Source of the DNA: Candidatus Copromonas avistercoris (nom. illeg.)
GTDB taxonomy: Bacteria; Bacillota; Clostridia; Lachnospirales; Lachnospiraceae
Length of the DNA stretch: 51,397 nt
Reading direction: 5' to 3'
NCBI GenBank assembly: GCA_018713185.1
Contig: DVFQ01000072.1
Coordinates: 1 to 51,397, forward strand
In this document: positions 1 through 51,397 of the stretch, one piece after another
How the letters are laid out: each line of letters begins with the position of its first letter
How positions within the stretch are numbered: position 1 is the stretch's first letter
Translations under genes and position numbers: made by a program
The notes under the pieces: generated by a model
What the model saw: the letters and a program-made list of their open reading frames with translations, nothing else
Databases searched by the model: none
Told to the model about the DNA's origin: nothing

Positions 1-1
1 A

Positions 2-82
2 AAGACTCATCCGGACCGCATGGAAACGAAGAAGTACTGCAGATTCTGTAAGAGACATACGCTGCACAAGGAAACCCGGTAA
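2..82 (+). CDS. rpmG: 50S ribosomal protein L33, C-terminal fragment (gene begins upstream of the window)
   Basis: Frame 2 reads KTHPDRMETKKYCRFCKRHTLHKETR-stop. The Cys pair and HKE tail are typical of L33, and the position directly upstream of secE-nusG is canonical. Confidence 0.7.
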   Translation, partial: KTHPDRMETKKYCRFCKRHTLHKETR

Positions 83-111
83 TCCCGGATATTCAAGAAG
101 GACGTGAATCT

Positions 112-318
112 ATGGGAGAAACAGCAAGCAATGAGAAAGCCCCAAAGAAGAGCTTTTTCAAAGGACTGAAAACCGAATTCAGCAAAATTGCCTGGCCGGG
201 TAAGGACACATTGGCAAAACAGACCGTCGCGGTGATCGTCACAACGATTGCTCTGGGCATTGCGATCGCGGTCCTTGACCTGTTGATCCAGTTTGGTCTC
301 AACATTGTCATTGGTTAA
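112..318 (+). CDS. secE: Preprotein translocase subunit SecE
   Basis: 68 aa with a basic N-terminus (FFKGLKTEFSKIAWP motif) and a single C-terminal TM helix. Conserved position before nusG. Confidence 0.85.
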   Translation: MGETASNEKAPKKSFFKGLKTEFSKIAWPGKDTLAKQTVAVIVTTIALGIAIAVLDLLIQFGLNIVIG

Positions 319-333
319 GGATGAGGTGAAAGT

Positions 334-849
334 ATGTCAGATGCACAATGGTATGTTGTACACACTTATTCCGGATATGAGAATAAGGTAAAGGTTGACA
401 TCGAGAAGACCATCGAAAACCGGGGACTTCAAGATCAGATCTTAGAGGTTTCCGTCCCGATGGAGGAAGTCATCGAGCTGAAGAACGGCGCTCAGAAGCA
501 GGTGGAGCGCAAGATGTTTCCGGGCTATGTGCTGATCCATATGGTCATGAACGACGATACTTGGTATGTGGTCCGCAACACGAGAGGCGTAACTGGCTTC
601 GTTGGGCCGGGCTCCAAGCCGGTACCTCTTTCCGAGGAAGAGATGAGAGGTCTTGGATTCAAGACGCCGGGAGTCGTCGTTGACTTTGCGGTAGGCGATA
701 CGGTGGTGGTTATCTCCGGAGCCTGGAAGGATACGATCGGCGTGCTGAAAACGGTAAACGAGTCAAAACAGTCTGCTACGATCAATGTAGAGATGTTCGG
801 CCGGGAGACGCCGGTTGAACTGAGCTTTTCGGAAATCAAGAAGATGTAG
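334..849 (+). CDS. nusG: Transcription termination/antitermination factor NusG
   Basis: 171 aa. N-terminal WYVVHTYSGYENKV (NGN domain) and C-terminal KOW-like GDTVVVISGAWKD. Synteny secE-nusG-rplK. Confidence 0.95.
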   Translation: MSDAQWYVVHTYSGYENKVKVDIEKTIENRGLQDQILEVSVPMEEVIELKNGAQKQVERKMFPGYVLIHMVMNDDTWYVVRNTRGVTGFVGPGSKPVPLSEEEMRGLGFKTPGVVVDFAVGDTVVVISGAWKDTIGVLKTVNESKQSATINVEMFGRETPVELSFSEIKKM

Positions 850-943
850 CGAAAGGCTGGCAGGCGGAATACAGAATCAAACGCAACAATCAGGCTGCCT
901 TAAATGGTCAGCCAAGGAAGCGGGAGGCGTCAGACCGGCCCGC

Positions 944-971
944 GTGGGAGGGAAATCCCCGACATTACCAC
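944..971 (+). promoter_or_regulatory. Candidate L1-binding leader hairpin upstream of rplK
   Basis: GTGGGAGGGAAATCCCCGACATTACCAC has an outer stem GTGG/CCAC and an inner GGG/CCC hairpin. It lies ~22 nt before the rplK ATG. A near-identical copy precedes rplA. Confidence 0.5.
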
Positions 972-993
972 ATGATTTAGGAGGTGCCGAATT

Positions 994-1419
994 ATGGCAA
1001 AGAAAGTAACAGGATATATTAAATTGCAGATCCCCGCTGGTAAGGCAACACCGGCTCCGCCAGTTGGACCGGCTCTTGGTCAGCACGGCGTAAATATCGT
1101 ACAGTTTACGAAAGAGTTCAACGCCAGGACCGCCGACCAGGGCGATATGATCATTCCGGTTGTAATTACGGTTTATGCGGACAGAAGCTTCAGCTTCATT
1201 ACCAAGACTCCGCCGGCTGCCGTTCTGTTAAAGAAGGCTGCAAAGATTAAATCCGGATCCGCAGTTCCCAACAAGACCAAGGTTGCGAAGCTTACAAGAG
1301 CTGAGGTTCAGAAGATCGCCGAGTTAAAGATGCCGGATCTGAACGCCGCAAGCATCGAGGCTGCGACCAGCATGATCGCCGGAACCGCTCGTTCCATGGG
1401 AATCGAGGTCGTTGATTAA
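994..1419 (+). CDS. rplK: 50S ribosomal protein L11
   Basis: 141 aa, [35 protein letters not shown] is a hallmark L11 N-terminus. RBS AGGAGG lies upstream. Confidence 0.97.
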
Positions 1420-1479
1420 TCCTGCCGGATAGACGGAAGGCAGAGCGCAGCGCAGAAAACGCGCGACGCGCGATATCAC

Positions 1480-1508
1480 GTGGGAGGGAGAACTCCCGAC
1501 AATACCAC
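1480..1508 (+). promoter_or_regulatory. Candidate L1-binding leader hairpin upstream of rplA (second copy)
   Basis: GTGGGAGGGAGAACTCCCGACAATACCAC has the same architecture and flanks as 944-971. It lies ~14 nt before the rplA ATG and overlaps the RBS region. Confidence 0.5.
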
Positions 1509-1522
1509 AGGAGGTTTTTAGA

Positions 1523-2218
1523 ATGAAAAGAGGAAAGAGATACGTAGAGGCGGCAAAGGCTATCGACCGCGCTACTCTTTATGATACCGCAGAAGCAATT
1601 GCCCTGGTAAAGAAAGCGGCAGTTGCAAAGTTTGACGAGACCATCGAGGTTCATTTAAGAACCGGCTGCGACGGACGTCATGCAGATCAGCAGATCCGCG
1701 GCGCCGTTGTTCTGCCGCATGGAACCGGAAAGACCGTAAGAATCCTTGTATTCGCCAAGGGCGTAAAGGCTGACGAGGCTCAGGCGGCCGTAGCAGATTA
1801 CGTTGGAGCAGAGGAGCTGATCCCGAAGATCCAGAACGAAGGATGGCTGGATTTCGACGTAGTTGTTGCGACTCCCGATATGATGGGCGTTGTCGGACGT
1901 CTTGGACGTGTACTTGGACCGAAGGGCTTAATGCCCAACCCCAAGGCCGGAACCGTAACGATGGACGTTACGAAGGCCATCAACGATATTAAGGCTGGTA
2001 AGATCGAGTACAGACTTGACAAGACCAATATTATCCACGTGCCAGTAGGTAAGGCTTCTTTCACAGAAGAACAGTTAGCGGACAACTTCCAGACGCTTAT
2101 GGATGCAATCATGAAGGCGAAGCCCAGCACCGTAAAGGGCGCTTACTTAAAGAGCGTGACCCTGACCTCCACAATGGGACCGGGCGTGAAGTTAAATGTT
2201 GCCAAGCTGATGGGCTAA
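1523..2218 (+). CDS. rplA: 50S ribosomal protein L1
   Basis: 231 aa, [12 protein letters not shown]...[23 protein letters not shown] is typical L1. Confidence 0.97.
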
Positions 2219-2254
2219 AGCACATTTGCCTTACATTTGCTTTTTAGAAAGTGA

Positions 2255-2283
2255 TTGACAATCCGAATAAATTATGTTAGAGT
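2255..2283 (+). promoter_or_regulatory. Sigma-A type promoter for rplJ-rplL
   Basis: TTGACA (2255-2260), a 17 nt spacer, then TGtTAGAGT as an extended -10 (2275-2283). Confidence 0.55.
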
Positions 2284-2289
2284 ATCGGA

Positions 2290-2460
2290 GTATTGAATGC
2301 CGAAGACAGCAGGTGCCGCAAGGCGTAAGGTAAAAACACCTGCCGAGGAACATACAAAACTCACATGCGGAATTTTGTGAACCTCTCTGTCTGCGGACAG
2401 GGAGGTTTTTTTCCTGTGACGGCTTTACGATACAAGACTAAAACAGGAGGTAGACCATTC
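2290..2460 (+). promoter_or_regulatory. L10(rplJ) leader / attenuator region
   Basis: Long structured 5' UTR between the promoter and rplJ. It contains an intrinsic terminator (2382-2412). This matches the known L10-leader arrangement in Firmicutes. Confidence 0.6.
2382..2412 (+). terminator. Leader attenuator terminator inside the rplJ 5' UTR
   Basis: CCTCTCTGTC-tgcg-GACAGGGAGG stem followed by TTTTTTT. Confidence 0.7.
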
Positions 2461-2967
2461 ATGGCAAAAGTTGAATTAAAGCAGCCGGTCGTAGCTGAGA
2501 TCGCCGAGCTTTTCAACGGAGCGAAATCTGCAGTAGTCGTTGACTACCGCGGCCTTACGGTTGAGCAGGATACGGCTCTTCGTAAGAAGCTGAGAGAAGC
2601 AGACGTGACTTATAAGGTATATAAGAACACGATGATCCGCTTCGCCGCAAAGGGAACCGAGTTTGAGGCTCTTGAGCCCCATCTTGAGGGACCGACCGCT
2701 CTGGCTGTATCCAAGAGCGACGCGACCGCTCCGGCAAGAGTCCTGGCTGAGTTTGCAAAGACGGCCGAGAAGCTTGAATTAAAGGGCGGCGTTGTAGAAG
2801 GCACCTATTACGATGCAAAGGGAATCAATGTGATCGCTACCATTCCTTCCAGAGAAGTTCTTCTTGGAAGATTACTGGGAAGCATGCAGTCCCCGATCGC
2901 CAATTTTGCCCGCGTTCTCAACCAGATCGCAGAGAAGCAGGGCGACGGCGCAAGCGCAGAGGCGTAA
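2461..2967 (+). CDS. rplJ: 50S ribosomal protein L10
   Basis: Internal ATG at 2461 (MAKVELKQPVVAEI...) is preceded by AGGAGG. The upstream part of the 2365 ORF overlaps the leader terminator. Confidence 0.93.
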   Translation: MAKVELKQPVVAEIAELFNGAKSAVVVDYRGLTVEQDTALRKKLREADVTYKVYKNTMIRFAAKGTEFEALEPHLEGPTALAVSKSDATAPARVLAEFAKTAEKLELKGGVVEGTYYDAKGINVIATIPSREVLLGRLLGSMQSPIANFARVLNQIAEKQGDGASAEA

Positions 2968-3089
2968 GCCAAAGAGCTGGAATGAATTTTATGGAGCGAA
3001 GGCTCCAAAGGCGGCATAGCGGCTTTTGGCCGCAGGCTGCATAAAACAAAAAACAGGTTTGATGAAAATATTCATGGAGGTAAATTAGA

Positions 3090-3467
3090 ATGGCAAAGTT
3101 AACAACTGCTGAGTTTATCGAAGCAATTAAGGAATTATCCGTTTTAGAGCTGAATGAGTTAGTAAAGGCCTGCGAGGAAGAGTTTGGCGTATCCGCAGCA
3201 GCAGGCGTTGTTGTTGCAGCTGGCGCAGCAGCAGGCGGAGCCGCTGAGGAAGAGAAGACCGAGTTCGACGTTGAGCTGACCGAGGTTGGCCCGAACAAGG
3301 TTAAGGTTATCAAGGTTGTTCGTGAAGTTACCGGCCTTGGCTTAAAGGAAGCGAAGGATGTTGTTGACGGTGCTCCGAAGGTTGTTAAGCAGGGCGCTTC
3401 CAAGGAAGAGGCTGAGGACATCAAGACCAAGCTTGAGGCTGAGGGCGCAAAGATCACCCTTAAGTAA
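3090..3467 (+). CDS. rplL: 50S ribosomal protein L7/L12
   Basis: 125 aa with an Ala/Gly/Glu hinge ([23 protein letters not shown]) and a C-terminal [25 protein letters not shown]. Confidence 0.97.
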
Positions 3468-3495
3468 TTCAACTGAAAAAAGCTTGCTTTTATGG

Positions 3496-3526
3496 GGAGG
3501 ATCACGGATGTGGTCCTCTCTTTTTC
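3496..3526 (+). terminator. Intrinsic terminator after rplL
   Basis: GGGAGGATCAC-ggat-GTGGTCCTC stem (one G-U pair) followed by TCTTTTT. Confidence 0.75.
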
Positions 3527-3659
3527 GTATTTTCCTTTACTTTGCGCGCCCAATCCGCTACAATAAAATAAGAGGCAGTCTGGCGGGGCCGGTTTCCTTA
3601 TGGCGCGGATTGTCATCACAGAAAAGAAAGGGCAGTGTCTCCCACTGCAGGGTGAACGA

Positions 3660-6242
3660 ATGAAAGTATTGATTATCGGGGGCGTGGCTGCGGGGACCAA
3701 AGCTGCGGCCAAATTGAAGAGAATGGACCGGTCTCTGGACGTAACGATCGTGACGAAGGGAAAGGATATTTCCTATGCCGGCTGCGGGCTTCCCTACTAT
3801 GTGGGCGGCGTGATCGAGGATAAGTCGGAACTGATCGTGAATACGCCGGCTTCCTTCGCGGCGCTGACCGGCGCCAAGGTGTTGACGGAGCGGGAAGTGG
3901 TGCGCCTGGACGCCGGAGCAAAGAAGGCGGAGGCAAAGAATCTGAGAAACGGCAATACGGAGGAATATTCCTATGACGTCTGTCTGATCGCCGTGGGCGC
4001 TTCTCCCATTGTGCCCCGGCTGGAGGGAATTACTCTTCCGGGCGTATTTACCATGCGTACGCCCCAGGACGCCATTGAGATCCGGGAATTTTTGGAGACG
4101 GAGGCGCCGAAGCGGGCGGTCGTAGTCGGCGGCGGTTTTATCGGACTGGAAACAGCGGAAAACCTTCAGGCTCAGGGATTATCGGTGACGGTGATCGATA
4201 TGGCGGATCAGATCATGCCCGGCTTTGATCCGGAAATGGCGGATTACGCAAAACGCCATCTGGTGAAAAAGGGGATCAAGGTGATGACCGGGACGAAGAT
4301 GGAATCGATCCTGGGAACCGCAAAGGCCGAGGGCGTTAAGACGGATCAGGGAGAGCTTAAGGCGGATATCGTCGTTATGTCCTTGGGAATCCGGCCCAAT
4401 ACCGCGTTCTTAAAGGATACGGGGCTGGAGTTCATGCCCAACGGAACGATTCCGGTGGATGAAACCATGCGGACCAACCTGGCGGATATTTACGCGGCCG
4501 GAGACTGCGCCTGCGTGACGAACCGGCAGACGGGAAAACGCGCCTGGTCGCCCATGGGCTCCTCTGCCAATATGGAGGGCCGCACCTTCGCGAGAGCACT
4601 CTGCGGGCAGGATGTTCGCTATGAGGGCGTTTTAGGGACGGCGGTTGTAAAGCTTCCTGATCTGAACGGAGGCAAGACCGGACTTTCCGAGGCGGCGGCC
4701 AAGGCGGAAGGCTATGAGACGGTGTCCAACGTCTGCGTGGTGGACGATAAAGCCCATTATTATCCGGGCGCGTCTGCCTTTATCATCAAGACGGTGGCGG
4801 ATAAAAAGACGAGAAAGCTGCTGGGCGTACAGGTTTTAGGCTCCGGCGCTGTGGATAAGGTAACAGATGTGGCGGTAACGGCGATCACCATGGGAGCCAC
4901 CGTGGATCAGCTGGCGAATCTGGATCTGGCGTATGCGCCGCCGTTCTCTACGGCAATCCATCCGCTGGTGACGGCCATCGGCATCCTGACCAACAAAATG
5001 GATGGGATCCTGGACAGCTTTACGCCGGCAGAGTTTGCGGCGGGAGCGGCAGAGGGATACCGGGTGATCGATACGTCGCCGGTTCCGGCGATTTCCGACG
5101 CGCCCTATGTGGACGTTACCCAGGTAAACGGGCCGGTAGAGGGATTAGGAAAGGACGAAAAGCTCCTCTTGATCTGCGCCAAGGGAAAGAGAAGCTACCT
5201 GCTTCAGAACCGGCTGAAATTTTACGGCTACACCAATACGAAGGTATTGGAGGGCGGCTTGACCTTTAACGAATATAAGAAATCGGCGTCGGGCAAGGTA
5301 ACGGTCAGCGCCGAGGAGATCACCCGCTTAAAGGCGCTGGGCTGTCTGCACAATAAGGGAACCGACAATTTCAACGTCCGCGTTATTACCAGAAACGGAA
5401 ATATTACGGCGGCGGAGAGCCAGGCCATTGCGGCGGCGGCCGAGAAATACGGAAGCGGACGGATCGCCATGACCACCCGCCTGACCATGGAGATCATCGG
5501 CGTGCCCTATGGAAATATCGACGCGCTGAGGGAAGAGCTGGCGGAAGCCGGCCTGGAAACGGGCGGAACCGGTTCCAAGGTCCGTCCGGTGGTAGCCTGC
5601 AAGGGAACCACCTGCCAGTACGGCCTTCTGGATTCCTACGCGCTCTCCGATAAGATCCATGAAATGTTCTACCATGGCTATGCCGGCGTTAAGTTGCCTC
5701 ATAAATTCAAGATCGCGGTGGGCGGATGTCCCAACAACTGCGTGAAGCCCAATCTGAACGATCTGGGCATCGTTGGCCAGAGGATCCCGCAGTTTAACAG
5801 CGAGATCTGCCGCGGCTGCAAGGTCTGCCAGGTGGAGAAATCCTGCCCGATGAAGGCCTCCGCTGTTGTGGACGGAAAGCTTAGGATCGACGAGGAGGTC
5901 TGCAACAACTGCGGCCGCTGCGTTGGAAAGTGCCCGTTCCACGCGCTGGACGAGGGTGCATACGGCTATAAGATCTATATCGGCGGACGCTGGGGCAAGA
6001 AGGTTGCCCACGGCCATGCCTTAAGCCCGGTGTTTACCAGTGAGGAAGAAGTCCTTTCCATTATTGAAAAAGCGATTCTTCTGTTCAGGGAACAGGGTGA
6101 GACCGGCGAACGGTTCGCGGATACCATCGCGCGTCTTGGCTTTGAAAATGTGGAACGGCAGCTCCTGTCCGATGAGATCCTCTCCAGAAGAGAAGCGATC
6201 ATCGGCGCGAAGCTGCACCTGGTCGGAGGCGCGACCTGTTAA
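3660..6242 (+). CDS. Multidomain fusion: CoA-disulfide reductase/NADH-oxidase-like flavoprotein, rhodanese, and sulfite-reductase-like (siroheme/4Fe-4S plus 2x[4Fe-4S] ferredoxin insert) domain
   Basis: Start MKVLIIGGVAAG (Rossmann GxGxxG). Redox Cys motif SYAGCGLPYY. Second dinucleotide fold VVVGGGFIGLE. Rhodanese loop CAKGKRS. C-terminal ACKGTTCQYG...GGCPNNC plus CRGCKVCQVEKSCP and CNNCGRCVGKCP. Confidence 0.85.
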   Translation: MKVLIIGGVAAGTKAAAKLKRMDRSLDVTIVTKGKDISYAGCGLPYYVGGVIEDKSELIVNTPASFAALTGAKVLTEREVVRLDAGAKKAEAKNLRNGNTEEYSYDVCLIAVGASPIVPRLEGITLPGVFTMRTPQDAIEIREFLETEAPKRAVVVGGGFIGLETAENLQAQGLSVTVIDMADQIMPGFDPEMADYAKRHLVKKGIKVMTGTKMESILGTAKAEGVKTDQGELKADIVVMSLGIRPNTAFLKDTGLEFMPNGTIPVDETMRTNLADIYAAGDCACVTNRQTGKRAWSPMGSSANMEGRTFARALCGQDVRYEGVLGTAVVKLPDLNGGKTGLSEAAAKAEGYETVSNVCVVDDKAHYYPGASAFIIKTVADKKTRKLLGVQVLGSGAVDKVTDVAVTAITMGATVDQLANLDLAYAPPFSTAIHPLVTAIGILTNKMDGILDSFTPAEFAAGAAEGYRVIDTSPVPAISDAPYVDVTQVNGPVEGLGKDEKLLLICAKGKRSYLLQNRLKFYGYTNTKVLEGGLTFNEYKKSASGKVTVSAEEITRLKALGCLHNKGTDNFNVRVITRNGNITAAESQAIAAAAEKYGSGRIAMTTRLTMEIIGVPYGNIDALREELAEAGLETGGTGSKVRPVVACKGTTCQYGLLDSYALSDKIHEMFYHGYAGVKLPHKFKIAVGGCPNNCVKPNLNDLGIVGQRIPQFNSEICRGCKVCQVEKSCPMKASAVVDGKLRIDEEVCNNCGRCVGKCPFHALDEGAYGYKIYIGGRWGKKVAHGHALSPVFTSEEEVLSIIEKAILLFREQGETGERFADTIARLGFENVERQLLSDEILSRREAIIGAKLHLVGGATC

Positions 6243-6317
6243 CCGCGGCGTGAAGTTCCGCACTTAGCTGCGGCTCTAAGCCTCATGTCGGTAAAAACAG
6301 CTCCCGCACAGAAAGGA

Positions 6318-6351
6318 AAGCCCGGAAACGGCCAAAGGTTCCGGGCTTTTT
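6318..6351 (+). terminator. Intrinsic terminator after the fusion oxidoreductase
   Basis: AGCCCGGAA-acggccaaagg-TTCCGGGCT stem followed by TTTTCC. Confidence 0.75.
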
Positions 6352-6471
6352 CCTGTAAATAGAGGCAGAAATGTGGAAAAAGGCTTCGTAGCATGGAATT
6401 ATTGTGGAAAGAACGGCGGGAATGTGATAGAATAGCCGGGTAGGAAAGACAGCAGGAATGAGGAGAGAGGA

Positions 6472-7101
6472 ATGAGCATTGAGGAGCTGATCGGACGGTA
6501 TCCGAATCTGGAGGTATGCAGAGGCTCGCTGGAAGCCGCGTATAAGACTCTGGAAGAATGCTTTGCGGGAGGCGGAAAGCTTTTGATCGCGGGAAATGGT
6601 GGGAGCGCCGCCGATTCCGATCATATTGTGGGGGAGCTGATGAAAGGCTTTGTAAAGCGGCGGCCGCTTTCGGAGGAGTTGAAGCAGGCTCTTGAGGCTG
6701 CGGATCCGATTCGCGGAAAGGAGCTGGCAGAAAAACTCCAGGAAGCGCTTCCGGCCATCGCCCTGACAAACCACGCGGCGCTATCGTCGGCCTTTGCCAA
6801 CGATGTGGACGGGGTTTTAAGCTATGCCCAGCAGGTGAACGGCTATGGACGGACCGGCGATGTATTCCTTGGAATCAGCACTTCGGGCAATGCGGAAAAC
6901 GTGATGTACGCGGCGGTGACGGCCAGGGCGAAAGGGATGCGGGTGATCGCCCTGACGGGAAAGACGGGCGGAAAGCTGGGAGCCTTCGCCGACATTTCCA
7001 TTATTGTTCCGGAACAGGAGACATACAAGATCCAAGAGCTTCATCTTCCGATCTACCATGCGCTCTGCCTGATGCTAGAGGAACGGTTCTATGAGCGGTA
7101 A
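6472..7101 (+). CDS. SIS-domain sugar-phosphate isomerase, GmhA (sedoheptulose-7-P isomerase) family
   Basis: GGKLLIAGNGGSAADSDHIVGEL, VFLGISTSGNAENV and ALTGKTGGKL motifs typical of GmhA/DiaA-type SIS proteins. Good RBS. Confidence 0.8.
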   Translation: MSIEELIGRYPNLEVCRGSLEAAYKTLEECFAGGGKLLIAGNGGSAADSDHIVGELMKGFVKRRPLSEELKQALEAADPIRGKELAEKLQEALPAIALTNHAALSSAFANDVDGVLSYAQQVNGYGRTGDVFLGISTSGNAENVMYAAVTARAKGMRVIALTGKTGGKLGAFADISIIVPEQETYKIQELHLPIYHALCLMLEERFYER

Positions 7102-8953
7102 GAAGGCTTTGGCCTGGAATCTGCTGGTTCCGTTTTTGATGCTTTTGGTGTCGGAAGGAGCGACGGGGAATCTTTTTCGTCTTTCCGCGCCGGGCGTGAT
7201 TTTGGGGACGGCGGTTTATTACATCCTGTATCTGGGGGTATTCTTTTTTGCAGGAACCACGAAGGCGTCCTGGCTGCTTTTAAATCTGGCGGTTTACGGG
7301 CTGGCGGCGGGGGAATACTTTGTTATCAGCTTCCGGGAGCGGCCGGCGATGATCTGGGATGTGCTGGCCCTGCGGACGGCGATGACGGTATCCGCCAATT
7401 ACCGGTTTACGGTTACGCCCCGGCTGGTCCTTACATTCCTGGGAACCCTTCTTTTGGGAATTGGTTCCTGGAAGATTCCGCTGCGCTTGGAAAACAGGAA
7501 GATACGATGGAAGGCGCGGGGAGCCTGGGCAGGTGTGACTGCGGCCTTTGCCGTGTTGCTTTACGGCGTTTTGACGCCGGCCCTTAAGCTTTCAGTTCCC
7601 ATGTGGGACCCGATCATCAGCTTTGAGCGGCAGGGATTTTTATTGTCTACGGTGCTTTCCCTTGAGACGCTGTTTCCGCAGAAACCGGCGGGATATGAAA
7701 CGGAGACGGCCCGGAAGCTATTGGAACGATTGGAGAAAGAAGCCGGTGCAGGAGAGGAACCTGGCAGCGAAACGGAGCTGCTTGGCAGGAACGAAACGGT
7801 GGTTCCAGAGAATGTGATCTGTATCATGAACGAGAGCTTCGCCGACCTTCGGATTTTCAACGGCCTGGTTTCGGGAAATTCCTTTGAGACGGACGGCCCG
7901 TTCCTTTCTTACTATGACAGCCTTTCGGAAAACGCGCAGAAGGGCTGGCTGTATGTTCCCGTATTCGGCGCGATGACGGCCAACAGCGAGTATGAATTTT
8001 TAACGGGAAATTCCTGCGCCTTTGTGCCCCAGGGCTCGATCCCGTATCAATTTTATACGAAGCCGGGCGATGGCTCTTTGGCCCGGGCCTTTGGAGAGGC
8101 CGGATACCGGACGGCTGCTATGCATCCTTATCCTGGCTATAACTGGAACCGGACGGAAGCTTATGAAAATCTGGGCTTTGATGAGTTTTTGGATCAGGAT
8201 TACTATGAAGCCTCCGGTTTCCTGGATGAGGGAGAAGCGGGCGGATCTGCGGACAGCAGGATGCCGAGGGGATATTTAAGCGACGCGGCGGATTATGAAG
8301 CGCTGATCCGACAGGTGGAAGAGAAAAAGCCGGGCGAGAAGCTGTTTTTATTCAACGTGACCATGCAGAACCACGGCGGCTATGAGGTGGCGGATTTTCC
8401 GGCCGATGTGCATGTGACGGCGGTAAACGGAGAGGACTGTCTGGGAGAATATCCCAAGGCGGATCAGTATCTGACTCTGATGAAGCGGTCGGACGAGGCG
8501 TTAAAAATGCTTCTTGACTATTTTTCCGCTTGTCCCCAGCCGACGCTGATCGTCTTATTCGGGGATCATGAGCCCAGTGTGGAAACTTCTTTTTACGAGG
8601 CGCTTTACGGTACGCGGTGGAGCCAGGTTCCGGGAGAGCAAAAGCGGTATTCCTTTGTGACGCCGTATCTGATCTGGAGCAACTACGAACGGGACGCCGG
8701 TGACTTGGGGGATATGAGCGCCTTTATGCTGGGCGGCCAGGTACTACGGGCGGCGGGGATGGAAGCCGGAGGCTTCGGCTATGCCGTCGAACGATTAAGA
8801 GGAGAGTACCCGATGGTCCATTCCATGGGCCTTCTGACAAGGGACGGCCAGTTCCTGGACGTGCTGGAAACGGGGACCCTGGATCTTTCCCAGACCGTAA
8901 AAGAATACCATATGCTGCAGTACTACAGAATGTTTGAGGAGAAACCGGAATAA
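7091..8953 (+). CDS. LTA synthase / sulfatase-family membrane phosphotransferase (LtaS-like)
   Basis: N-terminal multi-TM block followed by an alkaline-phosphatase-superfamily domain (CIMNESFADLR, GAMTANSEYEFLTGN, LFGDHEPS). The start overlaps the preceding stop by 11 nt. Confidence 0.8.
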   Translation: MSGKKALAWNLLVPFLMLLVSEGATGNLFRLSAPGVILGTAVYYILYLGVFFFAGTTKASWLLLNLAVYGLAAGEYFVISFRERPAMIWDVLALRTAMTVSANYRFTVTPRLVLTFLGTLLLGIGSWKIPLRLENRKIRWKARGAWAGVTAAFAVLLYGVLTPALKLSVPMWDPIISFERQGFLLSTVLSLETLFPQKPAGYETETARKLLERLEKEAGAGEEPGSETELLGRNETVVPENVICIMNESFADLRIFNGLVSGNSFETDGPFLSYYDSLSENAQKGWLYVPVFGAMTANSEYEFLTGNSCAFVPQGSIPYQFYTKPGDGSLARAFGEAGYRTAAMHPYPGYNWNRTEAYENLGFDEFLDQDYYEASGFLDEGEAGGSADSRMPRGYLSDAADYEALIRQVEEKKPGEKLFLFNVTMQNHGGYEVADFPADVHVTAVNGEDCLGEYPKADQYLTLMKRSDEALKMLLDYFSACPQPTLIVLFGDHEPSVETSFYEALYGTRWSQVPGEQKRYSFVTPYLIWSNYERDAGDLGDMSAFMLGGQVLRAAGMEAGGFGYAVERLRGEYPMVHSMGLLTRDGQFLDVLETGTLDLSQTVKEYHMLQYYRMFEEKPE

Positions 8954-8968
8954 ATTCCGGGGTGAGGG

Positions 8969-11236
8969 ATGAAGAAACGAGAATTGGCGGCGCTGATTGT
9001 GATGGCCATGGCGGCGGTATCCGCTCTGTTGATCGGAATCGGCGAGATCTACGTAATCGGAGTGGACGGAGACCGTTTAAAGGAGACGGAGACGCTGCAT
9101 CTTTTGGGAGAAACGGCGGCTCTTTTTGCCGTTTTATTCCTGACCCTTTCTCTGATCCGCCGCCGGGCGGCCTGCGCGCTGCTTTTGGGCGCCGTTTCAT
9201 CGGTTTTCCTGTGGCTGCATCAGGCGTTCCTCCCGGTTCTCGCAAGCGGACTATATCTATGCGCCCTGGTGGGGACGGGCCAGATCTTCCTCGGCCTTTT
9301 GGACCGGAAACGTCAGCTGGCCCCGGGGCATCTTGTGACCTGGATGGCTTCGCTGATCTTAGGCTGCGGGCTTACGATCCTTTTGTTCTGTGCGATGTCC
9401 CTTTTGGGCGCCGGAGGGATCGGCAATACGAGAGCCGCGGCCGTCATCCTTTTTCTGGCCGCCGGATTTCGATGGGTTCAGAGCCTTAAAACAAAGGAGG
9501 GGAGCTACCGCCTTCAGAAGCTTTTCCATGAAAGCGGGCGGATCCCGCCGGTTATCGCGGGCCTTTTGGCGTTCATTCTTGCTATGCTGCTTTTGCAGGC
9601 CGGGCGCATGAACCTGTGCATTGACTATGATTCCCTCCATTACAGCCTCCGCTCCCAGTATGTTCTGGATAACGGCGGCGGAATTTACGAGAATCTGGGA
9701 AGCGTCAATGTGGTCTATACGTATTCCAAAGGGCTGGAGATCCTGCTGCTGCCGCTTTCCGGGCTGCCCTCCCACAGCTTTTTCCTGGCCTTCCAGCTCT
9801 GGTTTGCGGCCGGGATCCTGATCGTCTGTCACAGGATCGTAACGCTGTTTGTCAACCGGCGGCTGGGGATCCTCTGCATGGCGGTTTTGGCCAGCATCCC
9901 CGGGATCATGAATATGAGCATTTCCGCGAAGACGGATATTTCGACGGCGTTTTTTCAGCTGTTGATGCTCTATTTTCTCCTGCTGTACACGAAGCGCCAG
10001 AAAAGCAGCTACCTGGTGATGGCGGCCAACGCCTTTATGATGACGATGGTGCTAAAGCCCACCGCTCTGGTATTTTCCACCATTGCGGCCGGAACCGCCG
10101 GATTATTCCTTCTGCTTAACGGCCGTCTCCGTTTCCGGCTCCGGGGAAGCCTGCTTCCCTCCGCGGGCGTCATGGCGGCGATGTGGGGAATGGTCTGGCT
10201 GCGGACCTGGCTCCATACGGGGCTTCCGGTTACGTCCGTCTTTTATTCCATCTGGGCGAAGCTGGGTTTTACGGTCCGTTACCCGTACCGGTTTGACGAT
10301 CTTCCCTCCAACGGAGGCGCGCTTTTTTCTTTAAGCGGGCTTAAGCATATTTTAAAACGGCTGTTCGGCGTCTTGGTGGCTCCGGTGGGAGAGGATATGG
10401 CCCATGTGCGGATCGCCTGGGGGACTCCGCTTCTGGTGATCTTTCTTTTGCTTTTGCTGCTTCCGGCGTTTGTAAAGATGCGCGGGCTGGAGAAGCGGGA
10501 CAAAAAGCCGCTCTGGTGCCTGATCTGGGTTTTATTGACCAACGGAGCGGCGAGCTTAGCGGCGCTGTATCTTTTGTGGCAGGTGGACGGCAATTATTTT
10601 ATTCTTTTGTACACGCTGCTGGCGATGACGGCGGTGATCATTTTGGGCAAGCTTCAAAGCCGGTTCTTGGCGCGCCTGATCATGAAAATGCTGGTCCCCT
10701 TCGCGGTTTTTAATGTTACCGTTACGGCCGTCAGCAACTGGGCCGGAGCGCTGGGGCTCAGTCCGGTGCGCCTTGTCCATGCCGGATACTATGATCACCG
10801 GGCCGAGGAGAAGGAGCGGCTGATCCACTACGGCAATCAGGAAATCTGGGAAATCCTGGCGGAGGATCCGAAGACGCGGGTCTTGATCTTCGGCGAGCAG
10901 CCGGAGCTTTTAAGCTTCCCGTGCAACGCCCAGAGCTATACGGACATTGAGGGCAGCGGGGGAAATTATATGATCACCGCCAGTACCGAGGCCCTTGTGG
11001 AATACCTGATCTTTGCGGATATGGATTATGTTTATCTGGGAAGCGGGTATCTGAGGCCGGGAACAGAAGCCTGGGATCATGTGATATCCATGCTGCGGGA
11101 CGGATATCTGACGGAGCTTACGTACGAAAATGGCAACGCGCTGGCAGCGTTTTGTCCGGAACCGCCGGCGCCGGAGGATCCGGACGGAGCGGTGGAAGAA
11201 TTTTCCGCCAATTACTGGCCTGGGGAACAACAGTAG
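8969..11236 (+). CDS. Large polytopic membrane protein, putative GT-C fold glycosyltransferase
   Basis: 755 aa with many hydrophobic helices. Acidic loop motif CIDYDSLHY follows an early TM, resembling the DxD/ExD...H/Y motif of the first external loop in PMT/ArnT-type GT-C enzymes. Soluble C-terminal ~150 aa. Confidence 0.55.
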   Translation: MKKRELAALIVMAMAAVSALLIGIGEIYVIGVDGDRLKETETLHLLGETAALFAVLFLTLSLIRRRAACALLLGAVSSVFLWLHQAFLPVLASGLYLCALVGTGQIFLGLLDRKRQLAPGHLVTWMASLILGCGLTILLFCAMSLLGAGGIGNTRAAAVILFLAAGFRWVQSLKTKEGSYRLQKLFHESGRIPPVIAGLLAFILAMLLLQAGRMNLCIDYDSLHYSLRSQYVLDNGGGIYENLGSVNVVYTYSKGLEILLLPLSGLPSHSFFLAFQLWFAAGILIVCHRIVTLFVNRRLGILCMAVLASIPGIMNMSISAKTDISTAFFQLLMLYFLLLYTKRQKSSYLVMAANAFMMTMVLKPTALVFSTIAAGTAGLFLLLNGRLRFRLRGSLLPSAGVMAAMWGMVWLRTWLHTGLPVTSVFYSIWAKLGFTVRYPYRFDDLPSNGGALFSLSGLKHILKRLFGVLVAPVGEDMAHVRIAWGTPLLVIFLLLLLLPAFVKMRGLEKRDKKPLWCLIWVLLTNGAASLAALYLLWQVDGNYFILLYTLLAMTAVIILGKLQSRFLARLIMKMLVPFAVFNVTVTAVSNWAGALGLSPVRLVHAGYYDHRAEEKERLIHYGNQEIWEILAEDPKTRVLIFGEQPELLSFPCNAQSYTDIEGSGGNYMITASTEALVEYLIFADMDYVYLGSGYLRPGTEAWDHVISMLRDGYLTELTYENGNALAAFCPEPPAPEDPDGAVEEFSANYWPGEQQ

Positions 11237-11254
11237 AGGGAGAGGAACAGAGGA

Positions 11255-13237
11255 ATGGAACTGGGGGAAAAGCTGGAGCGAGGATGGAGACGGAGTACGG
11301 AGAGCCTTTTGATTTTCGCGGTTCTTCTGGGCTTTGGGTTTTTCATCAACCGGGAAGTAGAGCTTAAGGGACTTTACATGGATGATCTTTATCTGTGGTC
11401 CTGCTATGGGGAGCAGTCCTTCATGGAGTACGTTTTTCCCATGGGCGGGAGCCGGTTCCGCTTTGTTTTCTACCTGGCTTCCTGGCTGGAGCTTCTGTTT
11501 CTGGGCGGTCATGTGGAATGGATGGTTCCGTTCAACATTCTTCTCAACAGCCTGATCGCGTTTTCCATTTACCGGATGTGTCTTTCCTTCAGCAGCGGCC
11601 GGAAGGCGGTGAGCCTGGTCCTGGCGCTGGCATTTTTAAGTTCCCGGATGGCATATTACCAGATCGGCCAGTTTTACGGCCTGATGGAGAGTCTGGGCCT
11701 TTGGGCGGCCGTCGGGATCCTGTATTTCCTGTATCGTTACATGAATGAACGAAATTCCGTCAGCTATTTGTACGGATGTCTTCTGTATTTTCTCGCCAGC
11801 TTCATTCATGAACGGTATATGTCGCTGCTTCCGGCTCTTCTTTTGGCGTTGGCGCTGGCGCCGAAAAGACGCGGGAGCAAGAGATATGAGGATGGAAGGC
11901 GCGGATCTTTAAAGAAAGCCGGCTGGGAAGAGGAGGACGATGGAGAAAACGCCCGGGGAACCGTTCGGGAAACCGCGCAGGAAACCGCAAGAGGGCGTTC
12001 CAGAGGCAGGGGAACCGGGCGCGGCCGGTCCTTTGCGGCTGCCGAATCCGAACTTCCCAAATGGCAGCTGTTTTTGGTCACGCTCCTGGTATTTGGAGCC
12101 ATCCAGGCGATCCGTTTCCTTACGATCGGCACGCTGGCCCCCGCGGGAACCGGAGGAACGGAGGTGGCGGATACCTTTTCCCTGGCGGATTCCATAAGCC
12201 ATGCATGGGAACAGGCGGCCTTTGTATTCGGGCGGAATTCGGGCCCGGATTATCTCTGTATCCTGCCCTATGAGGATTCACCGGACGGGATCCGGCTTTT
12301 GATCCTGTTATCCAACCTGGTGCTGTTTGTATCGGTGGCGCTGTTTGCGGTCTGCGCGGTCAGGGATAGAAGCAGGCTGTTGGTCCACTTGAAAAACGCG
12401 GCGCTGTTCCTTGTGTTTATTGCCATGTGCATCGGTTCTTCCAGCGTTACGATCCGGGTGGAGATGCGCTGGGTATATGTGGTGTTTGCCCTGGCGCTTC
12501 TGTTCTTTTCCTATATGTCCTCGGTAATGGGAAGAGCGGGAGCCCTGGTATTCCTCTATGCCGCCCTTGCCGTTCCCGCGGAAAATTTTTACCGGGATCA
12601 CTGGGACAATTTGTATCTTTGGCCGGAACAGGCGAAGTACAATTCCCTGGCGGAGCAGACCATTGAAAAATACGGTCAGGAGATTTTTGAAAAAGAGGTC
12701 TATATTATCGGCAATACCTATGAGATGAGCGAGTTTACCGCCGAGACCTTTTTAAAGGTCTATGACCGGGCGGGAAGCTACGACGGCAGGAGCATCCAGT
12801 TTATCGACAGTGATCTCGATTTTAAAGAGCTTTCGGAGGACATGGTGATCCTCGCTGAGGATCCGGAGCATAACGCCTACCAGGACGTAACGGATTTTGT
12901 AAAAAAACAGCGGCTCAACTATGCCTATGGAAGTTATGAGGACGGCTGGGTTGACGAACACGCGAAGATCGTGTTTATGAACGGCGAAAGGGATCAGGTA
13001 ACGCTGTCCTGCTATTATCCGGGAACCGTGACCGGCGACCAGGTGTGCCAGGTGACGGTCAACGGGAAGCGGATGCCGGATCTGGTGTTTACGGATCAGA
13101 ATATGACCTATGAGATTCCCTCCGCGCCGTACCAGATGATCGAGCTGGAGCTGTCCTGCAACTTTTACGTTGCGAATGCGAAGGAAACGAGAGGAGAAGA
13201 AAAGCTGGCGATGATCGTCACGATCAACGCGGAATAA
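11255..13237 (+). CDS. Large polytopic membrane protein, putative GT-C-like, with charged low-complexity loop and soluble C-terminal domain
   Basis: 660 aa with an early loop motif LYMDDLYLW and multiple TM helices. A ~65 aa Arg/Gly/Glu-rich insert sits at 11861-12060. The C-terminal ~200 aa are hydrophilic. Confidence 0.5.
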   Translation: MELGEKLERGWRRSTESLLIFAVLLGFGFFINREVELKGLYMDDLYLWSCYGEQSFMEYVFPMGGSRFRFVFYLASWLELLFLGGHVEWMVPFNILLNSLIAFSIYRMCLSFSSGRKAVSLVLALAFLSSRMAYYQIGQFYGLMESLGLWAAVGILYFLYRYMNERNSVSYLYGCLLYFLASFIHERYMSLLPALLLALALAPKRRGSKRYEDGRRGSLKKAGWEEEDDGENARGTVRETAQETARGRSRGRGTGRGRSFAAAESELPKWQLFLVTLLVFGAIQAIRFLTIGTLAPAGTGGTEVADTFSLADSISHAWEQAAFVFGRNSGPDYLCILPYEDSPDGIRLLILLSNLVLFVSVALFAVCAVRDRSRLLVHLKNAALFLVFIAMCIGSSSVTIRVEMRWVYVVFALALLFFSYMSSVMGRAGALVFLYAALAVPAENFYRDHWDNLYLWPEQAKYNSLAEQTIEKYGQEIFEKEVYIIGNTYEMSEFTAETFLKVYDRAGSYDGRSIQFIDSDLDFKELSEDMVILAEDPEHNAYQDVTDFVKKQRLNYAYGSYEDGWVDEHAKIVFMNGERDQVTLSCYYPGTVTGDQVCQVTVNGKRMPDLVFTDQNMTYEIPSAPYQMIELELSCNFYVANAKETRGEEKLAMIVTINAE

Positions 13238-13294
13238 GGAAGATAAATGGATCGGACAGGATGATCCGTTTGTCATATGGTTAGGAGAATTGAA

Positions 13295-14479
13295 ATGGAT
13301 GAAGTGAATATCGTCCTTGGAGCCCTTGCGGCGTTGGCTTTGGCCGCGGCTTCCGGATTTTTCTGGAAACGGAAGAATATCGCGGCCCATTTAAGCCCCG
13401 TCAGGCGGGAGCTGAAAAAGGAGAAGGCCTGGCTGCGGCGCGGGGAGTATAACGCCGCTATGGTAAAAGGCCGCCAGAATCTGGAGCTCCTTTTGAAGCT
13501 GGTGGCGGAGTTCCACGGGATCCAGCTGGACAATACGGCCCAGGCGGTGGCCAATGCCAAGGCCGGGCCGGAAAAGAACGTCTTTCTGGCGCACCGGCGT
13601 CAGGGACGGCGGGTAAAGAAGGTTATGACCCATCAGCAGTTCGGCTGGTGGCTGGACGCCAACGGGTATCTGGACCGGGTCGGAAAGTGGGAGCTGAACG
13701 AAATCCGCTTAATTGGAAATAAAGCGGTGCATGAGAATTATGCTTCCAAGGAGGATGCCTGGAGCCAGTACAATTATCTGGAGGATGTCTTTAAGCTGAT
13801 TTCGGAGAAGAATGCCGGTCATGAGCGAAAGGCCACGGACGCGGCAGAGAAGAAGAGAAACGAAGGGGCTGCGTCCTGCGAGGCAAAAAAACAGATGGTT
13901 CCGGCGGCGAAGAAAGAGACCCAGAAGAATAAAACAAAGAAGAAAGAAGCAAAGCAGAAAGAACCGGCGAAGCCGGAACAGCCGGAAGCCGGAAAAGCAA
14001 AGCAGAAAAAGAAGAAGCAGAAAACGGCGGCGAAACAGGAAGCTGTGAAGAACCAGGAAGCGCCAAAGAAGCAAGAGACGGCGAAGAAACAGGAACCGCC
14101 AAAGAGTCAAGAACCTGCGGAGAAGAAACTGGAAGAAAAGAAACAGGAAGAGAAGAAGCAGGCGGAGCAGGCGCCGGTCAAGCTCAGCGCGTCGGCGAAG
14201 CGGCGGGCAAGAAGGAAACGGGCGAAGGCCAGACAGGCTCAGGCACAGCAGGCGGCGGCCAGCCAGGAGACGGAAGCGCGGAAGGAACCGGCCGGTCAGG
14301 CGAAGAAGAAAGCGGACGCGGCGGCAGACAAGCCGGAGAAGAAGACAGAGGCGGCGGCAGACAGACCGCAGGAGAAACCAGAGGCGGTATCAGGCGCAAA
14401 GAAGCGCCGCAGGCCGCGCAGGAGGAAACCGAAGCCGCAGGCGGCGGGCAATGGAGGAGTGAATGAAGCAGCGAATTAA
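13295..14479 (+). CDS. Membrane-anchored protein with DUF4145-like helical domain and ~210 aa Lys/Glu/Gln/Ala-rich disordered tail
   Basis: ATG at 13295 lies 6 nt after AGGAGA. One TM helix (IVLGALAALALAAASGFFW), the motif EIRLIGNKAVHE, then degenerate KKQE/KKQEP-type repeats and RRRPRRRKPKP. The 3' end overlaps the next gene by 17 nt. Confidence 0.6.
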   Translation: MDEVNIVLGALAALALAAASGFFWKRKNIAAHLSPVRRELKKEKAWLRRGEYNAAMVKGRQNLELLLKLVAEFHGIQLDNTAQAVANAKAGPEKNVFLAHRRQGRRVKKVMTHQQFGWWLDANGYLDRVGKWELNEIRLIGNKAVHENYASKEDAWSQYNYLEDVFKLISEKNAGHERKATDAAEKKRNEGAASCEAKKQMVPAAKKETQKNKTKKKEAKQKEPAKPEQPEAGKAKQKKKKQKTAAKQEAVKNQEAPKKQETAKKQEPPKSQEPAEKKLEEKKQEEKKQAEQAPVKLSASAKRRARRKRAKARQAQAQQAAASQETEARKEPAGQAKKKADAAADKPEKKTEAAADRPQEKPEAVSGAKKRRRPRRRKPKPQAAGNGGVNEAAN

Positions 14480-15971
14480 GGAATGGTGCTATTTCGTATT
14501 TCCGGCAGCAGGAGTCCTGTTTTATCTGGCGTATCTGCACCGGTCTTCCATCGACATGGTTTATTCCGACTATATCCGCCTGATCAATTCATATCTTCCG
14601 GATGTATGGGATCCGGAAAAGTTTTTCGTTCCCGATCTTTTGACCAGGATCCCGGTGAATTATCTGGAGCGGGGAATCAATGTGGAGCTTTTTGGCTACA
14701 GCGTAGCCTTTGACCGGGTCATGGGAGTCTTGGCCTTCGGCCTCTCCGCGTTGGCGATCGGGATTTATGCCAGACGGCAGCGGATCGGCCTTTTTTGGTA
14801 CGGGGCCGCAATGGTGATCATGTTCAGCCTCAATAAATGGGAGATGCTTTACAACGGAACCGGCTGGGCCCATTTCCTGGCGTTTGCCTTTTTCTTTTTC
14901 AACTATGTGCTGCTGAATCGGGTCTATGAGGTGCGCAACGGAAGAAAAACCGTAAACGGCGGCCGGATCAGCGGCCGCTCCTGGAGGCGGATGCTCATTG
15001 GACTTGCGGTCCTCCCGGCGGTGATCACCATCGGGGTCGCCGGCCCCTACTGCGCGATCTACACGATGACCTTGCTCTTGTCCTACGGGTTTATTGCGCT
15101 TAGGAACCGGTTTTTTATGTATCAGGTGCTGAAGGAGCATGACCCGGATTGGAAGCGGGACCGGCGCGCGGCGGCTATTGGGGTCATCGACTCCAGGATG
15201 TGCGCTTTGACGGACAGGCAGATTATCTGCCTTTTGGCGGCGGCGGTCTGGCCCCTCCTTTTATATCTTTGGAGCAATTCCCAAGCGGTTTACGAGCATG
15301 CCGGTACGGTGGATACGCCGCTTCTTACGGCTTTTTTGCAGGAACCGAAATTTTTTATTAAATTCTTTCTGAAATCTTTTGCTTCCGCCGTTTTTGGAGT
15401 AGAATTAATTTCCAGACATATGGCGGAGCTGCCGGATATGGTCTGGTATCTTCTGGGACTGCTGGTGTTAGCGGCGTACTTTTTCGCTCTGTGGATGAAT
15501 TTTTATTACCGGATCTCTGAGTGTACGATCCTGCCGTTAATGCTTTTGGCCGGAGGCGGCATGAACCATCTGCTGATCCTTGTCAGCCGCTATATTTTCA
15601 TGCCCAATGCCGATTACGGAATGAGTTCCCGGTACGCGCTTCAGTACCAGATCGGGATCCTGGGGATCCTGCTTACTTTCGCGCTGGCGGCGCAAAAGCA
15701 GCGGGAAAAGAAACCGGGGCAGGCGGTCCGGCTTTTGGCGGCAGCCGTGACGGCGGTATTCCTCGCGGGAAATCTGATCACGACGGCGGAGGAATTTTCC
15801 TATGGCATCCACCGGAAGAATTACAATATGGGGAATCGGGAAATCCTTTTGAATTTTGAGCAGTTCTCGGACGAAGAGCTGGAAACGACGCTGGAGTATC
15901 ACAAGCCCGGCTGCCGGGAGGCGCTGCAGATTTTAAAGGATCACCAGTGGAATATTTTCAGAGAGCCTTAA
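14463..15971 (+). CDS. Polytopic membrane protein (third GT-C-like / polymerase-like protein of the operon)
   Basis: 502 aa, about 10 or more hydrophobic segments, early motif IDMVYSDYIRL. No recognisable soluble catalytic domain. Confidence 0.5.
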   Translation: MKQRIKEWCYFVFPAAGVLFYLAYLHRSSIDMVYSDYIRLINSYLPDVWDPEKFFVPDLLTRIPVNYLERGINVELFGYSVAFDRVMGVLAFGLSALAIGIYARRQRIGLFWYGAAMVIMFSLNKWEMLYNGTGWAHFLAFAFFFFNYVLLNRVYEVRNGRKTVNGGRISGRSWRRMLIGLAVLPAVITIGVAGPYCAIYTMTLLLSYGFIALRNRFFMYQVLKEHDPDWKRDRRAAAIGVIDSRMCALTDRQIICLLAAAVWPLLLYLWSNSQAVYEHAGTVDTPLLTAFLQEPKFFIKFFLKSFASAVFGVELISRHMAELPDMVWYLLGLLVLAAYFFALWMNFYYRISECTILPLMLLAGGGMNHLLILVSRYIFMPNADYGMSSRYALQYQIGILGILLTFALAAQKQREKKPGQAVRLLAAAVTAVFLAGNLITTAEEFSYGIHRKNYNMGNREILLNFEQFSDEELETTLEYHKPGCREALQILKDHQWNIFREP

Positions 15972-15998
15972 GGGGCGCGAAACAATGGAGGAGCATTC

Positions 15999-16775
15999 AT
16001 GAAGGTAGTTATTCTTGCAGGCGGATTTGGAACCAGGATCAGCGAAGAGAGCCATCTGAAGCCGAAGCCGATGATCGAAATCGGAGAGCAGCCGATCCTG
16101 TGGCATATTATGAAATATTATTCCCAGTTCGGATATAATGAATTTATTATCTGCCTGGGCTATAAGCAGTATGTGGTAAAGGAATATTTTGCCGACTATT
16201 TCCTTCATACCTCGGATGTCACCTTTGACCTGACCAATAACTCGATGAAGGTTCACAATAATTACGCGGAGCCGTGGAAGGTGACGTTGATCGATACCGG
16301 GCTTTATACCATGACCGGCGGGCGGGTAAAGCGGATCCGTCCCTATGTGGGAGACGAGCCGTTTATGCTGACCTACGGCGACGGCGTAGCCAACGTGAAT
16401 TTAAAGGAACTGGAGGAGTTCCACAAGAGCCACGGAAAGATCGCCACGCTTACGGCGGTGAATATTGGCCAGCGGTTCGGCGTTTTGGATCTGGACGACG
16501 CCGGGAAGATCCAGGCCTTCCGGGAAAAGGACGATGACGACGGAAGCTTGATCAACGGCGGATTTATGGTCTTAAATCCCGGCGTGTTTGATTATATCGA
16601 GGGAGACGAGACGGTCTTTGAGCAGGAGCCGCTGCGGAATCTGGCGCGGGACGGAGAACTGATGGCGTTCCGTCATGAGGGTTTCTGGAAATGCATGGAT
16701 ACTCAGCGGGAAAAGCAGCAGCTGGAGGTAATGTGGCAGTCGGGAAAGGCGCCCTGGAAGATCTGGAAAGGATGA
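15999..16775 (+). CDS. rfbF: Glucose-1-phosphate cytidylyltransferase
   Basis: MKVVILAGGFGTRISEESHLKPKPMIEIGEQPILWHIMKYYSQFGYNEFIICLGYK is near-canonical RfbF/DdhA. Confidence 0.92.
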   Translation: MKVVILAGGFGTRISEESHLKPKPMIEIGEQPILWHIMKYYSQFGYNEFIICLGYKQYVVKEYFADYFLHTSDVTFDLTNNSMKVHNNYAEPWKVTLIDTGLYTMTGGRVKRIRPYVGDEPFMLTYGDGVANVNLKELEEFHKSHGKIATLTAVNIGQRFGVLDLDDAGKIQAFREKDDDDGSLINGGFMVLNPGVFDYIEGDETVFEQEPLRNLARDGELMAFRHEGFWKCMDTQREKQQLEVMWQSGKAPWKIWKG

Positions 16776-16778
16776 CCT

Positions 16779-17948
16779 ATGGAGAAGGACATTTTAGAAT
16801 TTTATAAGGGAAAACGGGTGCTGGTGACCGGGCATACCGGATTTAAGGGGAGCTGGCTTTGCCGGATCCTTGTAAACGCGGGGGCGGCGGTGACCGGCTA
16901 CGCCCTCGAGCCGCCGACGGAGCCGGATCTCTTTTCTATGGCGGGACTTGAGGGAAGGATGGAGTCGGTCATCGGCGATATCCGGGATCTGGAAAAACTA
17001 AAGAAGACGTTCGAGGCGGCGCAGCCGGAGATCGTGTTTCACCTGGCGGCGCAGCCCATTGTCCGCGATTCCTACAAGGATCCGGTTTATACCTATGAAA
17101 CCAATGTCATGGGAACGGTTCATATTATGGAATGCGCCCGGCTGTTTCCCTGCGTCCGTTCGCTTTTGAATGTGACGACGGATAAGGTATATGAAAACCG
17201 GGAATGGGAATACGGGTACCGGGAAACGGACCGGCTGGACGGCTATGATCCCTACTCCAACAGCAAATCCTGTTCAGAGCTGGTGACCCACAGCTATAAA
17301 AAATCCTTCTTTACGGACGGGCGGTGCGCGGTTTCCACCTGCCGGGCCGGAAACGTGATCGGCGGCGGAGATTTTGCCAACGACCGGATCGTTCCCGACT
17401 GTGTCCGGGCGGCGGTGAAGGGAGAGGCCATTGTGGTCCGGAATCCTTATTCCACCAGGCCGTATCAGCATGTTTTGGAGCCGCTGTTTGTATATCTTCT
17501 TATCGCCATGGCCCAATATGAGGATCCTTCCTTTGCTGGATATTATAATGTGGGGCCCGACGATGAGGACTGCATAACAACAGGCCAGCTGACGGATCTG
17601 TTCTGCTCGGCCTGGGGCGGGGGCGTATCCTGGATCAATCAAAGCGACGGCGGCCCCCATGAGGCCAATTTTTTGAAGCTGGACTGCTCGAAGATAAAAA
17701 AGGTGTTCGGATGGCGGCCGGCGTTCCATGTGCGGGAGGCTGTGGAGCTTTCGGCTTTGTGGTATCGGACCTGGGCTGAGGGCGGCGAAGTGACGGCGGT
17801 TATGGACAGCCAGATCCGGCGGATGTTTTCGCCCGGGAGAAATCTGGCTGAAAAAGATTTGGCTGAAAAAGATCTGGCTGAAAAAAATCTGGCTGAAAAA
17901 GATTCGTCCGGAAAAGATGGAGGAAATGAAATATGTTTGAGAATATGA
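16779..17948 (+). CDS. rfbG: CDP-glucose 4,6-dehydratase with repeat-containing C-terminal extension
   Basis: SDR fold: VLVTGHTGFKGSWL, catalytic YSNSK. A ~40 aa tail with (LAEKD)n lies beyond the usual end of the family. Confidence 0.9.
   Translation: MEKDILEFYKGKRVLVTGHTGFKGSWLCRILVNAGAAVTGYALEPPTEPDLFSMAGLEGRMESVIGDIRDLEKLKKTFEAAQPEIVFHLAAQPIVRDSYKDPVYTYETNVMGTVHIMECARLFPCVRSLLNVTTDKVYENREWEYGYRETDRLDGYDPYSNSKSCSELVTHSYKKSFFTDGRCAVSTCRAGNVIGGGDFANDRIVPDCVRAAVKGEAIVVRNPYSTRPYQHVLEPLFVYLLIAMAQYEDPSFAGYYNVGPDDEDCITTGQLTDLFCSAWGGGVSWINQSDGGPHEANFLKLDCSKIKKVFGWRPAFHVREAVELSALWYRTWAEGGEVTAVMDSQIRRMFSPGRNLAEKDLAEKDLAEKNLAEKDSSGKDGGNEICLRI
17842..17916 (+). repeat. 15-bp in-frame tandem repeat (about 5 copies) at the 3' end of rfbG
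   Basis: ATCTGGCTGAAAAAG / ATTTGGCTGAAAAAG / ATCTGGCTGAAAAAA / ATCTGGCTGAAAAAG / degenerate ATTCGTCCGGAAAAG, encoding LAEKD repeats. Confidence 0.9.
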
Positions 17949-19285
17949 CGGAGGGTCAGGCGCGCCGGGAGATCCTGGAGGCGGTGGCCGAATACGCAAA
18001 AAAGTTTCATGAGCAGAAGAAAGAATTCCATGAGGGCGACCGGATTCCCTACGCGTCCCGGGTCTATGACCATGAGGAAATGGTGAATCTGGTGGACAGC
18101 GCTTTGGAGTTTTGGCTGACCTCGGGCCGCTACACCGAGGAGTTTGAGAAAAAGCTGGCGGATTATCTGAAGGTTCGCTACTGCTCTCTGGTCAATTCCG
18201 GTTCCTCGGCGAATTTGATCGCGTTTATGGCGTTGACTTCGCCGCTTTTGGGGGACAGGCGGATTGGCCGCGGCGACGAGGTTATTACCGTGGCGGCCGG
18301 ATTCCCGACGACAGTGACGCCGGCGATCCAGTATGGAGCGGTGCCGGTATTTGTGGATGTTGCGATCCCCCAGTATAATATTGACGTAACCAAGCTTGAG
18401 GCTGCCCTTTCGGAAAAGACGAAGGCGGTAATGTTGGCCCATACGCTGGGAAATCCCTTTGACCTGACGGCGGTAAAGGAGTTCTGCGACGCCCATGGTC
18501 TTTGGCTGGTGGAGGATAACTGCGACGCCCTGGGGACGGTCTATGAGCTGAAGGGAGAAAGAAAATTTACGGGAACCATCGGCGATATCGGCACCTCCAG
18601 CTTTTATCCGCCCCATCATATGACCATGGGTGAGGGCGGAGCGGTCTATACCGACAATCCGCTGTTAAATAAGATCATCCGCTCCTTTAGGGACTGGGGA
18701 CGGGACTGCGTCTGCCCGTCGGGACACGACAATGTCTGCGGCCACCGGTTCGACAGGCAGTACGGCGAGCTGCCGTTAGGATATGACCATAAATACGTAT
18801 ATTCCCATTTTGGATACAATCTGAAGGCGACGGATCTGCAGGCGGCCATCGGCTGCGCCCAACTGGATAAGTTCCCGTCCTTTGTGGAAAAGCGGCGCCA
18901 TAATTTCGCCCGTCTGTGGAAAAACCTGGAGGATACCCAGGACCAGCTGATCCTTCCGGCGGCGGCGGAGCATTCCGAGCCCAGCTGGTTCGGCTTTTTG
19001 ATCACCTGCCGGGAAGGCGTGGACCGGAACCGGCTGGTGCGGTATATTGAGAGCAAAGGCGTCCAGACCCGGATGCTGTTCGCGGGGAATCTGACGAAGC
19101 ATCCCTGCTTCGATGAGATGAGAAAAACCGGCGGGGGCTACCGGATCGCAGGCGGTCTGGAAAATACGGATCGGATCATGGCGGATACCTTCTGGATCGG
19201 CGTTTATCCGGGAATGACCGATGAGAAGATCGACTATATGGCCCGGGTGATCAAGGAAGGACTTTCGCAGCAGAAAGAGGGATAG
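17933..19285 (+). CDS. rfbH: CDP-6-deoxy-L-threo-D-glycero-4-hexulose-3-dehydrase (E1, RfbH/DdhC type; PMP and [2Fe-2S])
   Basis: DegT/DnrJ/EryC1 fold with His replacing the Schiff-base Lys (SFYPPHHMTMGEGG). Cys cluster DCVCPSGHDNVC (C-x-C-x7-C) is typical of E1. Confidence 0.88.
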   Translation: MFENMTEGQARREILEAVAEYAKKFHEQKKEFHEGDRIPYASRVYDHEEMVNLVDSALEFWLTSGRYTEEFEKKLADYLKVRYCSLVNSGSSANLIAFMALTSPLLGDRRIGRGDEVITVAAGFPTTVTPAIQYGAVPVFVDVAIPQYNIDVTKLEAALSEKTKAVMLAHTLGNPFDLTAVKEFCDAHGLWLVEDNCDALGTVYELKGERKFTGTIGDIGTSSFYPPHHMTMGEGGAVYTDNPLLNKIIRSFRDWGRDCVCPSGHDNVCGHRFDRQYGELPLGYDHKYVYSHFGYNLKATDLQAAIGCAQLDKFPSFVEKRRHNFARLWKNLEDTQDQLILPAAAEHSEPSWFGFLITCREGVDRNRLVRYIESKGVQTRMLFAGNLTKHPCFDEMRKTGGGYRIAGGLENTDRIMADTFWIGVYPGMTDEKIDYMARVIKEGLSQQKEG

Positions 19286-19290
19286 GGATT

Positions 19291-20136
19291 ATGGCACAGG
19301 CATCCTTTGACCTGACAAAGGTTCATCAGGCGAACTTAAAGATGTTAAAGGAGATCGACCGGATCTGCCGGAAATATAAGCTTCAGTATGCGCTGGACTC
19401 GGGAACGCTTTTAGGGGCGGTCCGCCACGGCGGATTTATTCCCTGGGACGACGACGCGGACGTGATGATGACCCGGAGCAACTATGAAAAGTTCGCGAAG
19501 GTGGCGAGACGGGAGCTGCCGGAAGGCATGTCCTTCGTGGAGCCCAATGAATATCACGGCGGGAAGGCGTTTTATGATTTCGTCTCCCGGGTGACCTACG
19601 ATAAGAGCCAGAAATTTGAGGAATCAAAGAAGATGGCGTTTTATGACGACAAGATCAGCCGCCTGTGCGTGGATATTTTTGTAACCGACGCGCTTCCGGC
19701 CGGTCCTGTCTCGAAACGGCTTACCAAGCTTTGCCATTGTATCGTGTACGGATTGGCCCTGGGCCATCGGTACGGGCTGTCCCTTTCAGACTATAAAGGA
19801 ATGATGAAGCTGTTCGTCTTTGTCCTTTCCTCTGTGGGGCGGCTGATCCCGTTTCCGGTGATCTACCGGTGTTGGCGCAGGCTTTGCTTAAAGGACCGGA
19901 AGAAAAATTATCCGCTTTATTTTTACAGCGGCTACGCGCCGGATTATTTTTATGTGGAGATGGAAAAGGACTGGGAGGACCAGGTGGAGGAAATGGAATT
20001 TGAAGACACGAAGTTTTACGTGCCCTCGGGATGGAAGCAGCTTTTGACCCAGCTTTACGGGGATTTCATGAAGCTTCCGCCTAAGGAGAAGCAGATTCCG
20101 GAGCATTCCGATATGGAGATACAGATTTATGAGTAA
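19291..20136 (+). CDS. LicD-family phosphotransferase
   Basis: DSGTLLGAVRHGGFIPWDDDADVMM is the hallmark LicD nucleotidyltransferase-fold motif. Confidence 0.85.
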   Translation: MAQASFDLTKVHQANLKMLKEIDRICRKYKLQYALDSGTLLGAVRHGGFIPWDDDADVMMTRSNYEKFAKVARRELPEGMSFVEPNEYHGGKAFYDFVSRVTYDKSQKFEESKKMAFYDDKISRLCVDIFVTDALPAGPVSKRLTKLCHCIVYGLALGHRYGLSLSDYKGMMKLFVFVLSSVGRLIPFPVIYRCWRRLCLKDRKKNYPLYFYSGYAPDYFYVEMEKDWEDQVEEMEFEDTKFYVPSGWKQLLTQLYGDFMKLPPKEKQIPEHSDMEIQIYE

Positions 20137-21085
20137 GCTGCTTTCCGTGGTGGTTTCCGTATATAACGAGGAGCCGGGACTGCGGGAATTTTATGAGGAA
20201 ACAGGAAAAATATTAAAGACGCTGCCAAAGCCCTGGGATTATGAGCTTTTATTTATCAACGACGGGAGCGCCGACGGCTCCCTTGCGGTTTTAAGGGAGT
20301 TCGCGGCAACGGACCCGAAGGTGAAGATCGTGAACTTTTCCCGCAATTTCGGTCATGAGGCGGCGATGATCGCCGGGATCGATTATGCGGCGGGAGATGG
20401 GATCGTCTGCATGGACGCGGATCTTCAGCACCCGCCGGAATGTATCCCGGAAATCCTAAAAAAGCTGGAAGAGGGATACCAGGTGATCAACATGGTCCGC
20501 ACCCGGAATAAGACGGCGGGATTTTTAAAGAACGTCACGTCTTCGGCTTTTTACCGGCTGATCAACTGTCTTTCCGACGTGAAATTCGAGGCCAACGCCT
20601 CTGATTTTTTTGCCGTCGGAAAAGAGGCGGCCCAGGTCTTAAGGAGCAGCTACCGGGAAAAGGTACGGTTCCTCAGAGGCTATGTGCAGAGCATCGGTTT
20701 TAAACGGACGACGCTGGAATATGAGGCCAGGCCGCGGTTTGCGGGAGAAAGTAAATACAGCATCCGCAGCCTCCTTAAATTTTCCATTAATACGATCCTC
20801 TGCTTTTCCGACCTGCCTTTAAAGCTTGGGATCTATTCCGGGGTCCTGGTGGCGCTATTCGGCCTGGCGGTGATGATCTATACGATCTACACCTGGGCCA
20901 AGTACGGGGCGCCCAGCGGATACGCGACTATCGTGGTGCTTTTGTCCTTTATGTTCGCGATGCTGTTCATCATTGTGGGAATTATCGGCGAGTATATCGC
21001 GATCCTGTTCGCGGAATTAAAGGACCGTCCGGTTTATATCGTGCAGGATACGGAAAACATTTCCGGCGGGAAGGAAAGGGATTAG
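20129..21085 (+). CDS. GT2 polyprenyl-phosphate glycosyltransferase (GtrB/ArnC/CsbB-like)
   Basis: LSVVVSVYNEE, INDGSADGS and DADLQHPPE motifs plus two C-terminal TM helices. The start overlaps the licD-like stop. Confidence 0.85.
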   Translation: MSKLLSVVVSVYNEEPGLREFYEETGKILKTLPKPWDYELLFINDGSADGSLAVLREFAATDPKVKIVNFSRNFGHEAAMIAGIDYAAGDGIVCMDADLQHPPECIPEILKKLEEGYQVINMVRTRNKTAGFLKNVTSSAFYRLINCLSDVKFEANASDFFAVGKEAAQVLRSSYREKVRFLRGYVQSIGFKRTTLEYEARPRFAGESKYSIRSLLKFSINTILCFSDLPLKLGIYSGVLVALFGLAVMIYTIYTWAKYGAPSGYATIVVLLSFMFAMLFIIVGIIGEYIAILFAELKDRPVYIVQDTENISGGKERD

Positions 21086-21164
21086 GAATCAATGGCCCTT
21101 GGCGGCCGGGCCTGGAAAAAGGTTACAAAATCTTGAAATTTTTATGACTTTTAAAAAAAAGGTA

Positions 21165-21193
21165 TTCAAAAACAGAGGGGAATCGTATATAAT
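21165..21193 (+). promoter_or_regulatory. Sigma-A type promoter for the lipoprotein gene
   Basis: TTCAAA (21165-21170), a 17 nt spacer, then TATAAT (21188-21193) in an A/T-rich spacer. Confidence 0.5.
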
Positions 21194-21260
21194 ACGGAAG
21201 TATGCAAGTCAGAAACGCAAACGAGACATAGAAGCGATTTCTTAAGGAGGATATCAGTTT

Positions 21261-21881
21261 ATGAAATTAATAAAGAAAATGACGGTACTTTCTCTGGCGG
21301 TCCTGGCCCTTGGCGGCTGTACCCAGAGCAGTATTTCTTCCAACGCCCCGGATATGGTTGAGGGTGTGGATCCGGCGAAGATGAACCAGGAGGAGGATGA
21401 GACGCTTCCCAGAGAAGAAAACATCCTGCTGGAGAATGAGGACGAGAAGGAGCCGGAGACCATGTATGAGTGGGAGCAGGTGACGGATGAAACCAACAGT
21501 CTGTTCCTGGATACGGATCTGTATCCCCTGGCCGCGGCCTTTAACTATACGGCGGATGAGGAAGCTTTGGCGATTTCCCTGGATTGGACGTTAAAGGACG
21601 GCGCGACGGAAGAGGACGCGATGGATTACGCCGTGGAGCTGGTAAAGAATTTTAACGACATTATCGCGGTCCAGACGACGGATCTGGAGGCATCCTCCGA
21701 TACTTCTTTCGGTTCCCTTTGGGATACCTTCTCCCTCGATCTTACGATCGATACGGAGGACGGAACGGTTCTTTTAGAGAAAAGCTACGGCGCGGGCGAG
21801 GAGATCGACCTGGTAATGCCGGAGTATAATGACGAAGGCCCGGAGCCGGTGGTAGAAGAGGACGTGCCGAAGAAGGCTTGA
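21261..21881 (+). CDS. Acidic secreted lipoprotein, unknown function
   Basis: Signal peptide with lipobox LALGGC. The mature part is very Asp/Glu-rich. Strong RBS AAGGAGG. Confidence 0.75.
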   Translation: MKLIKKMTVLSLAVLALGGCTQSSISSNAPDMVEGVDPAKMNQEEDETLPREENILLENEDEKEPETMYEWEQVTDETNSLFLDTDLYPLAAAFNYTADEEALAISLDWTLKDGATEEDAMDYAVELVKNFNDIIAVQTTDLEASSDTSFGSLWDTFSLDLTIDTEDGTVLLEKSYGAGEEIDLVMPEYNDEGPEPVVEEDVPKKA

Positions 21882-21951
21882 TGGGAAGCAGGAAAGATAC
21901 GGCAGCAAGCGATAAAGGATACGATAGAAAACAATATGGAATACGATAAGA

Positions 21952-21990
21952 TCAGCGCGGAACGCTCCGAAGAAGGAGGCTCCGCGCTGA
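21952..21990. terminator. Hairpin between convergent genes (putative bidirectional terminator)
   Basis: TCAGCGCGGA...TCCGCGCTGA is a 10-bp outer stem enclosing an inner GCTCC/GGAGG(C) pairing. It sits between the 21881 stop and the 22009 stop. Confidence 0.5.
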
Positions 21991-22008
21991 CTTTATTGAG
22001 AACAAATT

Positions 22009-22713
22009 TTATCTGCACTGATTTACGAAATACTCGAACATCGGAAGGGAATCCACACAGTTTTTCGGATTGGTAACCGGTCCGGTCATCCGCTCCGGGT
22101 GCCACTGGACAGCCCAGATGGGAAGAGACTCATGCTCTACGGCCTCTACGATCTGGTGTCCGTTGGAATCGGACCAGGCGGTAGCCACCAGGCAGGAAGC
22201 CAGCTGATCAAGAGCCTGATGATGGTAGCTGTTGATCTCCATGGATTCGCCGAAGAGCTTTCCAAGGATGGAATCCTTCTTTAAGGTGCAAGGATGGCAG
22301 ACGCCCTTGGCGTGGTCGCCGCCGATCTGATCCGGGATATCCTGATAAAGGGTTCCGCCGAAGTAGGCGTTAAGAACCTGGATGCCGCGGCAGATGCCCC
22401 AGATCGGTTTCTTCTTTTCGATGAACGCCTTTACTAACTTCCATTCCAGGTCGTCTCTCTGCTTATCCATGATCACAAAGTCATATTTCAGTTCCTGTCC
22501 GTAAAGGGCCGGATCCACATCTTTTCCTCCGCTTAAAAGCAGGCCGTCCGCCAGTTCGGCATAGGCTTTGGCGTTGTCGTTATTGACGGCAAGGATCGGA
22601 AGACCGCCCGCGCGCACGATATTGTCCGCGTAATTCTGGTTTAAGTTCCAGGTGGGGGTTCCGTTTGCGGCGGCGCCTGTGCCGCCGGTAATAAGAATCA
22701 GTGGCTGTTTCAT
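22009..22713 (-). CDS. Class I glutamine amidotransferase-like, peptidase C26 / gamma-glutamyl-GABA hydrolase family
   Basis: GICRGIQVLN nucleophile elbow and WAVQWHPE His-Glu motif. Confidence 0.8.
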   Translation of the reverse strand: MKQPLILITGGTGAAANGTPTWNLNQNYADNIVRAGGLPILAVNNDNAKAYAELADGLLLSGGKDVDPALYGQELKYDFVIMDKQRDDLEWKLVKAFIEKKKPIWGICRGIQVLNAYFGGTLYQDIPDQIGGDHAKGVCHPCTLKKDSILGKLFGESMEINSYHHQALDQLASCLVATAWSDSNGHQIVEAVEHESLPIWAVQWHPERMTGPVTNPKNCVDSLPMFEYFVNQCR

Positions 22714-22794
22714 TTCATAATCTCCTTTTCCTTTAAATAGTTTTGCTGATGATATGATCAGAAGTCAAAGGGCCTTTGACTTTGATAGCATAGG

Positions 22795-23787
22795 TTATGC
22801 GCCCGCGTCCAGGCCGCTGTGGTAGGAATAATTTCCCAGCTCCGCCAAAAACCTTCCGGCGGCCGCCTCTTTTTCGCTGTCCTCGCAGGTGAGGAGCGTG
22901 TTTAAATGGAAATAGACCATACTGCATTTCTGGAGCGTCTGGTGGTAGAGATCCAGGAAGGAAGCCCTGGAAGCAAGGCTCTTATTCCAGGGATTGGTCC
23001 AGACCTCATGATCCAGGTTTAGGGTTTTCCGCACCTGGGTCGGCGCCGCGTCGGTAACGACCTTTTTCGAGGCGATATGATTGCGCAGGAACATGGTTTC
23101 CATCACATTTAAAAAGCTTTGCTTGCGTCCTTCCGGATCTGAGAGGATCCGTCCGCCGAAGCGTATGGCGTAAATGGAGCGGAATACCATGCCGTCGGTC
23201 ACCTGGAAATTGTTCCGCTCGGAAATCTGGTAGTACGTATCATTGATGCAGAGGCTTAAAAGGTGGGAAATAAACTGCATCTCCTGGCCGTTTAAGCAGA
23301 TGGTGGCGGACTGGTTAAATTCCGACGGCTTTTTCTTTTTGAACTTCCGAAGAAGCAGGGCGTCGATGTCGTTTTCCAGCTCCGCGTGAAGACCGTGGAA
23401 ACGGGACGCTTTTCCGTCGGTCTGGTATTGGATCCGGCCGTAGACAAAGGGGTGGCAGATGGAATCCGCCGCGTAGTGGCAGAGAAAACCGGCCAGATAG
23501 GATATGGCCTGCTCCCTTTGCTGCTTGGGCTTGATCTCCGCCAGCCGCTTCAGATAGTTTTGGAAAAATCGGTTCACATGGTATTCGTGCATGTGGGAGC
23601 CTACGTTCCGATAGTCCCGGTGCCGCAGGATCGGGATATTGTAGAAAAAAATATCCGGCCCCTGGAGGCCCAGCTGATAAAGCCAGCGGTATTTGGAAAT
23701 CACGTGCTTTAGATAATTGTTGGGAAGGTCGTTATAGGCCTTGACTCCAAACAGATAATGGGTAGTAAATCCAGGCAGGAGTATCAC
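22795..23787 (-). CDS. Zinc-dependent phospholipase C-like family protein
   Basis: N-terminal GFTTHYLFG and several His-rich motifs (HMHEYH, CHYAADSICHPF). The start is a GTG with a poor RBS, so the 5' end is uncertain. Confidence 0.6.
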   Translation of the reverse strand: MILLPGFTTHYLFGVKAYNDLPNNYLKHVISKYRWLYQLGLQGPDIFFYNIPILRHRDYRNVGSHMHEYHVNRFFQNYLKRLAEIKPKQQREQAISYLAGFLCHYAADSICHPFVYGRIQYQTDGKASRFHGLHAELENDIDALLLRKFKKKKPSEFNQSATICLNGQEMQFISHLLSLCINDTYYQISERNNFQVTDGMVFRSIYAIRFGGRILSDPEGRKQSFLNVMETMFLRNHIASKKVVTDAAPTQVRKTLNLDHEVWTNPWNKSLASRASFLDLYHQTLQKCSMVYFHLNTLLTCEDSEKEAAAGRFLAELGNYSYHSGLDAGA

Positions 23788-23912
23788 CCCCTATACAGAC
23801 AGTAAAATATTAAAAGAACATCCATTTCGCTCTAACAGTATATCATATCCGGAGGGAAATTGGAATAAGACATAAGGAGAAAACTGGGGATTCTGGAGGG
23901 GAGTCGAAACCA

Positions 23913-25244
23913 ATGGAGCTGATTCATGAAATTGTATGGGGGCCGGCCATGCTTTTCTTATTTCTCTTTACGGGCGCGCTGTATATGGTCCGTCTTCGCG
24001 GGTTCCCGCTTCTTGGCTTTTTCCAATGGTGGAGAGCGACGGCGGGAAGCCTTAGGAAAGCCGGAGAAAACAGAAACGGCGGGATTTCCCAGTTCCAGTC
24101 CGCCTGCACAGCGCTTGCGGCTACGATCGGAACGGGAAACATTACGGGCGTGGCGACCGCCCTTTTGGCCGGAGGCCCGGGAGCCGTATTCTGGATGTGG
24201 GTTTCCGCCTTTTTAGGGATGGCGACGGCATACGGGGAAACGGAACTGGGAATCCGCTATCGCCGGCCGGCAAAGAACGGCGGCTGGGCGTCGGGGCCGA
24301 TGCTTTATCTGGAACAGGGGATGAAATGTCCGGCCCTTGGGATCCTGTATGCGTTTTTCTGCATGGCCGCGTCCTTTGGGATGGGCAGCATGGTGCAGGC
24401 CAACGCCATCTCTGAAAGCCTGGGATTTGCCTTCGATCTTCCCGCCGGATTCATCGGGCTTGTCCTTGCGGTCCTTTCCGGCCGGATCCTGTTCGGCGGG
24501 ATCGGGAAGATCGCAGGAGTCGCCGCGCGGCTGGTGCCGGTCTCCGCGCTTTTATATATGGCCGCCGCGCTGGGCGTTTTGTTTGTGTACCGGGAAAACC
24601 TGGTTTCCTCGTTTGTCCTGATCTTAACAGACGCATTTTCCTTTCACAGCGCGGCCGGAGGCGCTTTGGGATACGGGATCAGCCGGGCGGTGCGGTATGG
24701 GATCGCCCGGGGCGTGTTTTCCAATGAGGCGGGGCTGGGAAGCATGGCAATCTTGAACGGAGGCGTTGGGGAAGCGGCGCCGGGCAGTCAAGGACAATGG
24801 GCGATTTTCGAGGTATTTTTTGATACGATCATCAGCTGCACTTTGACGGCTCTTGTGATTCTCTGCGTGATGGGAGAGGAACTGGGACGCTTTTGGGGAA
24901 ACGGCGCGGACCTGACCGGCTTCTGCTTCGCGGAGGGGTTAGGAAATCCGGGAGGCTACGCGGTGTCGGTCTGCGTTACCCTGTTTGCCTTCGCAACGAT
25001 CATTGCCTGGTATTATATGGGAAAGCAGTCGGCGGACTATCTGGGAGAGGCGTTTGGGATCGACCTTTCCTATCCGTATCTTTGTTTTTACCTGGCGGCC
25101 GTGTTTGTGGGAAGCTTAGGGCCCATGGAACAGGTATGGGGATTGTCGGACATTTTTAACGGCCTTATGGCGGTCCCCAATCTCATCGCGCTGATCGTTT
25201 TGTCGGGAACCATATGCCGTCCCAAACCGCCTGCTCATTCATAA
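23913..25244 (+). CDS. Alanine/glycine:cation symporter (AGCS family)
   Basis: 443 aa polytopic protein. GISQFQSACTALAATIGTGNITGVATAL and FSNEAGLGS motifs are characteristic of AGCS transporters. Confidence 0.85.
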   Translation: MELIHEIVWGPAMLFLFLFTGALYMVRLRGFPLLGFFQWWRATAGSLRKAGENRNGGISQFQSACTALAATIGTGNITGVATALLAGGPGAVFWMWVSAFLGMATAYGETELGIRYRRPAKNGGWASGPMLYLEQGMKCPALGILYAFFCMAASFGMGSMVQANAISESLGFAFDLPAGFIGLVLAVLSGRILFGGIGKIAGVAARLVPVSALLYMAAALGVLFVYRENLVSSFVLILTDAFSFHSAAGGALGYGISRAVRYGIARGVFSNEAGLGSMAILNGGVGEAAPGSQGQWAIFEVFFDTIISCTLTALVILCVMGEELGRFWGNGADLTGFCFAEGLGNPGGYAVSVCVTLFAFATIIAWYYMGKQSADYLGEAFGIDLSYPYLCFYLAAVFVGSLGPMEQVWGLSDIFNGLMAVPNLIALIVLSGTICRPKPPAHS

Positions 25245-25436
25245 ATTGTTCAAATTCTTTTTAAAATTCTTTCACACAATTCACATGATTTCTTCATGTT
25301 TTGTGGATATCATATAACCATAAACAGAGAAACATCCGTAGAGATGCTGCTTATAAGATTTTTTTCATAATACTCGGGCTGATAATGAAAGTTATCAGCT
25401 CTCCTCCCTTTTTCAAATAATCATTTTGTTGAAAGA

Positions 25437-25460
25437 AGCGCCTGGAAGGGCGCTTTTTTC
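25437..25460 (+). terminator. Intrinsic terminator in the A/T-rich spacer
   Basis: AGCGCC-tggaag-GGCGCT stem followed by TTTTTC. Confidence 0.6.
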
Positions 25461-25555
25461 GTTGCGGTGAGAGGCTCGCACCCCATGAAACAAAAACTTT
25501 AGGAATGCGATCAATTATACCCTTTTTTAATTGGGTATAATGGGGTATAATAGGG

Positions 25556-27370
25556 ATGAAGGGGGTGTTTTTTGTGGATCAGAATGAGATAAAGGCCAGG
25601 ATTGCGGATCTGGAAAAACAAATTGCCGCTTTGCCGGCAGGCTCTGTCACCAAGAAAATGATCAGAGGCAAACTCTATTTTTACCACCGCTGGACTGAAA
25701 ATAAAAAACGCCGCGAAAAATATATTCCTGCCGGGGAAGAAGCGAATTTCCGCTCCCAGATCCAGCTGCGAAAGACTTTGGAGAAAGAGAGGAAAGCGCT
25801 GCTGGGACAGCTGGAAAAAGAAACGATACCGGCGGCAGAGAGCCCGGATTATATGACCAATGTCTATTTTGGAGAAGCGCTTCGTCCCTTTGCCGCTTCG
25901 GTTCAGCGGTATAAAAAAAGAGAATGCTTCCAGTGCCTCCATGATTTTGTTTATGGAGAAGCCCAGGATAAGGTAATGATCCTTTACGGCTTGCGCCGGA
26001 CGGGGGAAACGACGATGATCCGTCAGATTTTTTCGGAAATGAGCGATGAGGAATTGTCGCGAACCGCGTTTATTCAAATTATAGCGAAGAATACGCTGGC
26101 CGAGGTGAACCATGATCTTAGGCTGCTGGGACAGCAAGGGTTTGGCTGGGTGTTTCTGGACGAGGTGACGCTGATGGAGGACTTTATCGAGGGGGCGGCG
26201 CTGTTTTCGGATGTGTTTGCCGCCCGGGGAATGAAGATCGTTCTATCCGGCACGGATTCATTGGGCTTTTTGTTTACGGAGGACGAACAGCTTTATGACC
26301 GCTGCTTTCTGCTCCATACAACATGGATCCCGTATCGTGAATTTGAATCCGTATTAGGCATTCACGGCATCGATGAATACATTCGCTATGGCGGCACCAT
26401 GAGTCTGGGCGGCGTTCATTATAATGAAACTTCGACGTTTGCCAATAAAGAGAGCGCTGATGAATATGTGGATACGGCAATCGCCCGCAACATCCAGCAT
26501 TCCCTCCGCTGCTATCAGTACGAAGGCCATTTTCGAGGCTTGAGGGATTTGTATGAGCATGGCGAGCTGACCAGCGCGATCAACCGCGTTGTAGAAGATC
26601 TCAACCACCGGTTTACCTTAGAGGTGCTTACGCGCAGCTTCCGTTCCCATGATCTGGCAGTCTCGGCCGGCAATCTGAGAAGGGACCGGGAGCATCCGAC
26701 GGATATCCTAGACCGGATCGACCTGGCTGAGGTAACAGAGCGGTTAAGGCAGCTGCTGGAAATCCGAAACCGGGAGGAGCAGACCGTAAAGCTGGATGAA
26801 GCCCATGGGGCAGAAATCAAAGAATATTTGGATCTTTTGGATCTGACCCGGGAGATTGAGATTCGGTATCTGCCGGATGTCAACCGAAAGTCCAGCCGCA
26901 CGGTCATTGCGCAGCCAGGACTCCGTTATGCGCAGGCGGATGCGCTGATCCGAAGCCTTTTATTGGATCAAACCTTCAGCGCGTTATCTTTGCCGGAGCG
27001 AATGGCGGTTCAAGAAAGGATTTTAACGGAGATCAAAGGAAGGATGCTGGAGGATATTGTCCTTTTGGAAACAAGCATGGCGAATCCTAAAAAACAGGTA
27101 TTTGTGCTGCAGTTTCCAGTAGGGGAGTTCGATATGGCTGTGTTTGATCCCGAGGAAGGCTCCTGCCAGATTTTCGAGATCAAGCACAGTACCCAGGCTG
27201 TTTCGTCCCAGTACCGCCATTTGACCGATCCGGAAAAATGCGCGCAGGCGGAGCACCGTTATGGGCCGATTACTGGAAAATTTGTTTTATACCGCGGAAA
27301 GAATCAGCAGATGGATGGAGTGCAGTATCAAAATGTGGAAGAATATCTGAGGAATCTTTCGTGTATCTGA
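25556..27370 (+). CDS. AAA(AAA_14)/DUF4143-like ATPase with N-terminal coiled-coil extension and C-terminal PD-(D/E)xK-like motif
   Basis: Walker A-like GLRRTGETT (Lys replaced by Glu), Walker B VFLDEV, C-terminal FDMAVF...IFEIKHS. An alternative GTG start at 25574 lies 9 nt after AAGGGGG. Confidence 0.7.
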   Translation: MKGVFFVDQNEIKARIADLEKQIAALPAGSVTKKMIRGKLYFYHRWTENKKRREKYIPAGEEANFRSQIQLRKTLEKERKALLGQLEKETIPAAESPDYMTNVYFGEALRPFAASVQRYKKRECFQCLHDFVYGEAQDKVMILYGLRRTGETTMIRQIFSEMSDEELSRTAFIQIIAKNTLAEVNHDLRLLGQQGFGWVFLDEVTLMEDFIEGAALFSDVFAARGMKIVLSGTDSLGFLFTEDEQLYDRCFLLHTTWIPYREFESVLGIHGIDEYIRYGGTMSLGGVHYNETSTFANKESADEYVDTAIARNIQHSLRCYQYEGHFRGLRDLYEHGELTSAINRVVEDLNHRFTLEVLTRSFRSHDLAVSAGNLRRDREHPTDILDRIDLAEVTERLRQLLEIRNREEQTVKLDEAHGAEIKEYLDLLDLTREIEIRYLPDVNRKSSRTVIAQPGLRYAQADALIRSLLLDQTFSALSLPERMAVQERILTEIKGRMLEDIVLLETSMANPKKQVFVLQFPVGEFDMAVFDPEEGSCQIFEIKHSTQAVSSQYRHLTDPEKCAQAEHRYGPITGKFVLYRGKNQQMDGVQYQNVEEYLRNLSCI

Positions 27371-27571
27371 GTAATTTCTCGTATTCCAGCCCGTATTCCG
27401 TATTTTAGCCTGCGTTCCGCGGCCCCAATCCATGGATTTTCCTTTTGGTATTTGTAATCGAAAAGTAAGAGAAAAGTTCCTGGAAAGAAAAAAGTCTCTG
27501 CTATACTTTCCCTAAAGAAAATGGGAAGGCAGCCGGAGGAAAACGGCGCCTGACGAAAGGAGAGAAGTATT

Positions 27572-28384
27572 ATGGAAAAAAACACGAGGAATAAAGGAGC
27601 TTTTAAATACAGAAGAGGAGCGGCAGCCGCCGTGATCTTAACGGCGGGAGCGGCGATGCTTTCCGGCTGCGTTGCGGTCGAGGCTTCCAAACCGGCTTCC
27701 GGCGCTGTGGTTGTAAGCGACGCGGCCCAGAAGGAAGGAACCCTAACGGTGGTCAGCAGCGAAAGCGTTGTGGTTACGCCGGATATGGCGGAGGTGGTGT
27801 TTGGGATCACAACGGAGGACGCGGACGCGGCGGCCTGCCAGCAGAAAAATGCGGAGCAGTTAAACGGTTTTGTGGAATATCTGAAGGCACAGGGGATTTC
27901 CGAGTCGTCGATCATGACCTCTTCCTTCTCTTTAAACCCTCAGTATGATTGGAGCGGAAACACCCAGCGGCTGATCGGCTATCAGATGAATACCCAGGTA
28001 ACGGTGACGGACGTTGCGGTGGAGGATGTGGGCAGCCTTTTGTCCAACGGCGTGAACGAAGGCGCCAACGAGATCTATTCGGTATCCTATTTTTCCAGCC
28101 AGTACGATACGGCTTACGGGGACGCCCTTGCCAAAGCGGTTGACGCGGCGAAGGCAAAGGGAACGGTTTTAGCCGAGGCCAGCGGAAAAGCGCTGGGAGA
28201 GGTACTGAATGTGGAGGAATATCAGGATGATCAGTACGGCCGCTATGTGAGCAGCTCCATAAATATGAGCCGCGCGTCCGGCGCCGTGGCGGAGGCTACT
28301 ATGGCCGATATGGGCGTTATGCCGGGCGAGATGGATGTGGAGGCCGTGATCCGGGTGGAGTTCGCGCTGACGGATTCCCAATAG
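27572..28384 (+). CDS. SIMPL (DUF541) domain lipoprotein
   Basis: Lipobox MLSGC. Overall pattern matches the SIMPL/26-kDa periplasmic immunogenic protein family (TVVSSESVVVTPD...NPQYDW...GYQMNTQVTV). Confidence 0.75.
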   Translation: MEKNTRNKGAFKYRRGAAAAVILTAGAAMLSGCVAVEASKPASGAVVVSDAAQKEGTLTVVSSESVVVTPDMAEVVFGITTEDADAAACQQKNAEQLNGFVEYLKAQGISESSIMTSSFSLNPQYDWSGNTQRLIGYQMNTQVTVTDVAVEDVGSLLSNGVNEGANEIYSVSYFSSQYDTAYGDALAKAVDAAKAKGTVLAEASGKALGEVLNVEEYQDDQYGRYVSSSINMSRASGAVAEATMADMGVMPGEMDVEAVIRVEFALTDSQ

Positions 28385-28582
28385 TTACCCATCTGCTTCC
28401 CGATCAATCCACTCATAAGTCCCCCAAAAGGCGGATCGCGGGAAATGATTCAGGAGTGCGATTCTCGAGGATTAAAATCTGGACATTCCAGGCCCTTTCT
28501 TTTATAATAAAATCAGATTCCCGGGAGCCGGAGCGTTCCGGCTTTCCGTTGGGTCATGATTTTTGAAGGAGGAACTTTCATC

Positions 28583-29101
28583 ATGCAGAATCCAGTCATT
28601 ACGATCGAGATGATGAACGGCGATACGATCAAAGCGGAACTTTATCCGGAGATTGCGCCCAATACGGTAAACAATTTTTTAAGCCTGGTAAAGAAGGGAT
28701 TTTATAACGGCCTGATCTTCCATCGGGTGATCAGCGGATTTATGATCCAGGGAGGATGCCCCAACGGGAACGGCATGGGCGGCCCGGGCTACAGCATCAA
28801 GGGAGAGTTTTCCCACAACGGCTTCCCCAATTCGCTGGCGCATACAGAGGGCGTTTTGTCCATGGCCCGCGCTATGAGTCCCAACTCCGCCGGCTCCCAG
28901 TTTTTTATCATGCATAAAGCGGCTCCCTATCTGGACGGCGAATACGCGGCCTTCGGAAAGGTGATCGAGGGAATGGATGTGGTCAACAAGATCGCCGAGA
29001 CCCGCACCGATTACAGCGACCGTCCGATGCAGGAGCAGAAGATGAAGTCCGTTACGGCGGAAACCTTCGGCCAGGAATATCCGGAGCCGGAGAAATGTTA
29101 A
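28583..29101 (+). CDS. ppiB: Peptidyl-prolyl cis-trans isomerase, cyclophilin type
   Basis: FHRVISGFMIQGG, GGPGYSIKGEF and SQFFIM motifs. ATG at 28583 lies 7 nt after GAAGGAGG. Confidence 0.92.
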   Translation: MQNPVITIEMMNGDTIKAELYPEIAPNTVNNFLSLVKKGFYNGLIFHRVISGFMIQGGCPNGNGMGGPGYSIKGEFSHNGFPNSLAHTEGVLSMARAMSPNSAGSQFFIMHKAAPYLDGEYAAFGKVIEGMDVVNKIAETRTDYSDRPMQEQKMKSVTAETFGQEYPEPEKC

Positions 29102-29102
29102 T

Positions 29103-29882
29103 ATGCAGGAAATCCGATACGTCAATGTAAACGGGAACCGGATCCCGGTTTTGATTTCCGATGAACGGGAGGCTCTCCTGGCTGCGAAAGCGGCCGGGAG
29201 AGCCGTTGTTGAATTGCTGGGGAGCCAAGGCTGCGGGCCGGGGACAGAAGGCCTGGACGCCGGGGAAACCGGAGCCTCGGGGGATTCGGGGCTGGGAACG
29301 GCGGAGTTTGCCGTAGAACATCTTGAGGACGCGGACGATGGATTTTTAGAGCGGGTGGCCAGGAGAAAGCTGGGACTTCCCTGGAAGATTTATCAGACGG
29401 AGCGCCTTTTGATCCGGGAGATCTTTGCCGACGATTTTGAGGAAATTTGGGAGAATCAGATCGGCTCCGGCTTTGAAACGCTGGAGAAGCTGGAGGCTTA
29501 TACGAAGGAGCAGTACCGGTTTTACGGCTTTGGCTTTTGGGCGGTCGTGGAACGGGAGAGCGGGAACCTGATCGGGGTGGCGGGCCTTACGATCCCACGG
29601 GAATGGAAGGGAGAGGGGGACTGGTACGGCCTTAAGCTTCCTCCGCCGGAAGGGGAGGAGCGGTGTTTTGAGGAACCGCTGGAGCTGGGATACCATATTT
29701 TTCCTCCGTACCGCCGGAAAGGCTACGCCAAGGAAGCCTGCCTGGCGGTTCTTGATTATGGCCGCCGCCAGCTGGGAGTCTTCCATTATCAGGCGTGGAT
29801 CCAAAGGGAAAACACGGTTTCCCAGCGGTTTGCGGCACAGCTGGGCTTTCGGAAGAAAGAAAAGGCTTGCCAAGGCTTCTGA
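29103..29882 (+). CDS. GNAT family N-acetyltransferase (RimJ/RimL-like) with ~100 aa N-terminal extension
   Basis: C-terminal half has FGFWAVVERESGNLIGVAGL...GYHIFPPYRRKGYAKEA. The N-terminal part is Gly/Ala-rich and unassigned. Confidence 0.7.
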   Translation: MQEIRYVNVNGNRIPVLISDEREALLAAKAAGRAVVELLGSQGCGPGTEGLDAGETGASGDSGLGTAEFAVEHLEDADDGFLERVARRKLGLPWKIYQTERLLIREIFADDFEEIWENQIGSGFETLEKLEAYTKEQYRFYGFGFWAVVERESGNLIGVAGLTIPREWKGEGDWYGLKLPPPEGEERCFEEPLELGYHIFPPYRRKGYAKEACLAVLDYGRRQLGVFHYQAWIQRENTVSQRFAAQLGFRKKEKACQGF

Positions 29883-29946
29883 TACCATTTATACTATATA
29901 TTGCATACAAGAAACAGAAAAAAGTACAATCGGAGAGGAAGCGCCA

Positions 29947-30894
29947 ATGACAGAACGCCTGGAGCTAAAGGCATATGGAAAGATCAATCTGGGTCTGGAC
30001 GTGGTAAGGAAACGGGAGGATGGGTACCATGAGGTCCGCATGATCATGCAGACGGTGGATCTTTATGACCGGATCACCATGGAGCGGATGGAATCGGGAA
30101 TCCGCGTGACCGCCAATCTTCCTTATGTTCCGGACGGGGAAGGAAATCTCGCGTACCGGGCCGCGAAGCTGCTAATGGAAGAATTCGGGATCACAGAGGG
30201 GATTTCCATAGAAATTAAAAAAATGATCCCGGTGGCCGCGGGAATGGCGGGAGGAAGCACGGACGCAGCCGCCGTTTTGGTGGGAGTCAACCGGATGTTC
30301 GGGCTTGGACTGACGAAAAAGGAGTTAATGGAGCGGGGCGTCCGGCTGGGAGCAGACGTGCCCTACTGCATCCTGCGGGGAACCGCCCTGTCGGAGGGGA
30401 TCGGCGAGATTTTAACGGAGCTTCCGGCTCCGCCTCCCTGCACGCTGGTGATCGCGAAGCCGCCGGTTTCCGTCTCAACGAAGGAGGTTTACGGCCGGCT
30501 GGATTTAAAAGCGCTGCGGCCGGAGGACCATCCGGACATCGACGGGATGGCGGAAGCGATCCGAACCGGCGATCTGGCCGGGATCACCAGCCGCTTGGGC
30601 AATGTGCTGGAGCTGGTGACGGAACCGGCGCATCCGGAGATCACGCGGATCAAGGGCTTGCTGCTGGAGAATGGAGCGGACGGAGCGCTGATGAGCGGGA
30701 GCGGCCCTACGGTATTTGGAATGTTTAAAGACCGGCGGCAGGCGGAGCGGGCCTGCGCGCTTTTGCGGGAGGCGGAAGGCGGGGCCTTGACGCGGCAGGC
30801 GTATGTCAGCGGCTTTTTTAATCCCGGCCCGGGACATAGGACGGCCGGAACACAGCCGGAAAAGAAGGGAGGGGGACGCGATGCATCAATTTGA
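29947..30894 (+). CDS. ispE: 4-diphosphocytidyl-2-C-methyl-D-erythritol kinase
   Basis: KAYGKINLGLDVVRKREDGYHE and GHMP motif PVAAGMAGGSTDAAA. The internal ATG at 29947 was chosen over the 29668 ORF start. Confidence 0.9.
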   Translation: MTERLELKAYGKINLGLDVVRKREDGYHEVRMIMQTVDLYDRITMERMESGIRVTANLPYVPDGEGNLAYRAAKLLMEEFGITEGISIEIKKMIPVAAGMAGGSTDAAAVLVGVNRMFGLGLTKKELMERGVRLGADVPYCILRGTALSEGIGEILTELPAPPPCTLVIAKPPVSVSTKEVYGRLDLKALRPEDHPDIDGMAEAIRTGDLAGITSRLGNVLELVTEPAHPEITRIKGLLLENGADGALMSGSGPTVFGMFKDRRQAERACALLREAEGGALTRQAYVSGFFNPGPGHRTAGTQPEKKGGGRDASI

Positions 30895-31606
30895 AGTAAA
30901 TATGGATGAATACCTGCCCCTCCGGGACGTGGTGTTTAAAACGCTGCGCCAGGCTATTTTAAAGGGTGAGCTGGAGCCGGGCGAGCGGCTGATGGAAATC
31001 CAGCTGGCGGAGCGGCTGGGCGTAAGCCGGACGCCGATCCGGGAGGCGATCCGGAAGCTGGAGCTGGAGGGCCTGGTTCTTATGATCCCCCGGAGAGGGG
31101 CCGAGGTGGCGAAGATCTCGGAAAAGAATCTGAGGGATGTTTTGGAGGTGCGCCGTTCTTTGGAGGAATTGGCCATCGACCTGGCGTGCCAGCGGATCCA
31201 GGAGGAGGAGCTGGAAACTCTGCGGGAGGCGCAGAAGGAGTTTGCCGCCGCCATTTCCGCGGGGGACGCCATGGAAATTGCCCAGACGGATGAAAAGTTT
31301 CATGAGATCATCTATTCCGGCACCGGCAATCAGAAGCTGATGCAGATTTTAAGCAATCTGCGGGAGCAGATGTACCGCTACCGTTTAGAGTACATAAAAG
31401 ACGCCAACAAACGCCAGATCCTTTTGGTGGAGCATGAGCAGATTTTAAAGGCTTTAAGCCTCCGGCATGTGCAGGAGGCCAGGCTGGCGGTGCGGGAGCA
31501 TATCGATAATCAGGAGATCACGGTTCTTAAAAATCTGAAGGAGCAGGAAGAGAATGACGTTCAAAGAAAAGTATCTGGCCGGAGAAATCGAGTTCGAGGA
31601 GATTGA
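30881..31606 (+). CDS. GntR/FadR-family transcriptional regulator (FCD domain)
   Basis: wHTH LMEIQLAERLGVSRTPIREAIRKLELEGLV. ATG 30881 follows GAAGGGAGGGGGA and overlaps the ispE stop. Confidence 0.85.
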   Translation: MHQFEVNMDEYLPLRDVVFKTLRQAILKGELEPGERLMEIQLAERLGVSRTPIREAIRKLELEGLVLMIPRRGAEVAKISEKNLRDVLEVRRSLEELAIDLACQRIQEEELETLREAQKEFAAAISAGDAMEIAQTDEKFHEIIYSGTGNQKLMQILSNLREQMYRYRLEYIKDANKRQILLVEHEQILKALSLRHVQEARLAVREHIDNQEITVLKNLKEQEENDVQRKVSGRRNRVRGD

Positions 31607-31757
31607 CGATTATATTGAGATCTGGAACAATATGGATGACGAGCGGACTTTGGCGCAGTTTCTGGGCCTGAATGCAGAGGAGGAGGATCTCTGGATCGAG
31701 GACAGCGACGAGGCGCTGAAGGCGCTTTTAGATCAGGAAAGGGGAAATGAAAAATGA
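31554..31757 (+). CDS. Small acidic hypothetical protein (67 aa)
   Basis: The ORF has an RBS (AGGAAGAG). Its stop overlaps the next start (ATGA) and its start overlaps the GntR 3' end by 53 nt. Confidence 0.45.
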   Translation: MTFKEKYLAGEIEFEEIDDYIEIWNNMDDERTLAQFLGLNAEEEDLWIEDSDEALKALLDQERGNEK

Positions 31758-32791
31758 CCACAGTAACATTGGGGAGAACCGGGATCACCGTTAACAAAAA
31801 CGGGTTCGGAGCGCTGCCGATCCAGCGGATTTCAAAGGAGGAAGCGGCGAAGCTTTTGAGAAAGGCGTACGACAGCGGGATCACGCTGTTTGATACGGCA
31901 AGAGCTTATACGGACAGCGAAGAGAAGATCGGATACGCGCTGAGCGATGTGCGGGATCATATCTACATTACGACAAAGACGGCCGCCAAGAATGCGGACA
32001 AATTCTGGAAGGACCTGGAAACCAGCCTTTCTCTTTTAAAGACGGATCACGTGGACGTTTACCAGTTCCATAACCCGTCCTTCTGTCCCAAGCCGGGAGA
32101 CGGCACCGGGCTCTACGAGGCCATGGAAGAGGCGAAAAAGCAGGGCAAGATCCGCTTTATCGGAATTACCAACCACAGTCTGGCGGTGGCAAAGGAAGCC
32201 ATCGAGTCCGGTCTCTATGATACGCTGCAGTTCCCGTTCTGCTATCTGTGCAGCGACAAGGATTTGGAGCAGGTGGCGGCCTGCAAGGAGCACAACATGG
32301 GCTTTATCGCGATGAAATCCTTGTCCGGCGGACTGATCACCAATTCGGCGGCGGCGTACGCATTCGCGGCCCAGTATGACAACGTGCTTCCGATCTGGGG
32401 CGTTCAAAGAGAGCATGAGCTGGATGAATTTATCAGCTATATTGAAAATCCGCCGGTGATGACCGATGAGATCCGGGCGCTGATCGAAAGCGACAGAAAG
32501 CAGCTTTATGGAAGCTTCTGCCGGGCCTGCGGCTACTGTATGCCATGTCCGGTGGGAATCGAGATCAATACCTGCGCCAGAATGTCCCTGCTGCTGCGCC
32601 GGTCACCTTCGGAAACCCATCTTTCGCCCGAGGGACAGGCAAAGATGATGAAGATCAAGGACTGCCTTCACTGCAACAGCTGTGCCAGCAAATGTCCTTA
32701 TGGGCTGAACACGCCGGAGCTTCTGGCGCGGAACTTAAAAGATTATGAGGAGATTTTGGCGGGCAAGGAGATCACCCCGACAAACTTCTAA
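31754..32791 (+). CDS. Aldo/keto reductase with C-terminal 4Fe-4S ferredoxin-like domain
   Basis: AKR N-terminal pattern (GFGALPIQR, FDTARAYTDSE, HVDVYQFHN) and C-terminal CRACGYCMPCP...CLHCNSCASKCP. Confidence 0.85.
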   Translation: MTTVTLGRTGITVNKNGFGALPIQRISKEEAAKLLRKAYDSGITLFDTARAYTDSEEKIGYALSDVRDHIYITTKTAAKNADKFWKDLETSLSLLKTDHVDVYQFHNPSFCPKPGDGTGLYEAMEEAKKQGKIRFIGITNHSLAVAKEAIESGLYDTLQFPFCYLCSDKDLEQVAACKEHNMGFIAMKSLSGGLITNSAAAYAFAAQYDNVLPIWGVQREHELDEFISYIENPPVMTDEIRALIESDRKQLYGSFCRACGYCMPCPVGIEINTCARMSLLLRRSPSETHLSPEGQAKMMKIKDCLHCNSCASKCPYGLNTPELLARNLKDYEEILAGKEITPTNF

Positions 32792-32863
32792 GGCGGATCA
32801 ATTTCCGGGTTAATGAAACCCTGATCCCATCATAAGCGCCGCCGGCGCGGATAGGAGAGTGCG

Positions 32864-35146
32864 ATGAGCGAGAGAGAAATCAACAAACGGCTGCAGAAAA
32901 GCATTGCCGTGATCGTCTGCTGCGGCATTCTGCTTCTGGCCGGCGGCGGTATTTTTGTCTATTTTCTTTCCAATACCCTGCAAGAGGCCATCGGCGTCAA
33001 CATGCAGGAGGAAACGGACGAGTATAAGAAACGGATCCATAAACAATTCGCTTCGGACGTCCAGCTTCTGGAGAGCCTGGCGGAGCTGATCGGAAGCGCC
33101 GGGCTTACGGAGCGGGAGGAATTTCCGGAGCTTTTGGAGCAGGTGATCTGGAAGAACGATTTCCTCACCATGTCCTATGTGGGCGCGGACGGGATGGGCA
33201 TCGTCGTGATGTCAGCGGACGGCGTTCAAGAGGATGTGCCCCTGGAAACCATGCAGGAGGAAACCAGGGCGGTGGCTGAGAAAGCCTTTAAAGGCGAGAT
33301 TGGGGTTTCCCGCCTGTTCCTCAGCGACTTTTCCAGCGAGCGGGTTTTGGCGTACGGAGTCCCGGTTTATCAGGGACAAAGGATCATCGGAGTTTTGATG
33401 GCCAGCAGCCATGTGGGGATCTTTTCCGATATCCTTTCCGGAAACCGGGTCATGGGCGGAACCGGCCGGATCCACATGGTAAGCAGCACGGGACAATTCC
33501 TGATCTTTACCCGTACGGTGGTGGCGGATCCGCCGGAAAGCCTGTTTGGGGAACCCTATCTTGAGGGGGAGGAGCTTAGCCGGATCCAGGAGCTTTTAAA
33601 GCAGGATCAGCAGGCTGCGTTTTCCTTCCAGCATGAGGGAACCCGGTACCGGGCCCTGCTGGAACCGGTGGGAATTAACGGATGGTATCTGCTGTGCGTA
33701 AATTCGATTGAAGAAAGCAGCCATTTTGTTTTGATGGTGGCGGAGGGGGCGGCCGTACTGCTTCTTGCGGTTATGCTTCTGTTCAGCTTTCTTTTGATTT
33801 ACGGCTACCGGCTTACCCGAAACGGGAACCGGGCGCTGTTTCGCCTTGCCTTTTATGATCCGCTGACCGGCGCTTTGAATTTTGCCGGTTTCCGCCGGGA
33901 GGCGAAGGAGGCTCTGGAGGCAGACCCGGAGGCCAGCATGGTCTCGCTCAATATCCATCAGTTTAAATTTATCAATGAAATCCTGGGGAAAGAGCGGTCG
34001 GATCAGCTTCTGAAGCAGGTGAAGGAGCAGGCGGACAAGGAATTAACGGATGGCGAGCTGTTTTGTCGGACCAGCGCGGACCATTTTTACCTGCTGTTAA
34101 AGGATACGGACCGGACGCGGATCTGGGAGCGGATGACGCGGATCATGGACGGGATCCAGCCGGCTGCCGCAGGGGAGCATGACGATTACCGGGTGCTTTT
34201 TTACTGCGGAGTGGTGGTTTCTTCCCGAAAGGAAACCCTTTACAGCATGGATCAGATGCAGACCCATGTGATGTTCGCTTTGGCGAAAGCCAGAGAGCGG
34301 CATCAGAATACCATTTGGTTTTTCGATACGAAGCTTCATGAAAAAGAGGTCATGGACAACTATGTGGAAGGCCATATGAACCAGGCGCTGGAAGCGCGGG
34401 AGTTCCGTCTGTATCTTCAGCCGAAGATTTCCCTTGGAAGCGGACAGATCGGCGGGGCGGAGGCGCTGGTGCGCTGGATCCATCAGGATGGGAAAACGAT
34501 CTTCCCGGATCAGTTTATCCCGCTGTTTGAGGAAAATGGATTCTGCGCCAGACTGGATCTCTATATGCTGGAACAGGTCTGCCGGCGTCTGCGGGAATGG
34601 ACCGACGCGGGGCTTGAGCCGGTTCCGATCTCTGTGAATCAATCCAAGCTTACGTTTTTTATGCCGGATTACGTCAATCGGATCATGGCGATCGTTGACC
34701 GGTATCAGGTTCCTCCCCGGCTTTTGACGCTGGAGATCCTGGAGGGAACGGCTTTAGAAAATGTCGAGGTCATGAATAAGCGGCTGGAAAGCCTCCATAA
34801 AAAAGGCTTCCGGATCTCCATGGACGATTTCGGAAGCGGATATTCGTCATTAAATATTTTAGGGAAGCTGAAGATCGACGAGTTGAAGCTGGACCGGGGC
34901 TTTCTTATGGAAGCGGCGGCGGGCGAGAACCCCAACGCCGGACTGATCATGGAGCAAGTGGTCCAGCTCTCGAAAAAGCTTGCGATTTCCACGGTGGTGG
35001 AAGGCGTGGAAACGGAAGCCAACGAACAGCTGATCAAAGGGCTGGGATGCGATTATGGCCAGGGATATCTGTACAGCCGCCCAATCCCGGAAGAAGAATT
35101 TACAGAGAGATGGGTGAGCCGGGCGAAGGAAACTCCCGCACCGTAA
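32864..35146 (+). CDS. Membrane Cache-sensor protein with degenerate GGDEF and intact EAL domain (putative c-di-GMP phosphodiesterase)
   Basis: TM, periplasmic ~270 aa domain, TM. The GGDEF position reads TSADH. EAL motifs are present: EALVRW, DDFGSGYSSL, EGVETE, QGYLYSRP. Confidence 0.85.
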   Translation: MSEREINKRLQKSIAVIVCCGILLLAGGGIFVYFLSNTLQEAIGVNMQEETDEYKKRIHKQFASDVQLLESLAELIGSAGLTEREEFPELLEQVIWKNDFLTMSYVGADGMGIVVMSADGVQEDVPLETMQEETRAVAEKAFKGEIGVSRLFLSDFSSERVLAYGVPVYQGQRIIGVLMASSHVGIFSDILSGNRVMGGTGRIHMVSSTGQFLIFTRTVVADPPESLFGEPYLEGEELSRIQELLKQDQQAAFSFQHEGTRYRALLEPVGINGWYLLCVNSIEESSHFVLMVAEGAAVLLLAVMLLFSFLLIYGYRLTRNGNRALFRLAFYDPLTGALNFAGFRREAKEALEADPEASMVSLNIHQFKFINEILGKERSDQLLKQVKEQADKELTDGELFCRTSADHFYLLLKDTDRTRIWERMTRIMDGIQPAAAGEHDDYRVLFYCGVVVSSRKETLYSMDQMQTHVMFALAKARERHQNTIWFFDTKLHEKEVMDNYVEGHMNQALEAREFRLYLQPKISLGSGQIGGAEALVRWIHQDGKTIFPDQFIPLFEENGFCARLDLYMLEQVCRRLREWTDAGLEPVPISVNQSKLTFFMPDYVNRIMAIVDRYQVPPRLLTLEILEGTALENVEVMNKRLESLHKKGFRISMDDFGSGYSSLNILGKLKIDELKLDRGFLMEAAAGENPNAGLIMEQVVQLSKKLAISTVVEGVETEANEQLIKGLGCDYGQGYLYSRPIPEEEFTERWVSRAKETPAP

Positions 35147-35640
35147 AACGGGCTTTTCCCTGGGCTTTCGCCTGATACAGGGCTTCATCCGCCTGACGAA
35201 ACAGATCTTCAAACGTAAGGTCGCCGCCGCTTATATAGACGGCGCCGATGCTGCAGCTGACAGAAAGGCCGCAGGATTTCAGGCATTGTTTATTTAACTG
35301 TTCCTGGATCCGGCGGCATTTTTCTTCCAGGAGCGCAGGAGAGGAATTCCCTTTTAAAATTATTTAAAAGGCCCGACAGCGCGTCACGGGATCCTTAAAG
35401 GTAAGGACGCAGGCAATAAAGCAGATTTCATAGAGGCACAAAAGACCGAAATTTAACAGAAAGGGCATGATAAATAAGGGCGGGATCGCCACGCACATGA
35501 CCGGCATAAAGACGGCTGGAGCTGAGGGCGAGTGAACCCCGTCAATTAAGATTACGAAAGTGAAGATAACCGTTTCAAATAAAATGCAGAGAACAACGCT
35601 TCTTTTTACGGAAACTATAATATAGTATAGCGAATATTGA
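35100..35640 (-). pseudogene. Decayed diguanylate-cyclase gene remnant: membrane N-terminal piece fused to the last ~65 aa of a GGDEF domain
   Basis: Minus-strand translation gives ...VLCILFETVIFTFVILIDG..MPVMCVAIPPLFIMPFLLNFGLLCLYEICFIACVLTFKDP..F-stop-IILKGNSSPALLEEKCRRIQEQL..LSVSCSIGAVYISGG..FEDLFRQADEALYQAKAQGKA. There is no start codon, the GGDEF core is missing, and a TAA sits at the junction. Confidence 0.5.
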
Positions 35641-35822
35641 ATCCGCGGACAAGCCGATTTGCCCTCTCTCAGGCGGAGAAAGATAAAATTTACCTGTTTG
35701 TTACATAATTGCGAGGGTGGATTTTACAGGGGGCTGATAAGCTGTAGCCCGAAAGCACGAGAACAAGTAAGAGAAAAGCGAAGTCCGGAATCAACAGGAC
35801 TTCCAAGGAGGAACGGATTTTC

Positions 35823-36956
35823 ATGAGAAAACAGATCAGCGTACTGGCCGCGGCCGGTATTTTAAGCGCCGTTATGATGACGGGATGCTCCAGCAAGCCG
35901 GCGGAAACGACGGCGGCGGAAACAACCGCGGAAGAAACAACGGCTCAGGAGTCCAAGGAAGCGGCGGAGGGACAGAAAGAAAGCGCTGCCGCGGAAACGG
36001 AAAAAGAAGCGGAGGCCGTTTCCCAGACGGAGCCGCTGGTGGTATATTTGAATGATTTTGACGCCATTATTCCGGATCTGTTTAAAAAAGCCACAGGCTA
36101 TGACGTTGAGGTTGTGGTCGGCAACGGAGCGGAAACCATGGCAAGAATTGAGACGGAGGGCGACAACCCGCAGTGGGATGTGGTATGGCTGGATTCCATG
36201 CCAAGCATTTATTCCATGGGGCAGAAAGGGATGCTTCTGACCGAGTGGGAGCCCTCCAATGCGGCAAATTTAACCGATTACTTTAAAGAGATTGTACCGG
36301 CGGACAAGGCATACTATCCGACCGGAGCCCACGCGGCGGGTGTCATCGCGTACCGGAACGACGTGTACACAGAGGAAACGGCGCCCAAAACATGGGAAGA
36401 TTTCGCCAAGGAAGAATACAAGGATCAAATCGGAATGGCTGATCCCAGCGTTGCGGCTCCGGCGTATCCGTTTGTTTCCTGGTTCTTCGATTCCAAAGAA
36501 ATGGAAGGCGGACAAGAATTCTTCAACTCCTTGTTTGCGAACGGCTTAAAGATTTATCCCAAGAACCCGCAGGTGGTTCAGGCTCTTGCCAGCGGAGAAA
36601 TTTCTGTGGCCGCTCTGCAGGAAAGCAATGCCTACGGTATGATTGCTTCCGGCGAACCCATCAGCATTGTGTGGCCGGAAGAAGGCGCGCCCGCCTCTGT
36701 CAGAGTCGCTGCCATCAGCGCGAAGACGGAACAGCCGGAGGTGGCCAAGGCGTTTGTTGAATTCCTTCTGGATCCGGAAACGCAGCAGGCGATCATCGAT
36801 TCGGGAGACGAAGGCTACTTTGAACCGTCTGTGGAGGGAGTAAATCCCAAGGCAGACCGGGCGACAGATACAAACCTGGTTTATGCGGACGCGGCCTGGG
36901 CGTCCGAGCATGAGGCAGAGATCAAGGAATGGTTTGCAGACGCTTCTGCACAATAG
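35823..36956 (+). CDS. ABC transporter substrate-binding lipoprotein (Fbp/Thi/Pot-type, family 1 SBP)
   Basis: Lipobox MMTGCSS, a Thr/Ala/Glu-rich linker, then an SBP fold. It is followed by a fused double permease and an ATPase. Confidence 0.8.
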   Translation: MRKQISVLAAAGILSAVMMTGCSSKPAETTAAETTAEETTAQESKEAAEGQKESAAAETEKEAEAVSQTEPLVVYLNDFDAIIPDLFKKATGYDVEVVVGNGAETMARIETEGDNPQWDVVWLDSMPSIYSMGQKGMLLTEWEPSNAANLTDYFKEIVPADKAYYPTGAHAAGVIAYRNDVYTEETAPKTWEDFAKEEYKDQIGMADPSVAAPAYPFVSWFFDSKEMEGGQEFFNSLFANGLKIYPKNPQVVQALASGEISVAALQESNAYGMIASGEPISIVWPEEGAPASVRVAAISAKTEQPEVAKAFVEFLLDPETQQAIIDSGDEGYFEPSVEGVNPKADRATDTNLVYADAAWASEHEAEIKEWFADASAQ

Positions 36957-36962
36957 ATTCCA

Positions 36963-38735
36963 ATGAGACATAGCGGCAGGTCAGAAGGGGCAATCGGATG
37001 GATTGTCCTTTCTGTTCTTACGGTTTTAATTATTCTTCCCCTGGGAACGGTTTTGCTTCAGGTCGTAAAACCGGGACTTTTAGGAGAATCGGCAAAAGAT
37101 ACGGGAGCCAGTCTCCTTTTAGAGGTATTTACCCGGCCGCTTTGGAGCCGAGCGTTAAAGAATTCCCTTCTTCTGGGACTCTGCACCACCTTTTTCGGAA
37201 CAATTTTCGGCGCGCTTTTGGCAAATCTGCGGATCAAGTGGGAGTTTAAGGCTGGAAAGCTTTTAGATATCGCGGCCTGGATCCTGATGATCATGCCTTC
37301 GTTCATTATTGCCCAGGGCTGGGTTTATTTTGCCTCCGGAAATGGAGTCGCCAGAGCCTGGCTGGGATGGGACGGGATCAGCAGCTTGGTGTTCAGCTTC
37401 CCGGGGCTGGTGTTTATCATGGTATTAAATAAATTCCCGTTTGCTTATGTAACCATTAAGTCGGCGCTGGAATGGAAGCCTAAACGGCTGTCCTATGCGG
37501 CCCGGGTGAACGGGGCCACTGCCTGGGAGGAATGGAAAACTGTCCAGGCTCCGCTCTGCATTCCGGCCTATTGTTCGGCGGCGATCCTGATCTTTATGGA
37601 TACCATCGGGGATTTTGGCCTGCCGTCGGCGATCTCCGGCGTGTACCGGTTTCAGACCCTGCCCTACGCGATTTATCAGGCGCTTTACAGTTCGCCGATC
37701 CGATTTGATATGGCGGGCGTGCTGTCTTTTTACCTGGTTTTGATCATTATTGCCGCCATGGTCCTCCAATACCTGATCATGGGCCGGAAACGGTTTGATT
37801 TTATGGATACGGGCACGGTGCAGGCGGTCCCCGAACGTCCGCCGCGAGCAGCGGGGGTTTTACTGAATATAACGGGAACCTTCCTGGCGTTTTTAACGCT
37901 TTGCGTTCCCATCGGCTCTACGGTCATTATGTCCTTCTCGGATTCGATCTCCGTGGCCAATTTTGGATTCACGCTGGAGAATTACAAAAATGTGATCCTG
38001 GAAAGCGGGGATCTGTTAAAAGGGCTGGAGCATTCTCTGGGGATCGCCGCCGCCGCGGCCGTTCTGGGCCTGCTTTTGGGGTTCTTTGTTTCCTATGTGA
38101 TGAACTATTCGGATTTTGCCCTAAAGCGGGTCATCGACGTTTTATCGCTGGTGGCGTTGGCGGTGCCCGGCGTGGTTCTCGGCATTGGATATATTTTTGT
38201 CTGGAACCAAAGATGGATTGAGAATCTGGGCCTTCAAATGTATGGAACTCCGAAGATTATTGTGCTTGCCAGCGTGGCGGCGGCGATACCGGTAATTACC
38301 CGGGTTTTGACCGGCGGAATGGCGAAGATCCCAGGTCAGATGCTGTTTGCGGCAAGGCTCCAGGGCGCGGGCCTTTCCATGCGGGTGCGGACGATCCTTC
38401 TTCCGCTGTTGAAGGCAACGATCGTATCGGCCTTTTTATCCGCCTTCGGCGGCAGCGTGTTCAACCTGGCGATTAATACGGTTCTTTACCCGCCCAACTA
38501 TACGACGCTTTCCGTTTACATCAGCAAAGGGGTAGAGAATCTGGAGTTTGGCTATTCGGCCGCGGCTACCATTGCCGGCGGCGGGATCGTCGTGTTGCTG
38601 ATCCTTCTGGCGGAATGTTTAACGAGGGGATGGAAGCGCTCCAACGGGCTGGAGAATGGATCAGAAAACGGGCCGGAGAATGGATTAGAAAACGGGCCGG
38701 AAAACAGATTGGAAAACAGGCTGGAGAATGGATGA
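36963..38735 (+). CDS. ABC transporter permease, duplicated (two-module) FbpB/ThiP-type
   Basis: 590 aa, about 12 TM helices in two homologous halves. C-terminal (x-E-N-G) repeat tail. Confidence 0.85.
   Translation: MRHSGRSEGAIGWIVLSVLTVLIILPLGTVLLQVVKPGLLGESAKDTGASLLLEVFTRPLWSRALKNSLLLGLCTTFFGTIFGALLANLRIKWEFKAGKLLDIAAWILMIMPSFIIAQGWVYFASGNGVARAWLGWDGISSLVFSFPGLVFIMVLNKFPFAYVTIKSALEWKPKRLSYAARVNGATAWEEWKTVQAPLCIPAYCSAAILIFMDTIGDFGLPSAISGVYRFQTLPYAIYQALYSSPIRFDMAGVLSFYLVLIIIAAMVLQYLIMGRKRFDFMDTGTVQAVPERPPRAAGVLLNITGTFLAFLTLCVPIGSTVIMSFSDSISVANFGFTLENYKNVILESGDLLKGLEHSLGIAAAAAVLGLLLGFFVSYVMNYSDFALKRVIDVLSLVALAVPGVVLGIGYIFVWNQRWIENLGLQMYGTPKIIVLASVAAAIPVITRVLTGGMAKIPGQMLFAARLQGAGLSMRVRTILLPLLKATIVSAFLSAFGGSVFNLAINTVLYPPNYTTLSVYISKGVENLEFGYSAAATIAGGGIVVLLILLAECLTRGWKRSNGLENGSENGPENGLENGPENRLENRLENG
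38649..38732 (+). repeat. 12-bp in-frame tandem repeat x7 at the 3' end of the permease gene
   Basis: CTGGAGAATGGA TCAGAAAACGGG CCGGAGAATGGA TTAGAAAACGGG CCGGAAAACAGA TTGGAAAACAGG CTGGAGAATGGA encodes LENG SENG PENG LENG PENR LENR LENG, immediately before the TGA. Confidence 0.9.
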
Positions 38736-38772
38736 TGGGGAAAGCCGCGATCAAATAACAGGAGTTTGGGAC

Positions 38773-39852
38773 ATGGAGAAGAGAGAAGAAATTCTTAAGA
38801 TCGAGAATTTAAAAAAGAGCTTTGGAAGAACGGAGGTCTTAAAGGGGATCAATATGACCGTTTACCGGAATGAGATCATCAGCGTTTTAGGGCCTTCGGG
38901 CTGCGGAAAATCCACGCTTTTAAATATCATAGCCGGAATGCTGACTCCGGACGGCGGCAGCGTTTCCGTAGGCGGAATCAAAATTTCCGAGCGGGGAAGG
39001 GCACTTCCTCCGGAAAAACGGAGAATGAATATGGTGTTCCAGGATTTCGCCCTGTGGCCTCATATGAACGCGTTTGAGAATATCGCCTACGGCCTTCGCC
39101 GGGCAAAGGAAAAGGAAGACACGATCAGGGAACGGGTACAGGAACTTTTAGCGCTGCTCCATTTAGAGGGGCTGGAAAAGCGGTATCCGGCGGAGCTTTC
39201 CGGCGGACAGCAGCAGCGGGTTGCCATCGCCAGGGCGCTGATTACCAGGCCGGAAATTCTTCTGATGGATGAGCCGCTCTGCAATCTGGATGTTCAGCTG
39301 CGGGTGGAGATGCGGACGGAAATGGCCTTTTTGTTCCGCCGCCTGGGAACGACCGTGTTTCATGTAACTCATGATCCGTCGGAGGCCTTTGCCATGGCGG
39401 ATCGGATCGTGATTATGAATAAGGGAAATATCGACCAGATCGATACTCCGCAGAACTGCTACCGGAATCCCAAGACCGAGTCGGTGGCTGCGCTTTTGGG
39501 CGCTGGAAACGCGGTTCATGGGACGGCGAGCGCGGACGGGGCGGAAGCGGTCCGCCTTGGCGGCGTTTCCTGCATGGCGGCGGGAAGAGAAGGCATTTGC
39601 CGCGAGGATCCAGTCAGCATCCGGTTCCGGGCGGAAAACGCGGTTTGGCGCGGGGATCAAAACGAAGGGAACGGCTTCCCGGTGACGGTAGAATATTCTT
39701 CTTTTGAAGGAGATTTTTACCGGGTCATGGCGAAAACGGCGGAGGGCGAACCGCTATGCTTTTTAAGCCGGGAGTTCCTTAAAAAGGGCGTCCGGGGTTA
39801 TGTGGCGGTGGAAAAAAGCCGTCTTTATGTGTACGGAAGGGAATGCGCCTAA
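38773..39852 (+). CDS. ABC transporter ATP-binding protein (FbpC/PotA-like, with C-terminal TOBE-like domain)
   Basis: Walker A GPSGCGKST, signature LSGGQQQRVAIARAL, Walker B LLMDEP. ATG 38773 lies 8 nt after ACAGGAG. Confidence 0.9.
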   Translation: MEKREEILKIENLKKSFGRTEVLKGINMTVYRNEIISVLGPSGCGKSTLLNIIAGMLTPDGGSVSVGGIKISERGRALPPEKRRMNMVFQDFALWPHMNAFENIAYGLRRAKEKEDTIRERVQELLALLHLEGLEKRYPAELSGGQQQRVAIARALITRPEILLMDEPLCNLDVQLRVEMRTEMAFLFRRLGTTVFHVTHDPSEAFAMADRIVIMNKGNIDQIDTPQNCYRNPKTESVAALLGAGNAVHGTASADGAEAVRLGGVSCMAAGREGICREDPVSIRFRAENAVWRGDQNEGNGFPVTVEYSSFEGDFYRVMAKTAEGEPLCFLSREFLKKGVRGYVAVEKSRLYVYGRECA

Positions 39853-39988
39853 AAGAAGCTCCTATAGGGAATGCGCCTAAAAGAAGATCCAGCGTTTACA
39901 AAATCCCGCCATGCGGATATAATGAGGGTATCGGAGGCAGATTGCGTTTGTTTCCGGCATCATCGTCCCCATGGAAAGGAGTATCTGA

Positions 39989-40399
39989 ATGGATAAAGGC
40001 AAGATGAAATGGTACGACAGGAAGCGGCTTTGGTGCGGACTTCCCTGGACGTTTACCAAATATGGAATGAGCGACGACCGTCTGTTTGTAGAAAAAGGGC
40101 TGTTCAATGTCCGCGGCATGGAGGTGCGTCTGTACCGGATCTTAAATATCAGCATTCAGCGCAGCCTGATCCAGAGAATTTTCGGCCTTGGAACCATCCA
40201 CCTGGATTCCACCGATAAGGATCTTAGCTGCTTTGACATTGTAAATATTAAAAACAGCGAGAGCGTTATGGAAATGATCTCGGAGGCGGTGGAAGAAGAG
40301 CGCCTTAGGAACCGGGTGGCTTCCAGAGAATTTATGAGCGACGGGATGCATGAGAACGGCGCAGAGGAAGATGGGATCCATGACAGCGAGGAGCATTGA
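39989..40399 (+). CDS. Bacterial PH (bPH_2/YdbT-like) domain protein
   Basis: TFTKYGMSDDRLFVEKGLFNVRGMEVRLYRILNISIQRSLIQRIFGLGTIHL fits the DUF304/bPH_2 pattern. Confidence 0.65.
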   Translation: MDKGKMKWYDRKRLWCGLPWTFTKYGMSDDRLFVEKGLFNVRGMEVRLYRILNISIQRSLIQRIFGLGTIHLDSTDKDLSCFDIVNIKNSESVMEMISEAVEEERLRNRVASREFMSDGMHENGAEEDGIHDSEEH

Positions 40400-40450
40400 C
40401 GGAACCGGAGCCTCTGTCCGGAACATTGACACAGGAAAAACAACAGCAGG

Positions 40451-41137
40451 ATGAAAGAGAAAAAGAGGAGAACAATTCGATTGACCTATAAAGACATTAG
40501 AAAAAACGAAGAAGTATTGGCATTTTTGACAAAGGGAAACGATAACCTGGGGACGATGGGCTATACGGACCATTCGGCGGCCCATTGCGCGATGGTGGCG
40601 GAGCGGGCCGGCATGATCTTGAAAAAATTCGGGTATTCGGACCATGATATTGAGGTGGTGAAGATCGCCGGTTTTATGCATGATATGGGAAACGCCATCA
40701 ACCGTCACCGCCACGCGGAATACGGGGCGCTGTTGGCCTCCCAGATCCTGGCAAAGACCGATCTGCCTTTGGAGGACCGGGTTACCATCGTTTCCGCCAT
40801 TGGAAATCACGACGAGTCCACCGGCGGCGCCGTGGATCCGATTTCGGCAGCGCTCATCATCGCGGATAAAACCGACGTGCGCAGAAACCGGGTCCGCCAG
40901 AAGGAAATGGCCACCTTTGATATCCATGACCGGGTTAATTACGCGGTTACGGAGGCGAAATTAAAGGTAAACGCGGAAAAGCGGGTGATCACGCTGAATC
41001 TGCAGCTGGACGAGAGTATCTGCTCCATGCTGGAATATTTTGAGATTTTCCTCCAGCGGATGCTGATGTGCCGGAGAGCCTCCGAGATTTTGGGCTCGAA
41101 ATTTAAGATGACCGCCAACGGGAGCAAGATCGTCTGA
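40451..41137 (+). CDS. HD-domain phosphohydrolase
   Basis: HSAAHC...FMHDMGN...GNHDES metal-binding motifs. An alternative TTG start at 40481 is possible. Confidence 0.8.
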   Translation: MKEKKRRTIRLTYKDIRKNEEVLAFLTKGNDNLGTMGYTDHSAAHCAMVAERAGMILKKFGYSDHDIEVVKIAGFMHDMGNAINRHRHAEYGALLASQILAKTDLPLEDRVTIVSAIGNHDESTGGAVDPISAALIIADKTDVRRNRVRQKEMATFDIHDRVNYAVTEAKLKVNAEKRVITLNLQLDESICSMLEYFEIFLQRMLMCRRASEILGSKFKMTANGSKIV

Positions 41138-41232
41138 TTTGGATTAAGGATGTTTGGTCGGCCGATTAGCCCGTCTAAAACAGGCCAAGGCGATCTAAGA
41201 CAGATAAGGCAAGCCAAGATAAATTAGGACGA

Positions 41233-41281
41233 TAAAACAGCCGTCAAGGACAAGCGATTTGCGTTTGTCTCTGGCGGCTGT
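41233..41281 (-). terminator. Intrinsic terminator for the cell-wall-binding repeat gene
   Basis: Long imperfect hairpin ACAGCCGCCAGAGACAAACGC...GCTTGTCCTTGACGGCTGT followed by TTTTAT on the minus strand. Confidence 0.6.
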
Positions 41282-41302
41282 TCGCTATAAGGTCCGATCC
41301 AT

Positions 41303-41947
41303 TTAATAGATTTCGTAGGAAACAAGCTTAAAGCCCAGGGTATTGTCCTTTGTGTAGAAGAACTCGCCCATCATGGAAAGGGAGCCGTTGTTAACTGCGG
41401 AATAGATCAGCTCTTTGCGGTTCTTGGTGGTGTACTGCTCCGTTCCGTCGGAGTTATAAAGGGGGCAGGTAAGCGCTTCGCCGTCAGCCCAGATCTCGAC
41501 GGTGTAATCGTAGGTCTTATCTCCGCTGACCAAGTCGCGGAACAGTTCGTCCGTATCGTCAATCTCATCGTCCTCCGTATCCAGTCCCAGCGTCACGTCA
41601 AAGGGACCGGTCAAGGCGAGGGGATCAAAGGTATCCGCCCCTACTTCGGAAGCGGCTTTCGTCTGTACAACGCTGTCCACGATCCAGGCTCCGCTTTCGT
41701 CCACCAGATAACCGTCTGGGGTTTCGGAATCAAGGTAGCAATAGCCCTCCTCATCGAAATAGTAGCATTCCGCCGTTCCGTCGCCGTTTCCATCCAGCCA
41801 CAGCCACTGGGAAACCGGATAGGAGCCGTCGTCATTCTGCCACCACCAGCCAAAGTCATCCTGCTGCCACTGGGCGGCAAAAGCGGTCATTCCTAAAGAC
41901 AGCGTCATGGCGGCTGTCAGCGCGCCTAATACGATTGTTTTTCTCAT
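41303..41947 (-). CDS. Secreted protein with cell-wall-binding-type (GW/YYF) repeats
   Basis: Signal peptide MRKTIVLGALTAAMTLSLGMTAFA. Repeats include GWWWQNDDGSY, WLWLDGNGDGTAECYYFDEEGY and GYLVDESGAW. ATG 41947 follows GGAGA. Confidence 0.7.
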   Translation of the reverse strand: MRKTIVLGALTAAMTLSLGMTAFAAQWQQDDFGWWWQNDDGSYPVSQWLWLDGNGDGTAECYYFDEEGYCYLDSETPDGYLVDESGAWIVDSVVQTKAASEVGADTFDPLALTGPFDVTLGLDTEDDEIDDTDELFRDLVSGDKTYDYTVEIWADGEALTCPLYNSDGTEQYTTKNRKELIYSAVNNGSLSMMGEFFYTKDNTLGFKLVSYEIY

Positions 41948-42134
41948 AAATTCTGATTCTCCTTTTTTGTTCTGTCCTACAGCCTGCAGCGCCGTAGGAC
42001 GTGGTTTCCTGCCTGCAGCGGGCATTGATTAAGTATCATTATAGAGAATCCATGAGAAATTACAAGATGATTCACGAAATATTCATAATGATTAACATGT
42101 TTTTTGGATTCCTGAAATAATTTTGTAAATAATC

Positions 42135-43178
42135 TTACAAGATTGCCACAGAATGCCCCTGGTTTGGCACAATTTCTCCCACGATGGCTCCAGTCTGGGA
42201 AGCGGCATGCAGCCGCTGGATCAGATGCTCCGATTCCTTGCGGGGAAGGGAAACCAAAAGCCCGCCGGAGGTCTGGGGATCCGCCGCCAGATCTACAAGA
42301 ACACGGGACACGGATGGATCTACAAAAAGGCTCGGCTTTACGTAGTCCATATTCCGGTAAGCGCCGGCGGGGATAATTCCCATTTCCGCCAGCTCCTTCG
42401 CGCCGTTTAACAGCGGAATGTCCGCGCTGAAAAGACAAGCCGTTACGCCGCTTCCCGAGGCCATTTCATAGGCGTGTCCTAAAAGGCCGAAGCCGGTAAT
42501 GTCGGTGCAGGCATGGACATGGGAGCATTCCTGTACCAGCTCGCCGGCCGTCCGGTTTAAAGCGGCCATGGAAGCGGTCGCGGCGTCATAATCCTCCCGG
42601 CTTACCATATCGGCTTTGGCTCCCGTAGTGATCACTCCCGTTCCGATGGGTTTGGTCAGCACCAGGACATCGCCGGGCTCGGCGCCCACATTCCGGAGGA
42701 CTTTATCCGGATGGACATAGCCGGTGACGCACATGCCGTATTTTGGCTCCTGATCCTGGATGGTGTGGCCCCCGGCGATGGCGCAGCCGGCCTCGACGGC
42801 CTTGTCATGTCCACCTAAGAGAATTTGATGGACTGTTTCTAAGGACAGGCAGTTGGGAACGCACAGCAGGTTCATGGCCACCGCAGGACGTCCGCCCATG
42901 GCGTACACATCGCTTAACGCGTTGGCGGCGGCGATTTGGCCGAACAGGTAGGGATCGTCTACAATCGGAGTGAAGAAGTCCACCGTATGGATCGCCGCGA
43001 TTTCTTCGGTAATCTTATAAACGCAGGCGTCGTCGCTGGTATCATAGCCAACCATTAACGCCGGATTGAGTACATTTGGAAGGTCTTTTAAAATTTCCGT
43101 CAAGACACCCGGTCCCAGTTTAGCGGCTCATCCGGCGGCTGTCGTCATTTGAGTAAGAGGAAGTTCCTTCGACATCAT
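42135..43178 (-). CDS. selD: Selenide, water dikinase (selenophosphate synthetase), selenocysteine-containing form
   Basis: The ORF track starts at 43103, but the frame continues upstream through TGA (43130-43128): MMSKELPLTQMTTAAG-U-AAKLGPGVLTEILKDL. GGAGGG RBS precedes ATG 43178. The rest is PurM-like SelD. Confidence 0.85.
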
Positions 43179-43247
43179 TCTTTTCCCTCCATTCTTTCGC
43201 GATTCATTGAAAAGCTGCAAAAACGCAGCATAGTGCAGCCTGCTGTC

Positions 43248-43276
43248 ATCATATCATGGTTTTTCTTCTATGACAA
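43248..43276 (-). promoter_or_regulatory. Putative promoter of selD
   Basis: Minus strand: TTGTCA, a 17 nt spacer, then TATGAT. Confidence 0.4.
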
Positions 43277-43396
43277 CCTCCAACGCTGTGGCTCGCAGAA
43301 ATTCCGCCTCGTTTGTGGACCGCAGGAATGCTGTCCGACTCCCCGGCCGCAGCAATTTTGTATTCCCGGTGTTTCCTTTCGGGCAGCTCCCGGCGG

Positions 43397-44404
43397 CTAC
43401 GGCCCTCTCCGCAGCTTTAAAATGGCCATGGTAACGGTTCCTTCTGTTCCGGAACCTGAGCTGTTATAATTCAGAGTAAAAACAGTTGGCTCCGGAACCT
43501 GTATGATGATATTGGAGCTCCCGCTGTCTGTGGCTCCGCTGGCGGAGGTGGCGGCGTAAATTCCCGATTCGATATGGCTGGCGCCGTTGTAATAGGGCGT
43601 GATCTGCATATAGCTGGCCGTTCTGTAAAGAGCCGATACGCTGAATGAAATCAAATAATAGCCCGGTTTTAGAGAAATACGATACAGATCGAGAGAAACG
43701 ATATTTCCGGTAGGATCAGAAATACTTGGCAGAAGCGGCAGCTGCATTCCGTTGGTTAATGTGACGGAGGTTACAATATAAGAAGCGAAAATATCGTCCG
43801 GGATACTTCCGGCGGGGCCTGCGCTTCCTGTGGCTCCGGTGCTTCCTGTGGCTCCGGTGCTTCCGGTTGGCCCGGTGCATCCAGTTGGACCCGTTGCCCC
43901 GGCCGGACCAGCTGGCCCGGTGGCTCCGGTCGGCCCGGTGGCCCCCGTATTTCCCATGGGCCCAGCGCTCCCAGTAGGTCCGGCTTTCCCGGCCGCACCG
44001 GTATTCCCAGTCGGCCCGGCAGGCCCCGTATTTCCAATCGGACCTGTCGCTCCGGCGGGGCCTGCGCTTCCTGTGGCTCCGGTGCTTCCGGTTGGACCTG
44101 TCGCCCCGGCCGGACCAGCTGGCCCGGTCGGTCCGGTAGGCCCGGTTACGCCAGTCGCGCCGGTCGTCCCAGTGGGCCCGCTAGGCCCCGTCGGTCCGGT
44201 GGCTCCGGCAGGCCCGGTGGCCCCTGTATTTCCCATGGGTCCGGCCGGCCCCGTACTTCCGGTCGGCCCAGTAGGCCCTGGAGATCCTGGAGGCCCGGGA
44301 ATCACCCCGGGCCTGGGAACTTTACAAGGCAGGCTTCCAAAGGGCGGCATCGGAGGACAGCCGTTACCGCAATTTTGACAAAAAGGATTCATGAATTTCA
44401 ACAT
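43397..44404 (-). CDS. Collagen-like triple-helix repeat protein, BclA-like (putative spore surface/exosporium filament protein)
   Basis: Cys/Pro-rich N-terminus, 55 uninterrupted G-X-Y triplets (mostly [12 protein letters not shown]), then a ~135 aa beta-rich C-terminal domain. Confidence 0.85.
43802..44296 (-). repeat. Collagen G-X-Y coding repeat array (9-bp-based periodicity with longer internal duplications)
   Basis: Gly falls at every third codon from aa 37 to 199. Longer near-identical blocks recur, for example GGGGCCTGCGCTTCCTGTGGCTCCGGTGCTTCC at ~43813 and ~44057. Confidence 0.9.
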
Positions 44405-44468
44405 TCCTGTCCCGTTTTTTTTATGATATGCCGCGGAGCCAGGAATGTTTCAAGAGGTACAGAAGGGA

Positions 44469-44834
44469 TTAATGGAGCTTTTCGATATTCCTGGTGGCGA
44501 TCACATCGCTGCCCAGTCCCAGGACGTTGGGCGCCAGTACGTCTCCGATGGAAACCGGAGCCGAAACGGTGATGCGCCGGATCTCCTCCATTACTTCCGG
44601 GATCTTTTCCCGGGGAATCGGCGCGGAAAGGCGGACGCTGCAAAGGGGAAGGTCCCCGCCCTTTACCAGAACGGAGGAGGCGATGTTCCGCATGGGATTT
44701 TTGATTTCCTGCTCCGCGTAGGACGCGCCTTTGGGGCAGCGGTTCCCGCAGACGGACAGCAGTTCTTTCTCTTTATATTCAATGGTCATTTCACAGCCGT
44801 TGGGGCAGAGGATGCACGTCATAGTTCTATTCAT
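44469..44834 (-). CDS. DUF1667-domain protein (third subunit of the clostridial glpA-type cluster)
   Basis: MTCILCPNGCEMTIE...CGNRCPKG Cys motifs. It overlaps the upstream gene by 8 nt. Confidence 0.8.
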   Translation of the reverse strand: MNRTMTCILCPNGCEMTIEYKEKELLSVCGNRCPKGASYAEQEIKNPMRNIASSVLVKGGDLPLCSVRLSAPIPREKIPEVMEEIRRITVSAPVSIGDVLAPNVLGLGSDVIATRNIEKLH

Positions 44835-46068
44835 CGACCGTCACCACCTTTATATTGGATTTGGAGAGCAGCTTTCCAGCCGGGAGATCGATGGTCTCCA
44901 TCTCCGCCGGAAGAAGCTTGGGGTATGTCCGGGAAACGAGGCAGGTCTCATCCTGCCGGATCTCCACCCGGCAGCCGCGGACCGGCTTCCTGGGCCGGAA
45001 GGATAAGGAAACGTCCCTGGCGCCGGAAATTTTCTGAGGCACTGTATAGCCGATCAGCCCTCCGGTCTCGATGGAGATTTCCGCCGGGGCCAGATCTTCT
45101 TTTAAGTAGGCGGCCACGGACTTGGCCAGCCGTTCCGCTTCGAGAGAAACGAAATCCACCAGGTCGTGGACATGAAGCACATTTCCCGCGGCGAAAATCC
45201 CGGGAACGCTGGTCTGATAAAATTCGTCCACAACGGCGCCCTTGGTGCGGGGATCCAGCTCAACGCCCGCCATCAGGGAAAGCTCATTTTCCGGGATCAG
45301 TCCCACGGAAAGGATCAACGTATCGCAGTCATACCGTTTTTCGGTTCCGGGGATCGGCTGCATATTCTCGTCCACCTGACTCACCTCGACGGCTTCCAGC
45401 CGGTTGTGGCCGATGATTTTTGTCACCGTATGGCTTAAGTACAGAGGAATCTGATAATCGTTCAAGCACTGCTCGATATTGCGGGGCAGTCCGCTGGGAT
45501 AGGGCTGGATCTCAAAGACCGCCTGCACCTTCGCGCCCTCCAGCGTCATTCTCCGGGCCATGATCATGCCGATGTCGCCGGAGCCTAAGATGATGACATT
45601 TTTTCCCACCATCTTATTTTTCAGATTGATATAGGCTTGGGCGGTTCCGGCGGTAAAGACGCCGGCCGGCCGTTCTCCGGGAATGGATAAGGCTCCCCGG
45701 GTCCGTTCCCGGCAGCCCATCGTCAGGATGACCGCGTCCGCCTGATACTGCAGAAGGCCGTCTTTAGAAGCTGCCGTTACCTTGCGGTCCCGGGTCAGGC
45801 CGATGACGGTGGCGTCAGTGACGATTTCAATTCCCTGCTTTTTTACATCATCGATAAAACGCTGGGCATATTCCGGGCCGGAAAGAGTCTCGCCGAAGCG
45901 GGTCAGGCCGAAGCCGTCGTGGATACACTGGCGGAGAATGCCGCCGGGCGTATGCTCCCGCTCCAGGATCAGAATGTCATCGATCCCGTTTTTCTTTAAT
46001 TCCGCGGCCGCCGCCAGTCCGCCGGGACCGCCGCCGATGATAACTGCCTGTTTATGGATGAAAGTCAT
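44827..46068 (-). CDS. NAD(P)/FAD-dependent pyridine nucleotide-disulfide-type oxidoreductase
   Basis: VIIGGGPGGLAAA and IILGSGDIGMIMA dinucleotide folds. ATGA overlap with the upstream gene. Confidence 0.85.
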   Translation of the reverse strand: MTFIHKQAVIIGGGPGGLAAAAELKKNGIDDILILEREHTPGGILRQCIHDGFGLTRFGETLSGPEYAQRFIDDVKKQGIEIVTDATVIGLTRDRKVTAASKDGLLQYQADAVILTMGCRERTRGALSIPGERPAGVFTAGTAQAYINLKNKMVGKNVIILGSGDIGMIMARRMTLEGAKVQAVFEIQPYPSGLPRNIEQCLNDYQIPLYLSHTVTKIIGHNRLEAVEVSQVDENMQPIPGTEKRYDCDTLILSVGLIPENELSLMAGVELDPRTKGAVVDEFYQTSVPGIFAAGNVLHVHDLVDFVSLEAERLAKSVAAYLKEDLAPAEISIETGGLIGYTVPQKISGARDVSLSFRPRKPVRGCRVEIRQDETCLVSRTYPKLLPAEMETIDLPAGKLLSKSNIKVVTVDE

Positions 46069-47675
46069 GATTCGCGCACCTCCCCGGTAAATAAGTAGGA
46101 ACCGCGCCGCTCATAAGTCAGATCCTCGGGCCGGATCCCTTTTTCTTCCATTAAAAGCTCCGTGATCTTCGGCTGGCAGTAGCCGCCTTGGCAGCGTCCC
46201 ATCATCGCGCGGCAGCGGTATTTTACGCCGGTCACGGTTTTCGCTCCAAGAGGCCCGCGGATCGCGGCCAGCACTTCGGCTTTGGTGATGGTTTCGCAGC
46301 GGCAGATGATCTCGCCGTAATCCGGATTTTCTTTGATCAGGCGGGCCTGCTCTTCGGGCGTTTTATCGCGGAAGGTCACGGCGCGCCGCCGGATCGGGTT
46401 AAAGGCCGGATTTTCTTTTAACGGTTCCACCTCTTTCATCAGGCGGATGACCTCGTGGGCGATGGGAACGGCGCTGGTGAGTCCAGGAGATTCGATTCCC
46501 ACCAGGTTTACGGCATGAGGCGCGACGGCGTCCCGGCGCTCGATCACAAAGTCATGGAAACCGCCGACTCCGGGCGGAGCCAGTTTGGGGCGGATTCCGG
46601 CAAAGTTCCGGATAAAATATTCCTTCTTCAGATAGGGGAAGATCCGGCTTCCGTCCTCGATCAGCATATCCATAATGGGACGGGTGGCGGAATAGTCCTC
46701 CCGGCTGTCAATGTATTCGGTGCTGGGACCGACCATGATATTGCCGTCCAGCGTGGGCGTCAGATGGATCCCCAGGCCGCCGGTTTTAATGTTGGGAACC
46801 GGATAGGCCGGAAGCGGAAGCATATGGCTTAAGCGTTTATCCAGGATATAGTATTCTCCCCGGCAAGGATAGAGCGTATATTCATCGATTCCCAGCATGG
46901 CGGAAATCCGGTCGGAGCCAAGACCCGCGCAGTTGATGACCCAGCGGGTAAGAAAGCTTTTTCCCTTTGTGGTTACGGTATAAACGCCGTCGGGATCATA
47001 AGGAGCGCCCGGAGCGTTGTTCCTGTTTTTGGCAGAATGGAACTCGCTGGCTTCTGCGGGATCGGATTGGCCGGTTTTTGCGGGATCGGGCCCGCCGGTT
47101 TTTGGGGGATCCGGCTGGAAGGTTCCGTTTATCAGGCGGCCATGGGTAATCTGGGTGACTTCGCTGTCAAAGAAAAACTGAACGCCGTTTTCGGCCGCGT
47201 TTTCCGCCATACCGAAGGTGAACTGAAACGGACTTAAGATCGCCGTCGTCGGGGACCACATGGCGAAATTCCCGCCGACGCAGGGCGCTTTTTTATCAAT
47301 AAAGTCCCGCTCAACCATGCGGATGCCCTCGATGCCGTTGCGTTCGCCCTGGGCCTTCAGCTCCTCTAGCTTTTCCCGGTCCTCCGGGGTAAAGCCGACG
47401 ACCAGCTTGCCGGTCCGGCGGTAGGGAATATCCAGCTCCTCTGCGATCTGGTCGAAGGTGCGGTTTCCCTCTACACAGAACTTTGCCATCAGGGATCCGG
47501 TTTTATTGTTATAGCCTGCATGAAGGACCGCGGAGTTGCGGCTGCTGGTCTCCATACAGACGTCTGGGCCTTTTTCTGCAACGCAGACGGAGAGCTGGTA
47601 GCGGGAAAGCTCGCGGGCCACAGAACAGCCGACGACGCCTGCGCCGATCACCAGAACATCATAGATCGGATTCAT
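46065..47675 (-). CDS. glpA: FAD-dependent glycerol-3-phosphate dehydrogenase-like oxidoreductase with C-terminal BFD-like [2Fe-2S] domain
   Basis: MNPIYDVLVIGAGVVGCSVAREL and C-terminal CRCETITKAE...CRAMMGRCQGGYC. ATG 47675 lies 7 nt after AAGGAG; the longer 47861 ORF start has no support. Confidence 0.85.
   Translation of the reverse strand: MNPIYDVLVIGAGVVGCSVARELSRYQLSVCVAEKGPDVCMETSSRNSAVLHAGYNNKTGSLMAKFCVEGNRTFDQIAEELDIPYRRTGKLVVGFTPEDREKLEELKAQGERNGIEGIRMVERDFIDKKAPCVGGNFAMWSPTTAILSPFQFTFGMAENAAENGVQFFFDSEVTQITHGRLINGTFQPDPPKTGGPDPAKTGQSDPAEASEFHSAKNRNNAPGAPYDPDGVYTVTTKGKSFLTRWVINCAGLGSDRISAMLGIDEYTLYPCRGEYYILDKRLSHMLPLPAYPVPNIKTGGLGIHLTPTLDGNIMVGPSTEYIDSREDYSATRPIMDMLIEDGSRIFPYLKKEYFIRNFAGIRPKLAPPGVGGFHDFVIERRDAVAPHAVNLVGIESPGLTSAVPIAHEVIRLMKEVEPLKENPAFNPIRRRAVTFRDKTPEEQARLIKENPDYGEIICRCETITKAEVLAAIRGPLGAKTVTGVKYRCRAMMGRCQGGYCQPKITELLMEEKGIRPEDLTYERRGSYLFTGEVRES
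47055..47125 (-). repeat. 24-bp in-frame tandem repeat (~2.5-3 copies) inside glpA
   Basis: Plus strand: TGCGGGATCGGATTGGCCGGTTTT / TGCGGGATCGGGCCCGCCGGTTTT / degenerate TGGGGGATCCGGCTGG.... It encodes PDPPKTGG-PDPAKTGQ-SDPAEAS. Confidence 0.85.
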
Positions 47676-47854
47676 TGCGTTACTCCTTTCGCTCGCCGGC
47701 CGGGAGCCGGCGGATCTTGCTGCCATTTGTATCTGTACATAGACCTCATTATACACCCTGAAAGACGCGGGGGAAAGAGAAATCTGCTCGAAAATGCAGC
47801 AGACTGCGAAGACGCAGGATGGAATCTGCGAAGCTGCAGGATAGAATCTGCCGC

Positions 47855-47899
47855 TTGACAAAGTGACAGGCTGTCACTATAATGGTGACGAGGTGTCAC
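47855..47899 (+). promoter_or_regulatory. Consensus sigma-A promoter with two palindromic operator sites (TetR operator candidates)
   Basis: TTGACA (47855-60), a 17 nt spacer, TATAAT (47878-83). The spacer contains the perfect palindrome GTGACAG-G-CTGTCAC (47863-77). A second site GTGAC-gaggt-GTCAC lies at 47885-99. Confidence 0.7.
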
Positions 47900-47973
47900 T
47901 TTTAGAATTTCCCCAAGCATCAGGCCATTGGAAGGCTATTTTGGACGGCCGGGGGAAGAAGGAGAGATGGAGT

Positions 47974-48612
47974 ATGCCGACGGAACGGTTTAACAGGCTG
48001 CCGGACAAGAAGAAAGAGGCGATCCGGATTGCCGCGGCGAAGGAATTTGCGAGAGTGCTTCCGGAGGAAGTATCCATAAACCGGATCATCCGCGACGCGG
48101 AAATTTCCAGGGGAAGCTTTTATACGTATTTTGAGGATAAAGGGGATCTGCTGCGGTGGCTGGTGGAGGACGTGGTGGACCGGAACATGCAGTTTTATAT
48201 CCAGAGGCTTAAGGAAAACGGCGGGGATATATGAGATGTCTTCGACCGGATCCTTGATAACAGCCTCCACCAGATCGTGTCGGAGGGATTTCTGGATATT
48301 TTCCGAAACCTGATCAAGAGCGCGCAGTTTTCCGAATGCCTTCAAAAAAAGACGGAGCAGGAGAAGGAGTTCAATGCGGCAAGTCAGCAGTCCTTTGACC
48401 AGATGTACCAGCATCTGGACCATGAGAGCTGCCCGGTTTCCAAGGAAGAGTTTTATGATCTGATGGATCTGCAGATCATGCTTCAGATGATGGCGCTTAA
48501 AAGCCTTTTGCAGGACGGCCAGCCCAAGGAGACTGTGGAGAAGCGTTATAAAGCCCGGGTGCGGATCCTGCGCTATGGCGTTGGAAACGGGAAGCAGGCC
48601 GAAAGAGATTGA
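47974..48612 (+). pseudogene. TetR/AcrR-family regulator interrupted by a single in-frame TGA (48232-48234)
   Basis: N-terminal HTH (AAAKEFARVLPEEVSINRIIRDAEISRGSFYTYFEDKGDLL). The same frame continues after the TGA: ...ENGGDI-stop-DVFDRILDNSLHQIVSEGFLDIF... ORFs 47863-48234 and 48277-48612 share one frame. Confidence 0.7.
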
Positions 48613-48684
48613 AAGAATTTGTAAGAGAATCGTTATTGTGTTTCCAGATATAAGATCGTATTCTTATAAATGGAGGAGAAGGAT

Positions 48685-49884
48685 ATGAAGATTGGAAAAT
48701 GGAAGGCGGCGGGAATCGCGCTTTTTCTGGCGGCGGCAGGATGTATGCCCGCGTACGCGGCGCAGAGCGATCCGATCCTGACGGAATATGACGAAGCGAC
48801 TCTGGAAAAATTCCGGGACAATACGCTGGAATACGGGGAGATCCCGGGGCTGGTCGAACAATACAATACGGAATTTCGGAACCAGCTGGAGAGCTTTTAC
48901 TCGAATCCAGGAAGCTCGACCGGCTTAACGAGGGAACAGCTTCTGGAGCTGGCTTCGGAACTGAGGGCGGAAGCCGAGGAGCTGGATCAGGAAGCGGAGG
49001 CGTCCAAAGACGATCTTACGAAAGAGGAATACGAGGAATATCAGGTGAATATCCGCTCGCTAAAGTCATACGCGAGGGATCTGGAGAATGACGCGGCGGG
49101 AAAGAACGCGGCCGGTTCTTCGGCGGCCAGAAGCTTACGGATCTTAAAGGATCAGCAGACCATGGCGGCCCAGGAAAAAATGCGGACTTATGAGACGTTA
49201 AAGGATCAGAACGCGGCCGCGCAGAAAAAGCTGGAGATGGCGGAGCTGACTTATGAGTCGGCAAAAAAGAAGAGAGAATTGGGAACCTATTCGGACGAGA
49301 ACGTCCTGGACGCGGAAAAAGCGTTAAATCAGGCCAGGGCAGAGGCGAAAGCCGCGGCGGATGCTTTGGAAACGGGGAAAAACGACCTGATCATGATGCT
49401 TGGCTGGAGCTATGGGAGCGATCCGGAGATCCTTTCGGTCCCGGAGCCGGATCTGACCCGGATCTCATCGTATGATCTTCCGGCGGATCAGGCCAAAGCT
49501 ATTGAGAATAACACGACGCTGTTTACTACAAGAATGACGGATTCCTCCAGTCAGGGAGGGGCCAACGCCAAAGCCAGAACGATCAAGGAGCAGGAAGAAC
49601 AGGTAATGATGGGAATGGAGCTTTTGTATCAGGAAGTACTCCAAAAACAGAAGGCGTATGAGGCGGCGGAGGCTGGCTGGCAGAAGGCGCAGGAGGATAA
49701 AAAGGCGGCGGATCTGCAGTACAGTCTTGGGATGCTGAGCCGGGAAAATTATCTCGCGGCGGAGGCGGCCTGGCTGGACGGCGAGGCGGCCTGGACGGCG
49801 GCCGGCTTGGATCTGACAGCGGCCATGGAAAATTATGAGTGGGCCATAAAGGGGCTTTTGGATATTGGAAGCCAGCAGAGCTAA
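48685..49884 (+). CDS. TolC-family-like secreted coiled-coil protein (paralogue 1)
   Basis: Signal peptide KAAGIALFLAAAGCMPAYA. Long Ala/Glu/Lys/Gln heptad-like helices in two halves. ATG 48685 lies 6 nt after GGAGGAG. Confidence 0.65.
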   Translation: MKIGKWKAAGIALFLAAAGCMPAYAAQSDPILTEYDEATLEKFRDNTLEYGEIPGLVEQYNTEFRNQLESFYSNPGSSTGLTREQLLELASELRAEAEELDQEAEASKDDLTKEEYEEYQVNIRSLKSYARDLENDAAGKNAAGSSAARSLRILKDQQTMAAQEKMRTYETLKDQNAAAQKKLEMAELTYESAKKKRELGTYSDENVLDAEKALNQARAEAKAAADALETGKNDLIMMLGWSYGSDPEILSVPEPDLTRISSYDLPADQAKAIENNTTLFTTRMTDSSSQGGANAKARTIKEQEEQVMMGMELLYQEVLQKQKAYEAAEAGWQKAQEDKKAADLQYSLGMLSRENYLAAEAAWLDGEAAWTAAGLDLTAAMENYEWAIKGLLDIGSQQS

Positions 49885-49985
49885 AAAGATGAAAGCGGCA
49901 AAAAGCCGAAGCCTGCCGAATGGCAGACGTTGGAAATGATCGCGAGGAAACGATCGCATGGAAACGATCGTATGGAGGTGCGGAA

Positions 49986-51239
49986 TTGGATAGGAAGAAA
50001 TTTAGAAAACGGATGGTTCCGGCGGCAGTGATCGCGGTATTGGCCGCAGTCCCGGCCGCGGCTTATGCCGATGAGCCGAAGGACAATGTTTTTGTCGCCG
50101 AGCCGGGGAATCCTTATGATGAGGCAACCTGGAACCGGATCCATGATAATGTGCTGGAGTACGATGAGATCGGGATCCTGGTGAATGAGTTCAGCCCGAC
50201 TTACAAAAATCTGAGAGAAACCTATGAGGATAATAAAAACGCGTCGAAGGACGTGGAAAAGGTAAAGGAACAGCTGATGGCGGGCTCCGGCGCGCTGATC
50301 GACCAGGCGAATTCCCTTTCGGATACGGCGTCCAGCATTCGGGACATGCTGGGATATCAGAACATGGTGACGCCCGACGCATACGCCAGTATGGTGTACA
50401 GTGCGGAGCTTTTAAACTACCAGTCGGAACAGATGCTTTTAATGGGGGACAGCGTGACGGAGGTAACTCCGGAGATGCTTCATGTGCAGGTGGTGGAAAC
50501 CGGAAGGGCCAGCCTGATCTCCGGCGCGCAGACTACCATGATCGGTTATGAACAGCTCCTTCTTTCCAAGGAACAGCTGGAATCTTCTCTGGAGCTTTTA
50601 GAGGCGGTTTACCAGTCCACTGTGACCCAGGCCAATGTGGGAATGGCGACTCAGGCAGATGTTTTGAGCGCAAAGCAGAATCTGGAATCGGCCCAGGCGG
50701 GAATGCTGACCATTGAGGCCAACGAGCAGAATATCCGGCAGACGCTCTGTACGATGCTGGGCTGGGCCTACAATGCTTCGCCGGAAATCCGCCCGGTCCC
50801 GGCGGCGGACGAGAGCCGGATCGCGGTCATGAACCCGGAGACCGATAAGGAAAAGGCGATCGCCAATAACTTTACCTTAAAATATAATGTGCTTTCCTTA
50901 GATACGCTGACGGACGGTTCCGCGGAAAAAGCCAATATGGAGCGGACGGTCGCGCAGCAGAAGGAGCAGATTGCCTCCAAGCTGACCAATCTTTACAACG
51001 ATGTTTTGCAGAAGCAGAGCGAATTGGCGACGGCGAAGGCGGCTTATGGGCTGGAGCAGACCAAGATGAACGCGGCTTCCCAGAAGCTTCAGCTGGGGAC
51101 GATCGGACGGCTGGAGTATTTACAGCAGGAAAACAGCTTGAAGAATCAGGAAATCGCGGTAAAGAACGCGGAGCTGGCGCTGTTTCAGTCCATGGAGACC
51201 TACGACTGGGCGCTGGAGGGAAATTTGAGTTTGACGTAA
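49986..51239 (+). CDS. TolC-family-like secreted coiled-coil protein (paralogue 2)
   Basis: Same architecture, with shared motifs (TLEYGEIPGLV vs VLEYDEIGILV; MLGWSYGS vs MLGWAYNAS; NYEWAIKG vs TYDWALEG). A TTG at 49986 after GGAGGTG is the favoured start; ATG 49920 or 50013 are also possible. Confidence 0.6.
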   Translation: MDRKKFRKRMVPAAVIAVLAAVPAAAYADEPKDNVFVAEPGNPYDEATWNRIHDNVLEYDEIGILVNEFSPTYKNLRETYEDNKNASKDVEKVKEQLMAGSGALIDQANSLSDTASSIRDMLGYQNMVTPDAYASMVYSAELLNYQSEQMLLMGDSVTEVTPEMLHVQVVETGRASLISGAQTTMIGYEQLLLSKEQLESSLELLEAVYQSTVTQANVGMATQADVLSAKQNLESAQAGMLTIEANEQNIRQTLCTMLGWAYNASPEIRPVPAADESRIAVMNPETDKEKAIANNFTLKYNVLSLDTLTDGSAEKANMERTVAQQKEQIASKLTNLYNDVLQKQSELATAKAAYGLEQTKMNAASQKLQLGTIGRLEYLQQENSLKNQEIAVKNAELALFQSMETYDWALEGNLSLT

Positions 51240-51282
51240 GGGAAATCAATACGGAAATGAAATAGAAAGGGAATAGAGGCTC

Positions 51283-51397
51283 ACCGGATCGGATAGGTTC
51301 GGCGGGCCTTTGTTTATATGCGGCATTCCGAAAATGTTCCGGGAAGCAAAGGAATATGGCCTTCGTGAGCCGGAGCTGATTGATATGGGCAGCGATT
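51283..51397 (+). other. Open frame running off the window, resembling the C-terminal wHTH part of AlbA_2/HATPase_c_4-type putative regulators; possibly a fragment
   Basis: ...FGGPLFICGIPKMFREAKEYGLREPELIDMGSD resembles the G-S-G-I-x-R/K-M...GLPEPEF tail of that family. A stop lies immediately upstream and no start codon or N-terminal domain is present. Confidence 0.25.

Follow-up and report, generated by a model that had tools for sequence, protein, structure and literature searches.

Among the described envelope systems, the streptococcal group A carbohydrate (GAC) offers the closest known logic, in which ABC export is followed by glycosylation through GacI/GacL and by glycerol-phosphate addition through GacH, with GacI/J/K/L working together with GacH after export (PMC8035078; 10.1101/337519; 10.1101/180810). 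A CsbB/YfhO-type logic is likewise established for lipoteichoic acid (LTA) (PMC8035078, PMC5836110). We analysed a 51,397-nt stretch of DNA from Candidatus Copromonas avistercoris (the window), in which 11 tightly spaced ORFs between positions 6472 and 21085 all lie on the + strand. The streptococcal cell-wall decoration systems work similarly; the unusual enzyme set belongs to this operon. The features are as follows:

6318–6351, +, intrinsic-terminator-like hairpin and T-run, 3′ of the upstream 880-aa oxidoreductase gene (read directly)
6405–6433, +, promoter-like site, TGGAAA-17-TAGAAT with a TG-extended −10, 5′ of the operon (consensus match only)
6472–7101, +, GmhA, sedoheptulose-7-phosphate isomerase (SIS_2), 209 aa (Pfam SIS_2, 70 bits)
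7091–8953, +, GacH/LtaS-type phosphoglycerol transferase, 620 aa, accessory (Pfam Sulfatase, 119 bits)
8969–11236, +, M755, PMT_2-like GT-C glycosyltransferase, ~12–15 TM, extracytoplasmic C-terminal domain (PMT_2, 21.8 bits)
11255–13237, +, M660, GT-C-fold membrane protein, no Pfam family (AF2 model and Foldseek)
13277–14479, +, K400, single-pass membrane protein, clade-restricted accessory gene (composition/TM prediction)
14463–15971, +, M502, GT-C-fold membrane glycosyltransferase, no Pfam family (AF2 model and Foldseek)
15999–16775, +, RfbF, glucose-1-phosphate cytidylyltransferase (TIGR02623, 410 bits; cut-off 300)
16779–17948, +, RfbG, CDP-glucose 4,6-dehydratase (TIGR02622, 434 bits; cut-off 278)
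17933–19285, +, RfbH (E1), CDP-6-deoxy-4-keto-glucose 3-dehydrase (NF011936, 721 bits; cut-off 423)
19291–20136, +, LicD-family CDP-X phosphotransferase, cytoplasmic (Pfam LicD, 121.6 bits)
20129–21085, +, GtrB/CsbB/ArnC-type polyprenyl-phosphate glycosyltransferase, GT2 (PDB GtrB sll0501, E 3e-61)
21165–21193, +, promoter-like site of the next gene, right border of the operon (consensus scan)

The ORF listing reproduces exactly the 11 co-directional ORFs of the initial annotation, with their coordinates and four overlaps (7091/7101, 14463/14479, 17933/17948 and 20129/20136); the remaining intergenic gaps measure 3–39 nt. Judged by gene spacing alone, the 11 genes form a real operon. The bracketing signals proposed at the same time, the hairpin with its T-run and the two promoter-like sites, are also seen. 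The GC-rich hairpin reads GCCCGGAAAC-GGCCAAAG-GTTCCGGGC-TTTTT and was not listed by the consensus scan, probably owing to its loop length. No Rfam element was found in the operon leader, and no convincing terminator lies downstream of 21085. The gene after the right border (21261–21881) encodes an acidic lipoprotein. The HMM searches confirmed all the named enzyme classes, namely GmhA, GacH/LtaS-type, RfbF/G/H, LicD and GtrB-type GT2.

We compared the operon with ~79 related loci. Because the same gene order recurs in dozens of species at 35–99% protein identity, it is conserved beyond chance; the full 11-gene order is also present in a Lachnoclostridium MAG at ~55% identity. The gene-neighbourhood survey suggested in the initial annotation shows rfbFGH-licD co-occurring with the GT-C genes across Lachnospiraceae loci. 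In ~25 loci the order is extended, running from Wzt, bigGT (a giant multidomain GT), GT1, HddC, HddA, GmhB and GmhA through (LtaS), GT2, M755, M660 and M502 to RfbFGH, LicD and GtrB, and ~15 more carry a truncated or varied form; these ~40 loci include those of Enterocloster aldenensis, C. clostridioforme and C. porci. By this gene order, what the window holds is the distal section of a larger locus conserved in Lachnospiraceae, among them Enterocloster, Hungatella and C. symbiosum; its GmhA is therefore, from the order in relatives, what remains of a pathway to GDP-heptose. The GmhA assignment itself draws on PDB GmhA chains (E 2e-30), on the ISTSGN and QELH motifs recognized by eye, and on best NCBIfam families that are phosphoheptose isomerases, with scores under their equivalog cut-offs; the protein has a ~25-aa insertion. 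In relatives GmhA adjoins HddC/HddA/GmhB, which are best-match identities, GmhB passing its cut-off.

Two earlier observations, an orphan GmhA and a missing exporter, are thus artefacts of viewing a single window: ~40 related loci have HddC-HddA-GmhB directly before the same genes and carry Wzt (ABC_tran and Wzt_C) upstream. Since these loci place the module after HddC-HddA-GmhB, large GTs and Wzt, it would belong to an ABC-transporter-dependent heptose-glycan system, and the ABC transporter probably exports the substrate polymer. HddA/HddC/GmhB, Wzm/Wzt and cytoplasmic GTs are absent from the window and, in its clade, from the 10 kb upstream, so that for this organism a heptose polymer is an extrapolation from relatives. 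On balance, we favour the reading that a conserved Lachnospiraceae system makes a heptose-containing envelope glycopolymer and that the operon supplies the half of that system responsible for extracytoplasmic modification. The original view of a decoration or extension module acting outside the membrane, not a Wzx/Wzy locus, fits this reading overall.

From sequence and structural models, M755, M660 and M502 represent three mutually unrelated GT-C-type families, two of which (M660 and M502) have no Pfam family; the GT-C likeness noted initially holds for each. For M755 it follows from PMT_2, found in 9 of 12 family members (best E 3e-8). The 99%-identical homologues of M755 are called as 745 aa compared with 755 aa in the window, and its true start is therefore probably 8999. 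For M660 and M502, Foldseek searches with AF2 models returned GT-C proteins as the best whole-length, high-probability matches, with weak E-values (about 1e-2) and TM-scores of 0.3–0.46. The M660 model (pLDDT 72, pTM 0.65) matches STT3, PglB, EmbC, AftA and AglB (E 7.5e-3 to 0.18, TM ~0.35), the full-length matches near the top all being GT-C; a disordered R/G-rich loop is followed by a C-terminal beta-sandwich (CBM-like) domain resembling BcsB CBD/CBM35-like domains. The M660 family is small (778 clusters), and one distant member passes the PMT_2 threshold. The M502 model (pLDDT 82, pTM 0.86) matches AftB (prob 1.00, TMq 0.46), ArnT (0.99), STT3 (0.97) and also Pmt4, while transporters stay below prob 0.25. 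Across homologues of 35–99% identity, at least 95% conservation is found for the D-Y-D (DYDSLHY) and further acidic residues of M755 (77 homologues), in a loop that comes after a KR-rich loop, and for D36/D47/D58/E127 of M502 (60 homologues); the YMDD motif of M660 is invariant. All these acidic motifs sit in loops predicted to lie outside.

The three GT-C families are inherited together, alongside one GtrB-type gene, a pairing that persists in 14 loci without RfbH and LicD. This single donor gene beside three unrelated, co-inherited families would also suit extracytoplasmic polymerization, in which one Und-P-monosaccharide serves the three GT-Cs in turn (primer, elongator, brancher/capper) and a whole oligo- or polysaccharide domain is built outside the membrane, as mycobacterial arabinan is made by Aft/Emb enzymes from decaprenyl-phospho-arabinose. 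We regard this as unlikely. In structure M502 comes closest to AftB, M660 matches EmbC and AftA, and the CBM-like C-terminal domain of M660 resembles that of Emb and GT136 enzymes (PMC11127046). The Hungatella/Lacrimispora loci carry HddC-HddA-GmhB-GmhA, M660, M502, M755 and GtrB without other nucleotide-sugar genes; the donor could be Und-P-heptose, because GDP-heptose is the only dedicated sugar pathway there beside GtrB and the trio. However, the large cytoplasmic GTs and Wzt of the same loci already explain the backbone, the several GT-Cs of L. lactis each merely add single sugars (PMC8035078), and C. symbiosum-type loci have other genes in place of M660, as would be expected of exchangeable decorators more than of an obligate assembly line.

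The GtrB-type GT2 matches PDB GtrB over its full length (ArnC, E 3e-39) and has two C-terminal TM helices. Its best NCBIfam family is PgfS, M755 belongs to the protein mannosyltransferase-like PMT_2 family, and the Pgf system employs one GT-A and two GT-Cs (PMC11092751), which points towards O-glycosylation of surface, S-layer or membrane proteins, modelled on S. mutans Pgf and streptococcal GtrB/PgtC2. A variant would make the Wzt-exported heptose glycan an S-layer-type protein glycan. Heptose pathway genes with Wzm/Wzt and a methyltransferase-GT fusion recall the S-layer glycan clusters of Aneurinibacillus/Geobacillus, which favours this reading. We nevertheless consider it decidedly improbable: the PgfS score is half of the equivalog cut-off (247 versus 500 bits), none of M755, M660 and M502 matches YfhO, the family used by Pgf/PgtC2, no PglL/WsaB-type O-oligosaccharyltransferase was seen, and a GacH-type phosphoglycerol transferase together with LicD typifies polysaccharide or teichoic-acid modification. 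Nor does the locus contain a Ser/Thr-rich substrate gene, K400 being Lys-rich and poor in Ser/Thr.

K400, described initially as a membrane-anchored polybasic protein, is indeed anchored and Lys-rich (KR 95 versus DE 49 after the TM; K 24% of the tail), but it is accessory to one clade and not a core component, occurring only in loci with at least 50% M755 identity. A small conserved domain, without a Pfam family and with a faint DUF4145 match only (E 0.016), is joined to a disordered Lys/Ala/Glu-rich tail encoded by tandem-repeat DNA; the counterpart in related locus L001 is 86% identical and called as 352 aa. Prediction places the polybasic tail in the cytoplasm, where it could not bind an external polymer.

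The 620-aa protein, with an N-terminal TM domain, an extracellular sulfatase-fold domain and an acidic tail, retains the phosphoglycerol-transferase class assigned to it at first as an LtaS homologue; it is accessory, the gene being present in only ~13 of the related loci. Its E, T-nucleophile, MHP, TMQNH and GDH motifs align with GacH, by which it is catalytically intact. Such an LtaS-family domain with intact active-site motifs, and the CsbB/YfhO precedent, would accommodate an LTA system in which the enzyme polymerizes glycerol phosphate on a glycolipid anchor and GtrB/GT-Cs and LicD decorate the product. This we find highly doubtful. Most related loci lack the gene and keep all else, so that the enzyme cannot make the core polymer; GacH, a decorating enzyme, is the better PDB match (3e-11 versus 7e-9 for LtaS), and with the LtaS equivalog model the protein reaches 41 bits, where the cut-off is 970. 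Linkage with heptose-pathway genes, Wzt and big GTs instead speaks for an Und-P-linked glycan.

The unusual feature of the system is the RfbF-RfbG-RfbH-LicD block, which is invariant and contains neither an E3 reductase nor a 4-ketoreductase. By homology and gene order, RfbF/RfbG/RfbH are a true trio syntenically fused to LicD: LicD follows RfbH directly in 42/42 loci (median gap 30 nt), its DDDxD motif is present in 42/42 homologues, and RfbH has His in place of the Schiff-base Lys (HHMTMGEGG) and the CxCx7C motif in 43/43. RfbG ends in a (DLAEK)n repeat (15 nt × 4.1, 17842–17903). The composition of this block suggests that LicD may transfer a sugar-phosphate taken from a CDP-sugar; the final CDP-sugar is uncertain because E3 and 4-ketoreductase are absent. 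No LicD enzyme is known to use a CDP-sugar.

In the decoration system that we favour, a glycan that includes D-glycero-D-manno-heptose would be assembled on undecaprenyl phosphate in the cytoplasm, from a GDP-heptose pathway fed by GmhA, and exported by Wzm/Wzt encoded outside the window. The GtrB-like enzyme would load a sugar onto Und-P, an unlinked flippase would flip it, and each of the three GT-Cs would place the sugar at a different polymer position or extend a short branch. RfbF/G/H would provide CDP-4-keto-3,6-dideoxy-D-glucose, with electrons from a general ferredoxin or flavodoxin, and LicD would use this CDP-sugar, or CDP-glucose, for a phosphodiester-linked substituent before export. 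Where present, the LtaS/GacH-like enzyme would add phosphatidylglycerol-derived glycerol phosphate on the outside. The gene mix, first thought to match no single textbook pathway, fits the scheme of streptococcal rhamnopolysaccharides, in which multi-component transmembrane glycosylation is combined with a phosphoglycerol transferase of the GacH type. The term ‘undescribed’ holds so far as the searchable literature shows. Apparently uncharacterized there and conserved in many gut Lachnospiraceae, the operon most probably serves to attach sugars and phosphate-linked groups, outside the membrane, to a surface polymer that contains heptose.

We recovered all eleven plus-strand ORFs of the operon (6472-21085), which the initial annotation had proposed as an undescribed envelope glycopolymer system, at exactly the coordinates it had given.

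Features of the operon and its flanks
6318-6351: GC-rich hairpin followed by T5, read directly in the sequence
6405-6433: promoter-like site (sequence scan)
6472-7101, + strand: ORF1, GmhA, 209 aa
7091-8953, + strand: ORF2, GacH/LtaS-type protein, 620 aa
8969-11236, + strand: ORF3, M755, large GT-C-type membrane protein, 755 aa
11255-13237, + strand: ORF4, M660, large GT-C-type membrane protein, 660 aa
13277-14479, + strand: ORF5, K400, Lys-rich single-pass membrane protein, 400 aa
14463-15971, + strand: ORF6, M502, large GT-C-type membrane protein, 502 aa
15999-16775, + strand: ORF7, RfbF, 258 aa
16779-17948, + strand: ORF8, RfbG, 389 aa
17933-19285, + strand: ORF9, RfbH, 450 aa
19291-20136, + strand: ORF10, LicD-family protein, 281 aa
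20129-21085, + strand: ORF11, GtrB-type GT2, 318 aa
21165-21193: promoter-like site (sequence scan)

Four junctions overlap and the remaining gaps measure 3-39 nt. An Rfam scan of the window found no element, and no riboswitch, in the operon leader; its sole match is the L10 leader (RF00557, 2282-2420, 73.9 bits). The true start of M755 is probably nucleotide 8999, because close homologues of 99% identity are called as 745 aa; an exact look-up with the 755-aa sequence returned no match, the homologue calls being 10 residues shorter.

The operon adjoins the 3′ side of the nusG-rplK-rplA-rplJ-rplL cluster (window 334-2967), and this placement recurs across the window's clade (related loci L003-L021 and L044). 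The position directly 3′ of the rplJ-rplL cluster is usually occupied by rpoB-rpoC. Between rplL and the operon lies an 880-aa fusion (3600-6242, + strand) of Pyr_redox_2, dimerisation, rhodanese, NIR_SIR ferredoxin-like and 4Fe-4S domains, found at this site only in the window and in Candidatus Copromonas faecavium (92% identical). The operon is followed by a gene for a very acidic 206-aa protein (21261-21881, + strand) with a lipoprotein-like signal (…LALGGC), no Pfam family and a promoter-like site of its own, which occupies the same position in L003, L020 and L044 (40-51% identity).

We scanned species-representative genomes with an alignment of M755 and obtained 79 loci, all from Lachnospiraceae and mislabelled metagenome-assembled genomes. 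Among named organisms, Candidatus Copromonas faecavium is the closest relative (72%); further carriers include Alitiscatomonas aceti, Pilosibacter fragilis, Hungatella hathewayi DSM 13479, Enterocloster aldenensis, C. clostridioforme, C. symbiosum, C. porci and Lacrimispora. Four arrangements emerged when proteins of the window and additional genes were mapped onto all loci and read together with Pfam-annotated contexts: (i) in the window's clade, the 11-gene order stands directly 3′ of rplK-rplA-rplJ-rplL, with the LtaS-like gene in some members only; (ii) in most other loci, the 5′ part consists of Wzt (ABC_tran + Wzt_C), a 977-1303-aa methyltransferase+GT2+GT1 protein, a GT1, HddC, HddA, GmhB and GmhA, followed by the LtaS-like gene where present, a 264-aa GT2, M755, M660, M502, RfbF, RfbG, RfbH, LicD and GtrB; (iii) in Hungatella and Lacrimispora, the three GT-Cs and GtrB are accompanied by heptose genes and acyltransferases, and RfbFGH-LicD is missing; (iv) in C. 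symbiosum-type loci, M660 gives way to a GT2 and a different large protein that lacks annotation. An example of the last arrangement is C. symbiosum ATCC 14940 (L057, 11028-14550), where an 834-aa protein without a Pfam family and a 310-aa GT2 stand in M660's place, a modular exchange typical of antigen-diversifying loci. Among the Hungatella and Lacrimispora loci, L085 (12312-14509), L035, L060, L062, L065, L069 and L077 encode either one or two membrane acyltransferases (Acyl_transf_3) beside the GT-C genes, which suggests O-acylation of the same polymer. The genes upstream of a further locus, L034, are unrelated.

ORF1 belongs to Pfam SIS_2 (70 bits), and its best NCBIfam families are phosphoheptose isomerases, at scores below the equivalog cut-offs. 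It matches GmhA chains in the PDB with an E-value of 2e-30, in two stretches because ORF1 carries an insertion of ~25 residues. GmhA is the only one of the four GDP-heptose enzymes in the window, and all four are adjacent in ~45 related loci; in L087, the best NCBIfam families of the genes are HddC, HddA and GmhB, the last above its cut-off. A GHMP kinase elsewhere in the window (29668-30894) was considered as HddA and rejected, as the gene is IspE. HddA, HddC, GmhB, Wzt and polymerising cytoplasmic glycosyltransferases were found neither in the window nor within 10 kb upstream of the operon in its clade. In relatives, Wzt and the cytoplasmic glycosyltransferases lie directly upstream, Wzm itself not being seen within the flanks covered, and as a rule the module adjoins an ABC-transporter-dependent glycan assembly line.

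We then compared the three large membrane proteins with GT-C glycosyltransferases. M755 matches PMT_2 weakly (21.8 bits), and nine of 12 diverse members of its family match the same model, with a best E-value of 3e-8. For M660 and M502 the Pfam scan returned no family; among members of the M502 family it gave a single DUF6541 match and nothing else, and a remote homologue in the M660 family exceeds the PMT_2 gathering score. Profile searches of PDB sequences with alignments of all three proteins gave no meaningful matches. From alignments of database homologues we built AF2 models of M660 (pLDDT 72, pTM 0.65) and M502 (pLDDT 82, pTM 0.86), which we searched against the PDB with Foldseek. Whole-length matches of M660 are all GT-C enzymes (yeast STT3, PglB, EmbC, AftA and AglB; E-values 7.5e-3 to 0.18, TM ~0.35), and its C-terminal beta-sandwich separately matches BcsB/CBM35-type domains. 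M502 matches AftB with a probability of 1.00 (TMq 0.46, rmsd 6.8 over 482 columns), ArnT with 0.99 and STT3 with 0.97, as well as Pmt4; its transporter matches stay below 0.25.

In each protein an early TM helix is closely followed by acidic residues that are conserved in at least 95% of homologues from related loci (35-99% identity): D209 and D211 in DYDSLHY of M755 (745-aa numbering), D43 and D44 in YMDDLYLW of M660, and D36, D47 and D58 of M502. By charge counts, the loops bearing these motifs and the acidic C-terminal domains are predicted to lie outside the cell. All three thus combine a polytopic membrane domain with a DxD-type acidic motif in a predicted extracytoplasmic loop, and the proposal of three GT-C-like proteins is supported by PMT_2 for M755 and by Foldseek for M660 and M502, at modest fold E-values of ~1e-2. 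We rejected a recent paralogous origin, as pairwise hhalign comparisons showed no significant similarity (E-values 0.11, 0.0097 and 0.53; all probabilities <5%). M660 has a small family, with 778 of 1.84 billion clusters at 50% identity, and source annotations of the GT-C homologues read "hypothetical protein" only. Short tandem repeats at 11945-11988 encode an Arg/Gly-rich disordered loop of M660, a protein of 660 aa here versus 656 aa in the near-identical contig L001.

Low-complexity segments differ in length between strains in both M660 and K400. K400 has a single TM helix and a small conserved domain that faintly, and not significantly, resembles DUF4145 (E 0.016), as well as a Lys/Ala/Glu-rich tail coded by tandem-repeat DNA, with several short repeats at 13909-14387. 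In the near-identical contig L001 it is 86% identical, and the called gene has 352 aa versus 400 aa here. A role as extracellular binder of an anionic polymer was rejected, since the positive-inside rule predicts a cytoplasmic tail. K400 occurs in the window's clade only, where some members lack it, and is not a core component of the system.

ORF11 aligns over its full length with the GtrB protein sll0501 (E 3e-61) and also matches ArnC (3e-39); with two C-terminal TM helices, it has the make-up of a putative membrane-anchored GT2 that would synthesize a polyprenyl-phosphate sugar. Its best NCBIfam family is PgfS, which raises the alternative of Pgf-like or S-layer-type protein O-glycosylation (PMC11092751). 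The S. mutans Pgf and streptococcal GtrB-PgtC2 systems are characterised by a PgfS equivalog, GT-Cs of the YfhO family and substrates rich in Ser/Thr. This alternative is weakened by the PgfS score itself, which is below threshold (247 bits versus a cut-off of 500), by the lack of a YfhO match for any of the three GT-Cs, and by the absence from the locus of a Ser/Thr-rich substrate protein. In 14 loci with neither RfbH nor LicD, GtrB still accompanies the GT-Cs, and we therefore argue that it supplies the GT-Cs with another sugar. The eleven ORFs, with gaps of at most 39 nt, include no GtrA-, Wzx- or MATE-like flippase. In L. lactis, one unlinked flippase, CflA, serves three glycosylation systems (PMC8035078), and by analogy the lipid-sugar flippase may be unlinked to the operon here as well.

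ORF2 joins an N-terminal bundle of 4-5 TM segments to a sulfatase-fold domain (Pfam Sulfatase) and an acidic tail, the architecture of LtaS and GacH. Its best solved relatives are GacH (3e-11) and then LtaS (7e-9), and the alignment with GacH retains the ES (Glu), G-x-T-A-N nucleophile, MHP, TMQNH and GDH motifs. As a putative member of this group, ORF2 would move sn-glycerol-1-phosphate from phosphatidylglycerol onto a polymer. Read as a whole on the strength of this gene, the locus could be a lipoteichoic acid (LTA) synthesis system, a reading weakened by the score of ORF2 against the LtaS equivalog model (41 bits versus a cut-off of 970) and by the dispensability of the gene across relatives.

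RfbF, RfbG and RfbH score above their equivalog cut-offs (410 versus 300, 434 versus 278 and 721 versus 423 bits, respectively). RfbH carries the hallmarks of an E1 3-dehydrase, namely the substitution of His for the Schiff-base Lys (HHMTMGEGG) and the CxCx7C motif, in 43 of 43 homologues; in view of the lost catalytic Lys (now His) and the Fe-S motif, we rejected a 4-amino-sugar aminotransferase. A 15-nt tandem repeat (4.1 copies, 17842-17903) encodes the (DLAEK)n tail of RfbG, and its repeat number appears variable (389 aa here, 374 aa in L001). No E3 reductase (RfbI/DdhD/AscD), 4-ketoreductase or epimerase was found in the operon or in 34 fully covered blocks, and with RfbF and GtrB starting 4064-4552 bp apart in 34 loci, there is no room for an E3 or a 4-ketoreductase. 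The 880-aa Pyr_redox/NIR_SIR protein was rejected as an E3 substitute, as a terminator separates it from the operon and only the window and Ca. Copromonas carry it. The missing E3 plausibly fits a ferredoxin-rich anaerobe, and a Clostridium flagellin-glycosylation study also lists RfbF/G/H/S without RfbI (PMC13317340).

ORF10 matches Pfam LicD with 121.6 bits, and its DDDxD motif is kept in 42 of 42 homologues. LicD directly follows RfbH in all 42 loci (median gap 30 nt) and never occurs in these loci without RfbH. Genes for CDP-alcohol donors (LicA/LicC, TarI/J, Gct-like) are absent from the locus, where the sole cytidylyltransferase is RfbF, a glucose-1-phosphate equivalog. Because LicD and RfbH co-vary and GtrB does not, the gene content argues for LicD as the putative consumer of the CDP-sugar branch. 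Elsewhere in the window, a 239-aa protein (41303-42025, - strand) has one sub-threshold Choline_bind_2 match (21.6 bits versus a cut-off of 27); this repeat, if real, would be a hint of a wall polymer bearing phosphocholine, the classical LicD product.

For the operon as a whole, and for the polymer and its chemistry, we infer the following scheme. A heptose-containing glycan would be assembled in the cytoplasm on undecaprenyl phosphate (Und-P), with Wzm/Wzt as its exporter. GtrB would make an Und-P-sugar, which an unlinked flippase would flip, and the three GT-Cs would add the Und-P-derived sugar at different sites or lengthen a branch. Cytoplasmic LicD would place a phosphodiester-linked group from the RfbFGH product, and the GacH-like enzyme, where present, would add glycerol phosphate outside.

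The closest known logic is that of the streptococcal group A carbohydrate (GAC) or rhamnopolysaccharide pathway (GacA-L), in which ABC export is followed by GacI/J/K/L glycosylation and GacH glycerol phosphate transfer (PMC8035078; 10.1101/180810; 10.1101/337519), GacI/GacJ being the Und-P-GlcNAc synthase, GacK the flippase, GacL the GT-C and GacH the phosphoglycerol transferase. Both systems would combine a cytoplasmic polymer and ABC export (here in relatives of the locus) with GtrB-type/GT-C glycosylation outside and a predicted LtaS-fold enzyme for glycerol phosphate, GacH being the best PDB match of ORF2. Unlike GAC, the locus has heptose rather than rhamnose backbone genes, three unrelated GT-Cs per GT2, no GacJ or GacK equivalent and an extra RfbFGH-LicD block, and it belongs to Clostridia. 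Multi-component (three-component) transmembrane glycosylation systems, namely Gtr of Shigella and Salmonella, CsbB-GtcA-YfhO and L. lactis CsdAB/CD/EF with CflA, share a membrane-anchored GT2 for an Und-P-sugar, putative in our case, and polytopic GT-Cs whose outer loop bears a DxD-like motif, whereas the present locus has no GtrA, Wzx or MATE flippase, deviates from a 1:1 ratio of GT2 to GT-C, and includes two GT-C families without a Pfam model. In the post-polymerisation pentofuranosylation of Citrobacter youngae O1/O2 antigens, GT136, a GT-C with a C-terminal CBM (compare the C-terminal domain of M660), adds a side chain extracytoplasmically to an ABC-exported glycan (PMC11127046), but with a PRPP-dependent donor synthase, a MATE flippase and a Gram-negative periplasm.

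A rival to decoration is that the GT-C trio would polymerise a glycan outside the membrane in an arabinan-like manner, with Und-P-heptose as a possible donor. Mycobacterial arabinan assembly (AftA/AftB/AftC/AftD, EmbA/B/C) likewise employs several GT-Cs with a single lipid-linked monosaccharide donor, decaprenyl-phospho-arabinose, and structural searches with the operon proteins matched AftB, AftA and EmbC, among others. Sequence similarity is lacking, however, and the donor synthase is GtrB-type and not a UbiA-type phosphoribosyltransferase.

The RfbFGH-LicD block resembles the Salmonella/Yersinia CDP-3,6-dideoxyhexose pathway (RfbF/G/H/I with RfbJ/S/E; AscA-F) in its three above-cut-off enzymes and differs from it in having no RfbI/AscD and no 4-ketoreductase or epimerase, with LicD next instead of a Leloir dideoxyhexosyltransferase. 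The LicD domain and DDDxD motif relate ORF10 to LicD, fukutin and FKRP, and FKTN/FKRP form a phosphodiester from a CDP-activated donor (PMC4873967). Known donors of this family are CDP-choline, CDP-ribitol and CDP-glycerol, whereas the only linked CDP-donor genes here make a CDP-hexose derivative. The most far-reaching reading would be new chemistry, in which LicD attaches dideoxyhexose-1-phosphate from a CDP-hexose (CDP-4-keto-3,6-dideoxyglucose or a derivative) by a phosphodiester to the heptose glycan, GtrB and three new GT-C families assemble an outside branch, possibly from Und-P-heptose, and the system is a major surface antigen. We consider this combination unlikely; if true, it would provide the first bacterial LicD with a CDP-sugar donor, and the whole system would be a so far unseen major surface antigen of abundant gut Lachnospiraceae.

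The searchable literature yielded no description of this locus, nor of LicD linked to dideoxyhexose genes, and the literature on LicD and sugar-1-phosphate transfer yielded known LicD systems only. Post-export glycan modification by GtrB-type and GT-C enzymes plus a GacH-like enzyme is known in kind; new are the three GT-C families, all distinct and two without a model, the linkage to the heptose pathway in a Gram-positive commensal, and RfbFGH-LicD without reductases. The window also encodes, apart from the operon, a 334-aa protein with collagen triple-helix repeats (43397-44404, - strand; Pfam Collagen, 88 bits) beside AIR-synthase-related and FAD oxidoreductase genes, and two adjacent proteins with OEP/TolC-like repeats (48670-51239, + strand; 26.9 and 43.6 bits versus a Pfam cut-off of 22), in a genome presumed to be that of a Gram-positive Lachnospiraceae.

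Lachnospiraceae, among them Enterocloster, Hungatella and C. symbiosum, abound in the gut as commensals, some of them disease-linked, and their surface glycopolymers are almost unstudied; R. gnavus is the sole member of the family included in a 2025 review on surface polysaccharides of the gut microbiota (PMC12413058). The locus offers two uncharacterised GT-C families and a LicD paired with a CDP-deoxysugar pathway that lacks the usual reductases. Because it is conserved across many genera and modular like antigen loci, it is a candidate for a major surface antigen, a phage receptor or an immune-modulating glycan of these bacteria.
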